DNA from: Cyanidioschyzon merolae
Taxonomy: Eukaryota
Assembly: GCA_000091205.1 (NCBI GenBank)
Contig: AP006498.2
Length of the DNA: 64,000 nucleotides
Reading direction: 5' to 3' (one strand)
In this document: positions 1 to 64,000 of the stretch, in pieces
How the letters are laid out: every line of letters starts with the position of its first letter
Position numbering within the stretch: position 1 is the stretch's first letter
The notes under the pieces: model-generated
The model's input: only the letters and a program-made list of their open reading frames with translations
Databases searched by the model: none
Told to the model about the DNA's origin: nothing
Translations under genes and position numbers: made by a program

Positions 1-19
1 CAGGACGTTCGGAACTCAT

Positions 20-1869
20 CTATCGGCATTGTGGAAAAACGGTGCGTGCGTTCCGTGTATGCTCGTGTCGACGGCGCTGGTGCGCTCGCTTTTGTGGACG
101 CCCTGCTCCGTACGCTACTACAAGCTTCTGACTCTTGTCTTCCTTGAGAGCGCTGAACTCATTGAAGTTGTTGAATGCACACGGCTTCCCCTGGTGCATT
201 TTCGTACGCTGACGAACACAACGGGGCGGCTTGGTGTGCTCGTTCCACAGCTCCTCGTCATGAGCAGCGCGAATTCTCGTGAATGAAAGGAAAGCTTGAA
301 AGTGCGCTCCTCGGCTCGTCACGCTGCTGATCGCTTCCTGGGGGCACGTTCACTCATGAGCCCCACTTCTGACTTTTTTCCTCGCATTCATTATTCCCGA
401 TTCTCGGTAGTATCTCGCTCCTGAGAACTTTGAAAGACACATGTCTTTCTGACATAAGTTGCCGTCGATACCATCCTTCGCACACTTCGGAGCAACGATG
501 GTCATGATATTCGTGTTGCCGGGCTCAAGGCCGGAGACATTTTCATTCTCCTGCAATTCCTGCGTCTCAGGGTGCGCCCTATTGGTTTCTTTGTGCATCG
601 CCGAGGGCGCAGCCGACGACACAATGGGACGATCCACCTGCAACCGCCGATACTGGACACATATGGATACCCCATCGGTTTCGATCAATCCAGTGAATAG
701 CTGTTGTTTGCTCGCTTTGAGACGTTTGAAATCGAAGATACTCTTCCAGTACGTCTCCCGGTTTTCACCGGAGAATTCCTCCCTGCTAACATCGAACTCC
801 GGACAGATCTCCTTCATGATACCGTGAAGGATTCTGGAGCCGATACTCACAAAATGTGACTTGATGTTGCATATAGGAACCACGTTGAAGCGCTTGCCCA
901 TTAGGAAAGCCTTCCGTCTCTCCCACTCTTCATTGTTTTCCTCACTCAGTTTCATCTCCGCCTTGCGTTCGAGTTCTCGGTCCAAAAACACGAAAGATCG
1001 CAGGATGAGGCGATGGTATCCTTCCTCATCTTTTTCAACTCTGATATACTTTCTGCTGGACTCGCCAGCCCCAGGACTGCACAGTGCTCTTGTATAGCCG
1101 CACGGGTTACAGAAGCTTCTTTCGTTCTCCTGCGTGACGCTTTCTTGTCGACAAATTCGATCTCCTGCTCATCCCGGGAATCGTTCGTAATGGCATCGAT
1201 GATGGCCCACATCCCTGTGCGAGACAGGCCCGGGCGCATTGCAAAGACGGAGCGTATCATGAAGCGCTTGAGGTTTATGTTCATACGATTCTTCAGGTTT
1301 GTGAGATACTTTATTGCCCTGTCTTCGTACATGCGCCAGTGTCCCCTGTATCGAGTAACGTTGAAGCGGTAGTTGGCGAAGCTTTCGTGGAGGGCGTGCT
1401 CCCGCTCATTCCTCGTCGGCGTTTCCCCTGTGCAAACCGCCAGGTGGCGGATGAAGGTCTTGTTGAAAAATTCTTCCCGACACTCGAATGGTTCAATTTG
1501 CGTCACGTCGTGAAACATCTACGTCACCAATTTCATTACTCCTGAAAAAGCCTTCATAATACTCATGGCGTACGACTCGACACGGTTTCTGATGGCCTTT
1601 TGCAACTTTTGCTCGTACGGATCCTTGATAAATCGAAGAGGACAGGCTTTCACCACCGTCTCGCCGTAGTGTAGCCTTTCGTGTAGCTTTTGGCTCCCGG
1701 CCTCCTGCCTCTGATTCTTCGTCCTGTTCCCCTGGACTCGGCACCGTTTTTCGTTTACTTCCGGCAGCCGGCGCCACTGCGCCTCCAGGATCTTCCACTT
1801 CCTTTTCCATAACTTTCCTTTTTCATTTTTCATTCGAAAAAGAACACACTTTGAACGCTTCTCCGACAA
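20..1869 (-). mobile_element. Degenerate transposase-like remnant, split across four consecutive minus-strand ORFs (20..322, 350..991, 952..1518, 1519..1869) in different frames; it runs off the window start
   Basis: Four back-to-back ORFs in shifting frames on one strand suggest one gene with frameshifts. The 952..1518 product carries 'YRGHWRMYEDRAIKYLTNLKNR', which resembles the DUF4218 motif of EnSpm/CACTA (Tnp2-family) transposases ('YRWMYPFERYM..LKKYVRN'). The region is lower in GC than its surroundings. The domain match was judged by eye only. Confidence 0.35.
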
Positions 1870-3090
1870 ACAGCGAAAAGCACTTGAATATACTTACTTG
1901 AGGGCTGAAACACAATTGAACTGAAAAACTATTCTTTGCGATGCCTTCAACGCAAATACAACTTGTACTCTACAGCTAGATCATATAGATCAGGCTCGCG
2001 TTTCCCTTCAACGGCGAGGTGCGCGTCGTATCTCGTGCCTGCCACATCTCCCAGGTGCGAGTATCGAGTACACTACGTAGAACAAAGAACAGAGACTAAT
2101 CACTTACTAGCAACGAAATTACGATTTCTTTTCCCCTCTACGGTATACGTAAAAATGGAGGACAGGTTTCCGTATTTTCGAAGCTTTACCTTATGGGTGA
2201 AATTTCCCGCGAGCCGGAAGAGTCTCCCAGACTTGTGCTTCATGCCGCCAAGTGGCAGGTGCTTGATTGAGATCCGAGCAACTTGTGCTCAACGCAGTTT
2301 CTTCTGGGACTTGGAGCGGGCATGCTGCGTCTGGGCGTCGCCTGGCCCTAGTGGACCCCTAGTACATCGCTTCGCGCTGCCGCTTTTCGTGGGTCTGTCT
2401 GCGCAGCTTGCAGGCGCTCAGAATAATTAAGAGCCTCAACTACGTCTCACCTGAAGCATTCCTCGAGCCGACGCCCTCAGTGGTATGGCAAAGCTGTTCT
2501 GTCTCTGTGCAGCATCTGGTTCAGCGGTGTGAGCGCTACGGCGGGTGCTCACGGCAGGTAATCAGCGATCAATAGCACGTGCGAAACGACCAGTATTTCC
2601 TTGAGGAAGTACGGGTAATGGAACTTGGAGGTATGGTGCATCATGGTACACAATTACGTGAATCTTCATACCCACCCCGAAATCTGGGATCCAATGTCAA
2701 TGTAAACGTTTTGTCATCGAAGAAAACATCGACGCACCACACCATCAGGAAACCTGCACGCACGCATTCCAGTGCAGATCGCCGAAAGCGACGCGATCAC
2801 GAAACGACAGTGGCCGAAGCCTGGATCGCGCTGCCACCGCAGAGGCGCACGGAGAGCCTGCCACGTGTCCATCGTGTTTGATCATGCAAACGCGCCGCGA
2901 TGCTTCGTTGCGCGGCGGGTGCGCTTCCAGGGCGGACACCGCCCACTGTGATCGCCGCCTAGTGAGGGCGGCGCTGACGTTGACGCGCAACGCGTTTGAG
3001 AAATGAGGTTCTTTTGTCGGTGCACGGCACGCGAGCGCTGGTGAACGGTCAACCGAACGCTGTGCACGCCCTGTTGCCGTTATTTTCCCT

Positions 3091-4284
3091 ATGAACTCGT
3101 CTCGAGTATTCGAGGAGAACGTGACTCTCGAGAAACAGGTTGGCATCTGGTCGCGTCTAGGGCTGTCCACGGAGAACGCTGAGCTTGCGGCCTCAAAGCA
3201 AATTCGGCGGAAACACCCGCACGGCAGTCGACGGGCCCGGCTCCTTCGTGAGCACCCCGAGGTCTCCAAGCTCTATGGTACCAACAAAAAGTCTGCGTTA
3301 TACGTCGTTCTGCTTGTTGCGCTGCAGCTTGGCGTGGCTGTGTTGCTTGGCACAAGTGGCCGCACCTCCTGGGTCAGCGCAGCGGTGCTCGCGTATGTTT
3401 TTGGCGCTGTGGTGGACCACGCTCAGTGGGTGCTCATTCACGACGCGACACATAACCTCATTTTAGAGTCAGTTGTGCTCAATCGTCTAGTACTTTGTAT
3501 AGCGAATACGATTCACGTGCTTCCCTCGGGGATGATGTTCCGATACTATCATATTCTGCACCATATCGAGCTCAACCGTGTGCAGCGGGACCCCGATGTG
3601 CCCGCCGCGTGGGAGGCGCGCCTCGTAGGCAACTCGAGCTGGCGCAAGGCTCTGTGGCTGGCGCTGTTTTTCGTTTTCCAGAGTTTGCGTCTGGTTTCTT
3701 ACAGCCACCGCATACCGAACATGCGCGAGTACGTCTGGTTTGGCATCAACACAGTGGTGAACTTGGTAGCCATGGTTGGCGTTTGGCTTCTAGGCGGTTG
3801 GATCAGTATTTTTTACTTGACCCTGTCCAGCATCTTCAGTGTTGGGTTACATCCGTTAGGCGCTCGTTGGATTCAAGAGCACTATCCGACGCTACCGTTC
3901 CAGAGCACCTACTCGTACTACGGTTGGGCGAACAGGGTCGCGTTCAACATTGGTTTCCACAACGAGCATCACGATCTGCCGAGTGTGCCCTGGAACAAGC
4001 TGCCAAAGTTGAAGAAAATGGCTCCTGAGTTTTACGATACCTTGTTCGCCTATCGCTCGTACCGCCAGCTCTTGAAAGAGTTTATTCTGGATCCTCGATG
4101 GTCATTGCTGCGACGATGGGAGGCGGACCTGGCCGCTGCACAGAAAGAGCGTCTCGAGCAGGACGCGGGCGACGCTGGCAAGGAACCCGCGACGGTACCC
4201 CCGTCAACTGAAGAGTGCGAGTGCGCCGCCGACGCGCCAGCCAAGCCGCCCGTTGACGACTGGACAGACATGGCTTTACGGTGA
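3091..4284 (+). CDS. DES1: Sphingolipid delta4-desaturase (dihydroceramide desaturase, DES1/DEGS family), with an acidic C-terminal extension
   Basis: ATG at 3091. Lipid_DES-like N-terminus ('HGSRRARLLREHPEVSKLYG'). Three histidine boxes: HDATHN, HILHH and HNEHHDLP. Multiple hydrophobic segments. 397 aa. Confidence 0.9.
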   Translation: MNSSRVFEENVTLEKQVGIWSRLGLSTENAELAASKQIRRKHPHGSRRARLLREHPEVSKLYGTNKKSALYVVLLVALQLGVAVLLGTSGRTSWVSAAVLAYVFGAVVDHAQWVLIHDATHNLILESVVLNRLVLCIANTIHVLPSGMMFRYYHILHHIELNRVQRDPDVPAAWEARLVGNSSWRKALWLALFFVFQSLRLVSYSHRIPNMREYVWFGINTVVNLVAMVGVWLLGGWISIFYLTLSSIFSVGLHPLGARWIQEHYPTLPFQSTYSYYGWANRVAFNIGFHNEHHDLPSVPWNKLPKLKKMAPEFYDTLFAYRSYRQLLKEFILDPRWSLLRRWEADLAAAQKERLEQDAGDAGKEPATVPPSTEECECAADAPAKPPVDDWTDMALR

Positions 4285-5207
4285 GATGATTACATTAGGG
4301 ATGCTTGACGACAAGTGGCCGCAGAAACACTGTACGATAAAAGACGACACCTTTCGAGGTGAGGCAAGCGCTCCTGCTGCGCATTTCGCGTACGGCTGAC
4401 CGACGCAGCGATACTGCAGAAGCGCTATCCCGGCGGTCGCGCATGGCACATCGCCTCGTTGCGCAGCACGACACGCCGACAACGTGCCGAAGTGGTCAGG
4501 CCCGAGTGCGGTTCACCCCAGAGGATCGTGCGCGTTGAGGAGCTCTGGGATGCGTCATTAGAAGCAAAACGCCGTGCGTTCGCATGAACTCAGTGGTCCA
4601 CGGGTCGAGAGCCCGCTCCAGTGCAGTTCATTGTCTACTGTAAACGGCGTTGTGGCAGATTTGATTCCGTGACAGAGCAACCCAGTATGCAGAGCGAACG
4701 AGCTCGGTACCAAGAAACCCCTACATGGCAAATGTAGAAACTGCAACCATCATCATCGTCATTTAAAAAAACGTCCGTTATATTATGGGCCCGAATACCT
4801 GAACAAGACACATCCCGCGTCATCCAGTTCCCTATCGGCGACGTGCGCGCATCTGCAGAGATTATCCCGGAGTTTGGAAATCAGCCGCCAGCCAGCGCAA
4901 AAAACCACCCCGAGTCGATGCCTCGATAGACACCGCCAATCGGTTCTGTTTCTGAACACCGACAACGATCGTGTCGGTGACCGCTTCTACAGCCTCACCT
5001 CAAGCGCTGGCCAGCACGCGTGGCACCCGACCGCTCGCTCTATCGATCTTGCTCGTATTTCTCGATGAAAACGTGCGCTGGTATCTGAGACACGTAAAAG
5101 CGTCAGCGAAGCGCCAGATATTTCTTCACCAGTGTCTGCAAACACTTGCGCAGCTCCGCCAGACCCGGATAGACGCAGTTTTTCGGTTCAGCAAGATTCC
5201 AGCGTAA

Positions 5208-5209
5208 CC

Positions 5210-5241
<32 letters not shown>
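5208..5241. repeat. (CAAG)n microsatellite, ~8 units
   Basis: Direct read: caagcaagcaagcaagcaagcaagcaagcaa. Confidence 0.95.
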
Positions 5242-5430
5242 CCAGACACCAGAGGCGCATCAATGAGTCCATTGTTCAAGTGATCGAATCAGTGTTTCGC
5301 TTTGGATGAGCGATCTGGGGTCTCTTTGCAACGTGCGAGCAACCGAGGAGCGTGTCTGTTATGTCTCATCTGCGCGTTAGGATAGCCATCGCGCATGCTG
5401 ACAATACGCTGTGATGCCATTCGATGGACC

Positions 5431-5446
5431 GGGGGGGGGGGGGGGG
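5431..5446. repeat. Homopolymeric G16 tract (C16 on the minus strand)
   Basis: Direct read of 16 consecutive G, about 215 bp upstream of the coiled-coil gene ATG. Confidence 0.95.
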
Positions 5447-5662
5447 TGCACAACCCGCGCACCATCGCGATCACATCGTCTTCGAACGATTTGGGATATA
5501 TATGTACATTGCTATTCAATACGAATCGACCGTTGCAACCTCCCGCGCGCAGACTCGAATCGCCACTGCCGATCCCGGGGGGCTAGAACCGAACACCGCC
5601 TCCTCCGGCTGGTCGTCGACGTCGGCGTGCACGACAAGGCGTTTAAAGCGTCACCTGAAGCT

Positions 5663-7111
5663 ATGTTTTCGTCAGGGGAGCGCTTCTTCGGTTCCGTGCA
5701 ACGGAAACTTCGATATAGTGATGCGAGTTCTTCGGAAACATCGGAGGCGCAACAGGGCGGCGAATCGCCGACACTATCGTGCATTCTTCGAGAGCACACA
5801 GCTGAGCTGCGAAAGGCGCAGACGAAACGCCTCGGAGTGCGCCAGCGAGCAGCTGCCCGGCCGGCACTGCGTGATACAACAAACACAGTGAAGACGGTTT
5901 CTGGTGAAGCGGGGGTTGCGGCGACGTCGGCAGCGCCCGAAACGGGACCGGGGGTCGAGGAAACCAAAAACCCGGTTGCGCCAGCGCCTTGGGTCCAAAA
6001 GCACTCGCCAGCTGCAAGAGCGCCGAGCCCCACGCGCGATACCCTTACAGCAGAACGGCAACGTGTAGGTTCTCAGGGAAACAGTGCTCGTGGAGTGCCA
6101 GCGCGCACTTCGGCTGACACAGCTGTTGCACGGAAGCCAGCGCGCTGCCGAAACGAGTTGCGTGTTCAACCAGAGAACGAGTCCTCTGCTCCTGTCGCTG
6201 GTGCTGCACAAAACCAGAACGCCCAGCTGGTACTCGAGCTTGCCAAGCGAGATGCTTTGATCGCGTCGTTGCAACGAAGGTGTGCGCAACTTGAAATGGA
6301 CCTCGCCGACGATCGGCAAATGGAGCAACTGCTCGATGGTTATCGCGAAAAGCTGGATACAGCTGCTGAAGAGAATCGCACTCTAGAGGAGGCCCTCAGA
6401 ATAGAACGTCAAAATCAGCAAGCACTCCAGGAAAAACTTGCATCCTATAAAGAGCGGCTCGCAGCATGGCCAGAAAAGCTCCGAGCCGAAACGCGGGCCC
6501 TCGAGGCAACCCACGAATATCAGTCAAAGGAAGCGCGATTGCGCATACAGCGACTCGAAGCGGAGAAGCACCAACTGCAGGATGAGTTGCAACAAAGCTG
6601 GGACACCGTCGCGAGTTTGCGAGCCGAGCTTGCGAGCGTGCGGGAAGAGAACGCGGAGGCCGTGCGCGAGGAGACCCAGCGCATGCGCCGCGACTACGAG
6701 CAGAAGCTTCTACAAGCGCTCAAGGAGCTCGAAGAGCAGTTCGATGCATATCGACAGGAAGCAACCGAGGCGCTCGGTCGGTGGCAGCGTCGATGTATCG
6801 AGATGGAACGGGAGCATTGCGAAATGTCGGAGCTTCTTCGCCACTATCGACAGAAAAGTGAAGCGTTGACTCGCTCCCGGGACGCGCTCGAGCGGCAATT
6901 GCAGGACCAGATAACATTCGCCGCAACCACTATAGAGAGCAAAGAGGCTGTCATCGGACAACTCGATTCTGAAATAGAGGCTCTGCAGAACCGGATTGGC
7001 GAACTACAGGCTCAGATCGATGACCTGGAACTTGGAGATACTCCAGCTGGGAGCGACGAGCTCGCTATCTGTGCCGCATCGGCGCCACGTCGTACGACCT
7101 TGACCCGGTAG
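5663..7111 (+). CDS. Coiled-coil protein of unknown function. The supplied ORF starts at 5411, but the first plausible ATG is 5663 (MFSSGERFF...).
   Basis: 482 aa from the ATG at 5663. The C-terminal ~300 aa are strongly heptad-like and rich in E/Q/R/L ('LQEKLASYKERLAAW', 'RIQRLEAEKHQLQDELQQ'). No enzymatic motif was recognised. The upstream part of the ORF crosses the poly-G tract and is probably not coding. Confidence 0.55.
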   Translation: MFSSGERFFGSVQRKLRYSDASSSETSEAQQGGESPTLSCILREHTAELRKAQTKRLGVRQRAAARPALRDTTNTVKTVSGEAGVAATSAAPETGPGVEETKNPVAPAPWVQKHSPAARAPSPTRDTLTAERQRVGSQGNSARGVPARTSADTAVARKPARCRNELRVQPENESSAPVAGAAQNQNAQLVLELAKRDALIASLQRRCAQLEMDLADDRQMEQLLDGYREKLDTAAEENRTLEEALRIERQNQQALQEKLASYKERLAAWPEKLRAETRALEATHEYQSKEARLRIQRLEAEKHQLQDELQQSWDTVASLRAELASVREENAEAVREETQRMRRDYEQKLLQALKELEEQFDAYRQEATEALGRWQRRCIEMEREHCEMSELLRHYRQKSEALTRSRDALERQLQDQITFAATTIESKEAVIGQLDSEIEALQNRIGELQAQIDDLELGDTPAGSDELAICAASAPRRTTLTR

Positions 7112-7343
7112 GTGCCTGCACGTTACCGTTGCAGAACGCGACGCGCTCTCTCTGGACGCTTCTTCTCAGCGCCGTCATTGCATGCTCAGCGCAGCCGCCC
7201 CGGGGTCGATGAATCTCAGGCACATGTGCATCTCGTTCCGACTTTCGGCTATGGATGGCACCCGGAGAGCCGGCGTACACCATGGTAAACGCGCTGCTAG
7301 CCGGTTTCTTCTCGCGCACGAGCGCCAGCCAAGAATTGCCATG

Positions 7344-8948
7344 CTATCGGAGAACTGCGTAACATCCGAAAACTTTCGATGTAAAGAACAGACCTTGCTC
7401 CGAACTCGGACGCAAGTCGCTGCCTTGCTCGCGTGGTCCGACAATCATAATCTGTCGAATATGCGAGTCTCGCCCGTTCTGATGGTTTCCATATATGACG
7501 ATCTGAAGATGAAAAACCTCCAACGCGGACTCTAGTGGAGGCTTTCGCATCATCGTGCGACTCAGTTCACTGGTGTTCATCGAGTTCTCTGTTCGCGAAT
7601 GAGGAAGGGTGCTGTCCCTGCGGTCTAGGTCAACAGATGTATGCATGGGCTCGTCAGGTGGAGGCATTTCGAAACTGTCCTCCGTACGGAGTCTAGGTTC
7701 GACGCGCGCGTCCACCGCGGTCACCAGCTGCATCGCTGGGCTCGCTGCTGGCGATGTCGACACAACCAGTCCGGATTCATCGAATTCCAGGACAGCGGCC
7801 GGCGGTGGCAGTGGAATCGTGATCCATCCGCGTGGCTCATGAAGCTGGCAAAAAACGGTTTCGCGAAGGTCGTGGAAATCGGTGCCTGTCCAGACGCCGA
7901 TTCGATTCGGTGTATAGCTCTCGTCCAATTGATAGTTCAGAAACATCCGTATTTGCGAGACTTTGGTTTTCTGACGAAATTGAATTGAGATCTTATGCGG
8001 CTGCGCACCATCGGTCTGGAAAAAGGTCTGCACATTGCCGTCACGCATCAGCTCGATGCCGTTCCCTTGTTTCGCAGATGAAACAGACCAAACCGCCTCG
8101 TCGCCAAGCTCTCGCAGCGCCTCAAGCTGCGTCTCGCTCTTATCGCTTTCGTTTGTAAGGCGCCGCAGTAGTTGGGGGATGCGGCGATCCCACAGCAGGT
8201 CCGGGTATCGCTGCTGGAGTACGCGCGGAAGGCCGAGTCGACCGGGGCGGGTCGGTGGCGAGGCTATCGATGTTTCGCGCCGTCGTTCTGTGTGCGGCGG
8301 CATGGAGCATCCGCTGGGACTCGAATCAGGTGTAGACACCAGCGATGCAGGCAGCGTTCCGTGAACAGGCCTCGAGCGGCTGCCAGCAAGCCGATCGATG
8401 CCTCCGCTCGCTGGCGTCGTCTCTGGTGCCGGGAATAGCAGTCTTCGCCGGCCACGTGGCGGAGGTTCCTCAGCACGGGTTCCCTCAAAGAACTCGCGAG
8501 AGGGCCTCAGGCGTTCCATAAACGTTTCTAAGTAGCTATGGAGGGAAGTTTCGCTACCGAAGTGTGCCCTGGTCGTGCTGGTATTGGCTCCGATGAGCGT
8601 CTCTGCCGCGGGGTGTGTGTGAGCGGGATCGACTCGCACACAGCGTCGTTGCCGCCAGATCGTCGGGGCGCGATCGCGCACCGACGTCCGCAACGCACGG
8701 CGCGATGGGGTTGCTTCGTCGGGCGCCACGATGCTCGCGGCAACCTCTGGCGTCGTGCTTTCGCGGGTGCTTGTGCTCCATGCTGAGCTGCTCTGTGTTG
8801 ATGGATGAGCCAGGAGGTCGAGCGGCGATACCCAGCAATGCGAGCGCGCGCGCTGGTAGCAGCTTGGGGTCGGCGTTGAGCTCTGATGCGCAGGGCGCTG
8901 CAGGGCTTCACTGCGGCAGCGTGCGTGCTTCTGCGATTGCTTGGACAC
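7344..8948 (-). CDS. APC10: Anaphase-promoting complex subunit 10 (APC10/Doc1, DOC domain). The ORF extent is given; the true start is probably an internal ATG (8519 or 8303). A ~90-aa low-complexity stretch sits inside the DOC domain.
   Basis: 'REIGDEAVWSVSSAKQGNGIELMRDGNVQTFFQTDGAQPHKISIQFRQKTKVSQIRMFLNYQLDESYTPNRIGVWTGTDFHDLRETVFCQLHEPRGWITIPL' and later 'FHLQIVIYGNHQNGRDSHIRQIMIVG' align with human ANAPC10 ('...[24 protein letters not shown]...[39 protein letters not shown]...[22 protein letters not shown]'). The C-terminus ends ...VLR, comparable to the APC10 IR tail. Confidence 0.85.
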   Translation of the reverse strand: MSKQSQKHARCRSEALQRPAHQSSTPTPSCYQRARSHCWVSPLDLLAHPSTQSSSAWSTSTRESTTPEVAASIVAPDEATPSRRALRTSVRDRAPTIWRQRRCVRVDPAHTHPAAETLIGANTSTTRAHFGSETSLHSYLETFMERLRPSREFFEGTRAEEPPPRGRRRLLFPAPETTPASGGIDRLAGSRSRPVHGTLPASLVSTPDSSPSGCSMPPHTERRRETSIASPPTRPGRLGLPRVLQQRYPDLLWDRRIPQLLRRLTNESDKSETQLEALRELGDEAVWSVSSAKQGNGIELMRDGNVQTFFQTDGAQPHKISIQFRQKTKVSQIRMFLNYQLDESYTPNRIGVWTGTDFHDLRETVFCQLHEPRGWITIPLPPPAAVLEFDESGLVVSTSPAASPAMQLVTAVDARVEPRLRTEDSFEMPPPDEPMHTSVDLDRRDSTLPHSRTENSMNTSELSRTMMRKPPLESALEVFHLQIVIYGNHQNGRDSHIRQIMIVGPREQGSDLRPSSEQGLFFTSKVFGCYAVLR

Positions 8949-9167
8949 ACTGGGGTGATCAGTGCGTGTTTTGGGCTTGTGTGCTAGAACCAGATATTAC
9001 CACGACGTTGGATTCTGAGATTCGGACTATATGGCATAGGAGCGCTCGTGTGGGTTTTGTATCGGATGGGATTTGACGTCACGGGAATTTTACGGATGTC
9101 TCGTGGTCAACGGGTGCGCGAATAGACAAGTCTATGGTGCTGGAAGCGGGCATGGCGTGAAGATATT

Positions 9168-9193
9168 CAAAAAATGGACGGAACTGGAAAAAG
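9168..9193 (-). terminator. Pol III-type T-run terminators downstream of the tRNA 5' half (minus-strand CTTTTTCC, then ATTTTTTG)
   Basis: + strand ggaaaaag (9186..9193) and caaaaaat (9168..9175) lie immediately 3' of the T-loop end of the gene on the minus strand. Confidence 0.45.
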
Positions 9194-9202
9194 ATTTGAT
9201 TT

Positions 9203-9315
9203 GGAATCGAACCCACGGCCATTGGATTAAAAGTCCAATGCTCTACCGCTGAGCTACGTTGGCTGCGCACGGCGCGTCGAATGCTCAATTCGCGGTGCGA
9301 TCGCCAACGGTGGGG
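9203..9315 (-). tRNA. trnK-UUU: Permuted tRNA-Lys(UUU) gene on the minus strand. The 3' half (T-stem 3' strand, acceptor 3' strand and discriminator; + coords 9302..9314/5) lies upstream of the 5' half (acceptor 5' strand through T-loop; + coords 9263..9205). A 38-nt intervening sequence separates them.
   Basis: Minus-strand read: GAATT-CCCCACCGTTGGCG-[atcgcaccgcgaattgagcattcgacgcgccgtgcgca]-GCCAACG TA GCTC AGCGGTA GAGC A TTGGA CTTTTAA TCCAA TGGCC GTGGG TTCGATT CC. The 5' half folds into a canonical acceptor 5' strand, D-arm, anticodon arm (loop CUUUUAA, anticodon UUU), variable loop and T-stem 5' strand plus T-loop. It lacks the T-stem 3' strand and acceptor 3' strand. The exact complement (CCCAC + CGTTGGC + G) sits 38 nt upstream. 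That gives perfect 7-bp acceptor and 5-bp T-stem pairing with a junction in the T-loop. Chance occurrence of the 12-13-nt complement is negligible. This architecture matches the permuted tRNAs described in Cyanidioschyzon merolae and some prasinophytes. Confidence 0.78.
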
Positions 9316-9344
9316 AATTCGCAGCAATGTACATTGTTCAAAAT

Positions 9345-9356
9345 TGATATATATAG
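9345..9356 (-). promoter_or_regulatory. TATA-like element upstream of the permuted tRNA (minus-strand TCTATATATATCAA), ~30 nt 5' of the 3' half
   Basis: + strand gatatatatag at 9345..9356. Permuted tRNA genes have their internal A/B boxes out of order, so they are expected to rely on an upstream promoter. Confidence 0.4.
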
Positions 9357-11402
9357 ACATGGTTTGAAGCGTGCAGAGAATCGCGGCAACGTGTTGACGC
9401 TGGTGCGTGCACGGCACTCGCATCAGATTCCAGTGGAACGTTGAACTGCTCGTTCTGTTCCTGAATCTCTTTTTTTTGTATATTTAGTCTTTATTTTCAA
9501 TGCGCAGCAATAAAGGCTTACGGATTCACGGGTAATTTTTGGGTGCTCGGTTTTCGTTTTTGCGTAGCTCATTCGAATCTCACGTCGATGGCCTGCGTTG
9601 CGTCACTGGAATCCAGCGCATTCGCGACGCCCTCAAGCGGCGGTTCCGCGCCTAACACATATCATCACCATCATCATCCAGTTCCTATGGGTAAGCTTGG
9701 ACGCTTCTGATTTGCTTATGTGTAGCATGCGCACATCATGTATGCTGCATGTTTTCCATCATTCTGTTTCATGGCGACTCGTAGGTGCAGTAACTCGCAT
9801 CGCTAATTTGATGGGATATAAACGCGACGTCGTTTCTTGATGACTTGTTCACAAGCTCAAGTCGGAGGTCCACTAAAGTCGTCACATAAAATAAACGTTT
9901 TTCAAAGAAACAAAGTCTCCGCTCTCTACCGCCATCGGCCAAACGTTATTCGTGAGCACCTTGATGCCCTTTGAGTTATGCTCTGAGAGACTCGTATCCC
10001 TTCCATTCGGACGAAAGAGGCTCTTGCATTGGGAACTGAGTCATCGCAGCGATCGCTTCTCGTGGGGAATGCGTCATCGCTTTGCAGGACGGGGCACGAG
10101 ACGGATCGAAATTGCTCGGACGCTGCTCCATTTTAGATTTCGCTTCAAGTACTTGCTCCATCATAGGCAATATCGCTTTTCAGAAATCCTCCATGGAATG
10201 GGACAGCGTTCGTTTGGACGCGCAACGCAAAGCGTACTCGTCAATGGGATCGCCGAGAACAAGCCCGCGACCAAAGGGTACGGCACCGATCGTGGAAACG
10301 GAGGAACAGCACCGCGGCCAGCCTTGTGTACCCGTCAACAGCACGCATCGGTCGAGGAAGCAAGTCTTCACGTGCATCAGAGCGGTGCTCGGATGACGAG
10401 AAGAAAGGATTGTAGCCGACGTCTGAGAACATCTGATCGCAGCCAAGTGGCACCGATGCGAGCGGCGCATGACGGCTGTATTCAAAGAATATGAAACTGG
10501 CGAGCGGAGTGCAGATTGCAACCACAGTCTGTGCATGAAATGCTTGAACAGTTGTCGAAAGCAGCAATACCTGGAGTGGAACGCTGATATCAGCATCATT
10601 CGGCTGTAGGCAACGAAGTTGAAGGGCATGGGGAGCCCCGCGTATTTAAAGTCTGAAACCTGGACGACGAAAAGGTACAAGTGGCACGAAAATCTCGCAA
10701 AAGAAATCCATGGAGGAACAGTGGGGCATTTCGCGTTTGTTCGCTTTTTGATCGTACGTAAGTGTGGAAACCCAACCGCCTTGCCGACAACTACGTAGTC
10801 GCGATACGCCGTCAACTGTAAACGGGCCAACGGTATTGAAACGGAGTCTGCTGATAACGAGTACCGCAGCCGTCCTCAACACGCTCAGACGCTCCCAGGA
10901 CTGACCCGAGAGGCGCCCCAGCGATGCCGCGCTCAGGGTTTGTAGTGCCGAACATCGCACGGGCGCCGAACAAGCCTTTACCAGTTTAGACGATTTTCGC
11001 CACTGTATGTCCATTCGATGAATTTTCACAACATCTCTGACCTGATATAAGCCTCCAAATAAAACAACTCGACACTAGTGGCGACAACGGATGGCACCAA
11101 CTAACCATATCCTCTATATGGACTGGAGCTCAGCAAAGTTATCGCTCCGAAATACACCTCTCCAATAGCTAAGATAAAGCATTTCTACCTAGCCTATAGC
11201 ATTCCCCAACGAGTACGTGTCCTACTGGTGTCCGAAGAGCTCCCAAATACCTGGCTTCGTACTAGATGCTCTGGCTTCTGCTTCGGATTCGCAGACTCGC
11301 CGATCGTTGCCGAGCCTGTGGGGCCTCCGGTCGATGCCATCGAAAAGAAATTTCGATTCGCTTCCTCGGTAGCGTATTGCCACTTTTCGAGAAACGCTTT
11401 GC

Positions 11403-12437
11403 ATGGCGCTCGCTGGACAGGGAGACCCTCGCTGGATTGTGCAAGATCTTGGGAAGCAGGGTAAAAATGTCGGCAACTGGCACTGGACTGAGCGAGATAT
11501 CAGTGTTTGGGCGATGGAGCGACTGCGTTCTCTGCTTCAGGAGGATCCGATCGGTGAACTGCGACTCGCAGACGACACTGTTCAGGTGCAAGTCACGGGC
11601 TCTCCAAGCGTGCACGGGGACTGTGCCCTTTACAACCGCAAGGGCAAACTGCGAAGCGTGTATGACTTGAAAGTTCAGGCGGACTGGGAGGCACGATCTC
11701 TGGCGACGAACGCAGTTTGCGGGAAAGGCACGATCGAGGCGGAGCTCTTCGACACCGACCCTGACGTCACGATAACCCCAACAGGTACGTGGGAACACAG
11801 CGCTCAACTGGTTTCATTTTTAACGCTCGACGGGAAGTCTTGGTTGCACCGGGTTCTCGAGCGCTTCCAGGCTGAGGCGCTGCAACTAGGGACCGGAGAC
11901 ACCGGGTCGACAGTTGCTGGCCAGTCGCAGGCAGCTGAGGCGGTGAAAAATGCAAACAAAGACCACGCAGGGAATACCGCTGCGACGTCGGGTGTGCAGC
12001 AGCCGGAGCAAAGCACGCAATCCACGTGGACAAGCCTTCACATGGAGGAACGCTTTAGGGCACCGCCCAGCGTGGTCTTTCGAGCACTCACCGCTGTGGA
12101 GGAGCTGCAGCGAATCACGCAAGCGCCTGCAACCAGCGATACGACAAGCTCAAACGGAACATTCTCTCTTTACGCCGGTCAGGTTCATGGTAGCTATACG
12201 AAATTGCAGGAGCCAGAGCTTATCGAGCAACGATGGCGTATGGCCGACTGGGTGCCTCGCGATCACTACTCTCGGGTGCAAATGCGTCTCAAAGCCGTCT
12301 CCGACGATGAGACGCTCCTTGTCTTGCAACAAGATCAGATACCCGAGGAATATCTCGAACGGACCCAAGTTGGCTGGAGAGAACGTATCTTTGCGCAGCT
12401 GCGCCTGATGTACAATCTCGGTAGTGCCTATGTGTAG
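11403..12437 (+). CDS. AHA1: Activator of Hsp90 ATPase (Aha1/AHSA1 family): Aha1_N domain plus a C-terminal AHSA1/Bet v1-like domain
   Basis: ATG at 11403. N-terminus 'GDPRWIVQDLGKQGKNVGNWHWTERDISVWAMERLRSLL' matches human AHSA1 ('GDPRWIVEERADATNVNNWHWTERDASNWSTDKLKTLF') almost motif-for-motif. 344 aa, close to the human protein (338 aa). Confidence 0.9.
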   Translation: MALAGQGDPRWIVQDLGKQGKNVGNWHWTERDISVWAMERLRSLLQEDPIGELRLADDTVQVQVTGSPSVHGDCALYNRKGKLRSVYDLKVQADWEARSLATNAVCGKGTIEAELFDTDPDVTITPTGTWEHSAQLVSFLTLDGKSWLHRVLERFQAEALQLGTGDTGSTVAGQSQAAEAVKNANKDHAGNTAATSGVQQPEQSTQSTWTSLHMEERFRAPPSVVFRALTAVEELQRITQAPATSDTTSSNGTFSLYAGQVHGSYTKLQEPELIEQRWRMADWVPRDHYSRVQMRLKAVSDDETLLVLQQDQIPEEYLERTQVGWRERIFAQLRLMYNLGSAYV

Positions 12438-14319
12438 CGCTGGGCGTCGGTTACGGCCTCGTATGAGCGTCCGCATCGTTGATTCCACCGAGTGACTGCA
12501 ACAGAAGGTTTCGCTGAGGCACTGTGCTACTTGGTGCTCCACGAAATCAGTTTGCTGGGCGCATAGACTGGGAATGCCGCGCTTATTCGGGAAACATATC
12601 CTGACTTGTCTTCACGGTGCGGCGGAGAGCCTTTTGCACAGAGTCCTCGTAACCGGTCTTGAGTTTTTGGAGCGAGCGCCTCTAGAGACGATGTCTAACG
12701 CCGAGGGCGCGCATCCCCGGGCACCGTTTCATGGCAAAGTGCTTCATCTCATATGAAGTGCAGCGCTTTGAGCATTGATGTCCAAGAGGATACGCGTTCA
12801 GCGATTGGAGCGCGACACAGATCGAAGCCGCTTCCCCGCTGAGCCGCGTCGAGGAGCCAGCACAAGCGCAAACCAGTACGCACCTATAGAAACGCGGACA
12901 TTTAGGACAAAGCAGTGTTCTTGATGGGTCTTTTCTCACTCCAGGGAGAAGGCGTCGCTTGCAAACTACCGATCATCGCTTGCGTTCCTCTGCTAGAGCA
13001 GTTATACCGTTGCAGCCTCATGGAAAAGGGCCTTGCTTTATACTAGTCACGTTATGAAAAAACGAAACAAGATCCACGCAGTAATCGCAGGATTCAATCC
13101 GATGGTACGGAACATATTGGCCTTTGCGTTTCTCGAGCCATAAAGACGCTTGGTGCTCAGCGGAGATTCCATTTTCATGACCGCAAACGCTCATGAAATA
13201 TGCACACCTGTGCGACTTCCGCACGTTCCACACGCGTCGAGACCTGGCCACCAGGTCTCTCCAGCGCAGCATCAACTGTCTCCGGTCTGACAGGGCACGA
13301 CTGCTCCACGGCGATATGTTCGCGAGCAGGACTGCCTGCTCACCGGTTGTTCGCTGCCTCCGACTCGTTTCATCGAAAAGAATACTGTACCGAAAACGAC
13401 AGAGCCAAACGCTCAGTTGCTTGGAAACGCTGGCCTCATAGCGTTGTTGACCGATATGCCTCGGGGTATCCGCTCTGTGCAAATATTCTGACCGCGATCC
13501 TGGAAACAAACTTCATGGAGGTTCACGAAGTGCGTCTTACGCTTTCAGAACACACACAGGCGTCCGATGCGTGCTCCTTGTCTGAGACGTTCGCCGAAGT
13601 CGCGGCTTAATTGGCGTGCACTGCGCGTCAGCACCAGGTTCGGGTGTGGACCTTATCCTAACCGCAGAATGCCCCAGACCTGAGACCGTTTCGAGGCTTG
13701 CGTACTAAAAATCGACTCGACAAGCGATGTAGGCTTCCTAAATGCCTTCGAATTTGCGTGAGATTGCTTCTTTATTTTGCTGGATCTCGAAAGTTAGCCG
13801 ATTCATGGCACCAGGAGGCCAGACAAGAACCAGCACCCTTCTCACGTCAGGTGGCCTCGTCGTTCCGCGAGTCGGCCTCACTGCAACCCTCAAAGCCTAC
13901 TAGAACTCCTGGACACGAACAAGGACCCCTTCCTACACACGCTTGCCGAGTCGTTCTCGTTACGTCCCCGCTGCAACACCCTAGTCACCAGGAGCATCGC
14001 TTGACGCGAACGAAACAACACCGAGGAAGCGGTGCGCAGCACATCGGTAGAGCGCCATTCGGAAACGTAGGTTTAGGGGCCAGAGTTGCTTCGCGCTTCA
14101 GACCTGCAAGTCGAGGGCCGGTGGACCTATACACCCCGCGCACAAAGAATTTCGTATTGGGGTTACACAAAGGCACCGCGACTCACGTCGAGCTAGGCGT
14201 GTGTGTCCATGCTGCTCGTCAGCGTTTAACGGAGAGGTACGGCGAAGTTCCTGCTCACTGCCCGGTGCGCTAGCGTCCGTTGCTCGACGAGAGGCGGCAG
14301 CATAGCTCAGGAGCTCAGT

Positions 14320-17022
14320 ATGAAGCTGAGAGACGCCCCAGAACGAGGCGAGACTATGAAGACAGAAGATGCGCGTTGGCAAACGACTTTTCTCGAGCTC
14401 GAAAACGCAGTACGTTACGTAAGTGGCTCGGAGCCTACTCCAGCTCCGTGCAACAGTACCGGCGTTTACGCTGACGTAGAGCTGTGGCTCGATCGAGAGC
14501 TTTTCGAGTCTCTCGCTGAGGGGAGAAACGCACCGCAGACACAACCGAGTGCAGCTGCACTGTCGGGGAACAGTACGCCTTCCCGGCAAACGCAACTGCG
14601 CTCCGTGCGACCGTATCCACTCTTGGATGCGTTCGTATCCGCAGGTATTAACCATGAACCCGATGGTACATTGATGCATGGATCCACGTCGCGTCGTGCT
14701 GGTGACCAGCACGTGCAGTCACGGAACGTCGCCGAGGGGCAGTTGCGACCTGCGATGCCCGAGCCGTCGCACCCTGTTCACAAGCGTCGTCGCACCGCAG
14801 TGGTCTTCCAGAGTCGCCACGAGATCTCTCAATACCTAGAAGCTGCCCTAGATGAACTAGAACGGGAAGCGGAGGATGGCGTCACAGCGGATGCCGATGC
14901 CACGGGAGGCAACGCCTCCAGCGATGTCGTAGCAGATGCATCCCATCTGGAGTCACCTAGAAAAGTTGGACGGGGAGCAGTTGCCGGAACGCGCGAGCAC
15001 AAAACCTTGTCAAGTACACGAACTCGACCCGAATCCATTGAGCAAGCGCTGCTTCGCATTTACGCAGAATTGAGACAACGAGTTCTCGCTCAAAAATACG
15101 AAACAATCGAGGCGTTTATCGCCGATTTTTCGCTGCTGCTCAGTGATATTGCACGCAGCAGCAAACCAGAGCATACCACATCACGAGTAGCGACACGTCG
15201 CAGAACAGACCTCATCCGTCAAAGGGTGGACAGCTTGCTTCAACCAGCAGAAATGAGCCGCATCATGGCGACCAGCTCCAGCGATCGACCTGCTTCTTCG
15301 GAGGAGCCGGCCATCCTGCCAGCACAACCCGATAAGATCAGCCAAGGACCTCTGCTTCCGTACTGGTACTGGTTACGTGAGCAACTCTCGCTTGACTTTG
15401 CATCCCGAGATGCACTCGGGCCGTGGAGTCTGGCGCTTGATGCAGTGGCGGCGGATCCAGAACATGTCATCCATCCCGAGTGCACCGCGAGCGCACAGGT
15501 GCCGGACCTGCGCGGCGCTGTGCGTCCACCGCTGGCTTCTGTGGAAGGCTATACCGGCTCACTGGCAGTGCAGACTGCAACGAAGGATGTGATCACTATA
15601 CCCAAAGTGTACGAACAGTGGTTGCATCGAATCTACCGCCTGCGGGAACAGAAAGAAGACCTGCAGCAACGCATGAATCGTTTCTACCAACTTGAAGCTA
15701 TGCTCCACGTAGCCGAACGCGACAAAGCTATTGGTGAACAACCAAATGCTCGATGCGCAGAGTTTGTGCGTTCTACACTGGAATCATCACACGTAAGCGA
15801 AAAGAATGCCGTGCGCTCGCAGCAGCTTGAGGCGTCCCAGGGAGCAGCGAACCCCGGAAACGCATCCCAGGAGAAACCCGCTCTGCAATTACATGCGCTG
15901 CGAGCTGCTGACTCAGAGGCGCGCCCCCAAACCAAGGCCATGAGCACTTCACCGAACGCCTCTGTAAGGCTGCCACGACTCGCTGCTGCATGGTCCATGC
16001 CGCTTTTCATTGAGACAGATCGTGAGCCCGACGAGCCGATGCGCTCCACTGCTGGTCTCCTCGGCGTTCCCGCTGCATCAGTGACCGAGTCAGTGCCGAC
16101 TGAAGCGGCTCCGCGACTAGATCAGCGTCCCCGCGGTTTGGTACAAGTCAGTCTGCCGCTTCCGCTGCAGGGCTTGCAGCGCGCAGTTGCGGCGGTCCTG
16201 GTGCTGAGCGGATTCACAGGTGCACATCGCTCCGCGCTCGAGTCGCTTACAGATGTTGTTGCGGAATTGATTGAAGGTCTTGGTCGACAGTTTAGCTGGA
16301 TTCGCTACCAGATGAAGCGTCCGCCAGCTGATCAGCAGTCGTCGTCAGCGGCATCGGCGGAAAGTGGCGCAAAAGCGGCCAGAGTACGCGAGCGAGTCGA
16401 CAAGGTGTCACGCGCGTGGTGGCAAGCACCGCGGGACTACCTCCACCAAAGTCGTTGTGCGTTGCCGGGAGCAGCGGTTGCTGACCCACTCCACTATTTC
16501 GTGTCGATCATTAGCCAGAGTGGTATCCAAGACGGCTTCCACGGCCTCATGCGATACAGTCAGCTGGAATTGCCCGCGCTGGAGCGAGGACTCGCCCAGG
16601 CCGAAGCGCTACTCAGCACAAAGATTGCGGAAACTGAGCACGCGCTGGAGCATCTTGCCCAGCGTATACCAGCGTTCGATGCCCCTGCGGGGCATCTCGA
16701 AGTAGAGAAAAAGACATTCCTGCCGCCTGCACTGCAGGACGGGAACGCGACGATACGCTCTGATGAGGAGCTCGATCCCGAATCGAATCCCCTGTTTCGG
16801 TATTTTGGAATTATCAACGAGTCTGTGACGCTTGATGTGTTGCAACTTGAATACCAGCGCACTGACGCGGTTGCAGTGCCGTATCCCCTTGCGCAGCGCG
16901 TTGTGACGGAGCTCGAAAAGACCCCTGTGCAGCCGGTTTCCGCTGGACACCCAGCTCGGCGCATCACCGTCGTAAGGGCAGCCAGTCGGCGACAGCTTCG
17001 TCCACATGAAGCCGTCTCGTGA
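14320..17022 (+). CDS. Hypothetical 900-aa protein with no recognisable domain; low-complexity and largely acidic or serine-rich
   Basis: A continuous 2.7-kb ORF starting at ATG 14320 in a gene-dense region with similar base composition. No motif identified by eye. Confidence 0.55.
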   Translation: MKLRDAPERGETMKTEDARWQTTFLELENAVRYVSGSEPTPAPCNSTGVYADVELWLDRELFESLAEGRNAPQTQPSAAALSGNSTPSRQTQLRSVRPYPLLDAFVSAGINHEPDGTLMHGSTSRRAGDQHVQSRNVAEGQLRPAMPEPSHPVHKRRRTAVVFQSRHEISQYLEAALDELEREAEDGVTADADATGGNASSDVVADASHLESPRKVGRGAVAGTREHKTLSSTRTRPESIEQALLRIYAELRQRVLAQKYETIEAFIADFSLLLSDIARSSKPEHTTSRVATRRRTDLIRQRVDSLLQPAEMSRIMATSSSDRPASSEEPAILPAQPDKISQGPLLPYWYWLREQLSLDFASRDALGPWSLALDAVAADPEHVIHPECTASAQVPDLRGAVRPPLASVEGYTGSLAVQTATKDVITIPKVYEQWLHRIYRLREQKEDLQQRMNRFYQLEAMLHVAERDKAIGEQPNARCAEFVRSTLESSHVSEKNAVRSQQLEASQGAANPGNASQEKPALQLHALRAADSEARPQTKAMSTSPNASVRLPRLAAAWSMPLFIETDREPDEPMRSTAGLLGVPAASVTESVPTEAAPRLDQRPRGLVQVSLPLPLQGLQRAVAAVLVLSGFTGAHRSALESLTDVVAELIEGLGRQFSWIRYQMKRPPADQQSSSAASAESGAKAARVRERVDKVSRAWWQAPRDYLHQSRCALPGAAVADPLHYFVSIISQSGIQDGFHGLMRYSQLELPALERGLAQAEALLSTKIAETEHALEHLAQRIPAFDAPAGHLEVEKKTFLPPALQDGNATIRSDEELDPESNPLFRYFGIINESVTLDVLQLEYQRTDAVAVPYPLAQRVVTELEKTPVQPVSAGHPARRITVVRAASRRQLRPHEAVS

Positions 17023-17428
17023 CGCGCACCGGGCAGCGCTACGCCACAGTGCAGCTGCGAAGATACCTTGCTTCGCTGGGGCGGCAGCACCAGCAAAGCG
17101 TCAGAGCTCGATCACGACGATCTGCGCGTCAACAAGCTTAGCGTCGCACGTTCGTCTAGACTTTGGAAACGAATCCGGATCATACGCATATGCTGGACGC
17201 TGTTCACGCTAGAACTAGGCTCAGAATACCGCTCTTGGGCATTGAACTGATCAAGTTAGCGGTTTAGTGTGCACCTCTAGTACCGCTACGCGCTCTACAT
17301 AGCAAACAGCGATCACGGTAGACACCGCTCGCTACACGTCGGATCCCGTGCAACGCATGAGTTGTGCTGCCACTCAACGACGGCCTTTGGGCACCAGCGC
17401 AACACCCGTACTGGTAATCGACGATCCA

Positions 17429-19231
17429 TTAGTGCCCAGGCATCTCGTCAAATGGAATAAAGTGGCGAACCGTGTCGCTCGGCTCCACAGCGTTGCACAG
17501 CAGGCGGTTCCGCTGACCCACCCCGTGGACGCAGTCCAGCTGCCAACCTCGCGAAGCTGCTTCACGAAAGAAGTCCTCGGTCAGCTCCAGTCTGCTGAAG
17601 AGAAGCGCATCTCGCTCGGTGGCCTGCGGCTGCCTCACCAGGAAGATCGCGGCAATGAGCGCGCGTAGGGCTTCACGCGCACCGGCTCCGGTTTTCATCA
17701 CAAAACCGACTTGTTCCTTGGACTGCGCGGGATGCTGGCGTCGACAACGCCCAACGACAAATGCTTCCGTCTCAAAAACACGCAGGAGCGTTCCTACATC
17801 TGATGCAGACTCGCTGAACCAGTGCATGCGCACATCTGGAACGACCTGAGGTACCGTCGACCAGTGACTTTGCCAGTGCAGGAAGCGCTCTCGCTGGGCA
17901 ACCTCCTCCGGACTAAGGACAAGTAACGTCTTCATGGTGCCGTTTTCACGGACATTCGACACGTATTCTTGCTTGCGTATGGGCCTGATGGCTTCGCTCG
18001 CTGTCGCTGCGGCGGCTAGACGACTTGCGACGTACGCGTCGACGAGCAGCACTGCACGCTGCAAGTTCAGCAGGGGTAAGACGAGTACCCGCATCGACTG
18101 GATCCGACTGTACATCTGTCCGGCAACGACAATTCCGAAGATTGCCCATGTCCAGAAGAGATTATTCTCTGCGAAACCGCGATAAAGAGAGAGTCCGATG
18201 GACATACCCAGGAGTTCCGCGGCAATCGACTGGGCATCGCCCTTCGCGGTGACATCACCGATATTCGACCGCGTCGCAACGGTCCGGTAGATGGTGCTCC
18301 GTGTGGAATTGAAAACGACATGTGCCATACCCTTGAGCGCATAGGCACCCGAAGCCAGACCGATAAACGAATCCGGGAAGCTCCGTGATACCAGTTCGAG
18401 GCCGGTTCCGAGATGCCAGAGCACATCCGCCAGGACGCGCAACCGTTTGAGGTCTCCATCAAAGCGATGGGCATATCGAGAGCCAAATGCAAGTCGAACA
18501 AGATGCCCAACACCGTCTTTGAGGATCCACGAGGTTACCGCGGAGGCACTCGCAGCAGTCGGTAGGTGTTCCAGTGCTGGGTCTCGGGTCAGCGCTGTGC
18601 TCGCTGCACGAGACGGGTCAGCGACCACCCCTGCCGATACCAGCAACGCGGTGGTGCCCAGCACGCTATTACAGGCCGTGAGCGTATTATGCAGAAAGTG
18701 CCAAAACGCATACGGTGCATAGCTAGCGGTAACGGAGTGCGGATAGTTCGTAGGCAAAAACACCGATGCAAGCAGTCGTTGAAGCGGCTCCGTGCTGAAC
18801 TGGAGGCCGTGCCTCACTTGCGGGCCAGAAATCTGGCGTTGAACGCTCAGCTTTCCTTCGTAATCACAATAAGTTTCAATGCGTCGACGACTAGTACCGC
18901 TCCACTGTTGCACAAGCACCCGTTTTTCCGGCAGTGCGTCAGTGTTTTCGGTTCGTTCTGACAGACCCGACGCTGCTGTTGACTCGGGCTCTGAACCTCG
19001 CGCTTGCAGCACAAGTGTTCGAGTGCGACTGTATGCTGGTTGCGAGCGACTCGCAGTGGGGCGTCGGCACCTCCGCGCCGTGCCCAAGTGGCTACCTCTC
19101 TGCGTGAACGCCTGCCACGGGGTAAGCCAAGGCAAACGCGTCCCGAAAGCGAACGTGCACCAGCGTGTTCCTCTATGAGGAACTCGTGAAGCATTCCAAG
19201 CCACCTGGTTTCCGGTTTTGCTTCTTTTCAT
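17429..19231 (-). CDS. DUF647 / RUS (ROOT UV-B SENSITIVE; C16orf58-like) family membrane protein
   Basis: ATG at 19231. 'VFLPTNYPHSVTASYAPYAFWHFLHNTLTACNSVLGTTALL...WILKDGVGHLVRLAFGSRYAHRFDGDLKRLRVLADVLWHLGTGLEL...ATRSNIGDVTAKGDAQSIAAELLGMSIGL' follows the DUF647 consensus ('vFLPeGYPdSV...yYWd......WvlkDGlG..g.i.f...yG..fD.d.K.wRl.AD.L.d.g..LEL...ATRaal...FA...NlaDvsAKdesQe...nLlG...G'). Confidence 0.85.
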   Translation of the reverse strand: MKRSKTGNQVAWNASRVPHRGTRWCTFAFGTRLPWLTPWQAFTQRGSHLGTARRCRRPTASRSQPAYSRTRTLVLQARGSEPESTAASGLSERTENTDALPEKRVLVQQWSGTSRRRIETYCDYEGKLSVQRQISGPQVRHGLQFSTEPLQRLLASVFLPTNYPHSVTASYAPYAFWHFLHNTLTACNSVLGTTALLVSAGVVADPSRAASTALTRDPALEHLPTAASASAVTSWILKDGVGHLVRLAFGSRYAHRFDGDLKRLRVLADVLWHLGTGLELVSRSFPDSFIGLASGAYALKGMAHVVFNSTRSTIYRTVATRSNIGDVTAKGDAQSIAAELLGMSIGLSLYRGFAENNLFWTWAIFGIVVAGQMYSRIQSMRVLVLPLLNLQRAVLLVDAYVASRLAAAATASEAIRPIRKQEYVSNVRENGTMKTLLVLSPEEVAQRERFLHWQSHWSTVPQVVPDVRMHWFSESASDVGTLLRVFETEAFVVGRCRRQHPAQSKEQVGFVMKTGAGAREALRALIAAIFLVRQPQATERDALLFSRLELTEDFFREAASRGWQLDCVHGVGQRNRLLCNAVEPSDTVRHFIPFDEMPGH

Positions 19232-20966
19232 TTCGTTACCTCGAACAAGTCATCTGGAACAGTCACGTGTGCAGGCACTGCATGCTGGGGCACAAACGTT
19301 TTCACCCGCGAACCCAGCGCGAAAACGTACGAAATAGCTTCGCGTCGATTTGTTTCTCATTGACAAAACGTTTACGTTTGCCAGCGTTCTTCGATATTGC
19401 GCTTTTTTCTGTTCTTTTTTTCCTTATTTTTGTGTTTTTGTAGTGCGCGGTGACGCGTCGAATGCAGCACTTCGTTTGCTGCTGCGCACAAGACGACAAA
19501 AGGTACAACACTGGTCGATCAGGTCGTTTGCTAGGAGCATTTGAGGTTTTTGTCTTCGTGTTGCTCGTAGAACGATAGGCGGTGCCACCGGGCTCACGCA
19601 AGTCACAGGAAAGGATGCCAGGGGGATTCGTACGTTGCTGTGGATTGAAGTAGAACAAAACAGACCACCAAGGTTGCTCGGGTAACCTCTCAATACTCTG
19701 GGAGGTTTGCGGCCTGACTCAGTTGCTTGTGCTGCTCGCTACACGTATACGGTTGGTGCTCGAGTCGAGCAGGTAACCTCGAGGACTGTAGCAGCGTTCA
19801 TGTGTGGACCACAGCTGCGATATTCCACAGATACGGACGCAAGCATGCACGTATTGCAAGGATTTGGCTGGGAGATCTACTTCGAGGATTCTCCAAAGAG
19901 AAAGCCTTGTGAACTGTTTGGAGTGCGCGTTTCGGTCACGAACGACATCCTGCCAGCGAACTTGCCCAGCATAACGGAACGCTCGCTCCGAGGCACTCCC
20001 AGCTGACGACGAAGCGGGGTGCTGTGAGAATCGAGTGCATCGTGCAAGTGCATATTGCTCGCTGGTCCACAGTCAACGCTCAGGGCAATATGACACATGT
20101 TAACGAAGCCGGCTTCTACATCCACGTCTGTGGACCGCTTTGGAGTCCTGGGTCCGCATCCAGACCCTTGAACGGCTGTAGTATTCGGTGGGAGATTCTC
20201 GCTTCTTGCTGTTCGTCCTTTTCATCATTTCCTGGTCAAGACAACCGCTCTTGTTGGTGCTGTTGAAGAGACGGTACTACGCTTCGTGAGGATGGTTGCA
20301 GCAAGCACTCCATCGTTTGCCTGTAACTGCGTTTTCGGCATAGCGACGATGGCCCCTAAAACAATGCTGTCTTAACAGCGCTTGTTGTTGAATGGTGTAT
20401 GCACGCTTGCAAAGCGTCAAAGCAGGACCACGCGCTTCCTTCTCAAGCAGCATCCTCGCGAAAGACATCCAGTGCTCAGCGCGCAGTGTTGCCACCTGCG
20501 TCGGCCGTGAGACACATGAGCCGCCAGCTCGCGGAAACGCATAGCATAACTCGGACGCGTTCCTTGTTCGGCCTCGCAACCAGTACTCTGGTACGACATC
20601 GTTTTTCGTGCACTGTAATGATGCCCCCGGATCCACCAGCGAAACCTCAAGGAATATCTACCTGTTTACACGAACAATGTACAGAGCCGGAGAGAGGCGA
20701 GCCCAGCACCTCGCTACGCCCCCAGTACCGCGACAGCCTCGCCCGCAGTCAGATGCTGCACGCTCCATCGGACACAATGACGAATCACTGTATATGTTTC
20801 AGCACCAGAAACCGAAGCGATAGCTGAGCTCGCCAAATCGATGCACAAATGTGCCCTGCACGTAAGAGGCTCGGCAACCTCGATGAAAAACACGGCCTTG
20901 GAGCACCAGATGATACCGCGTTCGCCGAGCGAAGCGCTCTGCCAGGCGCTGTGTTCGATGTCGCCT

Positions 20967-22646
20967 CTAAAAATTTGCCTCATCTTCCAGGATCGACACG
21001 AGCTCTTCCACATTCGCAACGGCTTGAATATGACAACGATCCCCGTAATATTGCTCAATCTCCTGTAATAACTGACGGCTCCAGTGATCGTAGATAAAGT
21101 TGATGGCGATCCCTTTGCGTCCAAAACGCCCGGTCCGCCCTACGCGATGCAGGTAGGTTTCGGGATCAGCGTGCCCTGTTCGATCCCGCGGCAGGTCGTA
21201 ATTCATCACCACCGTCGTTGCGAGCACGTCGACGCCACGCGACAACACGGAAGTGCTGATCAGGATACGGTCGGTGCCGGCACGGAAGGAGTCGATGACG
21301 CGGTCGCGCTCCTCGGGGGTCATGTCGCCGCCGTGCAGCAGCGCTACCGAGTGGCCGTCGGCGCGCATGCGGCGTGCCAACTCGGATGCATCACGCCTTC
21401 GCTCCACGAAAATAATGGATTGACCAATTCTTAGGGATCCGTAAATATCGCTGAGTACCTGGAAACGGCCTTCGGATGAACCACAATCGATATAGAACTG
21501 TTTCACGTTATCCAGACTGAGTTGCTCTCTCTTGACAGTGATTTGATTCGCATTTGGCACCACTTTGAGGGCAAAGTCGCGCACATGATCCGGATAGGTT
21601 GCGGAAAACAAAAGCGTTTGCACGTCCGGTGAAAGCAGTTTCTTGATGCGCAGCGTTTGGTCACCCATACCCTGCGTGTCAATCATTTCATCTGCTTCGT
21701 CCAGCACGAGAATACGAATCGTCTTGCCGGAGAACACGCGGTGCCGCAAGAGATCCATGACCCGGCCCGGAGTGCCGACGATGATGTGATCACGAATGCT
21801 CGTGACGCGGGGCTGGCTGCGCTCTTCCTCTCCCTGCTTGACAGCCAGGTAGACACGGCAGCCTGTGTACTTGCCCAGGTTCATGATAACGTCTCGAATC
21901 TGCCGGGCGAGTTCACGCGTCGGCACCAAACAAAGCGCCTGGGGGACGTCTTTCGTCGTGTCTACTCGAGAAAGCATTCCGAGGACAAAGCAAGCCGTCT
22001 TACCCGAGCCATTGTGTGCTTGTGCGATGAGGTTGCGTGGAGGCGCTGCTAGGATCATCGGCAATGAAACTGCTTGAACTTTGCTCGGTTTGCTAAACTT
22101 CATGGAATAGACCCCCTGAAGGAGTTCAACAGGGAGACCAAGCTCTTCGAACGTGGCCGCCGACGTGTACAACGCACGGTCGTCGGAGAGCGTGACCTCG
22201 ACCTGATCGGCGCCCTCGACCTCGTTGAGTCCGCGTAGAGGCAGAGGCTCATCTACGTCGTCGTCCTCGTTGCCTTTGTCATCTTCATTATTGTTGCCTG
22301 CACCGTGAGCGCTGCTGGTCTTGCATGCGTCTTCGGAAGCCGCAGTTGTCGGCGCACTGGTTTTGCGTGCCGCGGAAGCGCCCGTGCTCTCGTGACCTCG
22401 ACCAAGCCTCGGGAGCCGCTCCAGCTGCGAAATAACTTGGTCTTCCTGCTTAGATGCTTCCTCGTTGGACTCTGCTTGAGAGGAAGGAGACGACGTTTCC
22501 GCAGCTGCTGCTGGTACTGCTGCCTCCGCGCTGCTCCCTGGTGGAGACTCCGTGCGCTTCACAGCTGTGGCCGAGGCCGCGGCCGGTGCCGCTCCGTTCC
22601 GAGTTGTCACATCTGAAGAGCTCATCTGTACAACTCTATCTGCCAT
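20967..22646 (-). CDS. DBP5: DEAD-box ATP-dependent RNA helicase, Dbp5/DDX19 subfamily (mRNA export). The ORF track starts at a GTG at 23030; the first ATG is at 22646.
   Basis: Q-motif region 'KFSKPSKVQAVSLPMILAAPPRNLIAQAHNGSGKTACFVLGMLSRV' matches DDX19 '[46 protein letters not shown]'. Also GTPGRV, VLDEADEM (DEAD box), SAT, and motifs V/VI in 'ILISTSVLSRGVDV' and 'HRVGRTGRFG'. Low-complexity Ala/Ser-rich N-terminus. Confidence 0.92.
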   Translation of the reverse strand: MADRVVQMSSSDVTTRNGAAPAAASATAVKRTESPPGSSAEAAVPAAAAETSSPSSQAESNEEASKQEDQVISQLERLPRLGRGHESTGASAARKTSAPTTAASEDACKTSSAHGAGNNNEDDKGNEDDDVDEPLPLRGLNEVEGADQVEVTLSDDRALYTSAATFEELGLPVELLQGVYSMKFSKPSKVQAVSLPMILAAPPRNLIAQAHNGSGKTACFVLGMLSRVDTTKDVPQALCLVPTRELARQIRDVIMNLGKYTGCRVYLAVKQGEEERSQPRVTSIRDHIIVGTPGRVMDLLRHRVFSGKTIRILVLDEADEMIDTQGMGDQTLRIKKLLSPDVQTLLFSATYPDHVRDFALKVVPNANQITVKREQLSLDNVKQFYIDCGSSEGRFQVLSDIYGSLRIGQSIIFVERRRDASELARRMRADGHSVALLHGGDMTPEERDRVIDSFRAGTDRILISTSVLSRGVDVLATTVVMNYDLPRDRTGHADPETYLHRVGRTGRFGRKGIAINFIYDHWSRQLLQEIEQYYGDRCHIQAVANVEELVSILEDEANF

Positions 22647-23146
22647 GACAACGAGACTATCCAGACAGCTACGCTTTCTTTCCACCGCCTGGAGAGTGCT
22701 CGAAAACAGGGCGACGAGGTAGTGGGGGCAGCGAATGCGAGCGCCGCCACAGACGCCACCAACATTGGATACTATTGGCAAGCTTTGTCCATAATCATGG
22801 CATGCGATTCGATTCTGGTCCACCGCCCCTGCATGCCATCGAACGCTTTTTCGCAGAACAGAGCAGGAGATGGAATTTTCTGTGTAATGTACTGAATTGA
22901 TCCCAGACGCATAGCGTATAGTATATATTCTGCAATGAACAGCGCATGACGGAATGCATGCCTCATTCAGGCCAGTCGTACAACTGGACTCGAATGGTTG
23001 AGGAACACTGAAAGAGTTACGTAGATGCACTTTGCGCTAGAAACCGATATTCTCAACGGCTGCTTGCAGTCCATGGCAAAAACGACGTGTTAGTCACTTT
23101 ACGGAAACCGGAATCGACGATAGTAGCCACCGCGGGCATCTCTGCC

Positions 23147-24270
23147 TCTCAATAGCTTGTTCGTCTGGCCCAGAATACGTTGGGAAACAGTCGCAAAGAT
23201 GCCCTAGTTCTTTCAGGGCCGTCTTCCACCGAAACCGCAACCACAGCTTTCTTGGAACTCGACGATCGGTATGAAGCGCAAGGACGTCGATTTTTGTTCT
23301 CAATCGATGAGACTTGCTTCGGACGAAACGGTCGGAGTGTATATGGGTATTGGCGGGGCATAGTGCCTGTTGCATGTATGATCCAACTCGGAGAGAACGA
23401 ATATATCATCATCCGTTCCAGCTCCAGTGGATACCTATGGCTGCCTCAGTCTCGCTCGCAGAGAAGGCTCATCCAGCAGCATCCACTCTGTCGAATCATT
23501 GAAGACCTTTCCCCATCTGACGCCTAGCGAAGCCCGCCTGCTGGACGACGGGATATTCCACTATTCCCGTTGCTTTCGAGCGTAGGCGGATTCTATCCGG
23601 GTAGAGCTGCTTTTCATTCCTTCGTAATCTCCATGATTCGCCCAGATTCAGGCAGCGTTTTCTATTGTGAAACGTAATGCTCGCTCTGCTGGGCACATCG
23701 CTAAAGCGTTCGGCACACGTTTACAAAACGGCACTTTTCGTCGTTCTTCCGCAAGTCAATCTCCCTACGGGAAGGTTCTCACCCAGAGGCATCAGGGAGT
23801 GCACGCATTTTCAAAACTAAGAAATCTAAAGGAAAGTTTCGGGCATGGAAGTCAGGGATCCCGGAAGGCCGTTATCGCCGGCTGCCGAAAAAACTCCACA
23901 ATCCTCCTCTCGCCCACGGTGGGGCGAAGAAGAGCAAGTCACGAAGAGAAAGAACAGGGAAAATAGAGGAGAAAAAGTGTTTTCCTGATGAGACGATGAC
24001 GGTACTGTAGTGACACCGAGGGCACGAGTTCTGACAATCCTTGCAAAGGTGAATTCCATCAGAAGCAAGAAACGCATGGAGTTCGTGAACCGAGACTTCA
24101 GCGCGGCCATCAGTATCAGACGGCATGTGGTACTGAAGCCGACACCCGAGGAGCTGAAGCCATCCAACGTCACGGGGGAGGCTCTCAGGCTCGAAGTGTG
24201 CCCGGATAACCTGGAACCGATAGCAGTGGGCCGGTCGAAAAGGCAGGGAGGCGTCTGCAAGTGCATATAT
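23147..24270 (+). repeat. Dispersed repeat family B, copy 1 (~1.1 kb; begins ...tctcaatagcttgttcg..., ends ...ggccggtcgaaaa.ggc.gggaggcgtctgca)
   Basis: Co-linear blocks at ~75-80% identity with 56163..57200, in the same orientation. Shared short ORF peptide motifs: MMIYSFS...LRPFR.K...NRR.CASYR; AALKSRFTNSMRFL; KKRMEFVNRDF.AAI.IRR. Confidence 0.6.
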
Positions 24271-25919
24271 ATGTACCCTCCATAGTCGCGAAACAATGCT
24301 GATTTTATTGATCACATGTGGCGTAAAAAATCGTTTCCTGTTCACGAGGAGATTTCCATAGCCTCTCTCCTGATCATTTATTGGTTAATCATCGGGAGTC
24401 TTCAGCGGTTGAGGATAATCCCCACAATATGTAGTATACGATGTCATCAAAATTTGCTCGACATGAACCTGCGAGACATTCCGGAACCTCGACAGCCTTC
24501 CCAGACTTGAATCATAGCGCTCAAGTCTCGGTGTAGAAAGTGCTCGCGAGTGTATAACTATTGGTGTTATCACACCACAGCAAGCTTGTCAGCTTGGATT
24601 GCCTGGAAATCTGGCGTTCGCTCACCTTTTACTACATCACCTCGTGCATCCGCCTCTGTCTCACTTTCTTTTCTGCAAGTTTCAGCATGCACCTGAGCTC
24701 TTCATGCGAGCAAGTCTTACCGATCTCATTGATGGGAATCGAACACAGTCGACTCCTCGACTCGCTACATGCTGCCGTCCAGGGAGCAGGAGTGCAGTTC
24801 GTGCACGCTACAGCACATCCGCTGTTGTAGGTTGACATCAAACGACGCGAGTGACGAGTCATTTTCTTTTGTTTCTCACAGAGCAAGCTCGCGAGAGCAC
24901 GCTGCTTGCCTCCGTACGATTGCAGTGGTTGGTGACCTCGGCGCAATGCTCAGCCTGCACCCGAAGCACATTTTTACCATCCATAGGACGGTACTAGGTA
25001 CCGCCACAGCGTAAGAAAAATCAGCCAGTTCGCCTTTGGTGCTCGGACTTGTGCGTGACGAGCATCGAATGATGGTAGGAGCACTCGCTCAATCTGTCAA
25101 TAGTCCTGATCCTCAACGGAAACATGTGCACTCTCAAGGACAGGATCCCAAAGGCGCAATTACGTGGAGCTTTGCAACAGCAATTCGAGATTCCACGTTC
25201 GGTATGGTTTTTCGAGAGAGGCTTGCAAAATCTCTTATCCTCACAGCTCCGCGACCTGAATTCGTACAAGTTGTGCAGGCTATCTTGCTAGTTACAAAGG
25301 CGACAAAAGCGCCTCTCACTGAAGAGAAGCCGGTTGCGATATAGGATACATACTCGCGTCTCTCGTGGTGCTATGCGGTTGTTAATTTGGACCAGAGGAG
25401 CACGGGCCCAATGGCTCAGGTGCTCGGCGCTTATCGTGACGCTAGACTCGCTCGGACAATTACGCGCTTTTCCATTTCGTCATGGCGTTTGATCCTTAGC
25501 GCGTACGGAGCCGGCGAGCGACCGTTTCCGCATTCGCCATGTTCTCGGTTGTGGTTATCGCTGACTTGAATCCCGTTCAGAAACAGATCCAAGTCCATGG
25601 GTGTACGGCTCACAAAAGCACCGGTTCCAGCGATCGATCGACCGGCTGACGCAGCATCTATTCCGAATACGGCTCTGTCGACATACGGCATAAGCGGCTC
25701 TGTGCGGCAGCTACACGAGCACCCTGTAGTTCACTTGCAGGCGAATGCGATGGATCCCTCGAACACGCTCAAGACTGCCATACGTTCTGGAAGGATGACC
25801 GGTGTGCATACGGCAGCGTGGAACCTTGCGCTTGTGGCCTGCCATGGAGCGCGACACCGATGCAGCTGCCGCGGACGCCTACAACACCATCCCAGGTGAG
25901 AAGCCTCTGAACATAACGC

Positions 25920-26909
25920 TCAGCTCGCCTCCAGCGGATGCTGGAGCGCTCCAGCAATTGCTTTTTCAACGAAAGGTGGCAGAACGAAGGCAGACTCGTG
26001 CATCTCGGGACTGTAGTAGCGCAGGTGACGTTGCAGTTTTTCACTGGGTCGCCGAGCCGCGTGTCGTGGTCGACCGCCGTTGCGCCATACCGTTCCCTTT
26101 CCACAGAGCAGGAATCCTATCTGGCCACTCGGATAGGTCGGAACGCTCGCTGAAGCGTACTCAACCACATCGAAGATATTGCGAAGGATGCGCACAACAC
26201 TGACGATGAGATCAAGGTGCAACCAAAAACTCTCCCCCTGAACACATGCAATGCCACCCTCCCGAAGAGCGGCATACATCGATCTGAAGAAGGGTTCCTG
26301 ATAAAGACTTTCCGCTGGACCCAGCGGATCTGAAGAGTCCGTGATGATCACATCAAACTGCGACTGATGCTGTTGCATGAAAGCCGCTCCATCCATGATC
26401 GCGATCGACACTTTGGCGTTGGTTCCATCGAGTGCGCCCCCGGAAACCCCTGGTAGATAGTCCCGACTCACTCGTATCACATCTTCGTCCAACTCGCAAA
26501 GCACAACTTTTTCAAGCATCTTATCCACAGCGTCGTGTCGCAGAACCTCCCGCAGCACGCCGCCGTCGCCGCCGCCAACCACCAGCACCCGCTCGGGTCG
26601 CGGGTGTGCAAACATCGGCAAGTGTGTGATCATCTCCTGGTACGCAAACTCGTCTCGTTCTGTGACCTGAATAGCTCCATCGAGAACCAATACACGGCCG
26701 TGTGCTCTGGAGTCAAAAACCAAAATGTCTTGGAAGCGAGAGCGCCCCTGGTACAGAACGCGCTGAACCTCCAGTGCCAGCGCCTGCCCCGGCCACAGGG
26801 GGCTTCGTTCCATGAACCAACCTCCTTGGATACATTCGACCAACTCACGGCCATTTGTAGCGGCTGAGTCCCGATCAGCATTAAGCGGACTAGGATTTTG
26901 TGTATTCAT
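25920..26909 (-). CDS. SPDS: Spermidine synthase (aminopropyltransferase, SpeE/SPDS family). The ORF runs on to 27260, but the plausible start is the ATG at 26909 (MNTQNPSPL...).
   Basis: 'ERVLVVGGGDGGVLREVLRH' (the GGGDGG SAM/dcSAM-binding signature), 'VDKMLEKVVLCELDEDVI', 'FDVIITDSSDPLGPAESLYQEPFF' and 'GESFWLHLDLI' are characteristic of spermidine synthases. ~329 aa from 26909. Confidence 0.9.
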   Translation of the reverse strand: MNTQNPSPLNADRDSAATNGRELVECIQGGWFMERSPLWPGQALALEVQRVLYQGRSRFQDILVFDSRAHGRVLVLDGAIQVTERDEFAYQEMITHLPMFAHPRPERVLVVGGGDGGVLREVLRHDAVDKMLEKVVLCELDEDVIRVSRDYLPGVSGGALDGTNAKVSIAIMDGAAFMQQHQSQFDVIITDSSDPLGPAESLYQEPFFRSMYAALREGGIACVQGESFWLHLDLIVSVVRILRNIFDVVEYASASVPTYPSGQIGFLLCGKGTVWRNGGRPRHAARRPSEKLQRHLRYYSPEMHESAFVLPPFVEKAIAGALQHPLEAS

Positions 26910-27256
26910 CTGGTGTAGGTGCTCCCAAAGCGGAAACGCTGGATGCGTTCCAAGCACGTGCTCCTTAGCGCAGCAGCCGCTGCGTACGTCGTACCGAGGC
27001 GCCGCACGCCGTTGCTGCTTCGGGATTCCCGGCAGCGATTTGCGTTCGCGGCATATGATCGTCGAAGCAGGCGTCAGCGGTCGCTTGTTCATGACAAGGA
27101 GGCACCATATGTCGAGCTGGCGTCCGTCAGGGCCTCGTACGGGCGCTGCCTGTACCCGAGAGCAATCACGGATCCAGCGGATCGAGGTAAGATGTATCGA
27201 TTTTTCAGTATGAAAAAGAGCAGTGGCCTTCTTCTCGTATTGTCGGGTATGAGTAT

Positions 27257-27566
27257 GCATCCACGCAATTCAGCTACGATTCATCCACGTCTCCGTATTG
27301 CAAGGAGCAGCAATCCTCTTCTCACATTTTCGGGTATCATTAGGCATCCACGCAATCCAGGCACGATTCATCCACGTCTCCGTATTGCAAGGAGCAGCAA
27401 TCCTCTTCTCACATTTTCGGGTATCATTAGGCATCCACGGAATCCAGGCACGATTCATCCACGTCTCCGTATTGCAAGGAGCAGCAATCCTCTTCTCACA
27501 TTTTCGGGTATCATTAGGCATCCACGCAATCCAGCTACGATGCATCCACGTCTCCGTATTGCAAAA
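27257..27566. repeat. Perfect or near-perfect 87-bp tandem repeat, ~3.6 units (unit gcatccacgcaat...gggtatcattag)
   Basis: Unit starts read at 27257, 27344, 27431 and 27518 (period 87). It lies just upstream of the spermidine synthase ATG. It is in frame in + ORF 26919..27674, giving a 29-aa peptide repeat (HPRNSATIHPRLRIARSSNPLLTFSGIIR). Confidence 0.9.
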
Positions 27567-29768
27567 CGGTTTCAGCCTCTGCGGTTGCGCTGCCGCATGT
27601 TCTCCGTCGATGCTTCAGCGGCGCATCACTCTGAAGCAATTCGACATTCGGTTTCTCGCAGAGGGTGTGTGTAGAGGCGTGCCTCTACCCGTTTTTCATC
27701 GAGAACCACACACTTTACTGCCGGTCGATCGGAAGCTCTCCATGATATGGATCCAGGGCGCCGCCGACGAGACGGTTTCTACCGTCTAGTGGAAGATGAG
27801 GAGGCTGGCACCGGCCAGTCGACCGCGGTGCGCTCCCAGAGGGGAAACGCAGGTGCGTCTCTTCGCCCCGGAGCTTTGGGTTCCGTATGGGTCGCTGTTC
27901 AGGTGGTGACCGTGGGTGCAGTGCTGGTGCTTTTCACCACAGGCATCCTGTACGGTGCGCAGCGGCTCTGGTTAGAGCCACAGATGAACGCTGCGCACGG
28001 CAAGCTGGACACGGCAGCAGAGGCGCAGCTGCGCTCTGCCCTAGACGTAAACGCGACCGTTGTTGAGAACGCTCGCCAGGCGGTGCTCTTCACACCTAGC
28101 GCATGAGTAAGTACGCCAAGCGAATGATGCGGAACTATATACCTTATCTACATTGACGGAGGTTGATTTCTTACCGAAATCTTCGATGAGGAGCATACCA
28201 AGACTCCTTGGCTGACGCTGAGTACCAGAGACTAACCGGACCCGAGTGACGTGGAACTCGCTCACAACGGCGAGTGAGCGTCTCGCTAACTTAAACAGGC
28301 CTTGGGGAGGTATCCGGGAGTTCGCGATTTCACCACACGGGTTTTTGTGTCGAACGCATGGAGGTTCCAACGCCCAGTTCGTCGAGATTTTACGCCCGGC
28401 AAACCGAAGCTGGAGTTTTACGCAGAAGGCGGTGTGCTGCTTCGACAGGTGGACATCGACCTCCTGAACGCTGAGCAGATTGCGCTCGTTCTGGAGAAAC
28501 ATGGATTCCCACGAATGCCTCCGTGATCGTTGAATAGCCGCGAGCACTGCAACGTGACCATGAAGCGGCTTCTATAAAGGCGCGCTCGCCGGGGAAGCGG
28601 CTGACCCGTTCCAGTGCTTGGGGCAGCAAAGGAACGAAGGGAACTTTTTCGGTTCAGGGAAGGATTATCATTTAAAGGACTAGAGACGAGTGCCGGTGTA
28701 CGCAGGCGATGAGCGACATTCCTGAAATAACGCGGCGGTCGCACCCGCATATGCTATAGAGTGTCCGGGGGGCGGCGCCCGCCGATATCTCCACCAGATG
28801 TCCCTCGGTCCATTGTCCAAGAACAAGCGCATGCACGCAGATTCAGCGCTCAGAACGTCGCCAGGTATGAACTTGTATCCCAGGAGACGTCAGTCTCCAC
28901 CACAACGCCGTGGTTCGCAGGTGATAACGCCGCTGCGGGCACCGTGCACACATGCCATGCACCGTGTGTGTCATGGGTGCACGTCAATAGTGCTGGCAGG
29001 TGATGCGCTCCTGGTGTACAGCACGCGACACAGGCCGCGGCTGATTGAAGCCAATCGATGTGGCGCTCGTGCTTTTGCATGCTGGAGTTCACTGGGGTCT
29101 ACGCTCGCGCCTCTGGGACGTGCGTTCCGAAAAACAAGGATATGGCGGGGCCAGTTGGAGCTTGGTGCAGCTGCAATACCACGCGAAACATCCGAGGAAC
29201 ATGGTGTCCTGAGCTCTGCTCTCCAAGTATGAGAACAACATCTTGATCGCCACGATTACGATGTTCTGGGAAGATATCACATGAAATTCGCTCACGCTGT
29301 AACTGCTTTGACGGATCCTGCCTAGCAGTTACGATGCGACAACACTGGCGCGATTGCGATTCCATTCCTGAGTGCAAGAGATGGATGCATGTACTGACCA
29401 GGAATCCGCCGAATGCGAATTTCGTACCGTGTTCAGGGAAGCAACCATTAATATACCCTAGGCGCTTGCAGTGCCCCGAGCAACATACTACATTCGCAGA
29501 GGTCCGTTCAAACGGCCTTTTGGATTCCGAACTTATCGGGGTCGCGTCCTGCGGCATTGAAAGCGTTATTGCGGGCGCTATGCACGGAAACAGAACGCTT
29601 TCGCCATAGACAGGCGAGCGTCAACGCGAGCGGTCTTCAGGGACACTGCGCATGATGCTGTTTGTTTGCACGTGCGCCATAAAACGGCATCCAAGCGGAG
29701 AAATGCTACGGCCTCGATCACGTCATTGTAATGCCCGGAAATCCACTGGTCATTATGCAGCATTTTGA

Positions 29769-31823
29769 TTAGCCATGCTCGATTCGCCGTCCCGCGGCCA
29801 TATGGGGCGCTTGTTGAGCACGATGTGAAAGCATGGTACACGGAATGCCGCCGCCACAAACGTAATATTGTCCGTCCACATAGAGAATTCGACAAAGGCT
29901 GTCCGAAAGCTGGGCGCCAACTTCAGATCCCTGCCAAGACGCTTCCACTGGGGACGGATTCAAGGCAGATGGCGGTTCCCGTTCAACCGCGGGTGTCGAT
30001 GGATATCCCTCTGTCCTGGGTGACGTGGCAGTCGTCTCTGTATCTGTGGGCAGGTGCGTGAAGAGGCGTCTGTTCTGAGGCAATGGAATTCCTCTCGCAG
30101 ACGTCTTTGACTGCGAATCATCGGAGGTAAACGGTGTGGACGACGACGTCCTTCGCACGCTTTCATCCATAAGGTACTCGAAATCATCACGTTCACCGCT
30201 CCTATGCCGCGCAAAGGCGGTACTATTCGTTGATTCGAGGTCCAAAGCCGATGACGCGTTTCGAGAACCTTCAAGCCGTTCTCGGTGTGCTTCCAGGTAT
30301 ACCTGGGGGTCACTTAGAAGAAGATCCACAGGGTCTGCTGGGAGATTTTCAACAGGTCCACGCCAGTCCTGTGAAGCGTATTGTTGCTCCTCCACGATTT
30401 CCCGTGCGATATCCGCGAGCTCTCTCTCAATCAATGCATCCATGGCACAATGCGTTACGTAGCTGAGATCCACCATGGATCGCCACCATGGCGCTACCAG
30501 TCGCCCGGAAGCGCTGCTCGTATTTCCGGATGCGTCGACCTTACAGAGCCAGTTCAACAGGACCAGCGGCAGATTCCGCAAAAAAACTTGGTTGCATTCT
30601 AAGCGGGCGATGGCGTGCTGGCCCAGTTGTTTGATGGCTTCGTGAGATGCCGCCCCGTCCAACTCCGCATCCCAGGCAAAGGAGTGATACCTCTCTTGCA
30701 GTAGCAAACGTGTATCGAAAGCGCTCCGAACAAGAGCCCTTGCTCGATCCAATAGATGTTCCAGTGTGGGCGGATTTGCGTCCCGTATGGCAAGTTCTTC
30801 GGCGGGATCCTCCAATGCACGAAGCTCGCGCAAAAGCGATCGACATTGAAGATAGAAGCGAAGCACCAGCTGTAGGCCTCCGTTTTGGCACCATCCGCCG
30901 TTGAATAACCGCCACAGGAAGTATGCTTCTGTCTGAAGTACACCTTGCTCATAGACGGCCGCGTTGCTGAGCGCTCTCCAGGACTCGGCTACCGCCTCCC
31001 GCGCACGGTCCCGACTAGGGTGCCGGTTGCAAAAGCTACAAGCCTTGAGGGTCGCTAGGGCCCAGGCCCTGGGTAATGCCTCTTCGAGTTCCTTTTCTGC
31101 TCCAGTTTGTCGAGTGAATATAAGCTCAAGGAGAACGGGCTCCGCGAAGAAGCAGTCGATAAGTTGCGACAGCTCGGGTGTCGCGTTCGGAGTCACCTGG
31201 TCCATAGTTTGTCCTTCAGCACTGACGCCAGTATCGCTTTCTGTTCGTTTCCAACATTCCTCTTCGGCTACCAGGAAGCACTGCTGCAAGAAACGCCTCG
31301 CGCGTGGCGACTCGCCGCGCAAAAAAGGCGACCCCGATGGTACCGGGCGATGCCAACGACATGCCCACCGCTTTTGCCGCAGTCTACGCTGTTGTGAACA
31401 TTCCTGGAGAGCCCTGGAGAGCTTGAGAATCTCAGAGGAATCGTTACCCAAACCTGAACCCTTACCGAGCGGTGTCAAGGAGCGGCTCTCGGGGAACGTG
31501 CTCATACCAGAAACGATATCCAGTGAGATTGTGCTTTTTCTTCGCGTGCTCGACGCAGAGCGAACGCGCGTGTTGCTCATCCTTATCGTTTCGGGGGATA
31601 CCTCTGGTTCGATTCTGACAAGTTCTCGCGCAGCGCAAAACTCTGGCTTACTGACAGTATTTACGAGGCATGTCCAGGAATTATTATTCGAGGTTGAAAA
31701 GCGTGCGAGATGTATGCAGCACATACTGCATGATTTGAAAGACCAGGTCCCGTGCTCTGGATCTGGGGCTAGACTGCGTGAACGAACGAGCCCAGAGACG
31801 ATGGGTGTTGAAAAAGCGAGCAT
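29769..31823 (-). CDS. Hypothetical 684-aa protein, mainly alpha-helical and leucine-rich in the middle, with an S/T-rich C-terminal third. No recognised domain.
   Basis: A continuous 2-kb ORF from ATG 31823, within a gene-dense region. No motif identified by eye. Confidence 0.5.
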   Translation of the reverse strand: MLAFSTPIVSGLVRSRSLAPDPEHGTWSFKSCSMCCIHLARFSTSNNNSWTCLVNTVSKPEFCAARELVRIEPEVSPETIRMSNTRVRSASSTRRKSTISLDIVSGMSTFPESRSLTPLGKGSGLGNDSSEILKLSRALQECSQQRRLRQKRWACRWHRPVPSGSPFLRGESPRARRFLQQCFLVAEEECWKRTESDTGVSAEGQTMDQVTPNATPELSQLIDCFFAEPVLLELIFTRQTGAEKELEEALPRAWALATLKACSFCNRHPSRDRAREAVAESWRALSNAAVYEQGVLQTEAYFLWRLFNGGWCQNGGLQLVLRFYLQCRSLLRELRALEDPAEELAIRDANPPTLEHLLDRARALVRSAFDTRLLLQERYHSFAWDAELDGAASHEAIKQLGQHAIARLECNQVFLRNLPLVLLNWLCKVDASGNTSSASGRLVAPWWRSMVDLSYVTHCAMDALIERELADIAREIVEEQQYASQDWRGPVENLPADPVDLLLSDPQVYLEAHRERLEGSRNASSALDLESTNSTAFARHRSGERDDFEYLMDESVRRTSSSTPFTSDDSQSKTSARGIPLPQNRRLFTHLPTDTETTATSPRTEGYPSTPAVEREPPSALNPSPVEASWQGSEVGAQLSDSLCRILYVDGQYYVCGGGIPCTMLSHRAQQAPHMAAGRRIEHG

Positions 31824-32701
31824 GGGAAACCTCTTTGGCCTTATGCGCTTTTGTCAGCTCCATCGTGGTTGTGCTTCCACGTTACGTGCACCAGAGGAGC
31901 AGAAAGGCTCCCAGTGATCGGTTCCGGGGCTGGACCATCCGAAAACGATATAGAGGTCCGCAACATCCGCCAATACGCATGCAAGAAAATTTTCCGGACC
32001 CGATTACATTCACTTAGTCTCGTGAGCGCTAACTCGCTGGGAACACAAGTCATCTGGGGGCATTCATTCGACATGGAATTCGAAACGGACAGCGCTTGCA
32101 CTATACGCATCCCGTTGCGAGAAGCCCCATCGGCTTTCGAGCAGGCGCTCGGGTCTCGCCCTCGGAGACGCGACAAACTTGACGCCGGTCTCAAAGGCAA
32201 AACCCGTACCCCAACGAACACCGGGGTGTTGCGATTCCCAAATGCACGATGCCGCCGCCACATGCCTACGTTGATTATGCGGATGACTCTGAGTTCGGGG
32301 AACATTTTCTTGGCGACGCAAGCTCGCAGCCTGGGTCCGACGCGAATCCTGCTACCGCGTTGGTTTATACGCCGGTTCATTGTGCTCAGCGGAGTGCGTG
32401 GGATTCTACTGTACCAGTTCTTTGCTTTACAAACGCAACAAATAGCTAAACCCCGTTGATCTTATGATGCTGATGATCGCATCCGTGCCTACCAGGACGG
32501 CAGTGCGAGCGTTACCCTTGCAAGCGCTGACACGAAACGTTGCTCCGAGCTCCAGCAGAGACATCCATCCTTGTGATTCGTCTCGCGGTTTGGGAGCCAG
32601 CGTAGGTACGGAGGCCACGCTATCTCGATTCGCCCAGATTTCACGGCAAGTCTGAGAATCAAGTGACGGTCGAGCACGAACATCATTTGACGTGCGACAA
32701 G

Positions 32702-33391
32702 CTAGTCGCGTAAGAGCACGAAAACATTCGCTAGATTGCCTCGAGAGATGCGCATATCCTCATCCAAATAGGTGATGTCGAGCCATCCCCGCGCCCTCGC
32801 CGGCGCTGGAACCCGAAGCAGGCCAAACTGGAACTGTTTGAACTGAACACGAACCCGACGGGGCGGCTCCGGCGTGAATACTGCCTGGACCCGGTTCGTG
32901 AGAAGACCGAACAGCACGCGCTCTTCGTTCACAACTTGGCCGCGTTCCACGTATATGGTTTGATAGATGCTGTTTCGTAGAGGGCGTGCGATATTCGGTC
33001 GATCCAGCCCCAACACGTTCTTCGAGTTGGTGTAGATGAGGCGCCAGCGACCGTCCAGAAGCGGTGACTCCACAGGCGTTCGCGTCGGGTTCATCGCCTC
33101 TAACGGTTTGATGTACTTTTCATCCAGCTCTTTCGCGAACGCATCCGAATACCCTATACGTCCCATATCAAGATCCTTCACGCGTTCAATTAGATCCGCT
33201 TTCGCCTGCTCCAGGGTGGGTGTGTTCAGGAAAACTCCCATGATGAGCGAGCAGCCCGGCTGCGTCCACAGCCGTAAACGAGCTCCACGCGCCCGAACAC
33301 TGAGAGCCTCTCGCTGACGCGTGAGCGCGCATAGTGAAGTCTTCGGAAGGTGTGCGTTTCCAGCGAAAGCATGGCTAGCAAACGCAAACAT
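32702..33391 (-). CDS. Plastid-lipid-associated protein (fibrillin, PAP_fibrillin family) with a transit-peptide-like N-terminus
   Basis: ATG at 33391. 'LEAMNPTRTPVESPLLDGRWRLIYTN' matches the fibrillin motif 'LEalNPtp.P..s..L.GkW.LlYTs'. The C-terminal 'GWLDITYLDEDMRISRGNLANVFVLLRD' matches the signature fibrillin ending ('LDTTYLDDDLRISRGD.G.VFVL'). The N-terminal 40 aa are rich in A/S/R and lack acidic residues. Confidence 0.8.
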   Translation of the reverse strand: MFAFASHAFAGNAHLPKTSLCALTRQREALSVRARGARLRLWTQPGCSLIMGVFLNTPTLEQAKADLIERVKDLDMGRIGYSDAFAKELDEKYIKPLEAMNPTRTPVESPLLDGRWRLIYTNSKNVLGLDRPNIARPLRNSIYQTIYVERGQVVNEERVLFGLLTNRVQAVFTPEPPRRVRVQFKQFQFGLLRVPAPARARGWLDITYLDEDMRISRGNLANVFVLLRD

Positions 33392-33638
33392 TCTGCAGCT
33401 GTTTGTATATCACGAAAAGTGAACGAACCGCAGGTTGATGGGGTGCAACGAGCCTTCGTGAACCCGCGCTCGAGATGCTGCAGTTGACGCAGGCCGCTGG
33501 TGCATCGGGCCTCAGGCGTGGACACAGAGAATGGTGTACAGTTTGGGATTTTAATGGACACAAGTATACCACCCGGATAGCGATTCTCATCTGCGACATT
33601 CATTAACATATGGGTTTCCATGCTACTGCACGCTCTGA

Positions 33639-34229
33639 ATGCGCCCTTTTTACCGTCGTTTCCTACGCACTTGTTCGCTAAGGGTCCTTTTTTGCGTGGT
33701 TCGTGGCGTTCACTCGGACGGACACTCGTCCGCCGCTCGACGCCCTACTCCTTTCCGTATGAGAAACACGCCTGCAGAGCTAGCAGAGGCCGTCAGCACA
33801 GCCTGTGCAGCGCTAGAGAGGGAGTTTCTAGCACTCTCGGCGCTTCTCAGTCGTAATAGCGACCCGTTCGCAGAAGAGGTTCCGTATGAGCTCTTACACG
33901 AACAATACAACACGTGCAAAGAAATTTTGCGAAGGCTTCGAAGCATGTTGTTCGAGCAGATCTCCGAATCAGGAACACTTTACCAGCACATGCAGTACTT
34001 GTGGCTCGCGGAACAGCAACCAGAGGCAACCGGCAGCGCAGCGCTCGTCGCGCAGCGCTCGCGTCTGGAGCAGGTGCTTCGTGGGTTTCGATACGTAACT
34101 GGGGGCGCCAAACCACTAGCCTCTCATAATGTTCAGGAAGGATGGGATGCTTCTGGTACAGTCGAAGTGCACAGTAGTCGTCTCAGTGCCGCAGTGGCCG
34201 GTTCGCGTGCTGCAAACGCCCAGGGTTAG
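33639..34229 (+). CDS. Hypothetical protein, 196-aa ORF; the real start may be downstream at MRNTPAEL...
   Basis: An ATG ORF divergent from the fibrillin gene (250-bp shared upstream region). No recognisable domain. Weak support. Confidence 0.3.
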   Translation: MRPFYRRFLRTCSLRVLFCVVRGVHSDGHSSAARRPTPFRMRNTPAELAEAVSTACAALEREFLALSALLSRNSDPFAEEVPYELLHEQYNTCKEILRRLRSMLFEQISESGTLYQHMQYLWLAEQQPEATGSAALVAQRSRLEQVLRGFRYVTGGAKPLASHNVQEGWDASGTVEVHSSRLSAAVAGSRAANAQG

Positions 34230-35122
34230 CGTCTCGCCAAACGCCCTCCCGCGTGTACCGAACAAGGCTCCTGTTCATGTCTGGCTGCCTTTCCGGATAA
34301 TGCTGTCGTGCAGTGTGTTTTCATAGCGAACGCACAACGAGATAGGAACATGCCAGAGAATCGTCTAGTCGTAGTCGTACCTGATGGCCTGCCCCAGTGG
34401 ACCCACCAGAGAGGATACGGTGCGCACAGACAACAGACGATTCAGGGCTACCACGTAAACAGTAGGTGCAGGTTGCCCTTGTGCTGCACATTCCGTCACC
34501 CGTGTGCGTGGAGTCTATTTATCCCTGATTCTCGAAGCGTCCCGGACGCGTCAGCGTATTCTATTCCCCATACGCGGGACCTCACACAAGGCTTTATCAC
34601 GCGTCCGCAGAAAAAAGCTTTCACTAACTGCGACTGCAGAATGCATTGACGCTTTCATGATCGTAACAATAGCGCCGGAAGAAGTACACTCCAGAAACAG
34701 CACAGATACGAAAGCGAATCCCGTTTCAGGCCACAGTTGTCGCTGACGAGTGGCAATGTCAACACCTGGCTGCTCTCTGCCCGTTGCGCCGCGCCTATGC
34801 CGTTCTGCACGAAACTGAAACCGAGTCAAAGCAAGCCAGGCCCTGTGCACGGTGTACAGCGCTGCGACATGAAGGCACTTGCCCACAAAGCGCCTTGGGT
34901 CGGAGCCAGCGTTCTCGAGCTGCGCGCGCTCCTCGGTGCATTCAAGCTCTAGAAAAGCCCCTGCTTGGATCATATGGCAAGCCCGCACATGTCGTTGTCA
35001 TCAAGGTCATGCCTGTGTCAGTTTTGAGCTGTATGGAGAGCGCGCTTGCGAAACCGCTCAATTCATAGGGGATCGTTCTATTCCAGACGCGAACACGCCA
35101 TCTAGGTACCCGTCCCAGGATC

Positions 35123-37024
35123 CTACGCATTTCTGTAAACCAAGACATACGCGGCACGCGATAGAACGGTGCTTGCGGACACCATTTGCACATCCTGGTC
35201 ATCACACTGCCACCAGATCGCGTCGGCATCAACCGAACGAGTCAATCCCCGAGGGGCGTTTCGTGACTTGGACAACGACCATGTCGAGTTTGTACCGCTC
35301 GCCAGCACGTCTGCAATGTAGTGCCCGTTCGCCAAGTCCGTGCCCAGGTGTGTGATGACCGCCACCAAACGATACCGACGGGAACACGCCTCGCCGAGTT
35401 GCGCTTTTGGTACGGCCGCACTGAACCAGGATGCATTCAGAACGAACTGTGGCGGGAATGATAGCTCCTTGTGCAGCTTCTTTCCCTGACCTGTTCCGTC
35501 TGACGCCACGGAAAACCGTTTCAAGTGAATGATAAGCGCTTGCGGCAGGGGCGTATCCAGCGTGACGTGCTTCCGCAGCGGGTCAAGGTTGGCGGCTACG
35601 CGCGTTCTGGTCCGTGCACTGCTGTCGCGCTCATCGGGTGCTTCAAGGAACTCCGGTTCCATAAAGTAGCGGAAGGCGTCGTCCAATGTCCGAATCCGTT
35701 GGTCTTCGATATCCAAAGATAGCATGAGGAAAGGTTCACGAACCGCAGAGCGCTTAGCACCTGCTTTGCGCACCTCGCTCCGAAGCGCACCACCGAAAAT
35801 GGAAGTGATAAACGTCTTTCGCACTTGGTGCGTTCGAACAATAGCGCTACGTCCTCGTCGATCCACGGTTTCCCACTCGGTATCGCTGGTGGCATCCGAG
35901 TCGGTGAGCGAAGGCGAAGCGGCGCGCTCCAGCGAGGCCAGCTTGCTCTTTTCGCCGAGCAGGGATCGCAGTTCCAGCAACTCACTGTGCAATCCGTCCA
36001 ACATGATCATCAGTAGCTCCTGAGCGTCTTCCTGGTGACCCGAACCCACGGTAGAAGCTAATCGCTCGTTCTCCCAGAAATACGTTGGCCGTAGCATAGG
36101 TGCTGCGGCTCCGAAACGTCCTCGCTGGAGGCGCGTCTGCTGACATAACGCTTGCCACTCGTCGATGAGCCGAAGCCATCCAGCAACCAAATGGCAGTTG
36201 CACTTCTCCAAGAGATCCCGCTGAGTCGGGAGAAGCGCTCCAAGCGCAGTCCATGTTAAGCGGAATTCATCGATGGCCAGAAGCGCTTGCAGCACCGCAT
36301 TCAGGTAACACGAATTCCCGGTGTTCACAAAACCGGGTCGTCTCCAGTGAGGATCTATGGCAATCGATGATGCGGCTACACTCGGTGACGGCGTTCTGTC
36401 GTTGGACACAGGGCACCCGTATTCCAGCAGCTGCAAGAGTCGTTCGCTCATCTGAGCTGGAAGCCCCGTGAACAGCCTTCCTCGACGATCCGACCCGGTG
36501 GCCTGATCGGCCTCGTCTATTCGCTTTAGCAACTTGCTCTCAGTCGTCACACTTGACTGGTTACTTTCATGGGAAGCGCCAGGTGCATCGGCACGAGCTT
36601 CGCCGCTCACGACGGAAGCCCAACGTAGTCGCGGTGTGCCTGCTGACACCGGCTCCGGTGCCGCTCGTGGGGTGCTTTTCGGGCTCTCACTTGAACGCAG
36701 CGGTACCACGGGGCTATTGGAGTTCGAGCTGTGGACCACTTCCGCAGGTGCATCCTTCTTCAAAGGCGACAACGAAGGTGTTTCCGTTTGCGGCAAAGCG
36801 ACAGCTACTTGGCTCGGCGAAACGGCAAGCGTCGGCGTAGAAGAAGCGCTCCCCGAGCGCACCTTTACGGTGCCCGGGGCTTGATTCAGCTCTGGCTCCT
36901 GCTCACTCGTTGACTGTGATAAAACGGCTTCCGAACGTATGATGAGACTCGACCATTCACGCGCAGTTAGCTGGCCTAGGTACACGTGTGAAAACTGTGT
37001 CCAGTTTACACCTTTTCGCTCCAT
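35123..37024 (-). CDS. Ubiquitin carboxyl-terminal hydrolase (USP/UBP family deubiquitinase). The ORF track starts at a TTG at 37072; the first ATG is at 37024.
   Basis: Cys box 'GFVNTGNSCYLNAVLQALLAIDEF' and His box region 'AVITHLGTDLANGHYIADV...WWQCDDQDV' are diagnostic of peptidase C19. S/T/P-rich N-terminal region. Confidence 0.9.
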   Translation of the reverse strand: MERKGVNWTQFSHVYLGQLTAREWSSLIIRSEAVLSQSTSEQEPELNQAPGTVKVRSGSASSTPTLAVSPSQVAVALPQTETPSLSPLKKDAPAEVVHSSNSNSPVVPLRSSESPKSTPRAAPEPVSAGTPRLRWASVVSGEARADAPGASHESNQSSVTTESKLLKRIDEADQATGSDRRGRLFTGLPAQMSERLLQLLEYGCPVSNDRTPSPSVAASSIAIDPHWRRPGFVNTGNSCYLNAVLQALLAIDEFRLTWTALGALLPTQRDLLEKCNCHLVAGWLRLIDEWQALCQQTRLQRGRFGAAAPMLRPTYFWENERLASTVGSGHQEDAQELLMIMLDGLHSELLELRSLLGEKSKLASLERAASPSLTDSDATSDTEWETVDRRGRSAIVRTHQVRKTFITSIFGGALRSEVRKAGAKRSAVREPFLMLSLDIEDQRIRTLDDAFRYFMEPEFLEAPDERDSSARTRTRVAANLDPLRKHVTLDTPLPQALIIHLKRFSVASDGTGQGKKLHKELSFPPQFVLNASWFSAAVPKAQLGEACSRRYRLVAVITHLGTDLANGHYIADVLASGTNSTWSLSKSRNAPRGLTRSVDADAIWWQCDDQDVQMVSASTVLSRAAYVLVYRNA

Positions 37025-37298
37025 TCCGTCACCATGTAGGAAGGTCTCACACCTTGCCCGCACCCACGACAAAGTGGATCACAAGCTTTATATGCAATCG
37101 TTAGCGCTAAACTGTTACCGCTCCCAGGGCTGAGGTCCAGAGACCACACTCGAGTTCACGTTCTTTCGTCGACGTGTCCGAAGCGTCAGCGCTGAACAGT
37201 CTGAGCCCTAGCGGGCCGCGGCTCGTTTCGCACCGACTCCCGCAGCGCGTCCGTCTCGTTTCTCCGCCTAACGTCAAGAGGGTGCTTCGGAGCCGGCA

Positions 37299-37640
37299 AT
37301 GGCGACACCGCTTTTAGCTGGTATTGCGGTTGCTGGCGCAGCTCTAGCTGGAAGAGCGGCTATACGGGCGTGGCAAGTACTGAAGACGGCGCCGGCTCGG
37401 CCAAAGTTTCCGCGTTCCTTTTTGCAGGGCGGCTTCGAGCCCACTATGAGTCGCACGGAGGCGCTTCACATTCTGGGGCTCAGGGAGGGTGTTCCCCGAG
37501 AAAAAGTACGCGAGGCGCACCGTCGACTGATGCGAATAAATCATCCCGACACGGGCGGAAGCGCATACCTCGCAGCAAAAGTCAACGAGGCGAAAGAGGT
37601 GCTGCTAGGGACGGGGCGCCGACCCACAGCCGGTGTGTAG
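37299..37640 (+). CDS. PAM18: Mitochondrial import inner-membrane translocase subunit TIM14/Pam18 (DNAJC19-type J protein)
   Basis: ATG at 37299. N-terminal hydrophobic segment 'PLLAGIAVAGAALAGRAAIRAW', then J domain 'MSRTEALHILGLREGVPREKVREAHRRLMRINHPDTGGSAYLAAKVNEAKEVLLG' with the HPD motif. 113 aa, against 116 aa for human DNAJC19. Confidence 0.85.
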   Translation: MATPLLAGIAVAGAALAGRAAIRAWQVLKTAPARPKFPRSFLQGGFEPTMSRTEALHILGLREGVPREKVREAHRRLMRINHPDTGGSAYLAAKVNEAKEVLLGTGRRPTAGV

Positions 37641-38547
37641 AGTTTGGCGGTTCTGTTCGCTGCAACAGTACAAGATACGAACTTGTAGTCTGCTCGAGTT
37701 GGCAAGCATTGAACAAGTTTTGCTCGTTGGCGCTGTGCCGGGTCGATAGCGCTCGTCTGGGACACCGAGCACTCTGGCGTGCTTCTGGAGGTCGCGAGCG
37801 ACCTCCAGGCACCTCTGGGGCGTGGAGCCAGCCACCTCGGTTGCTGCGCGGTAACTGCTGTTCGAAGTCTTTAAAGTACGCTCCGAGAGAGTTTTGCCTT
37901 TTTTTTCTGGATGCGGAACGATGATCTCGTGTTATGCAGTGCTTGCGCAGTGACAGTAGCCATGCATCATCCCGGGCCGAGATGTGCACTGCCGCGAACG
38001 ACACTGAGCAGAGGTCCAGCCAATGAATTGCAATGCTGGAGATGGACTAGAATTTCATGAGAAAGGAACCTGCAGTTTACCCAACGGTACTGGATGTAAA
38101 TTTCTGACATGGGGTTTATGTGCGATGAATGAATGATACCAGGGTCCGGCGTTGACATTCCCGGAGAGGTGCGGATCTCAGGCCCCTGAATCAGCCACGA
38201 GTGCTAGCTTTGTCTGCATCCGCAGCGCTCTCGCTGCGCTGTAATGTACCGTTCCTCGATGGATGTCAAAACGTGTAGCCGAATGGGCGTTGGTAGAGGC
38301 GTCTAGGGCGCGATGCGGCGCGCTTCAAGCGTTCGAGCAAGGCACGGCACCCTGGGTCGATGCTCCGTTAAAACAGGCTTGAGTGATGGCGTTCAAAGTC
38401 CAAGCCATTTCCGTGACGGCAGATGCCTTGCCTGTGAAAACTTGAGGAAACAGCGTCGGCGACGATGCGACTTACATGAGCAGGCCGCTGCCGTCTGAAC
38501 CGCGCCGTCTCCTTCTCCGGTAAGCTTGCGCACGTTTTCGCCTGCTT

Positions 38548-38946
38548 TCAGAGCAGAAGCTGTTCGATCTTTGTTCGAAGCGCGGTGATCTGGTTCCGCA
38601 GTTGACTCATATCCGCCCGTAGAACCGCACAGGCGATCACTGGACGGGAAACGCCGCATGCACGTCCCAGCGCGGCTTTCGAGGGAACGAATACATACGG
38701 TACCGCTTTATCCTCTGCAACGAGCGGCGCTGAGAGCAGTATCTCCAAAGGTTGCGTATCAGCCGCGAGAACAACAAACTCTGCCAGACCGCGATTCATC
38801 GACTTGAGCACCTCGTTCAGACCCTTTTTGATCTGCTTATAATGGCTCGCTTGCTGGACAAGATCGAGTATTTCAACGACTAAGTCAGCAGGAGCGAACG
38901 GGTACGCTCTCGGATCCGCCTGATTCGGCGCGGTGACGACGTCCAT
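38548..38946 (-). CDS. SNU13: Snu13/NHP2L1 (15.5K; L7Ae-family U4 snRNP and box C/D snoRNP protein). The ORF track starts at 39006; the likely ATG is at 38946.
   Basis: '[98 protein letters not shown]' closely matches human SNU13 '[98 protein letters not shown]'. Confidence 0.9.
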
Positions 38947-40432
38947 GGGCCTGCTTGGCGCTTCAGTGGAGCTCAAAGGTTCCATGTGTTGCCACACAAA
39001 CTTCACTAGCAGTGGAAGCCAGTGCGATGTTCAAAACTAAAGATTGTTCGAAAACCAGCGCAATCGCACCGTTGCTTGTCCAACAAGCGTCCTCGTTCAC
39101 GAGTACTTGTGCCGAAAGAAACTTGGCTGCGGCCTTATCGGATACGGGACTCGCACCCGTCGCAAACACTCTAAGAGGGAGCAAGCCCTCGGTCGCGTAT
39201 GATCCCAGTTGGCTCTCACACCCGTGACCCTTTCTTGGTTCGAAGAGCGCCTCTCAGTCCCAAGAAAAACTCGATCGCCCGCGAAGCAGAACAAAAGCGC
39301 CTTGAAGCACTCTCCGAAGAACAAGGAGAGCGTCTCCTGAAACGTTTGCCGCAGGATTGATGCGCCGACGGGTGTAGGGTCGGCTAGAGGCCCCGGTTTG
39401 CACACGATCCCCAATGAGATAGGGACAGTTTGGTAAATCAGTGACTTTTGTTGTAGATTATATGACAAGAGCTTCGCACTGCGTACGCTGCGCACTGGAG
39501 CAGCAAGCGAACGCTGTCCATGGACCTCCAAGGTACACGTTTGGACGCAACGCGTTCGCCGGGTGTCGGCTTACCTGCTGGTTGGTGTGGTGCAGCAATG
39601 CCTAAGGAATTTGACAAGTACCGAGATATCGTTTCAAAAAAGATGGATCGGGTGAATTTCCGTGCCCATGCACTGCGCTGAGCTTCATGCCGTAGGACGG
39701 CTCCTGATCTGACGGTAAACGCATTCACGTGGCATGCGCTGAACGCCCATCGCGGTATTTATCTACTTTGACAAGGGTTTGCACAGGAATACACGAACCA
39801 ATAGCTGTGCAGGTGCAGATAATCATTTAGATATTAAACTTGATCCACTGTTTCACCCTTACTATTCATGGGTAGAGGTATCGGCAACTGCGAAAGCAAA
39901 AATAATCTTTTGCAAACAAGGTTTTGTCCTCTATATCATTCACACAGTCAGGGATAGCTGCTTTGCAGGCTGCAAGAGCAGCCTCAGGCTGACGGTCCTC
40001 CCTAGACTCTGCAGATATATACTCGCCAGGGTTGCTTAAGGCAGTTGTGGCAACCGCGCTTCCCCGTGAAGGCAGCACGTCCGTCCGATACAGGCGATAC
40101 ACCCAAGTCAGTGTAGGATACAACCGGTCCTCTGATGTGGGCGTACATTCTAAAGTTTCGCTCTCTGTAAACCATCATCCACAATAGCATTTGCAGGGTT
40201 TTTTCTAACTCGTTTCCCACGTAGAATCCACTGGTCTCGCCTGCTCCTCCAGCTTCGTTACCATCACTCGACGGATGTTGATGGCACCAAGATCGTGCCT
40301 GCTACGCTGGCTCAGGTTTCGTCAACGCTTTCCATGCAAAAGGCGCAGGGTATCATCTAAGCTCCGCTTACCATTCGGATCTCCTTCGCGCGCAACCTCG
40401 GTACACTCTTTACGGCGGTGGCACATCACTTC

Positions 40433-40902
40433 GGTCATGTTTTCAAGCACGTGCATCAACTCGCCGCCGCGGAAGGCTGCTCTATGGCGCGTTGACGCCT
40501 GCTTCATCGCTTGGTTCATGCTCTGGACGAGTGCAGAAGGCATCGCTTGATGCGCGCCCCCGTCTTGGTGCTCGGTGCAGTACCATACGAGCATCCGCCT
40601 CTTCTGGGCGATGCGCTCGGCGAGTACATTGTCCGTTGCACGCCCAAACGCAGGCGGCTCTATTGGATCGAGGATCTGTGAAACGTCAGCTTTTCCTTGA
40701 TGAACCTATTACCTTGCAGAGAATCGAGGCTCAAACACACGCCGAGAAATTTCGTTGCGTCTACACTCTCATCGGGCAAAACGGTGATACACGCCCCGCA
40801 GGAAGCGATCGCTGCGATGGCTCAAGTCCGAGTCCAAGAACCTGCTCGATCCCCAGAGAAGAGACGTGAGCCTCTGGGAGCAAATCCCATGTGAGAAATC
40901 AT
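40433..40902 (+). repeat. Dispersed repeat family A, copy 1 (at least 470 bp verified; probably extends upstream). Contains ORF fragments 40322..40594(-) and 40492..40869(+).
   Basis: It is ~99.5% identical to the reverse complement of 63531..64000. I saw about two substitutions over 470 bp, one of them S vs Y in the 125-aa ORF. The identity boundary is at gagaaatcat|gc (40902). Confidence 0.85.
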
Positions 40903-41789
40903 GCTGCTGCCGAATGCCATTCCATTTATATCCATACAGATATCATGACAGATAATCCAACGACTAGGTGTGAATCCGTAAGCCGTTGTTGCCGCTGCAC
41001 TTCGAATGTCAAGGCTCTAGACCTGAAATAAGGTTTGGAAAATCTCCATGCAGGAACAGAGCCAGCATCCCAGTGTTCCCTGTTTCGAGCACATTCTATC
41101 GTCGCCTTTGGAGTATTCCGCTCGACAAGTGCTGGTGCCTTGTGAGCGGGCGCTGCTCGCCGCATTGGACACAGACACGCCTAGCGTTGCTTGCTGACGT
41201 CACTGCTTCTGCTGCTGCAACTTGCGAACCGGGCAGCTGGAAGTACGCAAACTCGCCAACGACGAGAGGCGCTCTAGTGTTGGAAGCTCCGTGCACTGCA
41301 GAGCGCGATTGTCGCTTGCTACCCAGAACGCTTTTTCGGTAGCTGCGACGGCAGTAGCAGCAGCTGCTACTTCTGCCAAAAACCGCCGCCGGTTCGCAGC
41401 CACGCCATCGTTGCTGTGAACGGGTGTCGCTTTCGAGGTTGCTCGTGAAACTTGGGTACCGTTGGAAGGCGCGGGGTCTTTGGCATTGGACCTCACTGGA
41501 AGTGAAACGCGTTCTGGGTGTCGATTACCTAAAAACAAGAGGCCCGGAACCAGAGGCGTCCCTGCGTATCGGCTGTACGCGACGGACGTCCGATACCAGG
41601 TTTCAGCGCTTATACGTAGCGGACGGAGGGGACGCGTCTCAAAAGTCTTCAACTCGAAAGGAGCATAGTTTCGTTTCAAACAGAATTGGAAGAACAGCGC
41701 GCACATATTCTATCAGGTGTTAGGTTCTGTAGGTAGGTCTTGTCTGGCTGTTCCAGCAACAGACGATCGCTGGCATTCCGCTCGCGGAT

Positions 41790-44700
41790 ATGTACGCGGC
41801 GCTGCATCGAGTCACAGCAACGATTGAAGCTGTTGATCTTAGCCCGCTACACTTCGAAGCTCATGTGTCTAGCCCAGCTTCTATGAGTCGTAGAATGACT
41901 GCGTTGCTTCACTGGGGACCTTCTCCAGTGCTCTTTGCCTCTCCTTTTTACCAGGCTGGGGCTCGAAATCAGCGAGCAAACGCCACGAAAATCACTCGCT
42001 GGAGTATACGCTGTCGAAAATACGCTCGCTCTGAGGGCCTCGGTTTTCTAGCAATCACGCAACCAAAGACCAGCCTGGTACGAACGGCATCACACGCGGC
42101 TTACAACGCAAATCTATGGGCAGCAAGGAGATCCGGGCGAGTTTCTCCTCGAATGACGACAGGTTCTTCACCAGTGCTGTCGACTCGTCGTGCGGAACTT
42201 GTCTGCTCGCGCTACGTAGTCTTCTCTGATCTTCATGTCGATGCGAATCGGCTGGAGACGTGCTTGCAAGTTCTTGAGCGAGTTCATGAATTGGCCACTG
42301 CCAGAGATGCGGGCATCATATTTCTTGGCGATTTCTGGCATCTACGAGGAAGCATCCCAGTCATATGCCTCAATCGGGTCCTGGAGACGGTTCAGCAATT
42401 CACTGTACCATGCCTGATGCTTCCAGGTAATCACGACCAGGTAAGCATCTGCGGACGGGAACACGCGCTGGTCCCAGTGGCGGCAGCGATGCAGCCTGGT
42501 CTCGCGCTCGTGTTTGACGAACCTGTAGTGATGTTTGATGCGCTCTGGCTGCCGTATCGCAAGCGTCCGCTGCAACTAGTGGAAGCGCTGCGAGAACACG
42601 GACCCCATGTGAAAGCTGTCTTCTGTCATGCGGAGATTCAGGGCGCGTGGCTCAATAACCAGATGCGCTATGGAGGGCCCGGTGGTATCGCACCGGAGCT
42701 CTTCCCGCCTTCGCCAGTACCAACCTATGCGGGTCACTTTCATCGGCCCCATACGGTGACGGGCTATCCGCATATCCAGTATGTAGGCTCGCCCTATCAG
42801 GTCACGCGAGCTGAGGAAGGACAAGAGAAACATCTCCTTGTCGTGCGATCAACGGACTGGCTCACAGAGGAAATCGTGCCGCTAGCCATTGGACCTCGTT
42901 TCTTTCGCGTTTCATTGAAACAGGCTCGGCAACAACTAAGCGCTAGCATCCCTGCATCGGCGGCAGAAGCAACAACATCAGCGACAACGGGCTTTCGACC
43001 CGGTGATCGTGTTACGCTGCTCTGCACCGCATCCGAGCTGCAGCAACAGCGCACCGCCGGTGCCAAAGACATGGACCACGATTTGGAGTATGTCTATAAC
43101 GAACTACGTCGCAGAGGCATTCACGCAAGTATGCGCCTATGGGATGCACCAGCAGAAAATGAGAAAGTTTCATCGAGCAGCGCGCAACGCACCTTTGTTG
43201 AACCTCAGTTGCGAATGCCGAATGCGGAGCGCCTCGACGCTGCCGATGTGCTGCGCCTGTTTGCGCGCCAGCACCCGCAGCAGTTGGACGGAACGACGCT
43301 GGCGCTCGGACTTTCGATTTTAGAACAAATTCAAAAATCGAACGCAAAAATTGCTCGCGGGGAATCTTTTTCGCGCTTGCGTGCTGTGCATGTCCTCTTC
43401 GATTCTGTGCGACTCCATAATTTCGGCTGTTTCCATACTGAACCGGATAGCAACCAAGTAGATCAGCTGTCAATGGACGTAGCAGGGAGCACAAGGCATC
43501 AGATGAGCGTCACGAGTGCTTCGGAAGAATCGCACCAGGACCTCGAATCCAACGGTGGTGTCGTGAAGCGCGGGCGAGTGGCGGCGGCTACTGCTACGGC
43601 GGATGGAGCATGGCGTACGATCCCCGCGAAACCTGGTATCTGGTATCCGCTGCGCAATCGAGGGATCGTCCAAGTATCTGGACGCAATCTCGATGAAGAC
43701 GGTTGCAATTCGAATGGTACGGGAAAAACGACTTTGGCGATGGCAGCGCTATGGGCTCTAACAGGGAGCCTGGAACCGCGGCCTCATCTGCGACGTAACG
43801 TGTCGCAGTTGCGGATTCTGCACGAGGACGCTACGGAAGGTTTTGTTGAATTGCGAGCTAGCGTGAATGGAAAACCGCTTTTGGTGCGGAGGAAAGTTCG
43901 CCGCAGTGGGAAACAGCGGGAAAGATATAACCAGGAGCTTTTCGTGGAGTACGACTCCCGGGATCTCACACGCCTCAGCATCGAGGAAACACAACAGCGA
44001 CTGAATGAGATCATTGATCTCTCACTGTTGCCACATGTAGTCTTTTTTGGCCAGAATTATCTGCATGGCTTGCTCTCCACAACCGACAAGGAGTTTAAGG
44101 AGATTCTGGAGAGCGCCTTGCCGCTGCAAGTCTGGAACGAGGCCTATGCGCATGTCACTGCACGACAGCGAGCACTGCGTGAAGAACGCCAGCAACTTGC
44201 TCAAAAAATCCAGAGCTGTTCACAGGCGTTAGAGCGCGAGCGGGAACGAATCGAAGAGCTCGCTCGAACAGAGCGAGAAACAAGACTGCAACTCGATCTT
44301 CAAGAGCAGGAACTGAAGCAGAGTCTCGAGCAGTGGCAGCAAGGCGCAGCGGAAGCATCGGCCTCGGATACTATCGACAGCGGCAGCGACAACACGTCTC
44401 TCGAGGCGCTCCGCGAACGCATTCGTCACCTGAAAGCGAGCATCGATGCCGACGTGACCACTCTGGCGGAGCTGCAACGCAAGGAGGCGAAACTTCATGC
44501 GGAGCTTGCCCAGGCGCAGAGACTCTGGGATCAGTGGGCTGCGCTCCATGCGCAGCTCCAAGGCGATGCGGGAATAACCGTGTGCCAGGGCAGCCTCGAG
44601 CAACGCCGCACGGCTCTGCACGAACAAGTGAAAGACCTCAAACGAGTGTTGCAAGAGCTTCAGCTCCAGGAGCAGAGCACAGTTGCCAGCATACGCCACT

Positions 44701-46013
44701 TGGACCGGATGCTGCATTCGGAGCAACCTCCGGTGGCATCCAGCGCAGCAGATTGCGATGGAGCAGCAAAGCCGCAGCAAACACATTCGAAGACTTTCTG
44801 CGCCCTGTGTCTCCAACCAGTAGATGCTGCGTCGTATGCTGATCGTTTACAGGCCCTACAGACGGACCGCCAGCGTCTGGCAAGTGCGCTGGATGACCTC
44901 CGCGCACAGCGGCACGACAAGGACGCGGAAATCCAGATCATGGAGCGCGAACTCAGAGACACAGAAGCGGCATTCATGGAGCGGCATGCATTGGAGCAAC
45001 GCCTCGATGCAGTGGTGGCGTTGCGCCCCACACCCGAGCATTTGCATGAGCTTTCGCAAGCGAGCGATCGTTGCAGCATGGAGGCCGCACTTGTTATGCG
45101 CACGCTCGATACGAATCGCCAGCTTCTAGCCGAATATGAACAGCATCTGCTGCAGCAGCAAGAGCTGCGTTTGCACCAGGAACAACAGCGCGCGCGTTAC
45201 GACCGAGCCCTTCGAGCGTTGGACTGGACTCAACAGCAGCGACAGCGTCTACTCCAACCGATAGCTGCTGCGATCCTAGAGGCAACTGCGCACGTCGCGT
45301 CGCTACAGTCCACGTTAAACGAAGCGGTAGCGCATGAACGCACGCTTGTGGATACTGCGGATCGTCTGGAATTCCTTGCGCGCGCATTTCATCGCGGTGG
45401 CATACCGAGCCAGTTACTGGATCAGAGCCTGCAAGTCATCGAGACGCTTTGTGGTCATTACCTACGACATCTGAGCGATGATACGCTTTTACTGCGAATA
45501 CGTCGTCGCCGACAAGCGCAGCGTCCTCGGGAGCGGGAGCTTACCAAGGCTACCACGCGCGCAGAGAACGCACTCGAAGTACTTGTCTGGCAAGTCTACT
45601 GTCGAGACGCGCGCACAGGCACGTTCCGGGAACGAGAACTAGGCCTGCTCAGCGGCGGTCAGTTGCGACGAGTCAGTATTGCACTTTCCTTGGCCTTTGC
45701 CGAGTACATCTGTCATCAGCTGGGATATCGTAGTAATCTGCTGGTCTTGGACGAGGCTCTTCAACAGCTTGATCAAGAGGGTGCCCGTCGCTTAGCGTCA
45801 CTACTGCCGCAGCTGCAACGTGAGACGGTGCTGGTTATTGCCCACGAGAATGCCAGCTTTCTCGTGGACATCGCGGATGCGCATGATGTTGTGGAGCGTG
45901 CATCAGGGCGCAGCACGGTGCACTGTGATACCGGGTTTTTAGAGACAGAGCTCGCAGGCGACTCGTTTTCAGGGCGTTCAGAGCTCGTCCCGCAAGCGCA
46001 GGTCCGACGCTGA
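41790..46013 (+). CDS. Fused SbcD/Mre11-like metallophosphoesterase plus SbcC/Rad50-like ABC ATPase in one 1407-aa polypeptide, with a transit-peptide-like N-terminal ~140 aa. Candidate organelle-targeted SbcCD-type DNA repair nuclease.
   Basis: ATG at 41790. Phosphoesterase motifs I-V: 'VVFSDLHVD', 'IIFLGDFWH', 'LMLPGNHD', 'CHAEIQG' and 'AGHFHRPH'. Walker A: 'GRNLDEDGCNSNGTGKTTLAMAALWALTG'. Long heptad coiled-coil (~residues 770-1230) carrying a central 'FCALCLQP' CxxC zinc-hook-like motif. ABC signature 'LSGGQLRRVSIALSLAFAE', Walker B 'LLVLDEALQQLD' and H-loop 'VLVIAHEN'. No in-frame stop separates the nuclease and ATPase parts. Confidence 0.8.
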   Translation: MYAALHRVTATIEAVDLSPLHFEAHVSSPASMSRRMTALLHWGPSPVLFASPFYQAGARNQRANATKITRWSIRCRKYARSEGLGFLAITQPKTSLVRTASHAAYNANLWAARRSGRVSPRMTTGSSPVLSTRRAELVCSRYVVFSDLHVDANRLETCLQVLERVHELATARDAGIIFLGDFWHLRGSIPVICLNRVLETVQQFTVPCLMLPGNHDQVSICGREHALVPVAAAMQPGLALVFDEPVVMFDALWLPYRKRPLQLVEALREHGPHVKAVFCHAEIQGAWLNNQMRYGGPGGIAPELFPPSPVPTYAGHFHRPHTVTGYPHIQYVGSPYQVTRAEEGQEKHLLVVRSTDWLTEEIVPLAIGPRFFRVSLKQARQQLSASIPASAAEATTSATTGFRPGDRVTLLCTASELQQQRTAGAKDMDHDLEYVYNELRRRGIHASMRLWDAPAENEKVSSSSAQRTFVEPQLRMPNAERLDAADVLRLFARQHPQQLDGTTLALGLSILEQIQKSNAKIARGESFSRLRAVHVLFDSVRLHNFGCFHTEPDSNQVDQLSMDVAGSTRHQMSVTSASEESHQDLESNGGVVKRGRVAAATATADGAWRTIPAKPGIWYPLRNRGIVQVSGRNLDEDGCNSNGTGKTTLAMAALWALTGSLEPRPHLRRNVSQLRILHEDATEGFVELRASVNGKPLLVRRKVRRSGKQRERYNQELFVEYDSRDLTRLSIEETQQRLNEIIDLSLLPHVVFFGQNYLHGLLSTTDKEFKEILESALPLQVWNEAYAHVTARQRALREERQQLAQKIQSCSQALERERERIEELARTERETRLQLDLQEQELKQSLEQWQQGAAEASASDTIDSGSDNTSLEALRERIRHLKASIDADVTTLAELQRKEAKLHAELAQAQRLWDQWAALHAQLQGDAGITVCQGSLEQRRTALHEQVKDLKRVLQELQLQEQSTVASIRHLDRMLHSEQPPVASSAADCDGAAKPQQTHSKTFCALCLQPVDAASYADRLQALQTDRQRLASALDDLRAQRHDKDAEIQIMERELRDTEAAFMERHALEQRLDAVVALRPTPEHLHELSQASDRCSMEAALVMRTLDTNRQLLAEYEQHLLQQQELRLHQEQQRARYDRALRALDWTQQQRQRLLQPIAAAILEATAHVASLQSTLNEAVAHERTLVDTADRLEFLARAFHRGGIPSQLLDQSLQVIETLCGHYLRHLSDDTLLLRIRRRRQAQRPRERELTKATTRAENALEVLVWQVYCRDARTGTFRERELGLLSGGQLRRVSIALSLAFAEYICHQLGYRSNLLVLDEALQQLDQEGARRLASLLPQLQRETVLVIAHENASFLVDIADAHDVVERASGRSTVHCDTGFLETELAGDSFSGRSELVPQAQVRR

Positions 46014-48565
46014 GGTGCTCGCAGTCGTGCGCGTTTGACTTTTGTACCGCTGTATTCAGTGCAGTGGACTCTGGAAGTTATACATGATCACACCCATTGT
46101 GTTTTTATTTGTTTTGCTCGGTAGGTATTCAAGAAAACCGACGTATGCTTTCATGATGGAGAAAGGTTGCAGAATGACTTGATGCCGACTCTGTTAGTTT
46201 AGCGAAGAACGACGGTATCTGTACGAGCCGGCCACTTACGTGCCAGCCGGCGGATCATCCACACTGCTTCTTGGCGCCATCAAAAGTGCCTTGCACCCAG
46301 AACGGCGCTTTGTTTCTGCGAGAATGCCTTTTCATCAGTCCAACGCATTCTATTTGGCCCTTAAGGAATCCGACCAAAGAAACCGTATAGTATGTGCGGT
46401 TTCCATACCATCGATACGAACAGCGATCAGCAGACACTGATGGACAAGGAGAAACACAAGCTTCTAGGCGAGACCGTCGCGCAGGGACCCATGCACTGTT
46501 GTTTTGTGCGAAAACGCGACCGATAATGACAGGAGCGACGGACGCTCGTCTCACTCGATGAGCGTACGTTCGGGAGAACTGGCAGATCTGTGTGTGAGTG
46601 CTCAAAGGGCTATAGTGCGCTGTTCGGGGCTCATGCCGCGTTAGCCGCTAGCTCTCCGAAAAATCAGACGTACTGGTCACCTAGAGACGTTTCGGATCGC
46701 GAACCTCTCATATCCCTATTATTCTTGTTCTCTGCTCTGGATGGAATATGGAGTTCCAGTTCGTCTTTACGTACGAATTTCGAATCGAAAAATGCGTGTC
46801 TTCGTGAATTCCGCCGGAGGCGGCGGGGAGAAGCGCCCTCCTTCTTCTCCATTTGGAAAGCGAATATTTTCACAAATTGCCCCATAAGCGTGCCCTGCTT
46901 TGCAGTGCGTCTCAATTCGAGCTCCAAACTCTCCTAAGTGCAAGTTTTGCTGCGCGCGCGACATCGAACTCGTTGCTTACGGTAATAAAAGTATACATAC
47001 GCATGCCTGCTTGTCGAAAGCAAACCCGCATCCCGGAGTGGCCTCTTCGATGCATCAACCTCGCGTCATCCATCAAGAACGCTTACACTTGTCTGCCGCG
47101 GGATACCGGCATACGTTTGCGTACGCGCATCCGCGATACCAGCTTCGCGGTTTTAGAGAGCTCTATTGTCGCATCCGTCGTTTCTCAGTGTAGCATCTCT
47201 CCCAGTACAAAGACGATGCGCTGCAGCCTACCATATCATTGTCCGTTAGGGCGTTGTGCAAGAGCACAGCGGAGCTAAGCGGAGTTTCCGGGTAGAGTCG
47301 CGGGCACGCAGCGCGATGCAATGCAAACATATGCACTGGCAAACGCTGTCGTTAGCGACATCGCAGCCGTCGCAGGAGCCACCGTATTCATCAGCGGTGC
47401 TGCAAAACCCGGGTCATGAAGCATGTACTGAGTCTGTAGCCGGCGTCGAGCGCCGCTCTCGCTGAGACGCGAGCTACGGCAGGGAAACCTTCCGGCAATG
47501 TATCGAATACGGTTCTGAAACGGAGTTGCATGAAACCGAAACATCTTGTCCCAGTAAACCTCCACTGCAGCGCGTGCAAGAACGAATAGCGGGCTCTATT
47601 TAGGGCTTTCCGCCGGACAACTGGTGCTGCAGCTTGTCCAAGAAAACTGCTGCTCCGGTTGTATCAGGTCGCCACGGCTGGCGGCAAAGCGTTCGTGCTG
47701 AGTGCCACCCTCTGAGCCGGTGCTGCCCATGCGAAAACCCTCGAAGACACTGTTCAGCGTTCTTGAGACCCTTGGAAACAGCCTCATCTAACTGGCACGA
47801 GCGCAGAGAAGCATCGTCGCGCCGCAGCACTTCTACGTGCTGTGCAGGCTGGCTTGAACGCCAAAACCACAGCACGACCCTATTTCCAATATTCCAGCAG
47901 ACATACATAAAACAGACCAAAAATTCCAATGCTCTTCGAATACGTACACCACGCTATGTGAATTTCGCGACTACTCATCATCCAGTAAAACAACAAGCAT
48001 AAGCTGTACGTTCTCGCCCTGTCAATAGAGCTGGCGTCTGCAGCTGCTGGTGTGTCCCCAGATACCACGCCTGTCCCAGTGCGCTTGCATTTGCCCTCGA
48101 CACCCTTCACTGCCACTCTAAGATCCAACCCGAAACAAATAATATCCTTTCTACAACGTTTGTTCAACCTCTTATCGAGAAAACGGCTCAAATACTCGAC
48201 AAACAACGTTTACGCACGCGACTAAACTGACTTTCCTTAACGGTTACCGCAAGGCGCCTGCACCAACACCCGTCGACGCCTGTCTCTTGTCATTCTATAT
48301 TCGGTTCTTGTGGCAAGCGAGCACCAAACGCGTTCCTCGAGCGCACTGAAGCGAGTACGATTGCTTTCCCGAGGCAACCAGAGCCTCAGTTAATAACCAC
48401 AAGCACACTCCAGACTCGAAGCGCTTTTCAGTACCCGAGTTGCGTGGCGAGCGACCGGCTTCGAGCGCTGTGCAGGCGCTTTTTCGAGCGGAACGCAGAG
48501 CACTGCTGCCGTGAATGCACCGAGCATCGAGGCCGTTGTCTGAATCGCGCTGTCCTTCACCGGCA

Positions 48566-49009
48566 ATGGCACGAAGTACTTCGGACCGTTCCGCACACAC
48601 AGCGGGAAGTGCAGCCTTCCCCAGCACGGTAACGTCGACACCCGCGTCCACCTCGACGTCGATGTCGTGGAGCGGGCACAGCAGCCAGGTCGCGAACCGA
48701 GCGGACCTGTCGGGTGTAGCGTATGCGGACTTGCTGGAGCAACAGAATCAGGATCGAATTCAGGCGCTTTCCGGCAAAGTGGGAGCTATGAAAGAGTTGG
48801 CTATCCAAATCAACGAGGAGGTTATCACCCAAAACCGTTTTCTGGACCAGGATCTCAGCGACTCGATGGGACGTACTGTGGAGCAACTGCGCAACTCAAT
48901 GCGAAAACTAGAACAACTGGTACGGTCTGGTAGTTCTTACGCACTCTGTTACGGGGTTCTGGGTATTGTTGGGGTTCTTTTTCTGTTACACTGGTTGTTT
49001 CCGCGCTGA
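48566..49009 (+). CDS. Bet1-like Qc-SNARE (ER-Golgi). The ORF track starts at 48515; the likely ATG is at 48566 (or 48662).
   Basis: S/T-rich N-terminus. SNARE heptad region 'QDRIQALSGKVGAMKELAIQINEEVITQNRFLDQDLSDSMGRTVEQLRNSMRKLEQLV' with the conserved Q-layer context. A C-terminal transmembrane anchor 'YALCYGVLGIVGVLFLLHWLF' lies 2 residues from the stop. Size (~115-148 aa) fits Bet1. Confidence 0.7.
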   Translation: MARSTSDRSAHTAGSAAFPSTVTSTPASTSTSMSWSGHSSQVANRADLSGVAYADLLEQQNQDRIQALSGKVGAMKELAIQINEEVITQNRFLDQDLSDSMGRTVEQLRNSMRKLEQLVRSGSSYALCYGVLGIVGVLFLLHWLFPR

Positions 49010-49240
49010 TTCCAAACGCATACTTGTGCACAGTCCAGGTGTTGCACTCAAGTCGTCAATGAAGCCGAGCATACGAGTCGTACAGCGCGCGAAGACACCT
49101 TGCCGCTGTCTACATGGCAGCTCGGGGTTCGCGGTCGCGAGCGGAAAAACAACAACAACAACAACATCGATCACGATGACGTCGAGAGGGTGTACCCCAG
49201 GTACGTGCTGCCGATGCCGGCAATGCGACCATTCGCCGCT

Positions 49241-52027
49241 CTACAAGGCTTTTTGCGCTGAGCCCGTTACGCGATCGCGGCGGTGCACAAGAACGAGACC
49301 CTCGAGCACTGGCGCATAACAGGCCCACTCGTCGCTGGCGAGTTCAGCGCGCTCACCGACTCCGATGAGGACCGGTGTGGTGTGCGTCTGGAAGCCCGTG
49401 ATGCCTCGCGGACGACCCGCCTGACCGACAGTATCTACCGCCTGGCCAACACGAACGAGAACAGGCACTGGTTGTTGCGTGTCAGCGTCCAGAGTAACGA
49501 GAAATCGTGGACGAGCAGCTAGTGCTAATGCGTAGAGGAACCAGTGATGGCGGCCAAGAAGCGTTTCCCGCAGGGACCCGGCACCAAGGCAGAGCACCAG
49601 TACGGTCAACAGACCTGCAGCTGCAACCGCATCCACGACAGTGGCATCCGCGGAGAACGGCGCAAAGGTCAAGAGTCCGCGTCCCGCGTGCGTTAACCCC
49701 TGAGCGAGGCGCACCATGAACAGCATACTCGGATCCTCGGCGTAAAAAGCAGACAGCTCCCGCAGCAGACCAGCTACTCGAGCTTGGTTGGTGCCGGCCG
49801 CTGTGAAGCCCATGGCTAAAATAGCACCAGCGGCTATTTCCGAGTCCCCGTCGTGACTCAATTTGCTGAGTATGTCGACCACTTCAAGGCGCGGATCAGA
49901 AACGAACGCAAGCCCCAGTGCGAGCGGCACCACCCGTCGTTGAGTATCGGAGCCGAGCTGCAACATTCGATCAAAAAGACGGAGCAGCATTTGCTGCATG
50001 AGACGTTCACCAGAAGCGTTTGCTGCTGCGGCTAGCGGCATCAACTCATTTTCCCAACTGAGGAAACGCTGTAAGGCTAGCACGTCGCCGGTGCCGTAGA
50101 AAGCGCAACATTCTAGCAATTGACTAACAAATGGGGCCTGCACACCCATGGCATGCAGCGCATCCAGTACAGGTTGCATAGCGAGGCCGCGACGGTGCAG
50201 GTAGAGCAGCCCCAGTGCAAGAGGGAATAAGCGGTTCAGGGAATGGCGAAAGATAGCTTCATTCTGGGCGTCGTTACCGGTTCCACCCGATGACGGTGCG
50301 CTCGCTGCGGGCCCGCCATTTGTCGCGTTCGATGGCGCCTCTGCCTCTTGGTTGGTGCTCGTGCTTGTTGCAGTTTCTTGACTTGCCTCTGGGTTGGATG
50401 CGGAGTGCTCTGCGGCTGCGCCCGGAACGGTATCGTTGTTCGGATCAGACACCGGACCTACCAACTCCATTCGTTCAGGGGCATCGAGCTCGGTCGTTCT
50501 CGGCTCGGGGCCAGCGGCGTCAGTAGTGTTTGATTCCCTGGGCACATCTACGCAACGATCCTGTATTGCCTGAATAAGCGTAGACGCCAAGTCCGCGTTC
50601 GCTGACGACACAAATATTAGCCCGACGGCGAGCGCTGTAACCGCCGCGACATCAACAGGGCTGCTAACATCCACCAATATGGGGGCCAGCAGCTCCATCA
50701 AATCCACGCGCTGTGTACCTGCGTACGCGAAGCCGAGTCCCAGGATCGCCGCCAACCGTTCGTTGTTGTTCTCGGACTCGATATGCTCTGCGAGCAGCGC
50801 TAGAGCAGCGTCGCACTCGTCTGGGACGCGACCACCGCTGAGGAGTCCAATCGCGAGGAGTGCTCCGGCCCGAACGAATTCTTCTGGTGAATACAGGTAT
50901 TTGTCAATTTCAGCGAGGCCTCCGTCGACGTCGTAGAGGAATATCATTCCCAGGGAGGCAGTTGCTGAGAGCATACCCTGGGCTCGGTTCCGAAAAATCC
51001 AATTACGACGCTCGTCATCGGAGGGATTGGTGAGAAACTTGTCCGATCCAAAGCCCGCGTTCACGAAACCGTTCACAAAAGCAGCAGCGAGATTTTCTCG
51101 TGCAGAATCGACATGAACAGTGCCGATCAAAGTGCTCAGCCGCCTCCCTGATTCCACCAGATGCGACTTGTAAATATCCTCCGGGGTTTTCGCCTCGAGG
51201 ATTTCGAGATCTTGCGCCACTGCCCGATAGTGTTTCGACCAGTCTCTTGGTGTTTGCATGAGCTCTATCTGAGTTCGCATTGGGCCGGGTGGGACTCGGT
51301 CCACAGGTACCAGCGAGGGATCGCCAAGCATCTTCGCTACCCGGTACGCGTTCGAGAAGCGATTGGCTCGAAGATAGAGGTTCAGTGCCCATCGCAGAGC
51401 GTTCTCATTCTCGGGTTCTGGTAGGTAGACTGCACACGAGGTCAGGTACTGGCACACCCGGTCTTCGCTGAGTCGATCGTTCAGCGTGAGTTGCCCAAGT
51501 CGATCGAGTTCACCGATCTCGAGGCAAAAGTCGCATGCGTCGACTTCTGCGCGTTTCTCCACGAGGTAGGTTAGAATTTCACTGATCAAAGGATTCAGTT
51601 CCTTTCGCTCCACTTTCCCGGCTTCGAGTGCCTCCCCAATTTCCCCAACGAGAGAGCGCACGTATTCTTGCCCCCAGTAGCCCACAGGCAGACTCGAGTC
51701 GCCACGTAGTCGGAATAGCAAGCACTCGAAGGTGCCGGCCTCCGCCATGGTCATTGCCAACACTGAGAGCAAGTTATAGAAAAACGAACCATTTGGTTCA
51801 TCTTGAGCCTGTTTTTTCAAGCGACCATAGTGAGGCCGCAGAAACTTCAGCGGCTTTGGTACAGAAGTCAGCGACGACGTGGCAGTGCGAATGATGTCAC
51901 CGAGAGCACTGAGCGCAGCCGGACGCGTCGTTGTATCAAGCACCCGATCCACCAGAAGATCCAATCGGTCTTTTAGTTCTGCGTCTTCGGGAGACAGGTC
52001 TAGCGTTTCATCCGTAGTTCCGTTCAT
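49241..52027 (-). CDS. RPN1: 26S proteasome regulatory subunit RPN1 (PSMD2). The ORF track starts at a GTG at 52057; the first ATG is at 52027.
   Basis: '[17 protein letters not shown]...[27 protein letters not shown]...[23 protein letters not shown]...[15 protein letters not shown]' matches human PSMD2 'LQEELEMLVERL...[27 protein letters not shown]...[21 protein letters not shown]...WGHEYVRHLAGEV'. PC-repeat-like Ala/Gly-rich repeats run through the middle. A low-complexity acidic/Ser insertion is present. 928 aa. Confidence 0.92.
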   Translation of the reverse strand: [928 protein letters not shown]

Positions 52028-52140
52028 CGGACCTTGTGTACTGAGAAACCAAAGCACGTTCTATAAACAGAGAATGTGTAGCAGTGTTTCGGCCGGTTCA
52101 GCGGAACGGACGCTCATCGCGCTGTCGCCGCTGTCGATTT

Positions 52141-52215
52141 CGCGGCGATGATGAAGATGGCAATGATGTTGATGATGATGGCAGTGATGATGGCAATGAT
52201 GATGTTAATGAACGA
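52141..52215. repeat. GAT-rich imperfect microsatellite (gatgatgg/gatgatga units, ~75 bp)
   Basis: Direct read 'gatgatgaagatggcaatgatgttgatgatgatggcagtgatgatggcaatgatgatgtt'. It generates spurious Ser/Leu/Pro-rich antisense ORF 52098..52358. Confidence 0.8.
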
Positions 52216-54168
52216 TGTCGCGCATGTGGATGCTGTGGATACTGTGGACGGATGCTCTGATTTACGCATATTCGAGCAAAATAGCTTTGGTTTGCTTTCG
52301 TAGCTCGGATGTACACGCGAAAGTTTGGGATGCCTCCAAGTACGATCAACATTACCATTTTTCGGGCATTTTCAAGGACGGATTCCCTCGCCTCTCATCT
52401 ATGTTTGACTTAAAAAACGCTCGTCTGATCTCTGCCTCTAGTTCCGTAATTAGCATTAGAAAGGTGCTGATGCCAGCGTCCTAGTCAAGAGTTTTGCGTA
52501 AGTTCGTTGACAACGCATTGGATGCACAAGCAGATGTTGCTACCTGCGCCTCGCTTGCTATTTTCATCTGGTTCGTGTAGAGCCTCGGTGCGTGAGTCGC
52601 AGGGGCGACACTTGCTTGCGCACTGGCGTTCCCCCATGCCTACCACAACTCATCCGTCTTCGAGAGCCGCACTGTGGAGCGAAAAAGGCTCGCTTCTTCG
52701 TTTGGTACATTCCCTTGATGGATGCAGAAGGCGCCGCTCCATACCTACTCTGTTTCCGCACCCGATGCTGTAGCGTACGATCACAAGCTTCGCGTGGGTG
52801 ATCCCATCTGCTAATACGTTATTCAATGCGTACGTAAGCGAACGCTGCTCCATTCGATAAAGGATTCGTGGAACGTGACCTTGCGCGTCATGGAACAATT
52901 ACAGAAGTACAATTCACCTTGCAGAACAAGTCAAGACGTTTCGACTGCCTGAGGCCCCCATCATGGAAAGCGGTAGTGAATTCTCAAACAGAACGGTTGA
53001 GTCGATGACTGAAGCTCGAGTCCGAAACGCCTTTTCCGTGCCAACAGAAAAGGCGGGAGCTTCTTGGTGCGCATCCCATTACCGGTTTCATGCTGCATTC
53101 GATTGTCGTATCGTCGTTAGCAACGAATCGAGGAAAATTCTGGTTCCGAACGGAATCCGTCATTGCTGAGCGTGAGAGGTTGGACGAACATGCGTGACAA
53201 GTGTAAGCGCAGGTTGGCAAGAAAAGATGTCGAGTATTTATTCTCATCAATCCATCGGCTGGACTTGTTGCGCCTATGATTTGCCTTGAAACAGAGAGAT
53301 CAAAAATCTAAAGAAAGCATCTTTTCAGGATGCTGCCCACAAGGAAACGAGAAGAAGGGACGCTCTTGCGCATAAATTGAATATTTATGTCGGTTAGAAC
53401 ACGGACCCTGGTTCGATGGCTTCGTGAATCACTGTGAATCTCGTGACGAAACGATCTCCAGCGGTAAAAAGTCGAAAAAGCCATCCCGAAAGGACTGCCC
53501 AGAATCTTTAATCTACGCTTGAATCCCTAAGCTGTCGTTGCTGCACCAGAAATGCCGACACTGCGCATCTACAAACAAGTTAGGCAATGTTCGAAAGGTA
53601 GGAACGTGTCCAGTATTTCAGGTGTCCGGTTTCAGTCATGCACAGGTGTGGCGCGTGCGCAAACGGTACCGAAATTGCGGGAAACCGCTCTCGAGCGTAT
53701 GAATGCGATCCAGTCATTTTCTGGTTGGCGTTCTACAGCACCAGATGAGCGGGTTCGGTGCATCATATTCTGCCTCTGCAAGACAGAGCGCACCTCTTCT
53801 TCAGCTCCCGTGACGTTGCAAAATCAACAGGTTCTGGAAGGTTTCAGAGCATAAAGTTTGAATCGGAAGCTCGTCGATCACGCCCTGGGGCACTTACGTG
53901 TAGGTATCCCATGGAATGGCCGTTCAAGGTTTCTTCGAAGCGTCAGCCGCGATCAGTGTGTGCAGAACGCGTTTACAAGGCAACGCAGGTGATTGATGGG
54001 AGCAGCACCTATTCATCTCCGCGCATACTCATTGGAAGAAGTGCATGGATGTGTACCCCAATGGCTCCATCTCGAGGCTATGTCTAACATGCCAAAACTG
54101 CTCATCCAACCGCCAGAATAAACTTGGGCATGATGGTGCGCCCTGGCACTGCATGCTGGAAGATAGAT

Positions 54169-55788
54169 TTATTCGAATAGTCTTTGGAGATATCGAGCAT
54201 GGAGTGTTGCCGGCATTTCGCCGAGCGCTGTCAATAATGCGCTGGTTATCACGGCCGGTACACCGATGCCCGGAAACGAATTCTCACCTGCCAGTGCAAG
54301 TCCAGCAGGTAAATCATGGCGAATCCAGGGAAGTAGCGGCTTGGCACCATAGGTGCCGCGGTAGCGCCGTAAATACTGCTCATGGGTCAACGGTGTCCCG
54401 ATGAGTTTCATTCGGATCGAGTCAGGGTCTGCACAGCCCGGCACTGCCCGAGCAATTGCATCCAGCAACACCTGACCTCTGGCAAGTTTCTGTGCTCGAT
54501 AGCGCTCGCGATCAAGGTTCTCCCAGAGCTCGTACGGCTCCGTTGCTGGCGTATACGCGTGGAGTGTATGCTCACCAGATCGCGAAAGCGACGGATCCAG
54601 CACTGATGGAATCGAAATGGCGACGACATTCTGAGGCTCCGTCAGCCTCTCCCAGTTATCCACAACAATATAGTGACAATTGTAGCCGTCGTGCTCTGGC
54701 GGCTGGCTGCCCCGAATGTAGTCGGTGAAATGTGTGGATGCGCTTTCCGGGTCCAGCGCCTTGAAGACCAAGTGCGCGTGTAGGAAGCTTGGAAGAGGCT
54801 CGGCATTGGCCTGGAAAGATCCATCCTGCAGCAAGCGCGCTGTGTCCCAGAGACTTATGCAGCTGACCACTCGACGCGATGCCTTGATTCGGCGACCGTC
54901 GACTAGCGTCACTCCGACGACTCGCTGTGAGGCGTTCTCTGTCCAAAATGACTGCACTGGCGAGCTCGTGTACACTTTGCCGCCGCGTTTCTCCAGAGCA
55001 TCCTTCAAGGCCTGCGCTAGCGCCGCAACACCTCCAAGGGGATACTCTAGGTAAGCATCCTCTCCGTAGAAGGAACGGAACATGAAGGCCATTTCGGCAG
55101 TCGGCGTTCCATCAGAGGGTAATCCACTCAACAAAAAACACAGCAGGTCCATCCAGCCGCGCAGAAATGCGTCCCGAACACCAACTTGATCCAGCACTCG
55201 TGAAAATGGTGCAGACATGAGCCGGAAATGTGCTGCATGACGCAAGGCGCGCGGCAGATGAGGTGTCACCGTTCGCCAGATACCCAGGTCTCGTCGAAGT
55301 GCAACAGGTGGGATACTTACAGCCGCCTCCGCGAGCGGTTTCATAAAACGCTGTAGTTCAGCAAACTGTGCGGCGGCGTCTCGACCGCGAAGCTCTCGTA
55401 GCGTATGGCTGAAGTCTTTCGCACCGACTGCTGAGTTGAAGCGACCCTCGGGGACTAGGACGCCCCAGGTGTTGTAGCGCGCCACCGGGAGCTTGATCCC
55501 CAAGAGGCGCAGCAACTGAGCTAGTGGATCGGAGGAGTCTCGCCCGCTTAAAGATCCTCCAGCAAAGAGCGATGGCCCCGTATCGAAGTAATAGGGACCT
55601 TTCGAGAAACCGTGTGCAGCGCCGCCAACGCGCTCATGGGCCTCTAAGAGACACACTGAGTGACCCTGGTCCGCGAGTAGCGCACCCGTTGCAAGTCCCG
55701 CCAGGCCACCGCCTACGATGACATAGTCAGCCCATTGAAACGCCCAGACACCACCATTTCGACGTCGTACCCGTTGTGCGCGTTGCAT
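54169..55788 (-). CDS. FAD-dependent oxidoreductase of the CrtI / phytoene-desaturase superfamily, most similar in architecture to carotenoid isomerase (CRTISO)
   Basis: ATG at 55788. N-terminal dinucleotide-binding fold 'DYVIVGGGLAGLATGALLADQGHSVCLLEAHERVGGAAHGF'. Internal blocks 'SIPSVLDPSLSRSGEHTLHAYT', 'GTPLTHEQYLRRYRGTYGA' and C-terminal 'LAGENSFPGIGVPAVITSAL' parallel Arabidopsis CRTISO ('[22 protein letters not shown]', 'GTPRTHRRFLARDKGTYGP', '[20 protein letters not shown]'). Confidence 0.78.
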   Translation of the reverse strand: MQRAQRVRRRNGGVWAFQWADYVIVGGGLAGLATGALLADQGHSVCLLEAHERVGGAAHGFSKGPYYFDTGPSLFAGGSLSGRDSSDPLAQLLRLLGIKLPVARYNTWGVLVPEGRFNSAVGAKDFSHTLRELRGRDAAAQFAELQRFMKPLAEAAVSIPPVALRRDLGIWRTVTPHLPRALRHAAHFRLMSAPFSRVLDQVGVRDAFLRGWMDLLCFLLSGLPSDGTPTAEMAFMFRSFYGEDAYLEYPLGGVAALAQALKDALEKRGGKVYTSSPVQSFWTENASQRVVGVTLVDGRRIKASRRVVSCISLWDTARLLQDGSFQANAEPLPSFLHAHLVFKALDPESASTHFTDYIRGSQPPEHDGYNCHYIVVDNWERLTEPQNVVAISIPSVLDPSLSRSGEHTLHAYTPATEPYELWENLDRERYRAQKLARGQVLLDAIARAVPGCADPDSIRMKLIGTPLTHEQYLRRYRGTYGAKPLLPWIRHDLPAGLALAGENSFPGIGVPAVITSALLTALGEMPATLHARYLQRLFE

Positions 55789-56162
55789 GGAGTCCGTTCA
55801 CACCCAGCGCTGGGTAGCTTAAGTCAACGAAGATTTGAATCACCTTTGCTGCGTGTATTCGAATGCTTATTCACAATGTACAGCTGGACGTTGAGATCAT
55901 GATGGTATGCACTGTATCGATCATCGACGAATTGCCGCTAGGATGTATTCTCTGGTAAATAGTGAAAGGAGGTCTACATTCTGCTTCGGGTCAGGCATAC
56001 AATAGTACTCAGATGGTTGAGTAACACAGAAAGAATCACGTAGATACGCTCCGTGCCGAAAACCGATTTGCTCGAAGCGCGCCTGCGGTTAATGGTATAA
56101 AAATGATCCGTTCATCATATTACGGAAAGCAAAAGCAACGATCCTAGCAACTACCAGTGTCT

Positions 56163-57200
56163 CTATTTCTCAATAGCTTGTTCGCGTTGTCCTGAAAACA
56201 CTGGTATACAATCGCATAAAAAGTCCTGGTTCACAAACGGCAATCTTCCGCCGAAATCTCAACGACAGCGTCCTTGGAAAGTCAATATCGATATGAAGCA
56301 CAGAGACGACGATTTGTTTTTTCAGTTAATGAGAGCTTCTTCAGACGAAACGGCCGGAGTGCGGATGGGTAGTCGCGGAGCGTGGCGTCCGTTGTATGCG
56401 CTATCGAACTCTTAGAGAACGAGTATATCATCATCGGTCTAGCTGTAGTGGAATCATTTAGCGGCCTCCAATTCGCGTATACAGAAGGCTCATACAACAG
56501 CGTTGACTTCGTCGAATCAATAAAGGTGTTGTCTCTGACGTCTGGCCACGACCTTCTACTAGACAACGTGGTAGTTCACATTTCCCCTTGCGTCGAGCTT
56601 TTGACGATTCTAATTAGGTAGAGCTGCTTTTGACTCCTCCGTTCTCTCCGCGTTTCAACTGCATCGCAGGAATGTCTTCTATCGTGAAACGAAATGATCG
56701 CTCTAGTGGGCCAATCGATGATGCGTTCAGCACACAGTGAAACACCCGGGCACATGACGTTGTTCTTCCGCCAGTCCTTCATCCTCCGGGAAGGTCCTCG
56801 CTTAAGGGTATCAAGCAGCGCGTTCATTTTTTGAAGAAACTAAAAATCCCAGGGATGAGCTGGGGTTTACTCATCAGAAGATCGAGATGGAGAAAAGCCA
56901 GCGAAGCGCTCCGGCGATAGAAGAGCACGGGGAGCTGATCGAGCAGCAAATGGCACAGACGGCACAAGTTCGAGGACTACTTGCATTGGTGGGTTCAACA
57001 ACGGCAAGAAACGCATGGAGTTTGTGAACCGAGACTTTAACGCCGCTATCGATATCAGGAGATGTGCGGTGCTGGAGACGAGACCTCCAGAATAGACAAG
57101 AGTGAACTTTGTTGGACAGCCTCCAAAAATTGAACTATATGAGAAATAATTGGAACCAGTAGCTCGTGGCCGGTCGAAAATGGCTGGGAGGCGTCTGCAC
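56163..57200 (+). repeat. Dispersed repeat family B, copy 2 (~1.0 kb; relative to copy 1 it has an internal deletion or divergence)
   Basis: See copy 1 (23147..24270). It shares the terminal blocks (tctcaatagcttgttcg ... ggccggtcgaaaatggctgggaggcgtctgca) and internal conserved blocks (gcaagaaacgcatggagtttgtgaaccgagactt). Same orientation as copy 1. Confidence 0.6.
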
Positions 57201-57302
57201 ATCAGCTGGAGACGCTGTGTCTAGGGCGCGGTTTCTCGCCAATACTGTGCACGGCCAACGGCGACGTTCGACTTCTGAGGCGAGTTTGGTAGTGGTGGTA
57301 TT

Positions 57303-59099
57303 ATGTGGTGTTTCGTGACTGGACGGTGTGCTCCACTTTGGGGGGTTAACACAAACAGCACTTCGGTGACAGCTCGGTCTCGATGGAGGACGGCTGTCTG
57401 CGGCGGCCAGCAGCAGAGGTGCACAAGACGCACAAAGCTGGCATCGAGGCGTCCCTGCCGGGCTAGCGCTAGTGACCCGAACTTCTGGCGAGACGTGGCG
57501 CGCTCAGTGTCCGAGCAGGGCGAGCTGGCGACTTCGCGAGCTCCTGTGCGTCGAGAGCGACCTCCTCCGCAATGGGTGGCGCCGCCGCCCGGCTTTGAAC
57601 TCGATACGAGCGGCGAAAGCAGTTCGACTTGGGCTTCATGGCGCGCGGCGGCAGAGGCAGCGCAAGCCGAGCAAGAGGCGGTGCAAGAGCGGCTTGAGCG
57701 TGGCGAACCTGTGCGTGATATGACCGCTGAACGAAACTTCTGGCGGAGCGCAGCGGCTGAACTAGGCGCACCGTTGGACCCCGGCAGAACGGCAGCCGAG
57801 CTACGCACTGCAGCAGGCGGGTTGGCGGAGCGTCCTTCGGAGCATAATCGCAGCGAAGAGATTGGGAGCATCGATTCGAACATTCCTGAATCGGATGAGG
57901 AGTGGGACCCCGACACCTCCTGGATGCAAATGTATGCGTCAGACGCTGTTGAATTCGTTTCGGGAACCGAATCTGCTGATGATAATCTTCAAGGGACACT
58001 TTGGGGCGCCGCTCTGGGATCCGAGCAAGCAGCACGCGAACGTTCATCCACATCCTTGCAGTCGTTATCCGCAGAATGGGACACGAAGGAGCGCATTCCT
58101 GATTCCGGGGCAGAAGCTGCAGACGAGGAGGAAACCTTGGAGCCGCGCGATCCGAAGAAGGAGACAGCATTCTGGCGGGGTGCGGCCCAGGAGCTGCTTG
58201 GGGCATCCACGGGAGCTACGTCGGATGCGTTCGCGACTCGCTCGACCACGTCGCACAGCGCAGACGGGAGTGCCACGCAGGACTCCGAAGAGGAAACCTG
58301 GGAGCCGCGCGATCCGAAGAAGGAGACAGCATTCTGGCGGGGTGCGGCCCAGGAGCTGCTTGGGGCATCCACGGGAGCTACGTCGGATGCGTTCGCGACT
58401 CGCTCGACCACGTCGCACAGCGCAGACGGGAGTGCCACGCAGGACTCCGAAGAGGAAACCTGGGAGCCGCGCGATCCGAAGAAGGAGACAGCATTCTGGC
58501 GGGGTGCGGCCCAGGAGCTGCTTGGGGCATCCACGGGAGCTACGTCGGATGCGTTCGCGACTCGCTCGACCACGTCGCACAGCGCAGACGGGAGTGCCAC
58601 GCAGGACTCCGAAGAGGAAACCTGGGAGCCGCGCGATCCGAAGAAGGAGACAGCATTCTGGCGGGGTGCGGCTCAAGACATCATCGAGAGCCTTCCGACA
58701 CAAATCGAACTCGGTGTGGATGCACAGTCAAGCGCCAGCACTCCCGCCGTTCCCGATGCGCATGCCGGAACTGGTGATCCCGACGTTACAGCCGAAGAGC
58801 CCGTAGGCCCAGCTGAAGCCTGGGCTGCCTGGCGTGCCGCCCGAGCTTCTTCTAAGAACGTGTCCGCTTTACCCGCTCCTGTGGCTGAGACGCACCCAGA
58901 ACCTCTTTCTGAAACAGAGATCTGGATTCAGTGGCGAGAACAGCAAAGAAAAACCTGGGCAGGAGCCCTCAACGACCTGAACCGTAACCGTCCGCGAGAA
59001 CAGCAAGTTGCGCGACCCGAGAAAAGCACCGTTGATCGCTGGCGCCATGTTGCCGCAGAACTATCACAAGACAGCCCACAAAGCGAGGAGAACTCATAA
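57303..59099 (+). CDS. Repeat-containing acidic protein with about ten degenerate 'xxFWRxAAxEL' motifs, including three perfect 54-aa tandem repeats
   Basis: ATG at 57303. The protein is 598 aa. Recurring motifs: DPNFWRDVARSV, ERNFWRSAAAELG, ETAFWRGAAQELLGAS (x3) and ETAFWRGAAQDII, plus W-containing variants (EAWAAWRAARAS, TEIWIQWREQQRK, VDRWRHVAAELS). Three-plus units of 'EETWEPRDPKKETAFWRGAAQELLGASTGATSDAFATRSTTSHSADGSATQDSE'. Confidence 0.6.
   Translation: MWCFVTGRCAPLWGVNTNSTSVTARSRWRTAVCGGQQQRCTRRTKLASRRPCRASASDPNFWRDVARSVSEQGELATSRAPVRRERPPPQWVAPPPGFELDTSGESSSTWASWRAAAEAAQAEQEAVQERLERGEPVRDMTAERNFWRSAAAELGAPLDPGRTAAELRTAAGGLAERPSEHNRSEEIGSIDSNIPESDEEWDPDTSWMQMYASDAVEFVSGTESADDNLQGTLWGAALGSEQAARERSSTSLQSLSAEWDTKERIPDSGAEAADEEETLEPRDPKKETAFWRGAAQELLGASTGATSDAFATRSTTSHSADGSATQDSEEETWEPRDPKKETAFWRGAAQELLGASTGATSDAFATRSTTSHSADGSATQDSEEETWEPRDPKKETAFWRGAAQELLGASTGATSDAFATRSTTSHSADGSATQDSEEETWEPRDPKKETAFWRGAAQDIIESLPTQIELGVDAQSSASTPAVPDAHAGTGDPDVTAEEPVGPAEAWAAWRAARASSKNVSALPAPVAETHPEPLSETEIWIQWREQQRKTWAGALNDLNRNRPREQQVARPEKSTVDRWRHVAAELSQDSPQSEENS
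58139..58680. repeat. Perfect 162-bp tandem repeat, ~3.3 units, inside the repeat-protein CDS
   Basis: Unit starts (ggagccgcgcgatccgaag...) at 58139, 58301, 58463 and 58625, with exactly 162-bp spacing. The units looked identical by eye. Confidence 0.9.
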
Positions 59100-59417
59100 G
59101 CAACTTGCAACTGGGAATCTTTACGTATCGAGGCCGCTGAACAAGTCCTACCGAGGGCATCCATCCCTCACGAGCAGCGCTGTGCGGATCACGCACTCCC
59201 CGCGATCACGCATGGCACGCATCGAGGGCTGCCCGCATCGCCACTGCCGCGCGTGCTGCGTGTTGCACCGAACGCGCATGGCACGTCGTTTCCGTGCGTA
59301 GCCGGGCGCTGTGAACTCCAATGTCCATGATTGCCTCTGATGATTACGATCTTCAGATAAGGATGCGTGTTGGCCGCCATCGGAGGCATTCGACTCCCGT
59401 GGAAAGACCAGAATTTT

Positions 59418-62400
59418 TTAGCTCCACTGTGAGAAACGTTCCAGCGCTTCGGTTAACTGCGCGATTTCCTGCTCATAGCGATTCAGGTTTTGCACGGTGC
59501 GCTCTCGAACGGATTCCGGTACGCGTTCATCATAGTTTTGAAGTTGTTCCCTAAAACGCTGTGCGCTTCGCTCAGCTTCAGCGAGCTTCGCCTGCGCTTT
59601 CGCCTTTTCGACTTGCACATCAACAAGACCGGCAAGATGCAGGTAAATACAGATCTGGGGAGTGACCAACTGCACACCGCATTGTTTCACTTCGGACGGC
59701 GGGTCTGCTTGCACGTTAACAGTGCCACAGAGCGCCAGCGTCCGTACAAGTGGAGCGCAGACCGCATCACCGCCGACAATCCATACCTGCGGGCGAGCAG
59801 TCTTCTTCACTTGGTACAGAGTCCGAAGCGAACGGATGCCGCGAACAATGAGCATCGCCTGCTGGACGAGCTCCTCAGCGGCCTCGTCGCGGGAGCCGCC
59901 TTCCGGATACGACGCAGTCATGATCGAGGGCGCTCTTTTCGGTAAAGGCAGACGCTGGTACAGTTCCTCGGTAACGAATGGCATCATGGGGTGCAGGAGG
60001 CGAAGGCCCTGGTCGAGACACTCCAGCAGTACTCGGCGCGCCACCGAGGCGTCACTGGTTGCCGTCGCATCCGCGGGCGCATCCTCGGCGCCGTACACTC
60101 GCGGCTTGATTGCTTCTAGATACACGTCACACAGTTCGTAGAGCCAGAAATGATGCAGTGCCTGAACTGCTTCAGCAAACTCGTAGCTGGAGAGCGCTTG
60201 ATGGCATTGCATTGCACAGTGCGCAAGACGCGAGAGAATCCATCGATCCTCGAGTGCTAGCGCGGCATCCTTGTAGACAAGTGCTTCCGCTCCGCTGTCA
60301 TCGGAGGCATTCGGCAGTTGTCGATGCGCAGGCTGGCCGGCCATGTCCTTGTCCGCGACATGTAACAGGCCGAGGGCAAATCGCACGGCATTCCATAGCT
60401 TGTTGCAGAAATGACGATACGCAACAACTCGTGCAACATCAAGGTTGATATCGCGGCCTTGCAACGTATACGCAAGCAGTCCAAATCGAAGCGCGTCCGT
60501 TCCACACTCGGGTATTCCCTGTTCACCGTACTCAAGCCGCTGCATCTTGCGCGCCTTCTCGACCTCGCGTGGATCCAGATTTCCACTGAGTAACTTTGCG
60601 TGCAGCTGCTCCAGCGTAGCGCCCTCGATGACCTCAAGCGGGTCGATAACATTTCCCAACGATTTCGACATTTTGCGGCCGTACTTGTCCCGTACAAGGG
60701 CGTGCAGGTAAACTGTAGAAAAGGGTAGCTTACCAGTGAGCTCTAAGCCCAGCATCACCATTCGCGCCACCCAGAAAAACAGGATATCGTGACCGGTCTC
60801 CAGAAGCGTCGTCGGGTAAAACGCGTGCATTTCCCTGTTGACAGGTGAGGTATCCGGCCAACCGAATACCGAGAACGGAAACAATCCCGATGAGAACCAG
60901 GTATCGAGGACGTCCTCGTCCTGCTCTAGCGACTCCCGATAGGCAGGTGGAGCTCTCTGACGAGCCTCTTCGACGTTACGCGCAACAATCCACTCCTCGG
61001 CACCAGTGTCAACGTTTGTATACCGCCAAGCGGGAATACGATGGCCCCACCATAGTTGGCGCGAAACACACCAGTCATGGATGTTTTCCAACCAGCGATT
61101 CCAAGTAGCGCGGTGGAATTCCGGCAGGATTGTGAGCTGTCCCTCGTCGGCAGCTCGAACCGCTTCGCGTGCCATGTGGTCGCATTTCACCCACCACTGC
61201 GGTTTGAGCATCGGCTCGATAATGTCGTGTGTACGTGAACAGAGCGCGAGTCGCATAGCGTGGCTCTCTTTTCCGCGCAGATACCCTCGTTCAGCGAGCG
61301 CCCGCTCGACCTGAACGCGGGCCTCATAGCGCATCAGGCCAGAAAACGCTCCAGCGTGCTCGTTGAGGTGACCTTCGTCATCAAAAATAACGATGAACGG
61401 TAATCCGTGGCGCAGACCGCACTCGTAATCGTTCGGATCATGCGCTGGAGTGACCTTCACACATCCAGTTCCGAAGCTCATATCCACGAGCTGTGCGTCC
61501 GCAATGACCCGCAGCTCGCGATCGGGAAGAAACGGATGCACCAGCTGGGCGCCAACGAGGTCTCGGTATCGTGGATCCTCCGGATGAACGGCAACGGCAA
61601 CGTCGCCCAACATGGTCTCCAGTCGAGTGGTGGCTACCACCAGCTCATGGATACCGCCCGGTACAGGTTCCTTCAACGGGTACGCAAACCGGGTCAAGAC
61701 CCCTACCTCTACCTCGCCATCATGGCCGGGCACTCGCAGCAGCTCTCGGCCCGGAATATCCACGTATTCTACTTCGATATCACTGAGCGCTGTTCGCAGT
61801 CGGCAGCACCAGTTCACAAGTCGGGTTCCTCGGTAGATGAGACCACGCTCGTACAGACGAACAAACGCCTCCACTACAGCCTTTGACAATTGTTCGTTCA
61901 TGGTGAACTGTTCACGGCTCCAGTCGACTGAGACGCCTAAGCGACGGAGCTGATCGCAGATCCGGCCTCCGTATTCCTCTTTGTAGGCCCAGACGTAGCG
62001 CACAAAGTCGTCGCGCCCCAGATCGTGTCGGGTCAGGTTGCGCTCTCGCATGAGTTTTCTTTCGACAACTGTTTGAGTGGCAATACCAGCATGGTCTGTT
62101 CCCGGAACCCAAAGCGCAACGTGGCCTCTCATTCGATGCCAGCGGGTCAAGCAATCCTGGATCGCACACATCAGGGTGTGCCCCAGGTGCAGTGTTCCAG
62201 TGACATTTGGCGGAGGCATGACCATGACGAAGCGTCTGCTAGGGTCTGGCTCGGAAAGCGCTTGCTCCGTCTGCGCGGTAAAGAATCCTTGTGCTTCCCA
62301 CCAGTCGTACCAGGCGGCCTCTACGGATCGCGGGTAATATGCCGGGGACATGGGTTTCTTGAGAAGCGTTTTGTAGGCGCCCTTTGGTGTATGGTCGATG

Positions 62401-62714
62401 TATTCGGGTGGCAACTGCTTCGATGAAGAGCCAGTATCATCATTGTCGTTGGTGGTACTCGCTGAACTCTTGTTTGCTCGCGCCCCAGTTGCCGCCTGAG
62501 TCGCACTCGCAGCGCCCAGGTTCGCTTCAGCAATCACTGAGCGTGCTTGTGCTTTCAACGCTTTCTGCTCGGCTTTTTCTAACAGTTTCGCCAGCTTCTT
62601 CTGTTTCGCCTTGGGGAGTAGTGCCCGTTCCTCAGCAGTCATCGCTCTATACTGCTCTAGCGTGACATCTTGGCCAGTGGCAGCGGCGCTCTCTCCGGTC
62701 GCGTCGAGCGTCAT
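59418..62714 (-). CDS. VARS: Valyl-tRNA synthetase (class I aaRS) with a lysine-rich N-terminal extension
   Basis: ATG at 62714. HIGH region 'PPPNVTGTLHLGHTLMCAIQD', 'KMSKSLGN', the editing and anticodon-binding regions typical of ValRS ('GTGCVKVTPAHDPNDYECGLRHGLPFIVIFDDEG'), and a C-terminal coiled-coil. 1098 aa. Confidence 0.95.
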   Translation of the reverse strand: MTLDATGESAAATGQDVTLEQYRAMTAEERALLPKAKQKKLAKLLEKAEQKALKAQARSVIAEANLGAASATQAATGARANKSSASTTNDNDDTGSSSKQLPPEYIDHTPKGAYKTLLKKPMSPAYYPRSVEAAWYDWWEAQGFFTAQTEQALSEPDPSRRFVMVMPPPNVTGTLHLGHTLMCAIQDCLTRWHRMRGHVALWVPGTDHAGIATQTVVERKLMRERNLTRHDLGRDDFVRYVWAYKEEYGGRICDQLRRLGVSVDWSREQFTMNEQLSKAVVEAFVRLYERGLIYRGTRLVNWCCRLRTALSDIEVEYVDIPGRELLRVPGHDGEVEVGVLTRFAYPLKEPVPGGIHELVVATTRLETMLGDVAVAVHPEDPRYRDLVGAQLVHPFLPDRELRVIADAQLVDMSFGTGCVKVTPAHDPNDYECGLRHGLPFIVIFDDEGHLNEHAGAFSGLMRYEARVQVERALAERGYLRGKESHAMRLALCSRTHDIIEPMLKPQWWVKCDHMAREAVRAADEGQLTILPEFHRATWNRWLENIHDWCVSRQLWWGHRIPAWRYTNVDTGAEEWIVARNVEEARQRAPPAYRESLEQDEDVLDTWFSSGLFPFSVFGWPDTSPVNREMHAFYPTTLLETGHDILFFWVARMVMLGLELTGKLPFSTVYLHALVRDKYGRKMSKSLGNVIDPLEVIEGATLEQLHAKLLSGNLDPREVEKARKMQRLEYGEQGIPECGTDALRFGLLAYTLQGRDINLDVARVVAYRHFCNKLWNAVRFALGLLHVADKDMAGQPAHRQLPNASDDSGAEALVYKDAALALEDRWILSRLAHCAMQCHQALSSYEFAEAVQALHHFWLYELCDVYLEAIKPRVYGAEDAPADATATSDASVARRVLLECLDQGLRLLHPMMPFVTEELYQRLPLPKRAPSIMTASYPEGGSRDEAAEELVQQAMLIVRGIRSLRTLYQVKKTARPQVWIVGGDAVCAPLVRTLALCGTVNVQADPPSEVKQCGVQLVTPQICIYLHLAGLVDVQVEKAKAQAKLAEAERSAQRFREQLQNYDERVPESVRERTVQNLNRYEQEIAQLTEALERFSQWS

Positions 62715-63530
62715 GCGCAGTTTTCCGCTATTGAAACCCCGGAGTACGCTTTAGACGAAACAGGCTTGAGAAATTGAGTTTCCACTCGCAATGCGTACAG
62801 CGCAGTCCAGATCAGGCTTTCCTACTGGGCAGCTGCCTGGCACTATACATGCAGCAGGAAGCTATGCCAAAAACGTTCTATGAGGCTACTTTCCGCGCTG
62901 GCGCGGTGTCGAGGCGGTGTCCAGCTGTCCGTAATATTCCTAGTTGTACTGTTTTCATCGGAGCCGCTGCTTGGCCTGAGCCACGCTAATGTCAGAAAAA
63001 TCGTACACCGACTATTCACTATGTTCCTAACTTTCATATTTTCCAGCTTTTTCGGAGTTGAAGACTATCAACATTCCAAGTGCAGCATCCAAGACTTGCC
63101 CACTCAAGCGTCGTTTCGGGTTTTCGGTCGTCTTTTCCGAGTGGTTGCCTCGAAGCTTCGCCGCTAGTATTCAAGACAACACCGGAATCAAGTTGATCCG
63201 CCATGCCCACGGTCAAGGTTTCTTAGAATTACAGGACCCATAACCCAATATATACATGCATGCTTCCAATTCTCTCCTTTTCTAACGTGCAGCATGCTCA
63301 AAGCACGCGTTCTCCGAGTTTTCGATCTTTCTTTCTCAAGTTGAACGGTGAAGACACCAACTCGTGTCGCTTGATGTATAAGCGAAATGAATCGACATTG
63401 TCCCTTGACGCTCTGTTCACAAGCACATCCAAAAAGTTAATTCAAATTATTTTCTCAAACAATCAATTCCGTTCGAAAGAAACATCCTTCTTCCGACGTG
63501 GGTATCGACGTAATCGCATTCCACAAAAGT

Positions 63531-64000
63531 ATGATTTCTCACATGGGATTTGCTCCCAGAGGCTCACGTCTCTTCTCTGGGGATCGAGCAGGTTCTTGGA
63601 CTCGGACTTGAGCCATCGCAGCGATCGCTTCCTGCGGGGCGTGTATCACCGTTTTGCCCGATGAGAGTGTAGACGCAACGAAATTTCTCGGCGTGTGTTT
63701 GAGCCTCGATTCTCTGCAAGGTAATAGGTTCATCAAGGAAAAGCTGACGTTTCACATATCCTCGATCCAATAGAGCCGCCTGCGTTTGGGCGTGCAACGG
63801 ACAATGTACTCGCCGAGCGCATCGCCCAGAAGAGGCGGATGCTCGTATGGTACTGCACCGAGCACCAAGACGGGGGCGCGCATCAAGCGATGCCTTCTGC
63901 ACTCGTCCAGAGCATGAACCAAGCGATGAAGCAGGCGTCAACGCGCCATAGAGCAGCCTTCCGCGGCGGCGAGTTGATGCACGTGCTTGAAAACATGACC
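63531..64000 (-). repeat. Dispersed repeat family A, copy 2, inverted relative to copy 1 and truncated by the window end
   Basis: The reverse complement is ~99.5% identical to 40433..40902. It contains the same 125-aa and 65-aa ORFs (63564..63941 and 63539..63736). Confidence 0.85.

Follow-up and report, generated by a model that had tools for sequence, protein, structure and literature searches.

The locus lies between positions 9357 and 9169 on the minus strand of the window, as we call the whole 64-kb stretch of DNA that was analysed, and consists of two blocks of tRNA sequence with their flanking elements. A 3' piece of 14 nt (9315..9302) sits 38 nt upstream of a 58-nt 5' piece (9263..9206), both on the minus strand, and every element that an earlier note on this DNA had described was found in its place when that strand was read directly. 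In the order in which they would be transcribed, the parts are as follows (the slash within a bulge marks the predicted cut).

9357..9344, minus strand: TATA-like box TCTATATATATCAA, presumed to serve as the upstream Pol III promoter element; 28 nt separate it from the start of the 3' piece
9316..9335, minus strand: leader, in the 28 nt between the TATA-like box and the 3' piece; predicted to be removed by the splicing endonuclease
[quoted passage not shown]
9317..9316, minus strand: leader UU, the first two bases of a 3-nt bulge
9302..9315, minus strand: 3' piece, tRNA positions 60-73, with C60, the T-stem 3' strand CCCAC, the acceptor 3' strand CGTTGGC and the discriminator G73
9314..9302, minus strand: 13-mer CCCACCGTTGGCG, the 3' piece without C60
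9264..9301, minus strand: intervening sequence (spacer) ATCGCACCGCGAATTGAGCATTCGACGCGCCGTGCGCA, 38 nt, linking G73 to G1; predicted in the MFE fold to form a hairpin atop the acceptor stem
9206..9263, minus strand: 5' piece, tRNA positions 1-59, with a match to the Rfam tRNA model and, after joining, an ARAGORN cloverleaf
9188..9205, minus strand: trailer UCCAAAUCAAAUC and, after it, the T5 run; the AU/U bulge takes its third base from the start of the trailer
9192..9188, minus strand: T5 run, the presumed Pol III terminator, 13 nt after U59
9174..9169, minus strand: T6 run, 13 nt beyond the T5 run, which may act as a back-up terminator

The 5' piece (9263..9206, minus strand) reads GCCAACG-TA-GCTC-AGCGGTA-GAGC-A-TTGGA-CTTTTAA-TCCAA-TGGCC-GTGGG-TTCGAT and comprises the acceptor strand GCCAACG, U8, a D arm with G18G19, a UUU anticodon arm, the variable loop UGGCC, the T-stem strand GUGGG and the T-loop bases UUCGAU. 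The block from GCCAACG to GTGGGTTCGATT spans 9263..9205 on the same strand, where the trailer before the T5 run is TCCAAATCAAATC. [quoted passage not shown]

Taken linearly, the locus looks like a tRNA-Lys gene truncated in the T-loop. This description, given in the earlier note, agrees with the profile search, in which the Rfam tRNA model (RF00005) scores 40.3 bits against a gathering score of 29 with a match (9257..9198) that covers model positions 7-64 of 71 only. ARAGORN called no tRNA in the linear window, as had been foreseen for standard scanners, and a permissive Rfam scan of the whole window returned no other tRNA piece. An additional Rfam match to YrlA (Y RNA-like) over 9209..9314 was rejected: at 18 bits it stays below the gathering score of 69 (E = 0.5), and we regard it as a by-product of the tRNA-like module of the YrlA family.

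When the two pieces were joined in silico, ARAGORN called a tRNA-Lys(ttt) of 72 nt whose stems consist of Watson-Crick pairs throughout, and the consensus elements U8, G15:C48, G18G19, U33 and U54U55C56 can be read directly in it. The 13-mer CCCACCGTTGGCG is exactly complementary to what the 5' piece leaves unpaired, giving GTGGG/CCCAC in the T-stem and GCCAACG/CGTTGGC in the seven pairs of the acceptor stem. It has a single exact occurrence in the 64-kb window, and 100 shuffles that preserved dinucleotides did not produce it once; when up to 2 mismatches are tolerated, the window holds 2 matches against 2.03 expected. Since the downstream block stops inside the T-loop, the upstream block supplies exactly the missing parts and the 13-mer is both unique and absent from the shuffles, the arrangement is not a product of chance.

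The precursor was folded without constraints as a 148-nt RNA (9335 to 9188). Its MFE structure is a permuted cloverleaf of -48.9 kcal/mol (z = -2.35 against shuffles), in which the acceptor stem is closed over the spacer hairpin, the D, anticodon and T stems are present, and leader and trailer are paired beside the T-stem. For this last pairing the MFE fold prefers a slipped helix, GAAUU/GAUUC with bulges of 3 nt and 1 nt, over the canonical BHB register, which evaluates to -47.4 kcal/mol, only 1.5 kcal/mol above the minimum. In the canonical register, helix h is the T-stem GUGGG/CCCAC and the central helix H pairs the T-loop UUCG (9211..9208) with the leader CGAA (9321..9318) over 4 bp, leaving two bulges of 3 nt, UU/C on the leader side and AU/U on the trailer side. 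Two candidates were considered for the outer helix h': one adjacent G:C pair, which costs energy (-43.7), and a 3-bp UUG/CAA helix beyond a loop (-47.5). The latter was rejected as part of the motif, being lost in one environmental strain, L004. The motif predicted at the junction is a relaxed BHB in which the outer helix h' is missing or very weak, so that the search for a BHB between leader and trailer suggested in the earlier note had a positive outcome. We do not count the slipped MFE helix against it, because the canonical register lies within 1.5 kcal/mol, matches the published junction and belongs to a motif that is recognised by protein.

By the rule known from canonical 37/38 introns, with their anticodon-intron pair, the splicing endonuclease leaves two bases of each bulge on the 5' side of its cut. 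Applied to the canonical register, this rule ends the 5' piece at U59 (9206) and starts the 3' piece at C60 (9315), and the junction in this model is therefore 59/60, with a predicted mature T-loop of UUCGAUC. The missing part had been said to lie 38 nt upstream, which holds for the length of the spacer; the piece itself, however, has 14 nt from C60 (9315) and not 13, and the junction falls at 59/60 and not at the 60/61 which that count implied. The repeated motif reported at both junctions also exists, in a shorter form: the sequence common to GAATTCC and GATTCC is ATTCC and not AATTCC. It reflects B-box-like and T-loop-like sequences on both sides; the leader CGAA must complement UUCG.

The window could be assigned to an organism through its protein-coding genes. 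Nine of its ten long ORFs are exact matches to C. merolae 10D proteins (BAM81910-BAM81928), with CMP325C, CMP331C and CMP343C of the CMP3xxC series among their locus tags, and the GC content of 55% is consistent with C. merolae. The tenth, ORF 25920..27260 on the minus strand, is the only one for which the protein collection has no exact match, probably because the gene was annotated with another start; at and beyond the 5' end of this ORF there is an 87-bp tandem repeat (27230..27564, 3.9 copies, 94% matches). Another tandem repeat, of 162 bp (58124..58672, 3.4 copies, 99% identical), encodes 54-aa units inside the hypothetical protein CMP343C (57303..59099), which is alone in its 90%-identity cluster, although environmental relatives exist for most of the genes nearby. 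Just upstream of ORF 5411..7111, at 5210..5241, there is a perfect (GCAA)8 microsatellite.

The permuted tRNA-Lys(UUU) gene of C. merolae was reportedly first described by Soma et al. in 2007 (Science 318:450). Eleven permuted tRNA genes of this alga are listed in Table 1 of a review by Soma from 2014, and one of them is Lys(TTT), type IV (59/60), with 38 bp and no intron (PMC3978253). The locus agrees with this entry in organism, in the anticodon TTT, in its 38-nt spacer, in the absence of an intron and in the junction 59/60, on which the BHB geometry and the published table coincide. The earlier reading of a permuted tRNA-Lys(UUU) gene with its 3' half upstream is thus upheld both by the perfect 72-nt tRNA obtained on joining and by comparison with the published C. 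merolae set, as that note had proposed. The identity is one of organism, anticodon, junction, spacer length, intron absence and flanking signals, that is, of attributes rather than of nucleotide sequence, and no difference from the published type IV gene was found in any compared feature, the upstream TATA-like box and the downstream T-stretch included. Because Table 1 agrees with our locus in anticodon, junction, spacer length and the missing intron, we equate the gene with that of Soma et al., and we are almost certain that the locus is the single nuclear cytoplasmic tRNA-Lys(UUU) gene of C. merolae 10D, on the CMP (chromosome 16) contig, circularly permuted, of type IV and published in 2007. 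[quoted passage not shown] The gene is already known, and it is the founding example of its class.

The signals around the two pieces follow what is described for the class. In most C. merolae permuted tRNA genes a TATA-like sequence precedes the 3'-half by no more than 50 bp; a T-stretch follows the 5'-half, and the spacer has no signals (PMC3978253). Here the TATA-like box (9357..9344) lies within this distance, 28 nt from the 3' piece, and the T5 run (9192..9188) and the T6 run (9174..9169) follow downstream, all as the earlier note had them. The 38-nt spacer has neither four T in a row nor anything TATA-like, and its length falls inside the published range of 7-74 nt. The TATA-like box is presumed to act as a Pol III promoter element that sets the transcription start downstream of it.

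The earlier note had also explained the need for an upstream promoter by A and B boxes standing out of order. An upstream start is indeed needed, but for another reason. On the minus strand the 5' piece carries the A box TAGCTCAGCGG at 9256..9246 and, colinear with it, a complete B-box consensus GGTTCGATTCC at 9213..9203, of which the last three bases come from the trailer, whose TCC restores GGTTCGANTCC. Although this type IV gene is permuted, the order of its internal promoter elements is thus intact; a start just upstream of the A box would instead give a transcript without the 3' piece. C. merolae has been reported to be without TFIIIC box-binding subunits. We considered that the internal promoter might nevertheless drive such a truncated transcript as a regulatory or decoy RNA, or that the colinear boxes, together with a repeat of GCGAATT, might be relics of a recent tandem duplication from which the permutation arose, and we judge this pair of ideas improbable. 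The GCGAATT sequence occurs twice, 29 nt apart, in the leader (9322..9316, minus strand) and in the spacer (9293..9287, minus strand), and could be a remnant of such a duplication or a chance occurrence. The spacer hairpin itself can be written as CGCGAAU-UGAGC-AUUCG(A)CGCG, and the spacer also has a T-loop-like ATTCGA.

With the upstream promoter and the permuted precursor, processing may be envisaged as follows. RNA polymerase III would start downstream of the TATA-like box and read through the leader, the 3' piece with positions 60-73, the spacer of 38 nt, the 5' piece with positions 1-59 and the trailer before stopping at the T5 run. The precursor would fold into a cloverleaf with its acceptor stem closed by the spacer hairpin and its T-loop open, and pairing of the leader CGAA with the T-loop UUCG beside the T-stem would form the relaxed BHB, with the bulges UU/C (leader) and AU/U (trailer). 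The tRNA-splicing endonuclease would then cut after the second base of each bulge and tRNA ligase would join U59 to C60, producing a circular RNA, which RNase P and tRNase Z would probably open at G1 and after G73, removing the spacer; CCA would then be added. The expected junction sequence is ...GUGGGUUCGAU/CCCCACCGUUGGCG-CCA, and over the junction the mature tRNA-Lys(UUU) would read ...GGUUCGAU-CCCCACCGUUGGCG-CCA. The enzymes named are those that we infer to act on the Lys(UUU) precursor. Circular intermediates, mature ends and aminoacylation have been demonstrated experimentally for the permuted tRNAs of C. merolae in general (PMC3978253), and by analogy the Lys(UUU) gene would be expressed, pass through a circular intermediate and yield an aminoacylated tRNA.

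A BHB at the junction would equally be expected of a split tRNA of the Nanoarchaeum type, in which two separate transcripts are ligated in trans and no circle arises, and the two routes look alike in the sequence. However, the two pieces lie only 38 nt apart on one strand, the spacer between them holds neither a T-run terminator nor a TATA-like element, and spacers without signals are found in all C. merolae permuted genes, for which circular intermediates are documented (PMC3978253). We therefore consider joining in trans highly improbable at this locus and retain the permuted gene with a single transcript.

The permuted gene could also be followed in natural populations. Strains resembling C. 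merolae and ~98% identical to 10D at the locus (L001-L006, L010, L011 and L013, on contigs of up to 152 kb) come from hot-spring and other metagenomes (JGI 3300005573, 3300050360 and 3300027863; ENA ERZ27247228 and ERZ27247235; Logan SRR31784488). Seven such environmental contigs, ~98% identical to the window, keep the same permuted layout; four were reached through the neighbouring AHA1-like gene and three through a metagenome scan with the anticodon arm. These relatives show no change in either tRNA piece, the stretch TGCTG-CGAA-TT, the BHB core, the TATA-like box, the T5 run or the T6 run. The TATA-like box TCTATATATATCAA is the same in all five aligned strains while adjoining columns vary, and the leader TGCTGCGAATT is kept while the stretch just upstream of it differs in L004, where ~10 nt have diverged locally between the box and the part of the leader that is conserved. 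The remaining differences are one T-to-C change in the trailer and a change of the second spacer base from T to A (L011 and L013). This pattern fits a functional unit, in strains that, at ~98% identity, are too close for covariation; the search for divergent relatives with the AHA1-like gene and the anticodon-arm metagenome scan returned only strains of this similarity.

Four other matches of the metagenome scan were set aside, as they are contiguous tRNA-Lys(UUU) genes of unrelated organisms on AT-rich or bacterial-type contigs. A contiguous tRNA-Lys(UUU) was observed on L008 (596..667, minus strand), a 30%-GC contig with a papain-like protease fragment that belongs to an unrelated eukaryote. 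Between positions 8 and 46 this tRNA has the same sequence as that of C. merolae; it has a U-U mismatch at 5:68 in its acceptor stem and carries the T-loop TTCGATC, which weakly suggests that C60 was correctly assigned.

The invariance of the unit bears on the possibility that the downstream block is merely a tRNA-Lys pseudogene truncated in the T-loop and that the upstream 13-mer is a fortuitous match. Such a view could draw on the linear Rfam match, limited to model positions 7-64, and on the failure of ARAGORN to call anything. Yet the 13-mer, with its single occurrence in the window and none in 100 shuffles, stands on the same strand, 38 nt upstream, and completes the T-stem and seven acceptor pairs; the gene is the only Lys(UUU) gene in the literature for a genome that needs one; and the whole unit is unchanged in seven related strains while nearby bases vary. 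A pseudogene is, on these grounds, extremely improbable.

The probability that the region is instead protein-coding, with a secondary resemblance to a tRNA, is practically negligible: a 114-aa ATG ORF (9079..9423, minus strand) does cover the entire unit and was called as a gene by automatic annotators on L001 (3675..4019) and L003 (3677..4021), but it belongs to no Pfam family, overlies a complete unit of promoter, tRNA and terminator, and is of a size (~100 aa) that is common by chance at 55% GC, 18 ORFs of at least 60 aa overlapping the 2.5-kb stretch, and from the ORFs at 3091 and 11403, which are BAM81910 and BAM81913 with two entries between them against three larger ORFs (566, 534 and 180 aa), we infer a further point against it. 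Probably an RNA gene has here been miscalled as a protein gene.

Other permuted tRNA genes share some features with the Lys(UUU) gene. The type IV genes for Ala(UGC) and Arg(CCU) of C. merolae, both located outside the window, share the 59/60 T-loop junction and the same presumed processing; their spacers are of 8 and 23 bp compared with 38 here, and Arg(CCU) has an intron at 14/15. The permuted genes of Ostreococcus, Micromonas and the Bigelowiella natans nucleomorph (Maruyama et al. 2010) likewise have the 3' half upstream, a BHB-like junction and detected circular intermediates. They belong to the green lineage, however, none of them is Lys(UUU), and their junction is at 37/38 in the anticodon loop, except for one O. 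tauri gene flagged as atypical at 15/16. The archaeon Thermofilum pendens has two permuted genes, tRNA-iMet and tRNA-Tyr, with the 59/60 T-loop junction (type IV) found here (Chan, Cozen & Lowe 2011, PMC3218864), but they encode CCA, have spacers of 7 and 1 nt and carry a 37/38 intron in both cases; circular intermediates are on record for the algal genes. T-loop junctions are known only in C. merolae and T. pendens. The locus had been put forward as the strongest taxonomic clue in the window, shared between C. merolae and the prasinophytes; it does point to the C. merolae type, whereas the prasinophyte alternative falls away, because the green-algal junctions are at 37/38, with one at 15/16, and a T-loop junction indicates the red alga.

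As the Lys(UUU) gene has been in the literature since 2007, its recovery brings no new biology, and its value is that of a positive control for an architecture recognised from raw sequence. Permuted tRNA genes are a standing blind spot of tRNA scanners, tRNAscan-SE having found only 30 of the 43 tRNA genes of C. merolae, and they bear on the evolution of disrupted tRNA genes. In them an essential RNA is stored in scrambled form and restored through a circular intermediate by the machinery of intron splicing, and in environmental populations of C. merolae-like algae this permuted layout is stable.

Follow-up and report, generated by a model that had tools for sequence, protein, structure and literature searches.

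What are the two near-identical, oppositely oriented sequences that bracket 22.6 kb of gene-bearing DNA on chromosome 16 of Cyanidioschyzon merolae 10D, and how did they come to be so alike? An earlier, sequence-only reading of the window (i.e., the whole 64-kb stretch of DNA analyzed here) had described the pair as reverse complements with about two mismatches (about 99.5% identity). Base-by-base comparison of positions 40433-40902 and 63531-64000 bore this out, with 1 mismatch being seen over 470 nt (99.8%). A repeat search of the window returned one inverted pair, 40433-40934/63499-64000 (502 nt, 98%); the chance expectation for an inverted pair this long in 64 kb is effectively zero. Identity drops off at 40903/63530, with the next 32 nt containing 11 mismatches, after which no alignment was obtained. 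Of the genes previously listed as lying between the arms, an SbcCD-like gene, RPN1, a phytoene-dehydrogenase/CRTISO-like gene and ValRS were confirmed there. The right copy runs off the window, as had been recognized; in L027, a Yellowstone contig of 57.7 kb that is collinear with the window (adding 53889 to an L027 position gives the window position), the B tract continues past 64000 and the homology shared with A extends to the equivalent of 40139. Across this full tract, 10D A differs from Yellowstone B at 8 of 764 positions. The arms, termed copies A and B, are thus as follows.

40433..40902, minus strand: copy A, left arm, visible part (470 nt, 1 mismatch relative to the right arm)
63531..64000, plus strand: copy B, right arm, cut by the window end (in L027, reaching the window equivalent of 64294, plus 41 nt in common only with copy E, described below)
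40676, no strand: sole A/B difference in the window (C in copy A, versus A in the reverse complement of B)
40139..40902, minus strand: full A/B near-identical tract (764 nt, deduced from the Yellowstone ortholog of B)

The idea that the pair is an artifact of the source assembly (a collapse or a misjoin), raised in the same reading, has practically no chance of being correct. Nothing was found in its favor, the contact of the right arm with the window edge being uninformative alone, whereas every junction recurs in independent assemblies from several samples. The 5' junction of copy A is reproduced in contig L035 and its 3' side in L034, while the inner junction of copy B is reproduced in L005, L007, L016, L023 and L036, and its outer junction in L027. 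Contig L036, of 23 kb, stops some 338 nt inside each arm, as a genuine inverted repeat would give. Moreover, the 10D sequence is described as finished, telomere-to-telomere (PMC1955436). With the independent contigs, an assembly artifact is effectively excluded.

The two arms belong to a family of five members found within about 78 kb, of which C, A, D and B lie in the window and E lies just outside, with all five being aligned by blastn, nhmmer and MAFFT. Copy E occupies the PAXNEB/GH77 locus, about 12.5 kb to the right of the window edge, and is oriented like B; both copy E and the complete copy B are known from contigs of Yellowstone relatives, not from 10D. Those portions of the family that extend beyond the A/B tract are listed here.

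9438..10953, plus strand: copy C, an old member, diverged from A (~60-67% core identity)
52096..53658, minus strand: copy D, an old diverged member (ortholog kept in Yellowstone contig L036)
62974..63530, plus strand: 5' half of copy B, of the old type (identity to C and D ~55-62%, still containing a ~370-nt block absent from A/E)
40139..41671, minus strand: 1533-nt tract of copy A with ~99% identity to copy E

Copies C and D are ~60-65% identical to the other members, and about 35-45% divergence separates C, D, the A flank and the 5' portion of B from each other. The A/E tract lacks, at 40933/40926, the ~370-nt block that B, C and D carry. Nothing comparable to its first 580 nt at the 5' end (41671-41090) was detected in C or D, and upstream of B there is only a weak match (E 0.012-0.026). 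No sixth copy was found in ~60 kb of additional flanking sequence. In the sequence covered, which is part of the 10D genome, near-identical copies were found at three loci only (A, B and E, within ~38 kb), and further young copies may lie elsewhere.

Both arms encode a peptide to which no family could previously be assigned. It is identified here as a degenerate fragment of the RuvC domain of a Fanzor1 (TnpB-like) nuclease, based on alignment with P0290, an intact metagenomic relative of 692 aa, and on the modeled fold of that protein. A profile built from the translations of A, C and D matches 79 representative proteins. The peptide aligns with residues 462-537 of P0290 (37%, E 3e-9 in pairwise comparison), a protein containing the motifs GLDPGRVNL, VWEHYTTQKCHRCE and RNRDFNAAINI. 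Against Pfam PF07282, P0290 scores 23.4 bits (E 7e-5), under the 26.3 cut-off, and its AlphaFold model (pLDDT 68) matches SpuFz, PpFz and GtFz with Foldseek E values of 6e-10 to 2e-6 and a probability of 1.00, the match at 6e-10 being SpuFz. The same segment was recovered by tblastn with E values of about 1e-8 to 1e-12 in copies A, B, E and C, and of 1e-4 in D. Furthermore, 71 distinct decayed fragments were obtained from the protein library, with their consensus sharing 65% identity with P0290 over 82 aligned residues (~456-537). The remnants in the window are given below.

40415..40651, minus strand: degenerate Fanzor (RuvC-II region) remnant in A, the core of the previously described peptide (aligning with P0290 462-537, 37% over 79 aa)
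63782..64000, plus strand: Fanzor remnant in B (tblastn)
10147..10471, plus strand: Fanzor remnant in C, in two pieces flanking a frame change (tblastn)
52596..52865, minus strand: weak Fanzor remnant in D (tblastn E 1e-4)

Each of the A-E remnants corresponds to ~80-100 aa of the RuvC domain. In the window copies, the RuvC-II neighborhood alone is detectable (HVLENMTEVMCHRRKEC versus NVWEHYTTQKCHRCEH), with the RuvC-I and RuvC-III segments being absent in tblastn searches even at E 5, and the zinc-finger CxxC is broken (CHRRKEC). Intact metagenomic relatives of the remnant (the P0290 family), located on the virus-like contig L038, contain RuvC-I, RuvC-II and RuvC-III motifs. Given that RuvC-I and RuvC-III are undetectable and that stops interrupt the frames, copies A-E are dead relics and not active Fanzor members. 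In the annotated 10D proteome, no active Fanzor of the A-E lineage and no match to the peptide were found.

That the peptide is instead encoded by two ordinary paralogous genes, or by an intron-containing orphan gene present in several copies, could be argued from an ORF of ~119 codons that is open in A, B and E, from the homologous frame that is open for ~75 codons in C and D, and from the fact that all five copies are oriented in the same way as their downstream gene. Yet dN/dS in the open frame is about 0.8-1.2 (omega about 1), mismatches among the copies lack codon periodicity, no start codon is shared, and the frame upstream is interrupted by TGA, TAA and TAG. The earlier suggestion of a donor-like site (AG/GTAATAG) did not hold up either, as its TAA and TAG are both stops in the decayed reading frame and a bridging intron would be only 23 nt long; introns occur in ~0.5% of C. 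merolae genes (PMC1955436). As the peptide, moreover, covers only residues 462-537 of a 692-residue nuclease, without the RuvC-I and RuvC-III motifs, and finds no counterpart in the proteome, this proposal is highly improbable and no functional paralogs are indicated. RNA fold z-scores of the cores (+0.9, 0.05 and -0.07) reveal no unusual folding.

The near-identity of A and B is probably the result of ectopic gene conversion between relics of an old Fanzor1-derived family, with the option of ongoing gene conversion entertained in the sequence-only reading being favored by the mosaic structure of B and the strain-specific end of the A tract. According to this mechanism, A, B and E would exchange sequence by ectopic (non-allelic) homologous recombination, whereby stretches of one relic would be overwritten with another to yield near-identical tracts. 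Such tracts would end where homology breaks off, in the case of B at the ~370-nt indel, exactly at the onset of A/B identity, and the inverted arrangement would merely reflect how relics A and B happen to be oriented.

In B, the identity profile leaps from ~40-60% to ~100% at a single alignment column. The 5' half of this copy matches C at E 2e-25 and D at E 5e-31 (nhmmer) and is collinear with both into the core, to within a few bases across the boundary. On the other side, the flank of A at positions below 40139 retains ~60% similarity to B and E. Between these points, the terminal portion of the A tract behaves differently in different strains.

40139..40230, minus strand: terminal 92 nt of the A tract (10D A identical to Yellowstone E at 92/92 positions and to Yellowstone B at 90/92)

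Over the same interval, 10D A matches its own Yellowstone ortholog (L034, L001) at only 64/112 positions, and a 20-nt indel separates the two. In this interval, the Yellowstone allele of A is of the old type and has a 20-nt block in common with C and D. The A tract hence ends at 40139 in 10D and at 40226 in Yellowstone, and 40139-40230 appears from these alignments to be the end of a conversion tract that differs between strains. Of two hallmarks of concerted evolution, a tract set inside homology of lower identity was seen on the 5' side of B and at the 3' flank of A, with the 5' end of A/E being not clearly embedded, while a segment closer to a paralog than to its ortholog was seen at 40139-40230.

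Several points temper this reading, among them the derivation of E and the complete B from Yellowstone relatives and the possibility of more young copies elsewhere in 10D. Given how poorly the 5'-terminal 580 nt of A/E are matched in the other copies, simple duplication of 1.5 kb could account for A/E. Chimeric assembly of the metagenome contigs could likewise explain why haplotypes are shared between loci. Finally, since conversion is normally inefficient at ~60% outside identity, homogenization would need to have been continuous since the copies were alike or to have started in an already homogenized core. In support of conversion, C. merolae is capable of efficient homologous recombination and gene conversion with introduced DNA (PMC3764038).

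Recent transposition or duplication seems rather unlikely. In that case, A and E would be young insertions of a 1.5-kb element that is non-autonomous yet still mobile, and B would be a new copy, truncated at its 5' end, that chanced to land in or beside an old one. The copies are ~99% identical in different genomic contexts, the family is transposon-derived, and the spacer between ValRS and the next gene measures ~4.0 kb as compared to 1.6 kb in a sister species, meaning that the B locus gained DNA. However, following the sequence past the window, as had been recommended for finding the complete element, delivered the shared 764-bp tract and no element boundaries: neither poly-A nor target-site duplications nor terminal inverted repeats were found at the tract ends, and no shared termini were found where homology ends. 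Instead, these ends differ from pair to pair (41671, 40902, 40139, 40139-41 and, for Yellowstone A, 40226), even differing between two strains at one locus. A 24-nt, 83% inverted pair at 40077-40100/41566-41589 is restricted to locus A, with the 15-mer of its left arm being confined to the A-locus contig L034, and a 24-nt, 75% inverted pair in copy C is estimated to be at chance level. The collinearity of B with C and D over its boundary and the old-level homology retained in the A flank equally speak against insertion. With no termini, target-site duplications or coding capacity being found, and with near-identical copies being found only at three neighboring loci, each inside an old diverged copy, a young transposon is unsupported. 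The earlier suggestion of a young transposon, a multi-copy gene or a subtelomere-like block thus survives insofar as the sequence is transposon-derived and multi-copy; it is probably not young, and no subtelomere-like block is indicated.

Whether the arms in turn mediate flipping of the intervening 22.6 kb, as a functional or polymorphic segment, bears on the possibility of inversion mentioned in the sequence-only reading. Inverted homology of 764 bp at ~99.8% is ample in a recombination-proficient organism (PMC3764038), and Logan contig L025 joins the 5' flank of E to the strain-specific 3' tail of A, as a crossover between A and E would do. Still, L025 is a possibly chimeric short-read contig that crosses a 1.45-kb repeat, while L027 and L036 are collinear with 10D, L001 and L034 contain the standard A junctions, and gene order on the ValRS side is the same in the sister species. 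No inverted junction was thus found among L027, L036, L001 and L034, which contain the reference orientation only, with L025 being ambiguous, and there is no hint of a regulatory consequence. Such flipping is accordingly very unlikely, with the A/B pair serving as a potential substrate for a 22.6-kb inversion, without demonstrated function.

For biology at large, an odd repeat in a model alga that turns out to consist of dead Fanzor-type copies homogenized by recombination carries little weight. Nonetheless, an 'orphan' peptide gains a name, and a decayed repeat family of an alga is tied to intact Fanzor genes on virus-like hot-spring contigs. Assuming conversion, the locus would also offer direct evidence that non-allelic gene conversion was active after the split between the Italian reference strain and the Yellowstone lineage, in a genome known for its simplicity. 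In practical terms, the 764-bp inverted pair calls for caution in short-read assembly and in gene targeting close to the CMP genes of chromosome 16.

Among Repbase families of C. merolae, CMe-1A and TE-N2_CMe were considered, with the A-E family being compared by description only. CMe-1A, a Fanzor1-bearing family of about 150 copies of ~3 kb that are ~80% identical to their consensus and lack terminal inverted repeats (Bao and Jurka, 2013; PMC3627910), resembles A-E in residing in the same genome as old, interspersed and diverged copies without such repeats, many of them decayed, and in containing a truncated Fanzor/TnpB-related ORF. Unlike the ~3-kb CMe-1A, the A-E copies measure ~1.5 kb and each hold one Fanzor segment of ~80-100 aa. 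A Fanzor1 is also carried by white spot syndrome virus (PMC3627910). Elsewhere in the window, at 4-2095, ~22900-24300 and ~55900-57300, lie other, better-preserved Fanzor relics that are closer to the description of CMe-1A; these share no nucleotide similarity with A-E.

SpuFz (PDB 8GKH/9CEU), PpFz and GtFz are eukaryotic RNA-guided TnpB-like endonucleases, and it is the Fanzor structures that the predicted fold of P0290 matches best. In contrast to these enzymes, the window copies are dead fragments with undetectable RuvC-I and RuvC-III and a broken zinc finger.

In the case of TnpB and IscB, guide-RNA-directed breaks followed by homologous repair reportedly promote transposon retention, as attributed to Meers et al. 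in 2023. The likeness lies in a nuclease of the same superfamily stimulating copying from a homologous template, such that breaks could, conjecturally, drive conversion among relics; a difference is that no active Fanzor of this lineage was found in the 10D proteome. By analogy with what TnpB does for its own transposon in bacteria, a Fanzor that is still active, supplied from elsewhere in the genome by another copy or by an infecting hot-spring virus, might cut at or beside the relics in a guide-RNA-directed manner, with repair from a neighboring relic creating strain-specific tracts that all include the 3' part of the element, a scenario that is very unlikely.

Concerted evolution by ectopic conversion between dispersed repeats is familiar from yeast Ty elements, primate Alu and L1 sequences, and segmental duplications. 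As in those systems, near-identical tracts are here found in older homology, end at heterologies and are more similar between paralogs than between orthologs. By contrast with them, the partners are diverged to the ~60% level outside the tracts, and it is three neighboring members of a large family that take part.

A repeat search returned a single inverted pair in the whole window (40433-40934 and 63499-64000), and base-by-base comparison of 40433-40902 with the reverse complement of 63531-64000 revealed one mismatch, at 40676, across 470 nt. At 99.8%, the identity of the two arms had thus been slightly understated by the sequence-only reading, which gave ~99.5%. The 32 nt adjoining this stretch contain 11 mismatches, and similarity is absent farther out. 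Proteins of C. merolae 10D, including CMP325C (14320-17022) and ValRS (BAM81928), match five long ORFs of the window exactly, and by their locus tags the window is therefore assigned to chromosome 16. For comparison, hot-spring metagenome contigs 98.5-99.5% identical to the window were used; Yellowstone populations have been described as C. merolae 10D-like (PMC11662350). L027, taken from a 57.7-kb contig, is collinear with 53404-64000 and extends 10 kb beyond the right edge. In L027, the right arm continues to the equivalent of position 40139, such that the tract shared by the two arms measures 764 bp, all sequence past position 64000 being from Yellowstone relatives.

A collapse or misjoin in the assembly, raised earlier as what might undo the pair, is excluded because metagenome contigs independently cross or reach the arm junctions. 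Specifically, the junction of the left arm (A) on the side of the SbcCD-like gene is spanned by L035, the same arm is approached from the NHP2 side by L034, and the ValRS-side junction of the right arm (B) is spanned by several contigs, while L036, a 23-kb contig, has both of its ends ~338 nt inside an arm. Two contigs, L032 (1-246) and L033 (1-479), track the window to 39307 and then pass into unrelated AT-rich sequence that is different in each; L034 is continuous across this position. L032 and L033 are probably chimeric, though the break could possibly reflect structural variation in the interval from NHP2 to copy A.

The members of the repeat family that lie in the window are as follows:

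9438-10953, plus strand: copy C, old, core identity to A ~60-67%
40433-40902 (visible part), minus strand: copy A, the left arm
52096-53658, minus strand: copy D, old, core identity to A ~60-67%
63531-64000, plus strand: copy B, the right arm, cut by the window end

Besides A and B there is one more young copy, E: it sits at the PAXNEB/GH77 locus of the 57.7-kb contig that includes L027, ~12.5 kb beyond the right edge of the window, and has the orientation of B. A and E are ~99% identical over 1533 bp (41671-40139), and B and E have 41 nt more of common 3' sequence than either has with A. No additional copies turned up in ~60 kb of further flanking sequence. Most of A is bracketed by a 24-nt inverted pair (40077-40100 and 41566-41589; 83% complementary), one arm of which falls beyond the young tract. 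By estimate, chance would give ~0.01 such pairs in the region; because the pair was not found at B or E, it is probably a coincidence.

Mismatches among A, C and D showed no codon periodicity, and dN/dS was ~0.8-1.2 in the sole frame open in all three. Pfam searches with the peptide that had been quoted from both arms and with the ORFs of the unit gave nothing useful (best, dsrm at E 0.13 and a TAT-signal-like match at E 0.097 on a 168-aa ORF), neither Rfam nor ARAGORN reported RNA families at the repeats, folding of the repeat cores was not unusual (z-scores ~0), and the peptide, when run through a word-indexed search of 5.8 G proteins, retrieved only its own cluster. A view of the family as non-coding and unclassifiable was dropped once an exhaustive profile search with the aligned A, C and D translations provided a link to Fanzor proteins. 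Here, 79 representative proteins were matched, most being short decayed ORFs from hot-spring metagenomes and a few being intact, at roughly 700-860 aa. One intact metagenomic protein, P0290 (692 aa), contains the sequences GLDPGRVNL, VWEHYTTQKCHRCE and RNRDFNAAINI, which we take to be the three RuvC motifs of TnpB/Fanzor. P0290 matches Pfam PF07282 (Cas12f1-like TNB) at E 7e-5, slightly below the gathering score, and gave a weak Cas12 match with PADLOC. When an AlphaFold model of P0290 (15-sequence alignment; pLDDT 68; pTM 0.56) was compared with known folds, the best matches were Spizellomyces Fanzor structures (E 6e-10 to 2e-9; probability 1.00; TM 0.43-0.50), followed by PpFz and GtFz and then by Cas12f. 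Searches of PDB sequences with P0290 and its profile gave no match; the fold search alone succeeded.

The sequence-only reading had been right that the frames of both arms share the peptide, for which it could name no family; that family can now be named, since the peptide aligns with P0290 residues 462-537 (37% over 79 aa; E 3e-9). By tblastn, this segment of P0290, and no other, was detected in A, B, E and C and weakly in D, and P0290 shows 65% identity over this segment with a consensus drawn from 71 decayed fragments. Because the peptide, the tblastn searches and the consensus all match intact P0290-type Fanzor1 proteins, the A-E family is, judging from these similarities, one of dead Fanzor1-type element copies. 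Identification of the peptide is modestly new.

An AG|GTAATAG site noted beside the peptide as donor-like was not borne out, as it corresponds to a TAA TAG pair breaking the decayed frame, with splicing requiring a 23-nt intron. In three JGI gene calls from contigs of locus A (P0001, P0124 and P0126), the TGA at 40322-40324 is translated as tryptophan (…HGKRWRSLNQ…), the metagenome pipeline having evidently used genetic code 4 on these eukaryotic contigs. The database 'proteins' of the family are gene-caller artefacts. About 200 nt upstream of copy C, a tRNA match was seen at 9198-9257 on the minus strand (Rfam 40.3 bits vs. a gathering score of 29; model positions 7-64 of 71). ARAGORN called no tRNA at this position, which may hold a truncated or unusual tRNA gene.

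Near-identity of A, B and E could reflect new insertions or gene conversion between old relics. In a five-copy alignment profile, A, B and E are ~100% identical in the core vs. 50-70% to C and D, with abrupt transitions. The 5' half of B (62974-63530) is of the old type, matching D at E 5e-31 and C at E 2e-25 in a search that found no match to the 5' part of A, and B is collinear with C and D across the tract boundary. A block of ~370 nt is retained in B and lost from A and E, and the A/B identity starts precisely at this indel. A processed-retrocopy origin of the gap was rejected, as GT..AG boundaries are missing in B, C and D, as was LINE-like 5' truncation, given that the 3' ends vary too and poly-A is absent. 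Left of 40139, the flank of A retains ~60% similarity to its counterparts at B and E. The last 92 nt of the tract in 10D (40230-40139) match E at 92/92 and B at 90/92 positions, whereas the Yellowstone ortholog of A (L034, L001) carries at the tract end 112 nt of old-type sequence (64/112) with a 20-nt block common to C and D. Moreover, near-identical copies came only from loci A, B and E in the window and metagenome contigs examined. Because B has an old-type 5' half, A has a ~60% similar flank and a tract end that varies between strains, and the copies are confined to these loci, the near-identity is better attributed to conversion among old relics than to fresh insertion. Against conversion, the partners are strongly diverged outside the tracts and clear old homology is missing around the 5'-terminal 580 nt of the A/E tract. 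The inverted arms are thus dead relics of a Fanzor-type transposon, probably made alike by ectopic recombination; C. merolae presents efficient homologous recombination and gene conversion with introduced DNA (PMC3764038). The A/B pair is as such a real repeat with an ordinary explanation, the strain-polymorphic conversion tract at A being modestly new.

In a sister species (GCA_041825655.1; ValRS 77% identical), no family copy was detected at the syntenic sites and the spacers showed no similarity to those of C. merolae; the comparison is uninformative as to the age of the family. ValRS and the gene that follows it (PSII_Pbs31-like) are 1.6 kb apart in the sister species (L029 5204-6839) and ~4.0 kb apart in C. 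merolae (window 62715 to L027 12817), copy B being part of the extra DNA. Likewise, a radical-SAM-like ORF and a Fanzor relic lie between the PSII_Pbs31-like and NusB/RsmB genes in the merolae lineage but not in the sister contig.

Inversion of the intervening 22.6 kb, from the SbcCD-like gene through ValRS, could take place through the 764-bp inverted pair. Of this earlier proposal, the homologous pair stands, but every informative contig presents the reference arrangement. On the ValRS side, gene order in the sister species is as in C. merolae. Over the whole of one short-read contig, L025 (Logan SRR29605742), the 5' flank of E and the 1.45-kb unit are connected to an old-type 3' tail specific to the Yellowstone A allele. 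Such a join is expected either from chimeric assembly or from A x E recombination, by a crossover of the two inverted copies (a ~35-kb inversion).

Two tandem arrays were also noted. Within the ORF at 57303-59099, 58124-58678 comprises a 162-bp repeat (98-100% identical) inside a protein-coding gene; L027 is ~420 nt shorter than 10D here, and the copy number of the repeat therefore differs between strains. At 27165-27599, in a stretch that overlaps ORFs 25920-27260 (minus strand) and 26919-27674 (plus strand), an 87-bp unit is present four times in tandem (detected as overlapping 174-nt copies, 68-79% identical).

Intact relatives were encountered on L038 (JGI 3300035702, Ga0399894_004485), a contig of 7.8 kb and 55.7% GC that carries at 5569-7224 an intact Fanzor gene of the lineage of the A-E relics. 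Its neighbours, encoding an RNA ligase, a 2H phosphoesterase and a Peptidase_S74 protein, look like virus genes. The presence of such relatives on a virus-like contig, which is modestly new, hints at exchange of Fanzor elements between alga and hot-spring virus.

A second Fanzor-type repeat, better preserved and distinct in nucleotide sequence from the A-E family, is found at:

4-2095, minus strand: copy in the window
~22900-24300, plus strand: copy in the window
~55900-57300, plus strand: copy in the window
16350-18900 of L027: copy in the Yellowstone contig

These copies are ~75-77% identical to one another. Their ORFs contain GADSGNTNIITIA, VDEFRTSYTHHELGC and KKRMEFVNRDF(S/N)AAI, collinear with the motifs of the P0290 family (hhalign E 0.0016 and 0.026), and gave no Pfam match. 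The relics at ~23 kb and ~56 kb had been taken by eye as Tc1/mariner-like, an assignment without Pfam support; Fanzor relics offer a better explanation. C. merolae is reported to contain ~150 copies of a Fanzor1 element, CMe-1A (PMC3627910), and 253 copies of an interspersed element whose truncated ORF is like WSV486 of white spot syndrome virus (PMC1955436), a virus that itself carries a Fanzor1 (PMC3627910). Likened by description, the second repeat agrees with both published elements, CMe-1A and the 253-copy WSV486-like element.

Follow-up and report, generated by a model that had tools for sequence, protein, structure and literature searches.

The window analysed in this study is a 64,000-nucleotide stretch of Cyanidioschyzon merolae DNA (contig AP006498.2). 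It contains one uninterrupted open frame in which an Mre11/SbcD-like nuclease and a Rad50/SbcC-like ATPase are joined in a single protein (Table 1). ORF analysis showed no stop or frameshift, in agreement with an earlier note made from the sequence, and the product is 100% identical across its full length to BAM81923.1/XP_005537959.1 of C. merolae 10D. The neighbouring genes encode a UCH ubiquitin hydrolase, the proteasome component RPN1, a spermidine synthase, a DEAD-box helicase and a class I tRNA synthetase. Both these neighbours and the base composition are ordinary for nuclear DNA, which bears out the nuclear setting of uniform composition that the note had described. The canonical nuclear MRE11, also expected elsewhere in the genome, is a separate gene, CMB035C (PMC6606799).

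Table 1. Features of the fusion gene (nucleotide positions in the window)
Feature	Residues	Nucleotides	Strand	Basis or remark
Complete ORF, Mre11/SbcD-like nuclease fused to Rad50/SbcC-like ATPase		41790..46013	+	1407 aa plus stop
N-terminal leader, presumed organelle transit peptide	1-135	41790..42194	+	composition, poor conservation
Mre11/SbcD-type phosphodiesterase and capping domain	141-450	42210..43139	+	metal-binding motifs
Helix-loop-helix	484-494 and 501-524	43239..43361	+	pLDDT about 90-97 in both models
Rad50/SbcC-like N-terminal head half	533-780	43386..44129	+	Pfam AAA_23, SMC_N (37.3 bits, below the cut-off of 40); phrog_77, 178 bits
Ascending coiled-coil arm	781-976 helical, 977-1000 disordered	44130..44789	+	structure model
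Coiled-coil apex with zinc-hook-like C1004-A-L-C1007 (nt 44799-44810)		44790..44822	+	conservation and model
Descending coiled-coil arm	1012-1200	44823..45389	+	structure model
Rad50/SbcC-like C-terminal head half	1201-1377	45390..45920	+	Pfam SbcC_Walker_B; PDB Rad50 sequence matches

A long fused frame could be produced by annotation or assembly if adjacent nuclease and ATPase genes were falsely joined, or it could be a disused pseudogene. Prokaryote-style gene callers do cut some algal orthologues into pieces (L034), and split arrangements are known in phages. However, the finished C. merolae 10D sequence shows 4.2 kb of unbroken reading frame, and so, independently, do at least eight environmental variants, all of the same length (n = 8, each 1407 aa), whose changes fall in the leader and the inter-domain segments and spare the catalytic motifs. 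The collinear fusion also recurs across genomes and transcriptomes, in dozens of independent cases, and the catalytic residues are all conserved. Together these observations effectively refute an artefact, to which we attach almost no probability. The ORF encodes a genuine single-chain Mre11/SbcD-Rad50/SbcC protein.

In the nuclease half, the five phosphoesterase motifs listed by the earlier note are all in place (D147-x-H149, G180-D-F-W-H184, G213-N-H-D216, H280 and G315-H-F-H318) and are conserved across 96 family members. Structure models showed that the capping domain of Mre11 reaches to about residue 450. The ~250-aa linker that was thought to follow is mostly folded: the helix pair comes next, then the first Rad50 beta-strand (residues 534-543), and only residues 556-610 (nt 43455-43619) form a low-confidence, lineage-specific insertion. 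Judging from its position, the helix pair may be a counterpart of the Mre11 Rad50-binding domain, which grips the coiled coil at its base.

The motifs assigned to the ATPase half were likewise found where they had been placed, and they too are conserved in the 96-member family set. The N-terminal head contains the first strand VLFDSVRLHNFGCF, Walker A at 641-648 (nt 43710-43733; N642-G-T-G-K-T-T) and the Q-loop Q755. The C-terminal head contains the signature LSGGQ (1287-1291), Walker B LLVLDE (1317-1322, with D1321-E1322) and the H-loop H1352. In most members of the 96-member alignment the H-loop His is replaced by Gln, so the ATPase kinetics may differ from those of Rad50. In the HMM searches that the note had proposed, Metallophos, AAA_23 and SbcC_Walker_B exceeded the Pfam gathering cut-offs, but the zinc-hook model PF04423 gave no match to the 1407-aa protein. 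The central CALC motif in the coiled coil is nevertheless present, and both Cys are kept in 91-92 of 96 members with the family consensus CxxC(L/G/H)QP. The structure model places it at the apex of a coiled coil of about 420 residues overall, with arms of about 200 residues each, and phage and giant-virus relatives also carry CxxC in the middle of the coiled coil. The top Foldseek match of the ATPase half was Rad50 of the C. thermophilum MRN complex (E 8e-18), and E. coli SbcC and human Rad50 were also matched. No match to an Nbs1/Xrs2-type partner region or to the Mre11 C-terminal DNA-binding domain was found in the fusion protein.

The fusion is widely distributed, being present in almost all eukaryotes with plastids apart from seed plants. 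Full-length orthologues were found in rhodophytes, green algae, bryophytes (liverworts and mosses) and one lycophyte, and also in diatoms, brown algae, cryptophyte(s), Chromera and Euglena. The named members also include chlorophytes and streptophyte algae on the green side, yellow-green algae, and the non-photosynthetic diatom Nitzschia Nitz4. More than 90 homologues retain the fused architecture, and the catalytic motifs are all conserved in them. Mre11 and Rad50 had been said to be separate in all known eukaryotes; since fused orthologues have been deposited from many algae and bryophytes, this statement holds only for the canonical pair. Named members come only from plastid-bearing lineages, and homologue searches detected no orthologue in ferns, seed plants or plastid-lacking eukaryotes. 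Seed plants maintain plastid DNA without this family, and its function is therefore dispensable or replaceable.

N-terminal extensions are present on all eukaryotic members, and the viral homologues begin at the nuclease. In C. merolae the leader is basic, contains many hydroxylated residues and is weakly conserved. As the note had reported, it is S/T/R/A-rich and nearly acid-free: the first 140 residues contain 3.6% D+E, 13.6% K+R, 20% S+T and 15% A, and residues 32-80, Arg-rich from Met32 onward, contain 10 basic and 0 acidic residues. Translation might alternatively begin at the in-frame Met32 or Met36, and either may be the true start because three acidic residues lie within the first 31. 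The leader is unusually long in C. merolae. In four thalassiosiroid diatom orthologues, a hydrophobic signal peptide is followed by AS(S)|F(Q/H), the "AS|F" signature of plastid import. The restriction to plastid lineages and these bipartite diatom signals suggest that the destination is organellar, and specifically the plastid.

The same enzyme might instead be sent to mitochondria, either exclusively or in addition to the plastid, and process mitochondrial DNA ends or hairpins. The Arg-rich, acid-free leader from Met32 fits mitochondrial presequences equally well, and many organellar DNA-maintenance proteins of plants and algae are dual-targeted. However, plastid-lacking eukaryotes all have mitochondria, yet no homologue was found there, and the diatom ER signal peptides with the AS|F motif would not deliver a protein to mitochondria. 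We therefore regard a mitochondrial or dual destination as unlikely.

The earlier note had called the protein a bacterial-type SbcCD and suggested comparing it with cyanobacterial and alphaproteobacterial SbcC and SbcD. In our analysis it did not look like either. Closest to it are fused proteins encoded on phage-like and giant-virus-like contigs; split gene pairs of phages come next. Fused, leaderless homologues on phage-like contigs adjoin HTH repressors, an IstB-like loader and RusA, and some uncultured phages (P0349, P0294, P0095) already have the fused form. Others lie on giant-virus-like contigs of 45-500 kb with Erv1/Alr, Ras GTPases, heliorhodopsin and a K+ channel. Split nuclease/ATPase pairs adjoin RecA, PolA and RuvC on phage contigs and in IMG/VR genomes, and proteins of cultured phages show 22-29% identity. 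Bacterial SbcCD loci reached just 36-69 bits among the matches listed, from a genome scan built on two peptide patterns that a closer bacterial relative could have escaped. The clade of eukaryotic, fused phage and giant-virus-like proteins received a bootstrap of 100 with all columns, 82 with the nuclease only and 95 with the ATPase only. Since these nearest relatives are already fused, the fusion is older than its arrival in eukaryotes. The trees are simple neighbour-joining (NJ) trees, one of which recovered green, red and complex-plastid groups; eukaryote monophyly had a support of only 46-84%, so they do not fix the direction of transfer among phage, giant virus and alga.

Viral affinity would also be expected if a viral gene had been domesticated for work outside the organelles, for example in nuclear or cytosolic defence against viruses or foreign DNA in the manner of Lamassu or Wadjet, or if the gene were left over from the integration of a giant virus. 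Weak matches in PADLOC (mad3, LmuB and PbeC) and Foldseek matches to JetC and LmuB point the same way, but they reflect the common SMC/Rad50 head; the best scores belong to Rad50 and SbcD/Mre11. The eukaryotic genes, from red algae to lycophytes, appear as a single clade subdivided into green, red and complex-plastid groups, a pattern that looks typical of a vertically inherited housekeeping gene, unlike sporadic viral insertions. The eukaryotic leaders and the ordinary surroundings of the gene also speak against this explanation, which we consider improbable, even more so than a mitochondrial destination.

This nuclear gene thus probably encodes a plastid-targeted machine of phage ancestry, a single-chain Mre11-Rad50 of the SbcCD type. 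After removal of the leader, two chains would pair at three points: the Mre11-like nucleases would dimerise, the two Rad50-like heads would engage when driven by ATP, and the CxxC apices of the coiled-coil arms would jointly hold zinc. In this way the M2R2 architecture would be rebuilt from two polypeptides rather than four. The binding and hydrolysis of ATP would, as in SbcCD, Mre11-Rad50 and T4 gp46/47, make the complex grip DNA ends or hairpins and offer them to the di-metal nuclease site, where they would undergo 3'-5' exonuclease digestion and endonuclease cuts near ends or at hairpins. In the plastid, such a machine could remove blocks and hairpin caps from DNA ends and initiate the resection needed for two processes in the polyploid plastid genome: RecA-dependent recombination repair and recombination-dependent replication.

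Several known systems resemble this protein. Bacterial SbcCD (E. coli SbcC/SbcD) is an ATP-dependent nuclease for hairpins, palindromes and blocked ends made of two polypeptides, whereas the fusion is one. Their sequence likeness is very low (NCBIfam SbcD 32 bits, cut-off 450), and the fusion is eukaryotic, nuclear-encoded, equipped with a targeting leader and phylogenetically nearer to viral proteins. The best profile matches were to phage Mre11/Rad50-type nucleases (T4 gp47/gp46, T5 D12/D13, SPO1-like "recombination exonuclease/endonuclease"), with 77 bits for the SbcD-like PHROGs profile 100 and 178 bits for the SbcC-like profile 77. The nearest split relatives of this type are gene pairs beside RecA, PolA, RuvC or RusA. 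The phage proteins lack a leader and have shorter coiled coils, whereas in eukaryotes the gene is a stable part of the host genome, passed on vertically. Canonical eukaryotic and archaeal Mre11-Rad50(-Nbs1) forms a separate lineage, and the single-chain fusion has a much shorter coiled coil than eukaryotic Rad50. The SMC-like defence ATPases (Lamassu LmuB, Wadjet JetC, PbeC, mad3) have the Rad50/SMC head and coiled coil in common with it, but the matches are weaker than to Rad50, cognate partner domains are missing, and those systems lack its Mre11-type nuclease with capping domain.

Phage-derived machinery is familiar in organelles, as in the T7-like RpoT RNA polymerases, the Twinkle primase-helicase and PolI-like organellar polymerases. 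If our interpretation is correct, another organelle genome is served by a nuclear-encoded phage-type enzyme and not by one from the endosymbiont chromosome. The fusion, whose plastid localisation is a prediction, differs from these examples in enzyme class, in its restriction to plastid lineages and in its loss from ferns and seed plants.

A literature search turned up no paper dealing with this family, and it appears never to have been studied before. The system was called undescribed in this sense correctly, but the C. merolae fusion is not a one-off: well over a hundred algal and bryophyte sequence clusters with fused orthologues are deposited, uncharacterised or misnamed. BAM81923 itself carries the database label "similar to desmoplakin", which is a coiled-coil misannotation.

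A single uninterrupted ORF of 1407 codons encodes both the Mre11/SbcD-like nuclease and the Rad50/SbcC-like ATPase. Its translation was 100% identical, over all 1407 residues, to a deposited protein of C. merolae 10D (BAM81923.1, XP_005537959.1, UniProt M1VKC3), which sits on a 908,485-bp chromosome under the name "similar to desmoplakin", a label evidently prompted by its coiled coil. Among environmental sequences, at least eight variants were about 99% identical and each exactly 1407 aa long, and their few substitutions fell in the N-terminal leader (positions 14, 55 and 92-118) and in inter-domain segments, never in the catalytic motifs. The exact deposited match and the equal-length variants with spared catalytic motifs indicate that the ORF is real, nuclear and selected along its whole length. 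The gene is surrounded by long intronless ORFs on both strands, and the adjoining genes encode ordinary housekeeping proteins of eukaryotes (UCH ubiquitin hydrolase, proteasome RPN1, spermidine synthase, DEAD-box helicase, class I aminoacyl-tRNA synthetase and amine oxidase). The G+C content of the window was 50-60% throughout without a compositional break at the gene, in agreement with the earlier note, which had placed it among ordinary nuclear genes of the same composition.

Coordinates of the fusion protein and of other features in the window
Feature	Residues	Nucleotides (strand)	Remark
Fusion ORF	1-1407	41790-46013 (+)	
Nuclease motif 1	147-149		D147xH149
Nuclease motif 2	180-184		G180DFWH184
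Nuclease motif 3	213-216		G213NHD216
Nuclease motif 4	280		H280
Nuclease motif 5	315-318		G315HFH318
Helix pair	484-494 and 501-524		confident in model
First Rad50 beta-strand	534-543		VLFDSVRLHNFGCF (model)
Acidic, Ser-rich insertion	556-610	43455-43619	low confidence in model
Walker A	641-649		NSNGTGKTT (N642-GTGKT)
Q-loop	755		Q755
Helical arms	779-976 and 1013-1200		model
Coiled-coil apex	1001-1011		C1004ALC1007 (model)
Signature	1287-1291		LSGGQ
Walker B	1317-1322		LLVLDE (D1321/E1322)
H-loop	1352	45843-45845	H1352
Upstream flank		37073-41789	4.7 kb; longest ORF 184 aa
Downstream flank		46014-49240	3.2 kb; longest ORF 164 aa
ORF, 900 aa		14320-17022 (+)	no Pfam match at E<=1e-5
ORF, 684 aa		29769-31823 (-)	no Pfam match at E<=1e-5
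ORF, 598 aa		57303-59099	sole Pfam match spurious, sub-threshold
Apparent permuted tRNA-Lys(UUU)		9198-9322 (-)	
Rfam tRNA match		9257..9198	model positions 7-64 only, 40.3 bits
5' acceptor strand		9263-9257	GCCAACG
Complement of acceptor strand		9314-9303	CGTTGGC, T-stem 3' strand CCCAC just before it

Every motif listed for the two halves in the earlier note was located in the protein. When the query was aligned with 95 homologues, the metal ligands in the calcineurin-like di-metal phosphoesterase motifs of the nuclease (D147/H149, D181/H184, N214/H215, H280 and H316/H318) were kept in 94-96 of the 96 sequences, and the ATPase signature and Walker B were conserved in all sequences reaching that far. 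The Pfam models Metallophos (26.1 bits versus a cut-off of 21.5), AAA_23 (40.7 versus 27) and SbcC_Walker_B (29.1 versus 27) passed their gathering scores and SMC_N fell just under its own (37.3 versus 40), while the query had no match to SbcD_C, to Mre11_DNA_bind or, for the proposed zinc hook, to Rad50_zn_hook. The phosphodiesterase domain is followed by a capping domain, which is the Mre11-specific fold. PHROG profiles for an "SbcD-like subunit of palindrome-specific endonuclease", broader than the curated SbcD model, and for an "SbcC-like subunit" (PHROG 77) scored 77 and 178 bits, respectively. The PDB sequence search gave SbcD/Mre11 and Rad50 matches, all weak, with Rad50 down to E 2e-5. 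The query is almost certainly a fused Mre11/Rad50-type protein.

In structure and predicted function the query is of the SbcCD/Mre11-Rad50 type. It fails the curated equivalog models for bacterial SbcD (NCBIfam PRK10966, 31.9 bits versus a cut-off of 450, over residues 304-373 only) and for archaeal Rad50 (PRK03918, 40.3 versus 700; PRK01156, 22.2 versus 847), and its Rad50-like part, judged by sequence, is a divergent lineage. It also differs from the canonical eukaryotic pair, as MRE11 of C. merolae is the separate gene CMB035C, whose product forms nuclear foci (PMC6606799); a canonical nuclear MRE11 thus exists elsewhere in the genome, a point that the earlier note had proposed to check. 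The alternative that the query is the canonical nuclear Rad50 with a fortuitous N-terminus was rejected, because the curated-model scores lie far under the cut-offs, MRE11 is CMB035C, and the family forms its own clade. Membership in a defence system was likewise rejected, as the PADLOC matches were weak and driven by the SMC head.

A second structural model, spanning residues 400-1407 (mean pLDDT 77.7), showed a bipartite ABC head and two long helical arms with the CALC motif at the apex of the coiled coil. The Cys pair of this motif was found in 91-92 of the 96 family members, and a central CxxC also occurs in the viral relatives; from its conservation and position, the motif can be called hook-like only. 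In the Foldseek search, the first two ranks were taken by C. thermophilum Rad50 (E 8e-18 and 8e-17), followed by MukB, Smc5/6, JetC and LmuB at E 1e-12 or weaker, and then by human Rad50 and E. coli SbcC heads. The model suggests that Rad50/SbcC are closer structural neighbours than other SMC proteins, by a modest margin. The segment described in the earlier note as a linker of about 250 aa was mostly structured, because the model places there the capping domain, a helix-loop-helix and the beginning of Rad50. In the chain, the helix pair comes after the capping domain and just ahead of the Rad50 N-terminus; it would occupy the position of the Rad50-binding domain of Mre11 and may dock on the base of the coiled coil. 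In the Rad50-like N-terminal lobe, an insertion that separates the first beta-strand from the Walker A strand, and that belongs to the same presumed linker, appears to be lineage-specific. The H-loop residue was Gln in 79 of the 96 sequences, and His was found only in Cyanidiales, including C. merolae, and a few others. Gln in place of His is unusual for Rad50/SMC ATPases and may alter ATP hydrolysis or ATPase kinetics.

The 95 homologues came from a search of 5.8 billion proteins with the query, and nearly all were 1000-1700 aa long and collinear with it. Further members were collected by a second search seeded with a lycophyte protein and by name look-ups. The fusion was found in red algae (Cyanidiococcus, with 56% identity, Cyanidium, Galdieria and Gracilaria), chlorophytes (Ostreococcus, Bathycoccus, Chloropicon, Tetraselmis, Chlorella, Coccomyxa, Trebouxia, Dunaliella, Volvox and Chlamydomonas species), streptophyte algae (Chlorokybus, Mesostigma and Spirogloea), liverworts (Marchantia, Riccia and Calypogeia), mosses (Physcomitrium, Ceratodon and Sphagnum) and the lycophyte Diphasiastrum. 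It was also present in many diatoms, including the non-photosynthetic Nitzschia sp. Nitz4, in other ochrophytes (Triparma, Tribonema, Scytosiphon and an ochromonad), and in the cryptophyte Hanusia, Chromera and Euglena. All named eukaryotic homologues were from algae or non-seed land plants. The lycophyte-seeded search returned no homologue from ferns, gymnosperms or angiosperms, though such plants dominate public plant data, and no named match came from animals, fungi, amoebozoans or other plastid-lacking eukaryotes. With the nuclease domain alone, phmmer against 1.84 billion cluster representatives gave 185 matches at E<=1e-30 and 642 at E<=1e-10, a subset of which was named.

The claim that a fused Mre11-Rad50 is unknown in eukaryotes therefore stands for the literature searched and fails for the sequence databases, where the family is already deposited. 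The names under which members are deposited include "calcineurin-like phosphoesterase domain-containing protein", "ABC transporter (ISS)" and "ABC transporter AbcH.3"; the last of these and "similar to desmoplakin" are wrong for genes of this family and can be corrected, and "ABC transporter (ISS)" is misleading as well. The ochrophyte and Euglena orthologues (P0023, P0026, P0084, P0073, P0027, P0245, P0276, P0223 and P0306) have an additional small, conserved module after the targeting leader and before the nuclease domain. This module follows the approximate pattern W/IxVGDxV...G(G)WY/WWxV...RxxQL and may form a small Tudor-, SH3- or KOW-like beta-barrel; neither the window protein nor the members from red and green algae have it.

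Among the sequences compared, the closest kin of the query are phage recombination nucleases. When 185,579 prokaryote genomes, one per species, were scanned from pattern-based seeds, no close bacterial orthologue was among the matches listed; these were ordinary, distant and split SbcCD-like loci of 36-69 bits from Chloroflexota, Armatimonadota, Paraburkholderia and one Spirulina, the sole cyanobacterial locus among them (L009, 45 bits). Split phage-like contigs scored 102-114 bits, and fused phage proteins 154-211 bits for the best segment. In the split pairs on metagenomic phage-like contigs (L033 and L035), a nuclease of about 335 aa, 36-37% identical, is directly followed by an overlapping SMC-type ATPase of about 670 aa with a central CxxC, next to RecA, PolA, RuvC and Cpn10; viral genomes of 37-130 kb in IMG/VR carry this split arrangement too. 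Phage-like contigs also encode fused, leaderless proteins: P0349 (1177 aa, adjoining an IstB-like loader and an HTH repressor), P0294 (955 aa, adjoining RusA) and P0095 (938 aa, adjoining PolIII alpha subunit, RecA, ThyX and dUTPase). P0349 and the alga's protein were 37% identical in the nuclease, 37% in the N-head and 35% in the C-head.

A tight group of leaderless fused proteins of about 1038 aa was found on marine contigs of 45-500 kb (L036 and L037, at 10001-13117, L052 and L053). Their neighbours encode heliorhodopsin, a K+ channel, an Erv1/Alr thiol oxidase, Ras/Arf GTPases, ERCC4, DHFR and ORFs of several thousand residues. From this gene content we infer that the contigs are giant-virus-like, which suggests that algal giant viruses bear the same single-chain enzyme. 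When 50,697 cultured phage genomes were searched by tblastn with the alga's protein and two fused phage proteins, the matches (SPO1-like, PA5oct-like and other phages) reached only 22-29% identity. Close viral relatives are known from metagenomes only.

Crude neighbour-joining trees were built with Kimura distances on 919-933 columns, with 100 bootstraps and bacterial SbcCD as the outgroup. Eukaryotes, P0294, P0349 and the giant-virus-like proteins formed one clade with 100% support on all columns, 82% in the nuclease-only tree and 95% in the ATPase-only tree, and the split phage pairs branched next outside it. The agreement of the two half-trees indicates that both halves share one history and that the fusion is older than the eukaryotic gene. 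Eukaryote monophyly received 46-84%, with a green clade (87%) and a red-derived/complex-plastid group inside. An origin from cyanobacterial or alphaproteobacterial SbcCD was rejected, since only distant split loci were among the matches listed and the trees put phage and giant-virus-like proteins closest. Phage-type ancestry is fairly likely on these comparisons, and its simplest reading would be that a phage-type single-chain enzyme was captured early in plastid history and then spread with secondary plastids.

In all eukaryotic members, 30-420 residues precede the invariant FSDLH motif, at which the viral relatives begin. Residues 1-140 of the C. merolae protein contain 3.6% acidic residues and are rich in Arg/Lys, Ser/Thr and Ala, a composition that fits the transit-peptide-like leader described before. 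From Met32, 49 positions run without an acidic residue, and Met36 is aligned with a Met in Cyanidiococcus; the true start may therefore be internal. Diatom plastid import uses an ER signal peptide followed by a transit peptide that starts with Phe (the ASAFAP motif). Four diatom orthologues have a hydrophobic H-region and then AS(S)/NS directly before F(Q/H): Skeletonema (MMRPLLLLLPLMLIPRS before FQFS), Cyclostephanos (LLQLMILVPIASS before FQPS), Thalassiosira profunda (LLAVHLLLSIIIASS before FQLP) and Detonula (LLLSLLQIIILVTISNS before FHYS). An N-proximal Phe is typical of rhodophyte transit peptides, and Phe was found within the first four residues in Galdieria (MAFIFG), Gracilaria (MTAFAR) and Cyanidiococcus (MAKFSQ). 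The leaders, the phyletic pattern and the retention of the gene in a colourless diatom that has a plastid genome point to the plastid as the destination, and to a task in DNA maintenance, not in photosynthesis. The family protein is thus probably plastid-targeted, and dual targeting is possible.

By analogy with SbcCD, Mre11-Rad50 and gp46/47, two mature chains would form an M2R2-like assembly. The nuclease domains would pair as a dimer, the helix pair would clamp the base of the coiled coil, ATP would bring the two heads together, and a zinc ion would be shared between the CxxC apices. The ATP-driven clamp could then hold a DNA end or hairpin so that the di-metal site gains access to it and cuts it both exonucleolytically and, close to the end, endonucleolytically. 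Within plastids, such cleavage would remove hairpins and blocked ends, so that resection could start and feed RecA-dependent repair and recombination-dependent replication. The parts of this machine were observed in the protein, and the assembly, substrates and role are modelled on its relatives. End or hairpin processing of plastid DNA is the role we lean towards, with some reserve, and the overall explanation, a plastid-targeted, phage-derived single-chain Mre11-Rad50, is reasonably likely.

Plastid genomes are maintained by RecA-type recombination, and we know of no nuclease identified as preparing broken or hairpin-capped plastid ends. A 2021 review of plant organelle genome maintenance, which names MRN for the nucleus only, is consistent with this. 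Our literature search, mainly of openly accessible papers, returned no plastid or algal fused SbcCD or Mre11-Rad50, and a prior description is possible. The enzyme type is familiar; the query represents a single-chain, leader-bearing, plastid-lineage-specific and virus-related branch of the Mre11-Rad50 family. A tentative, wider proposal is that the family supplies the missing nuclease that processes double-strand-break ends and initiates resection in plastids. A single-chain Mre11-Rad50 might have been captured from a phage at or near the origin of primary plastids and inherited with every secondary plastid. Algae and bryophytes would require it for repair and recombination-dependent replication of their plastid DNA; the ancestor that ferns share with seed plants would have lost it, another activity taking over its function. 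If this proposal is true, that loss would explain why Arabidopsis-centred genetics missed the enzyme. The family offers a specific candidate for the end-preparing nuclease that can be tested genetically in tractable species, namely C. merolae, Chlamydomonas, Physcomitrium, Marchantia and Phaeodactylum, and the set of phage-type enzymes acting on organellar nucleic acids would grow by one more. Loss before seed plants would point to a change in plastid DNA maintenance, and a natural single-chain Mre11-Rad50 would lend itself well to structural and single-molecule studies of how such a machine works. The family is a worthwhile lead for its broad conservation, its link to phages and its loss before seed plants.

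Several other features of the window were noted. The two flanks of the fusion gene are unusually long for a compact genome, and no Rfam or tRNA match was found in either. Three long ORFs elsewhere lacked a credible Pfam assignment (see table). On the minus strand, an apparent circularly permuted tRNA-Lys(UUU) gene was found, on which ARAGORN made no call. The complement of its 5' acceptor strand lies upstream, and in the downstream piece the sequence past the T-loop is unable to pair. Permuted tRNA genes have already been described in C. merolae, and the arrangement here fits them.
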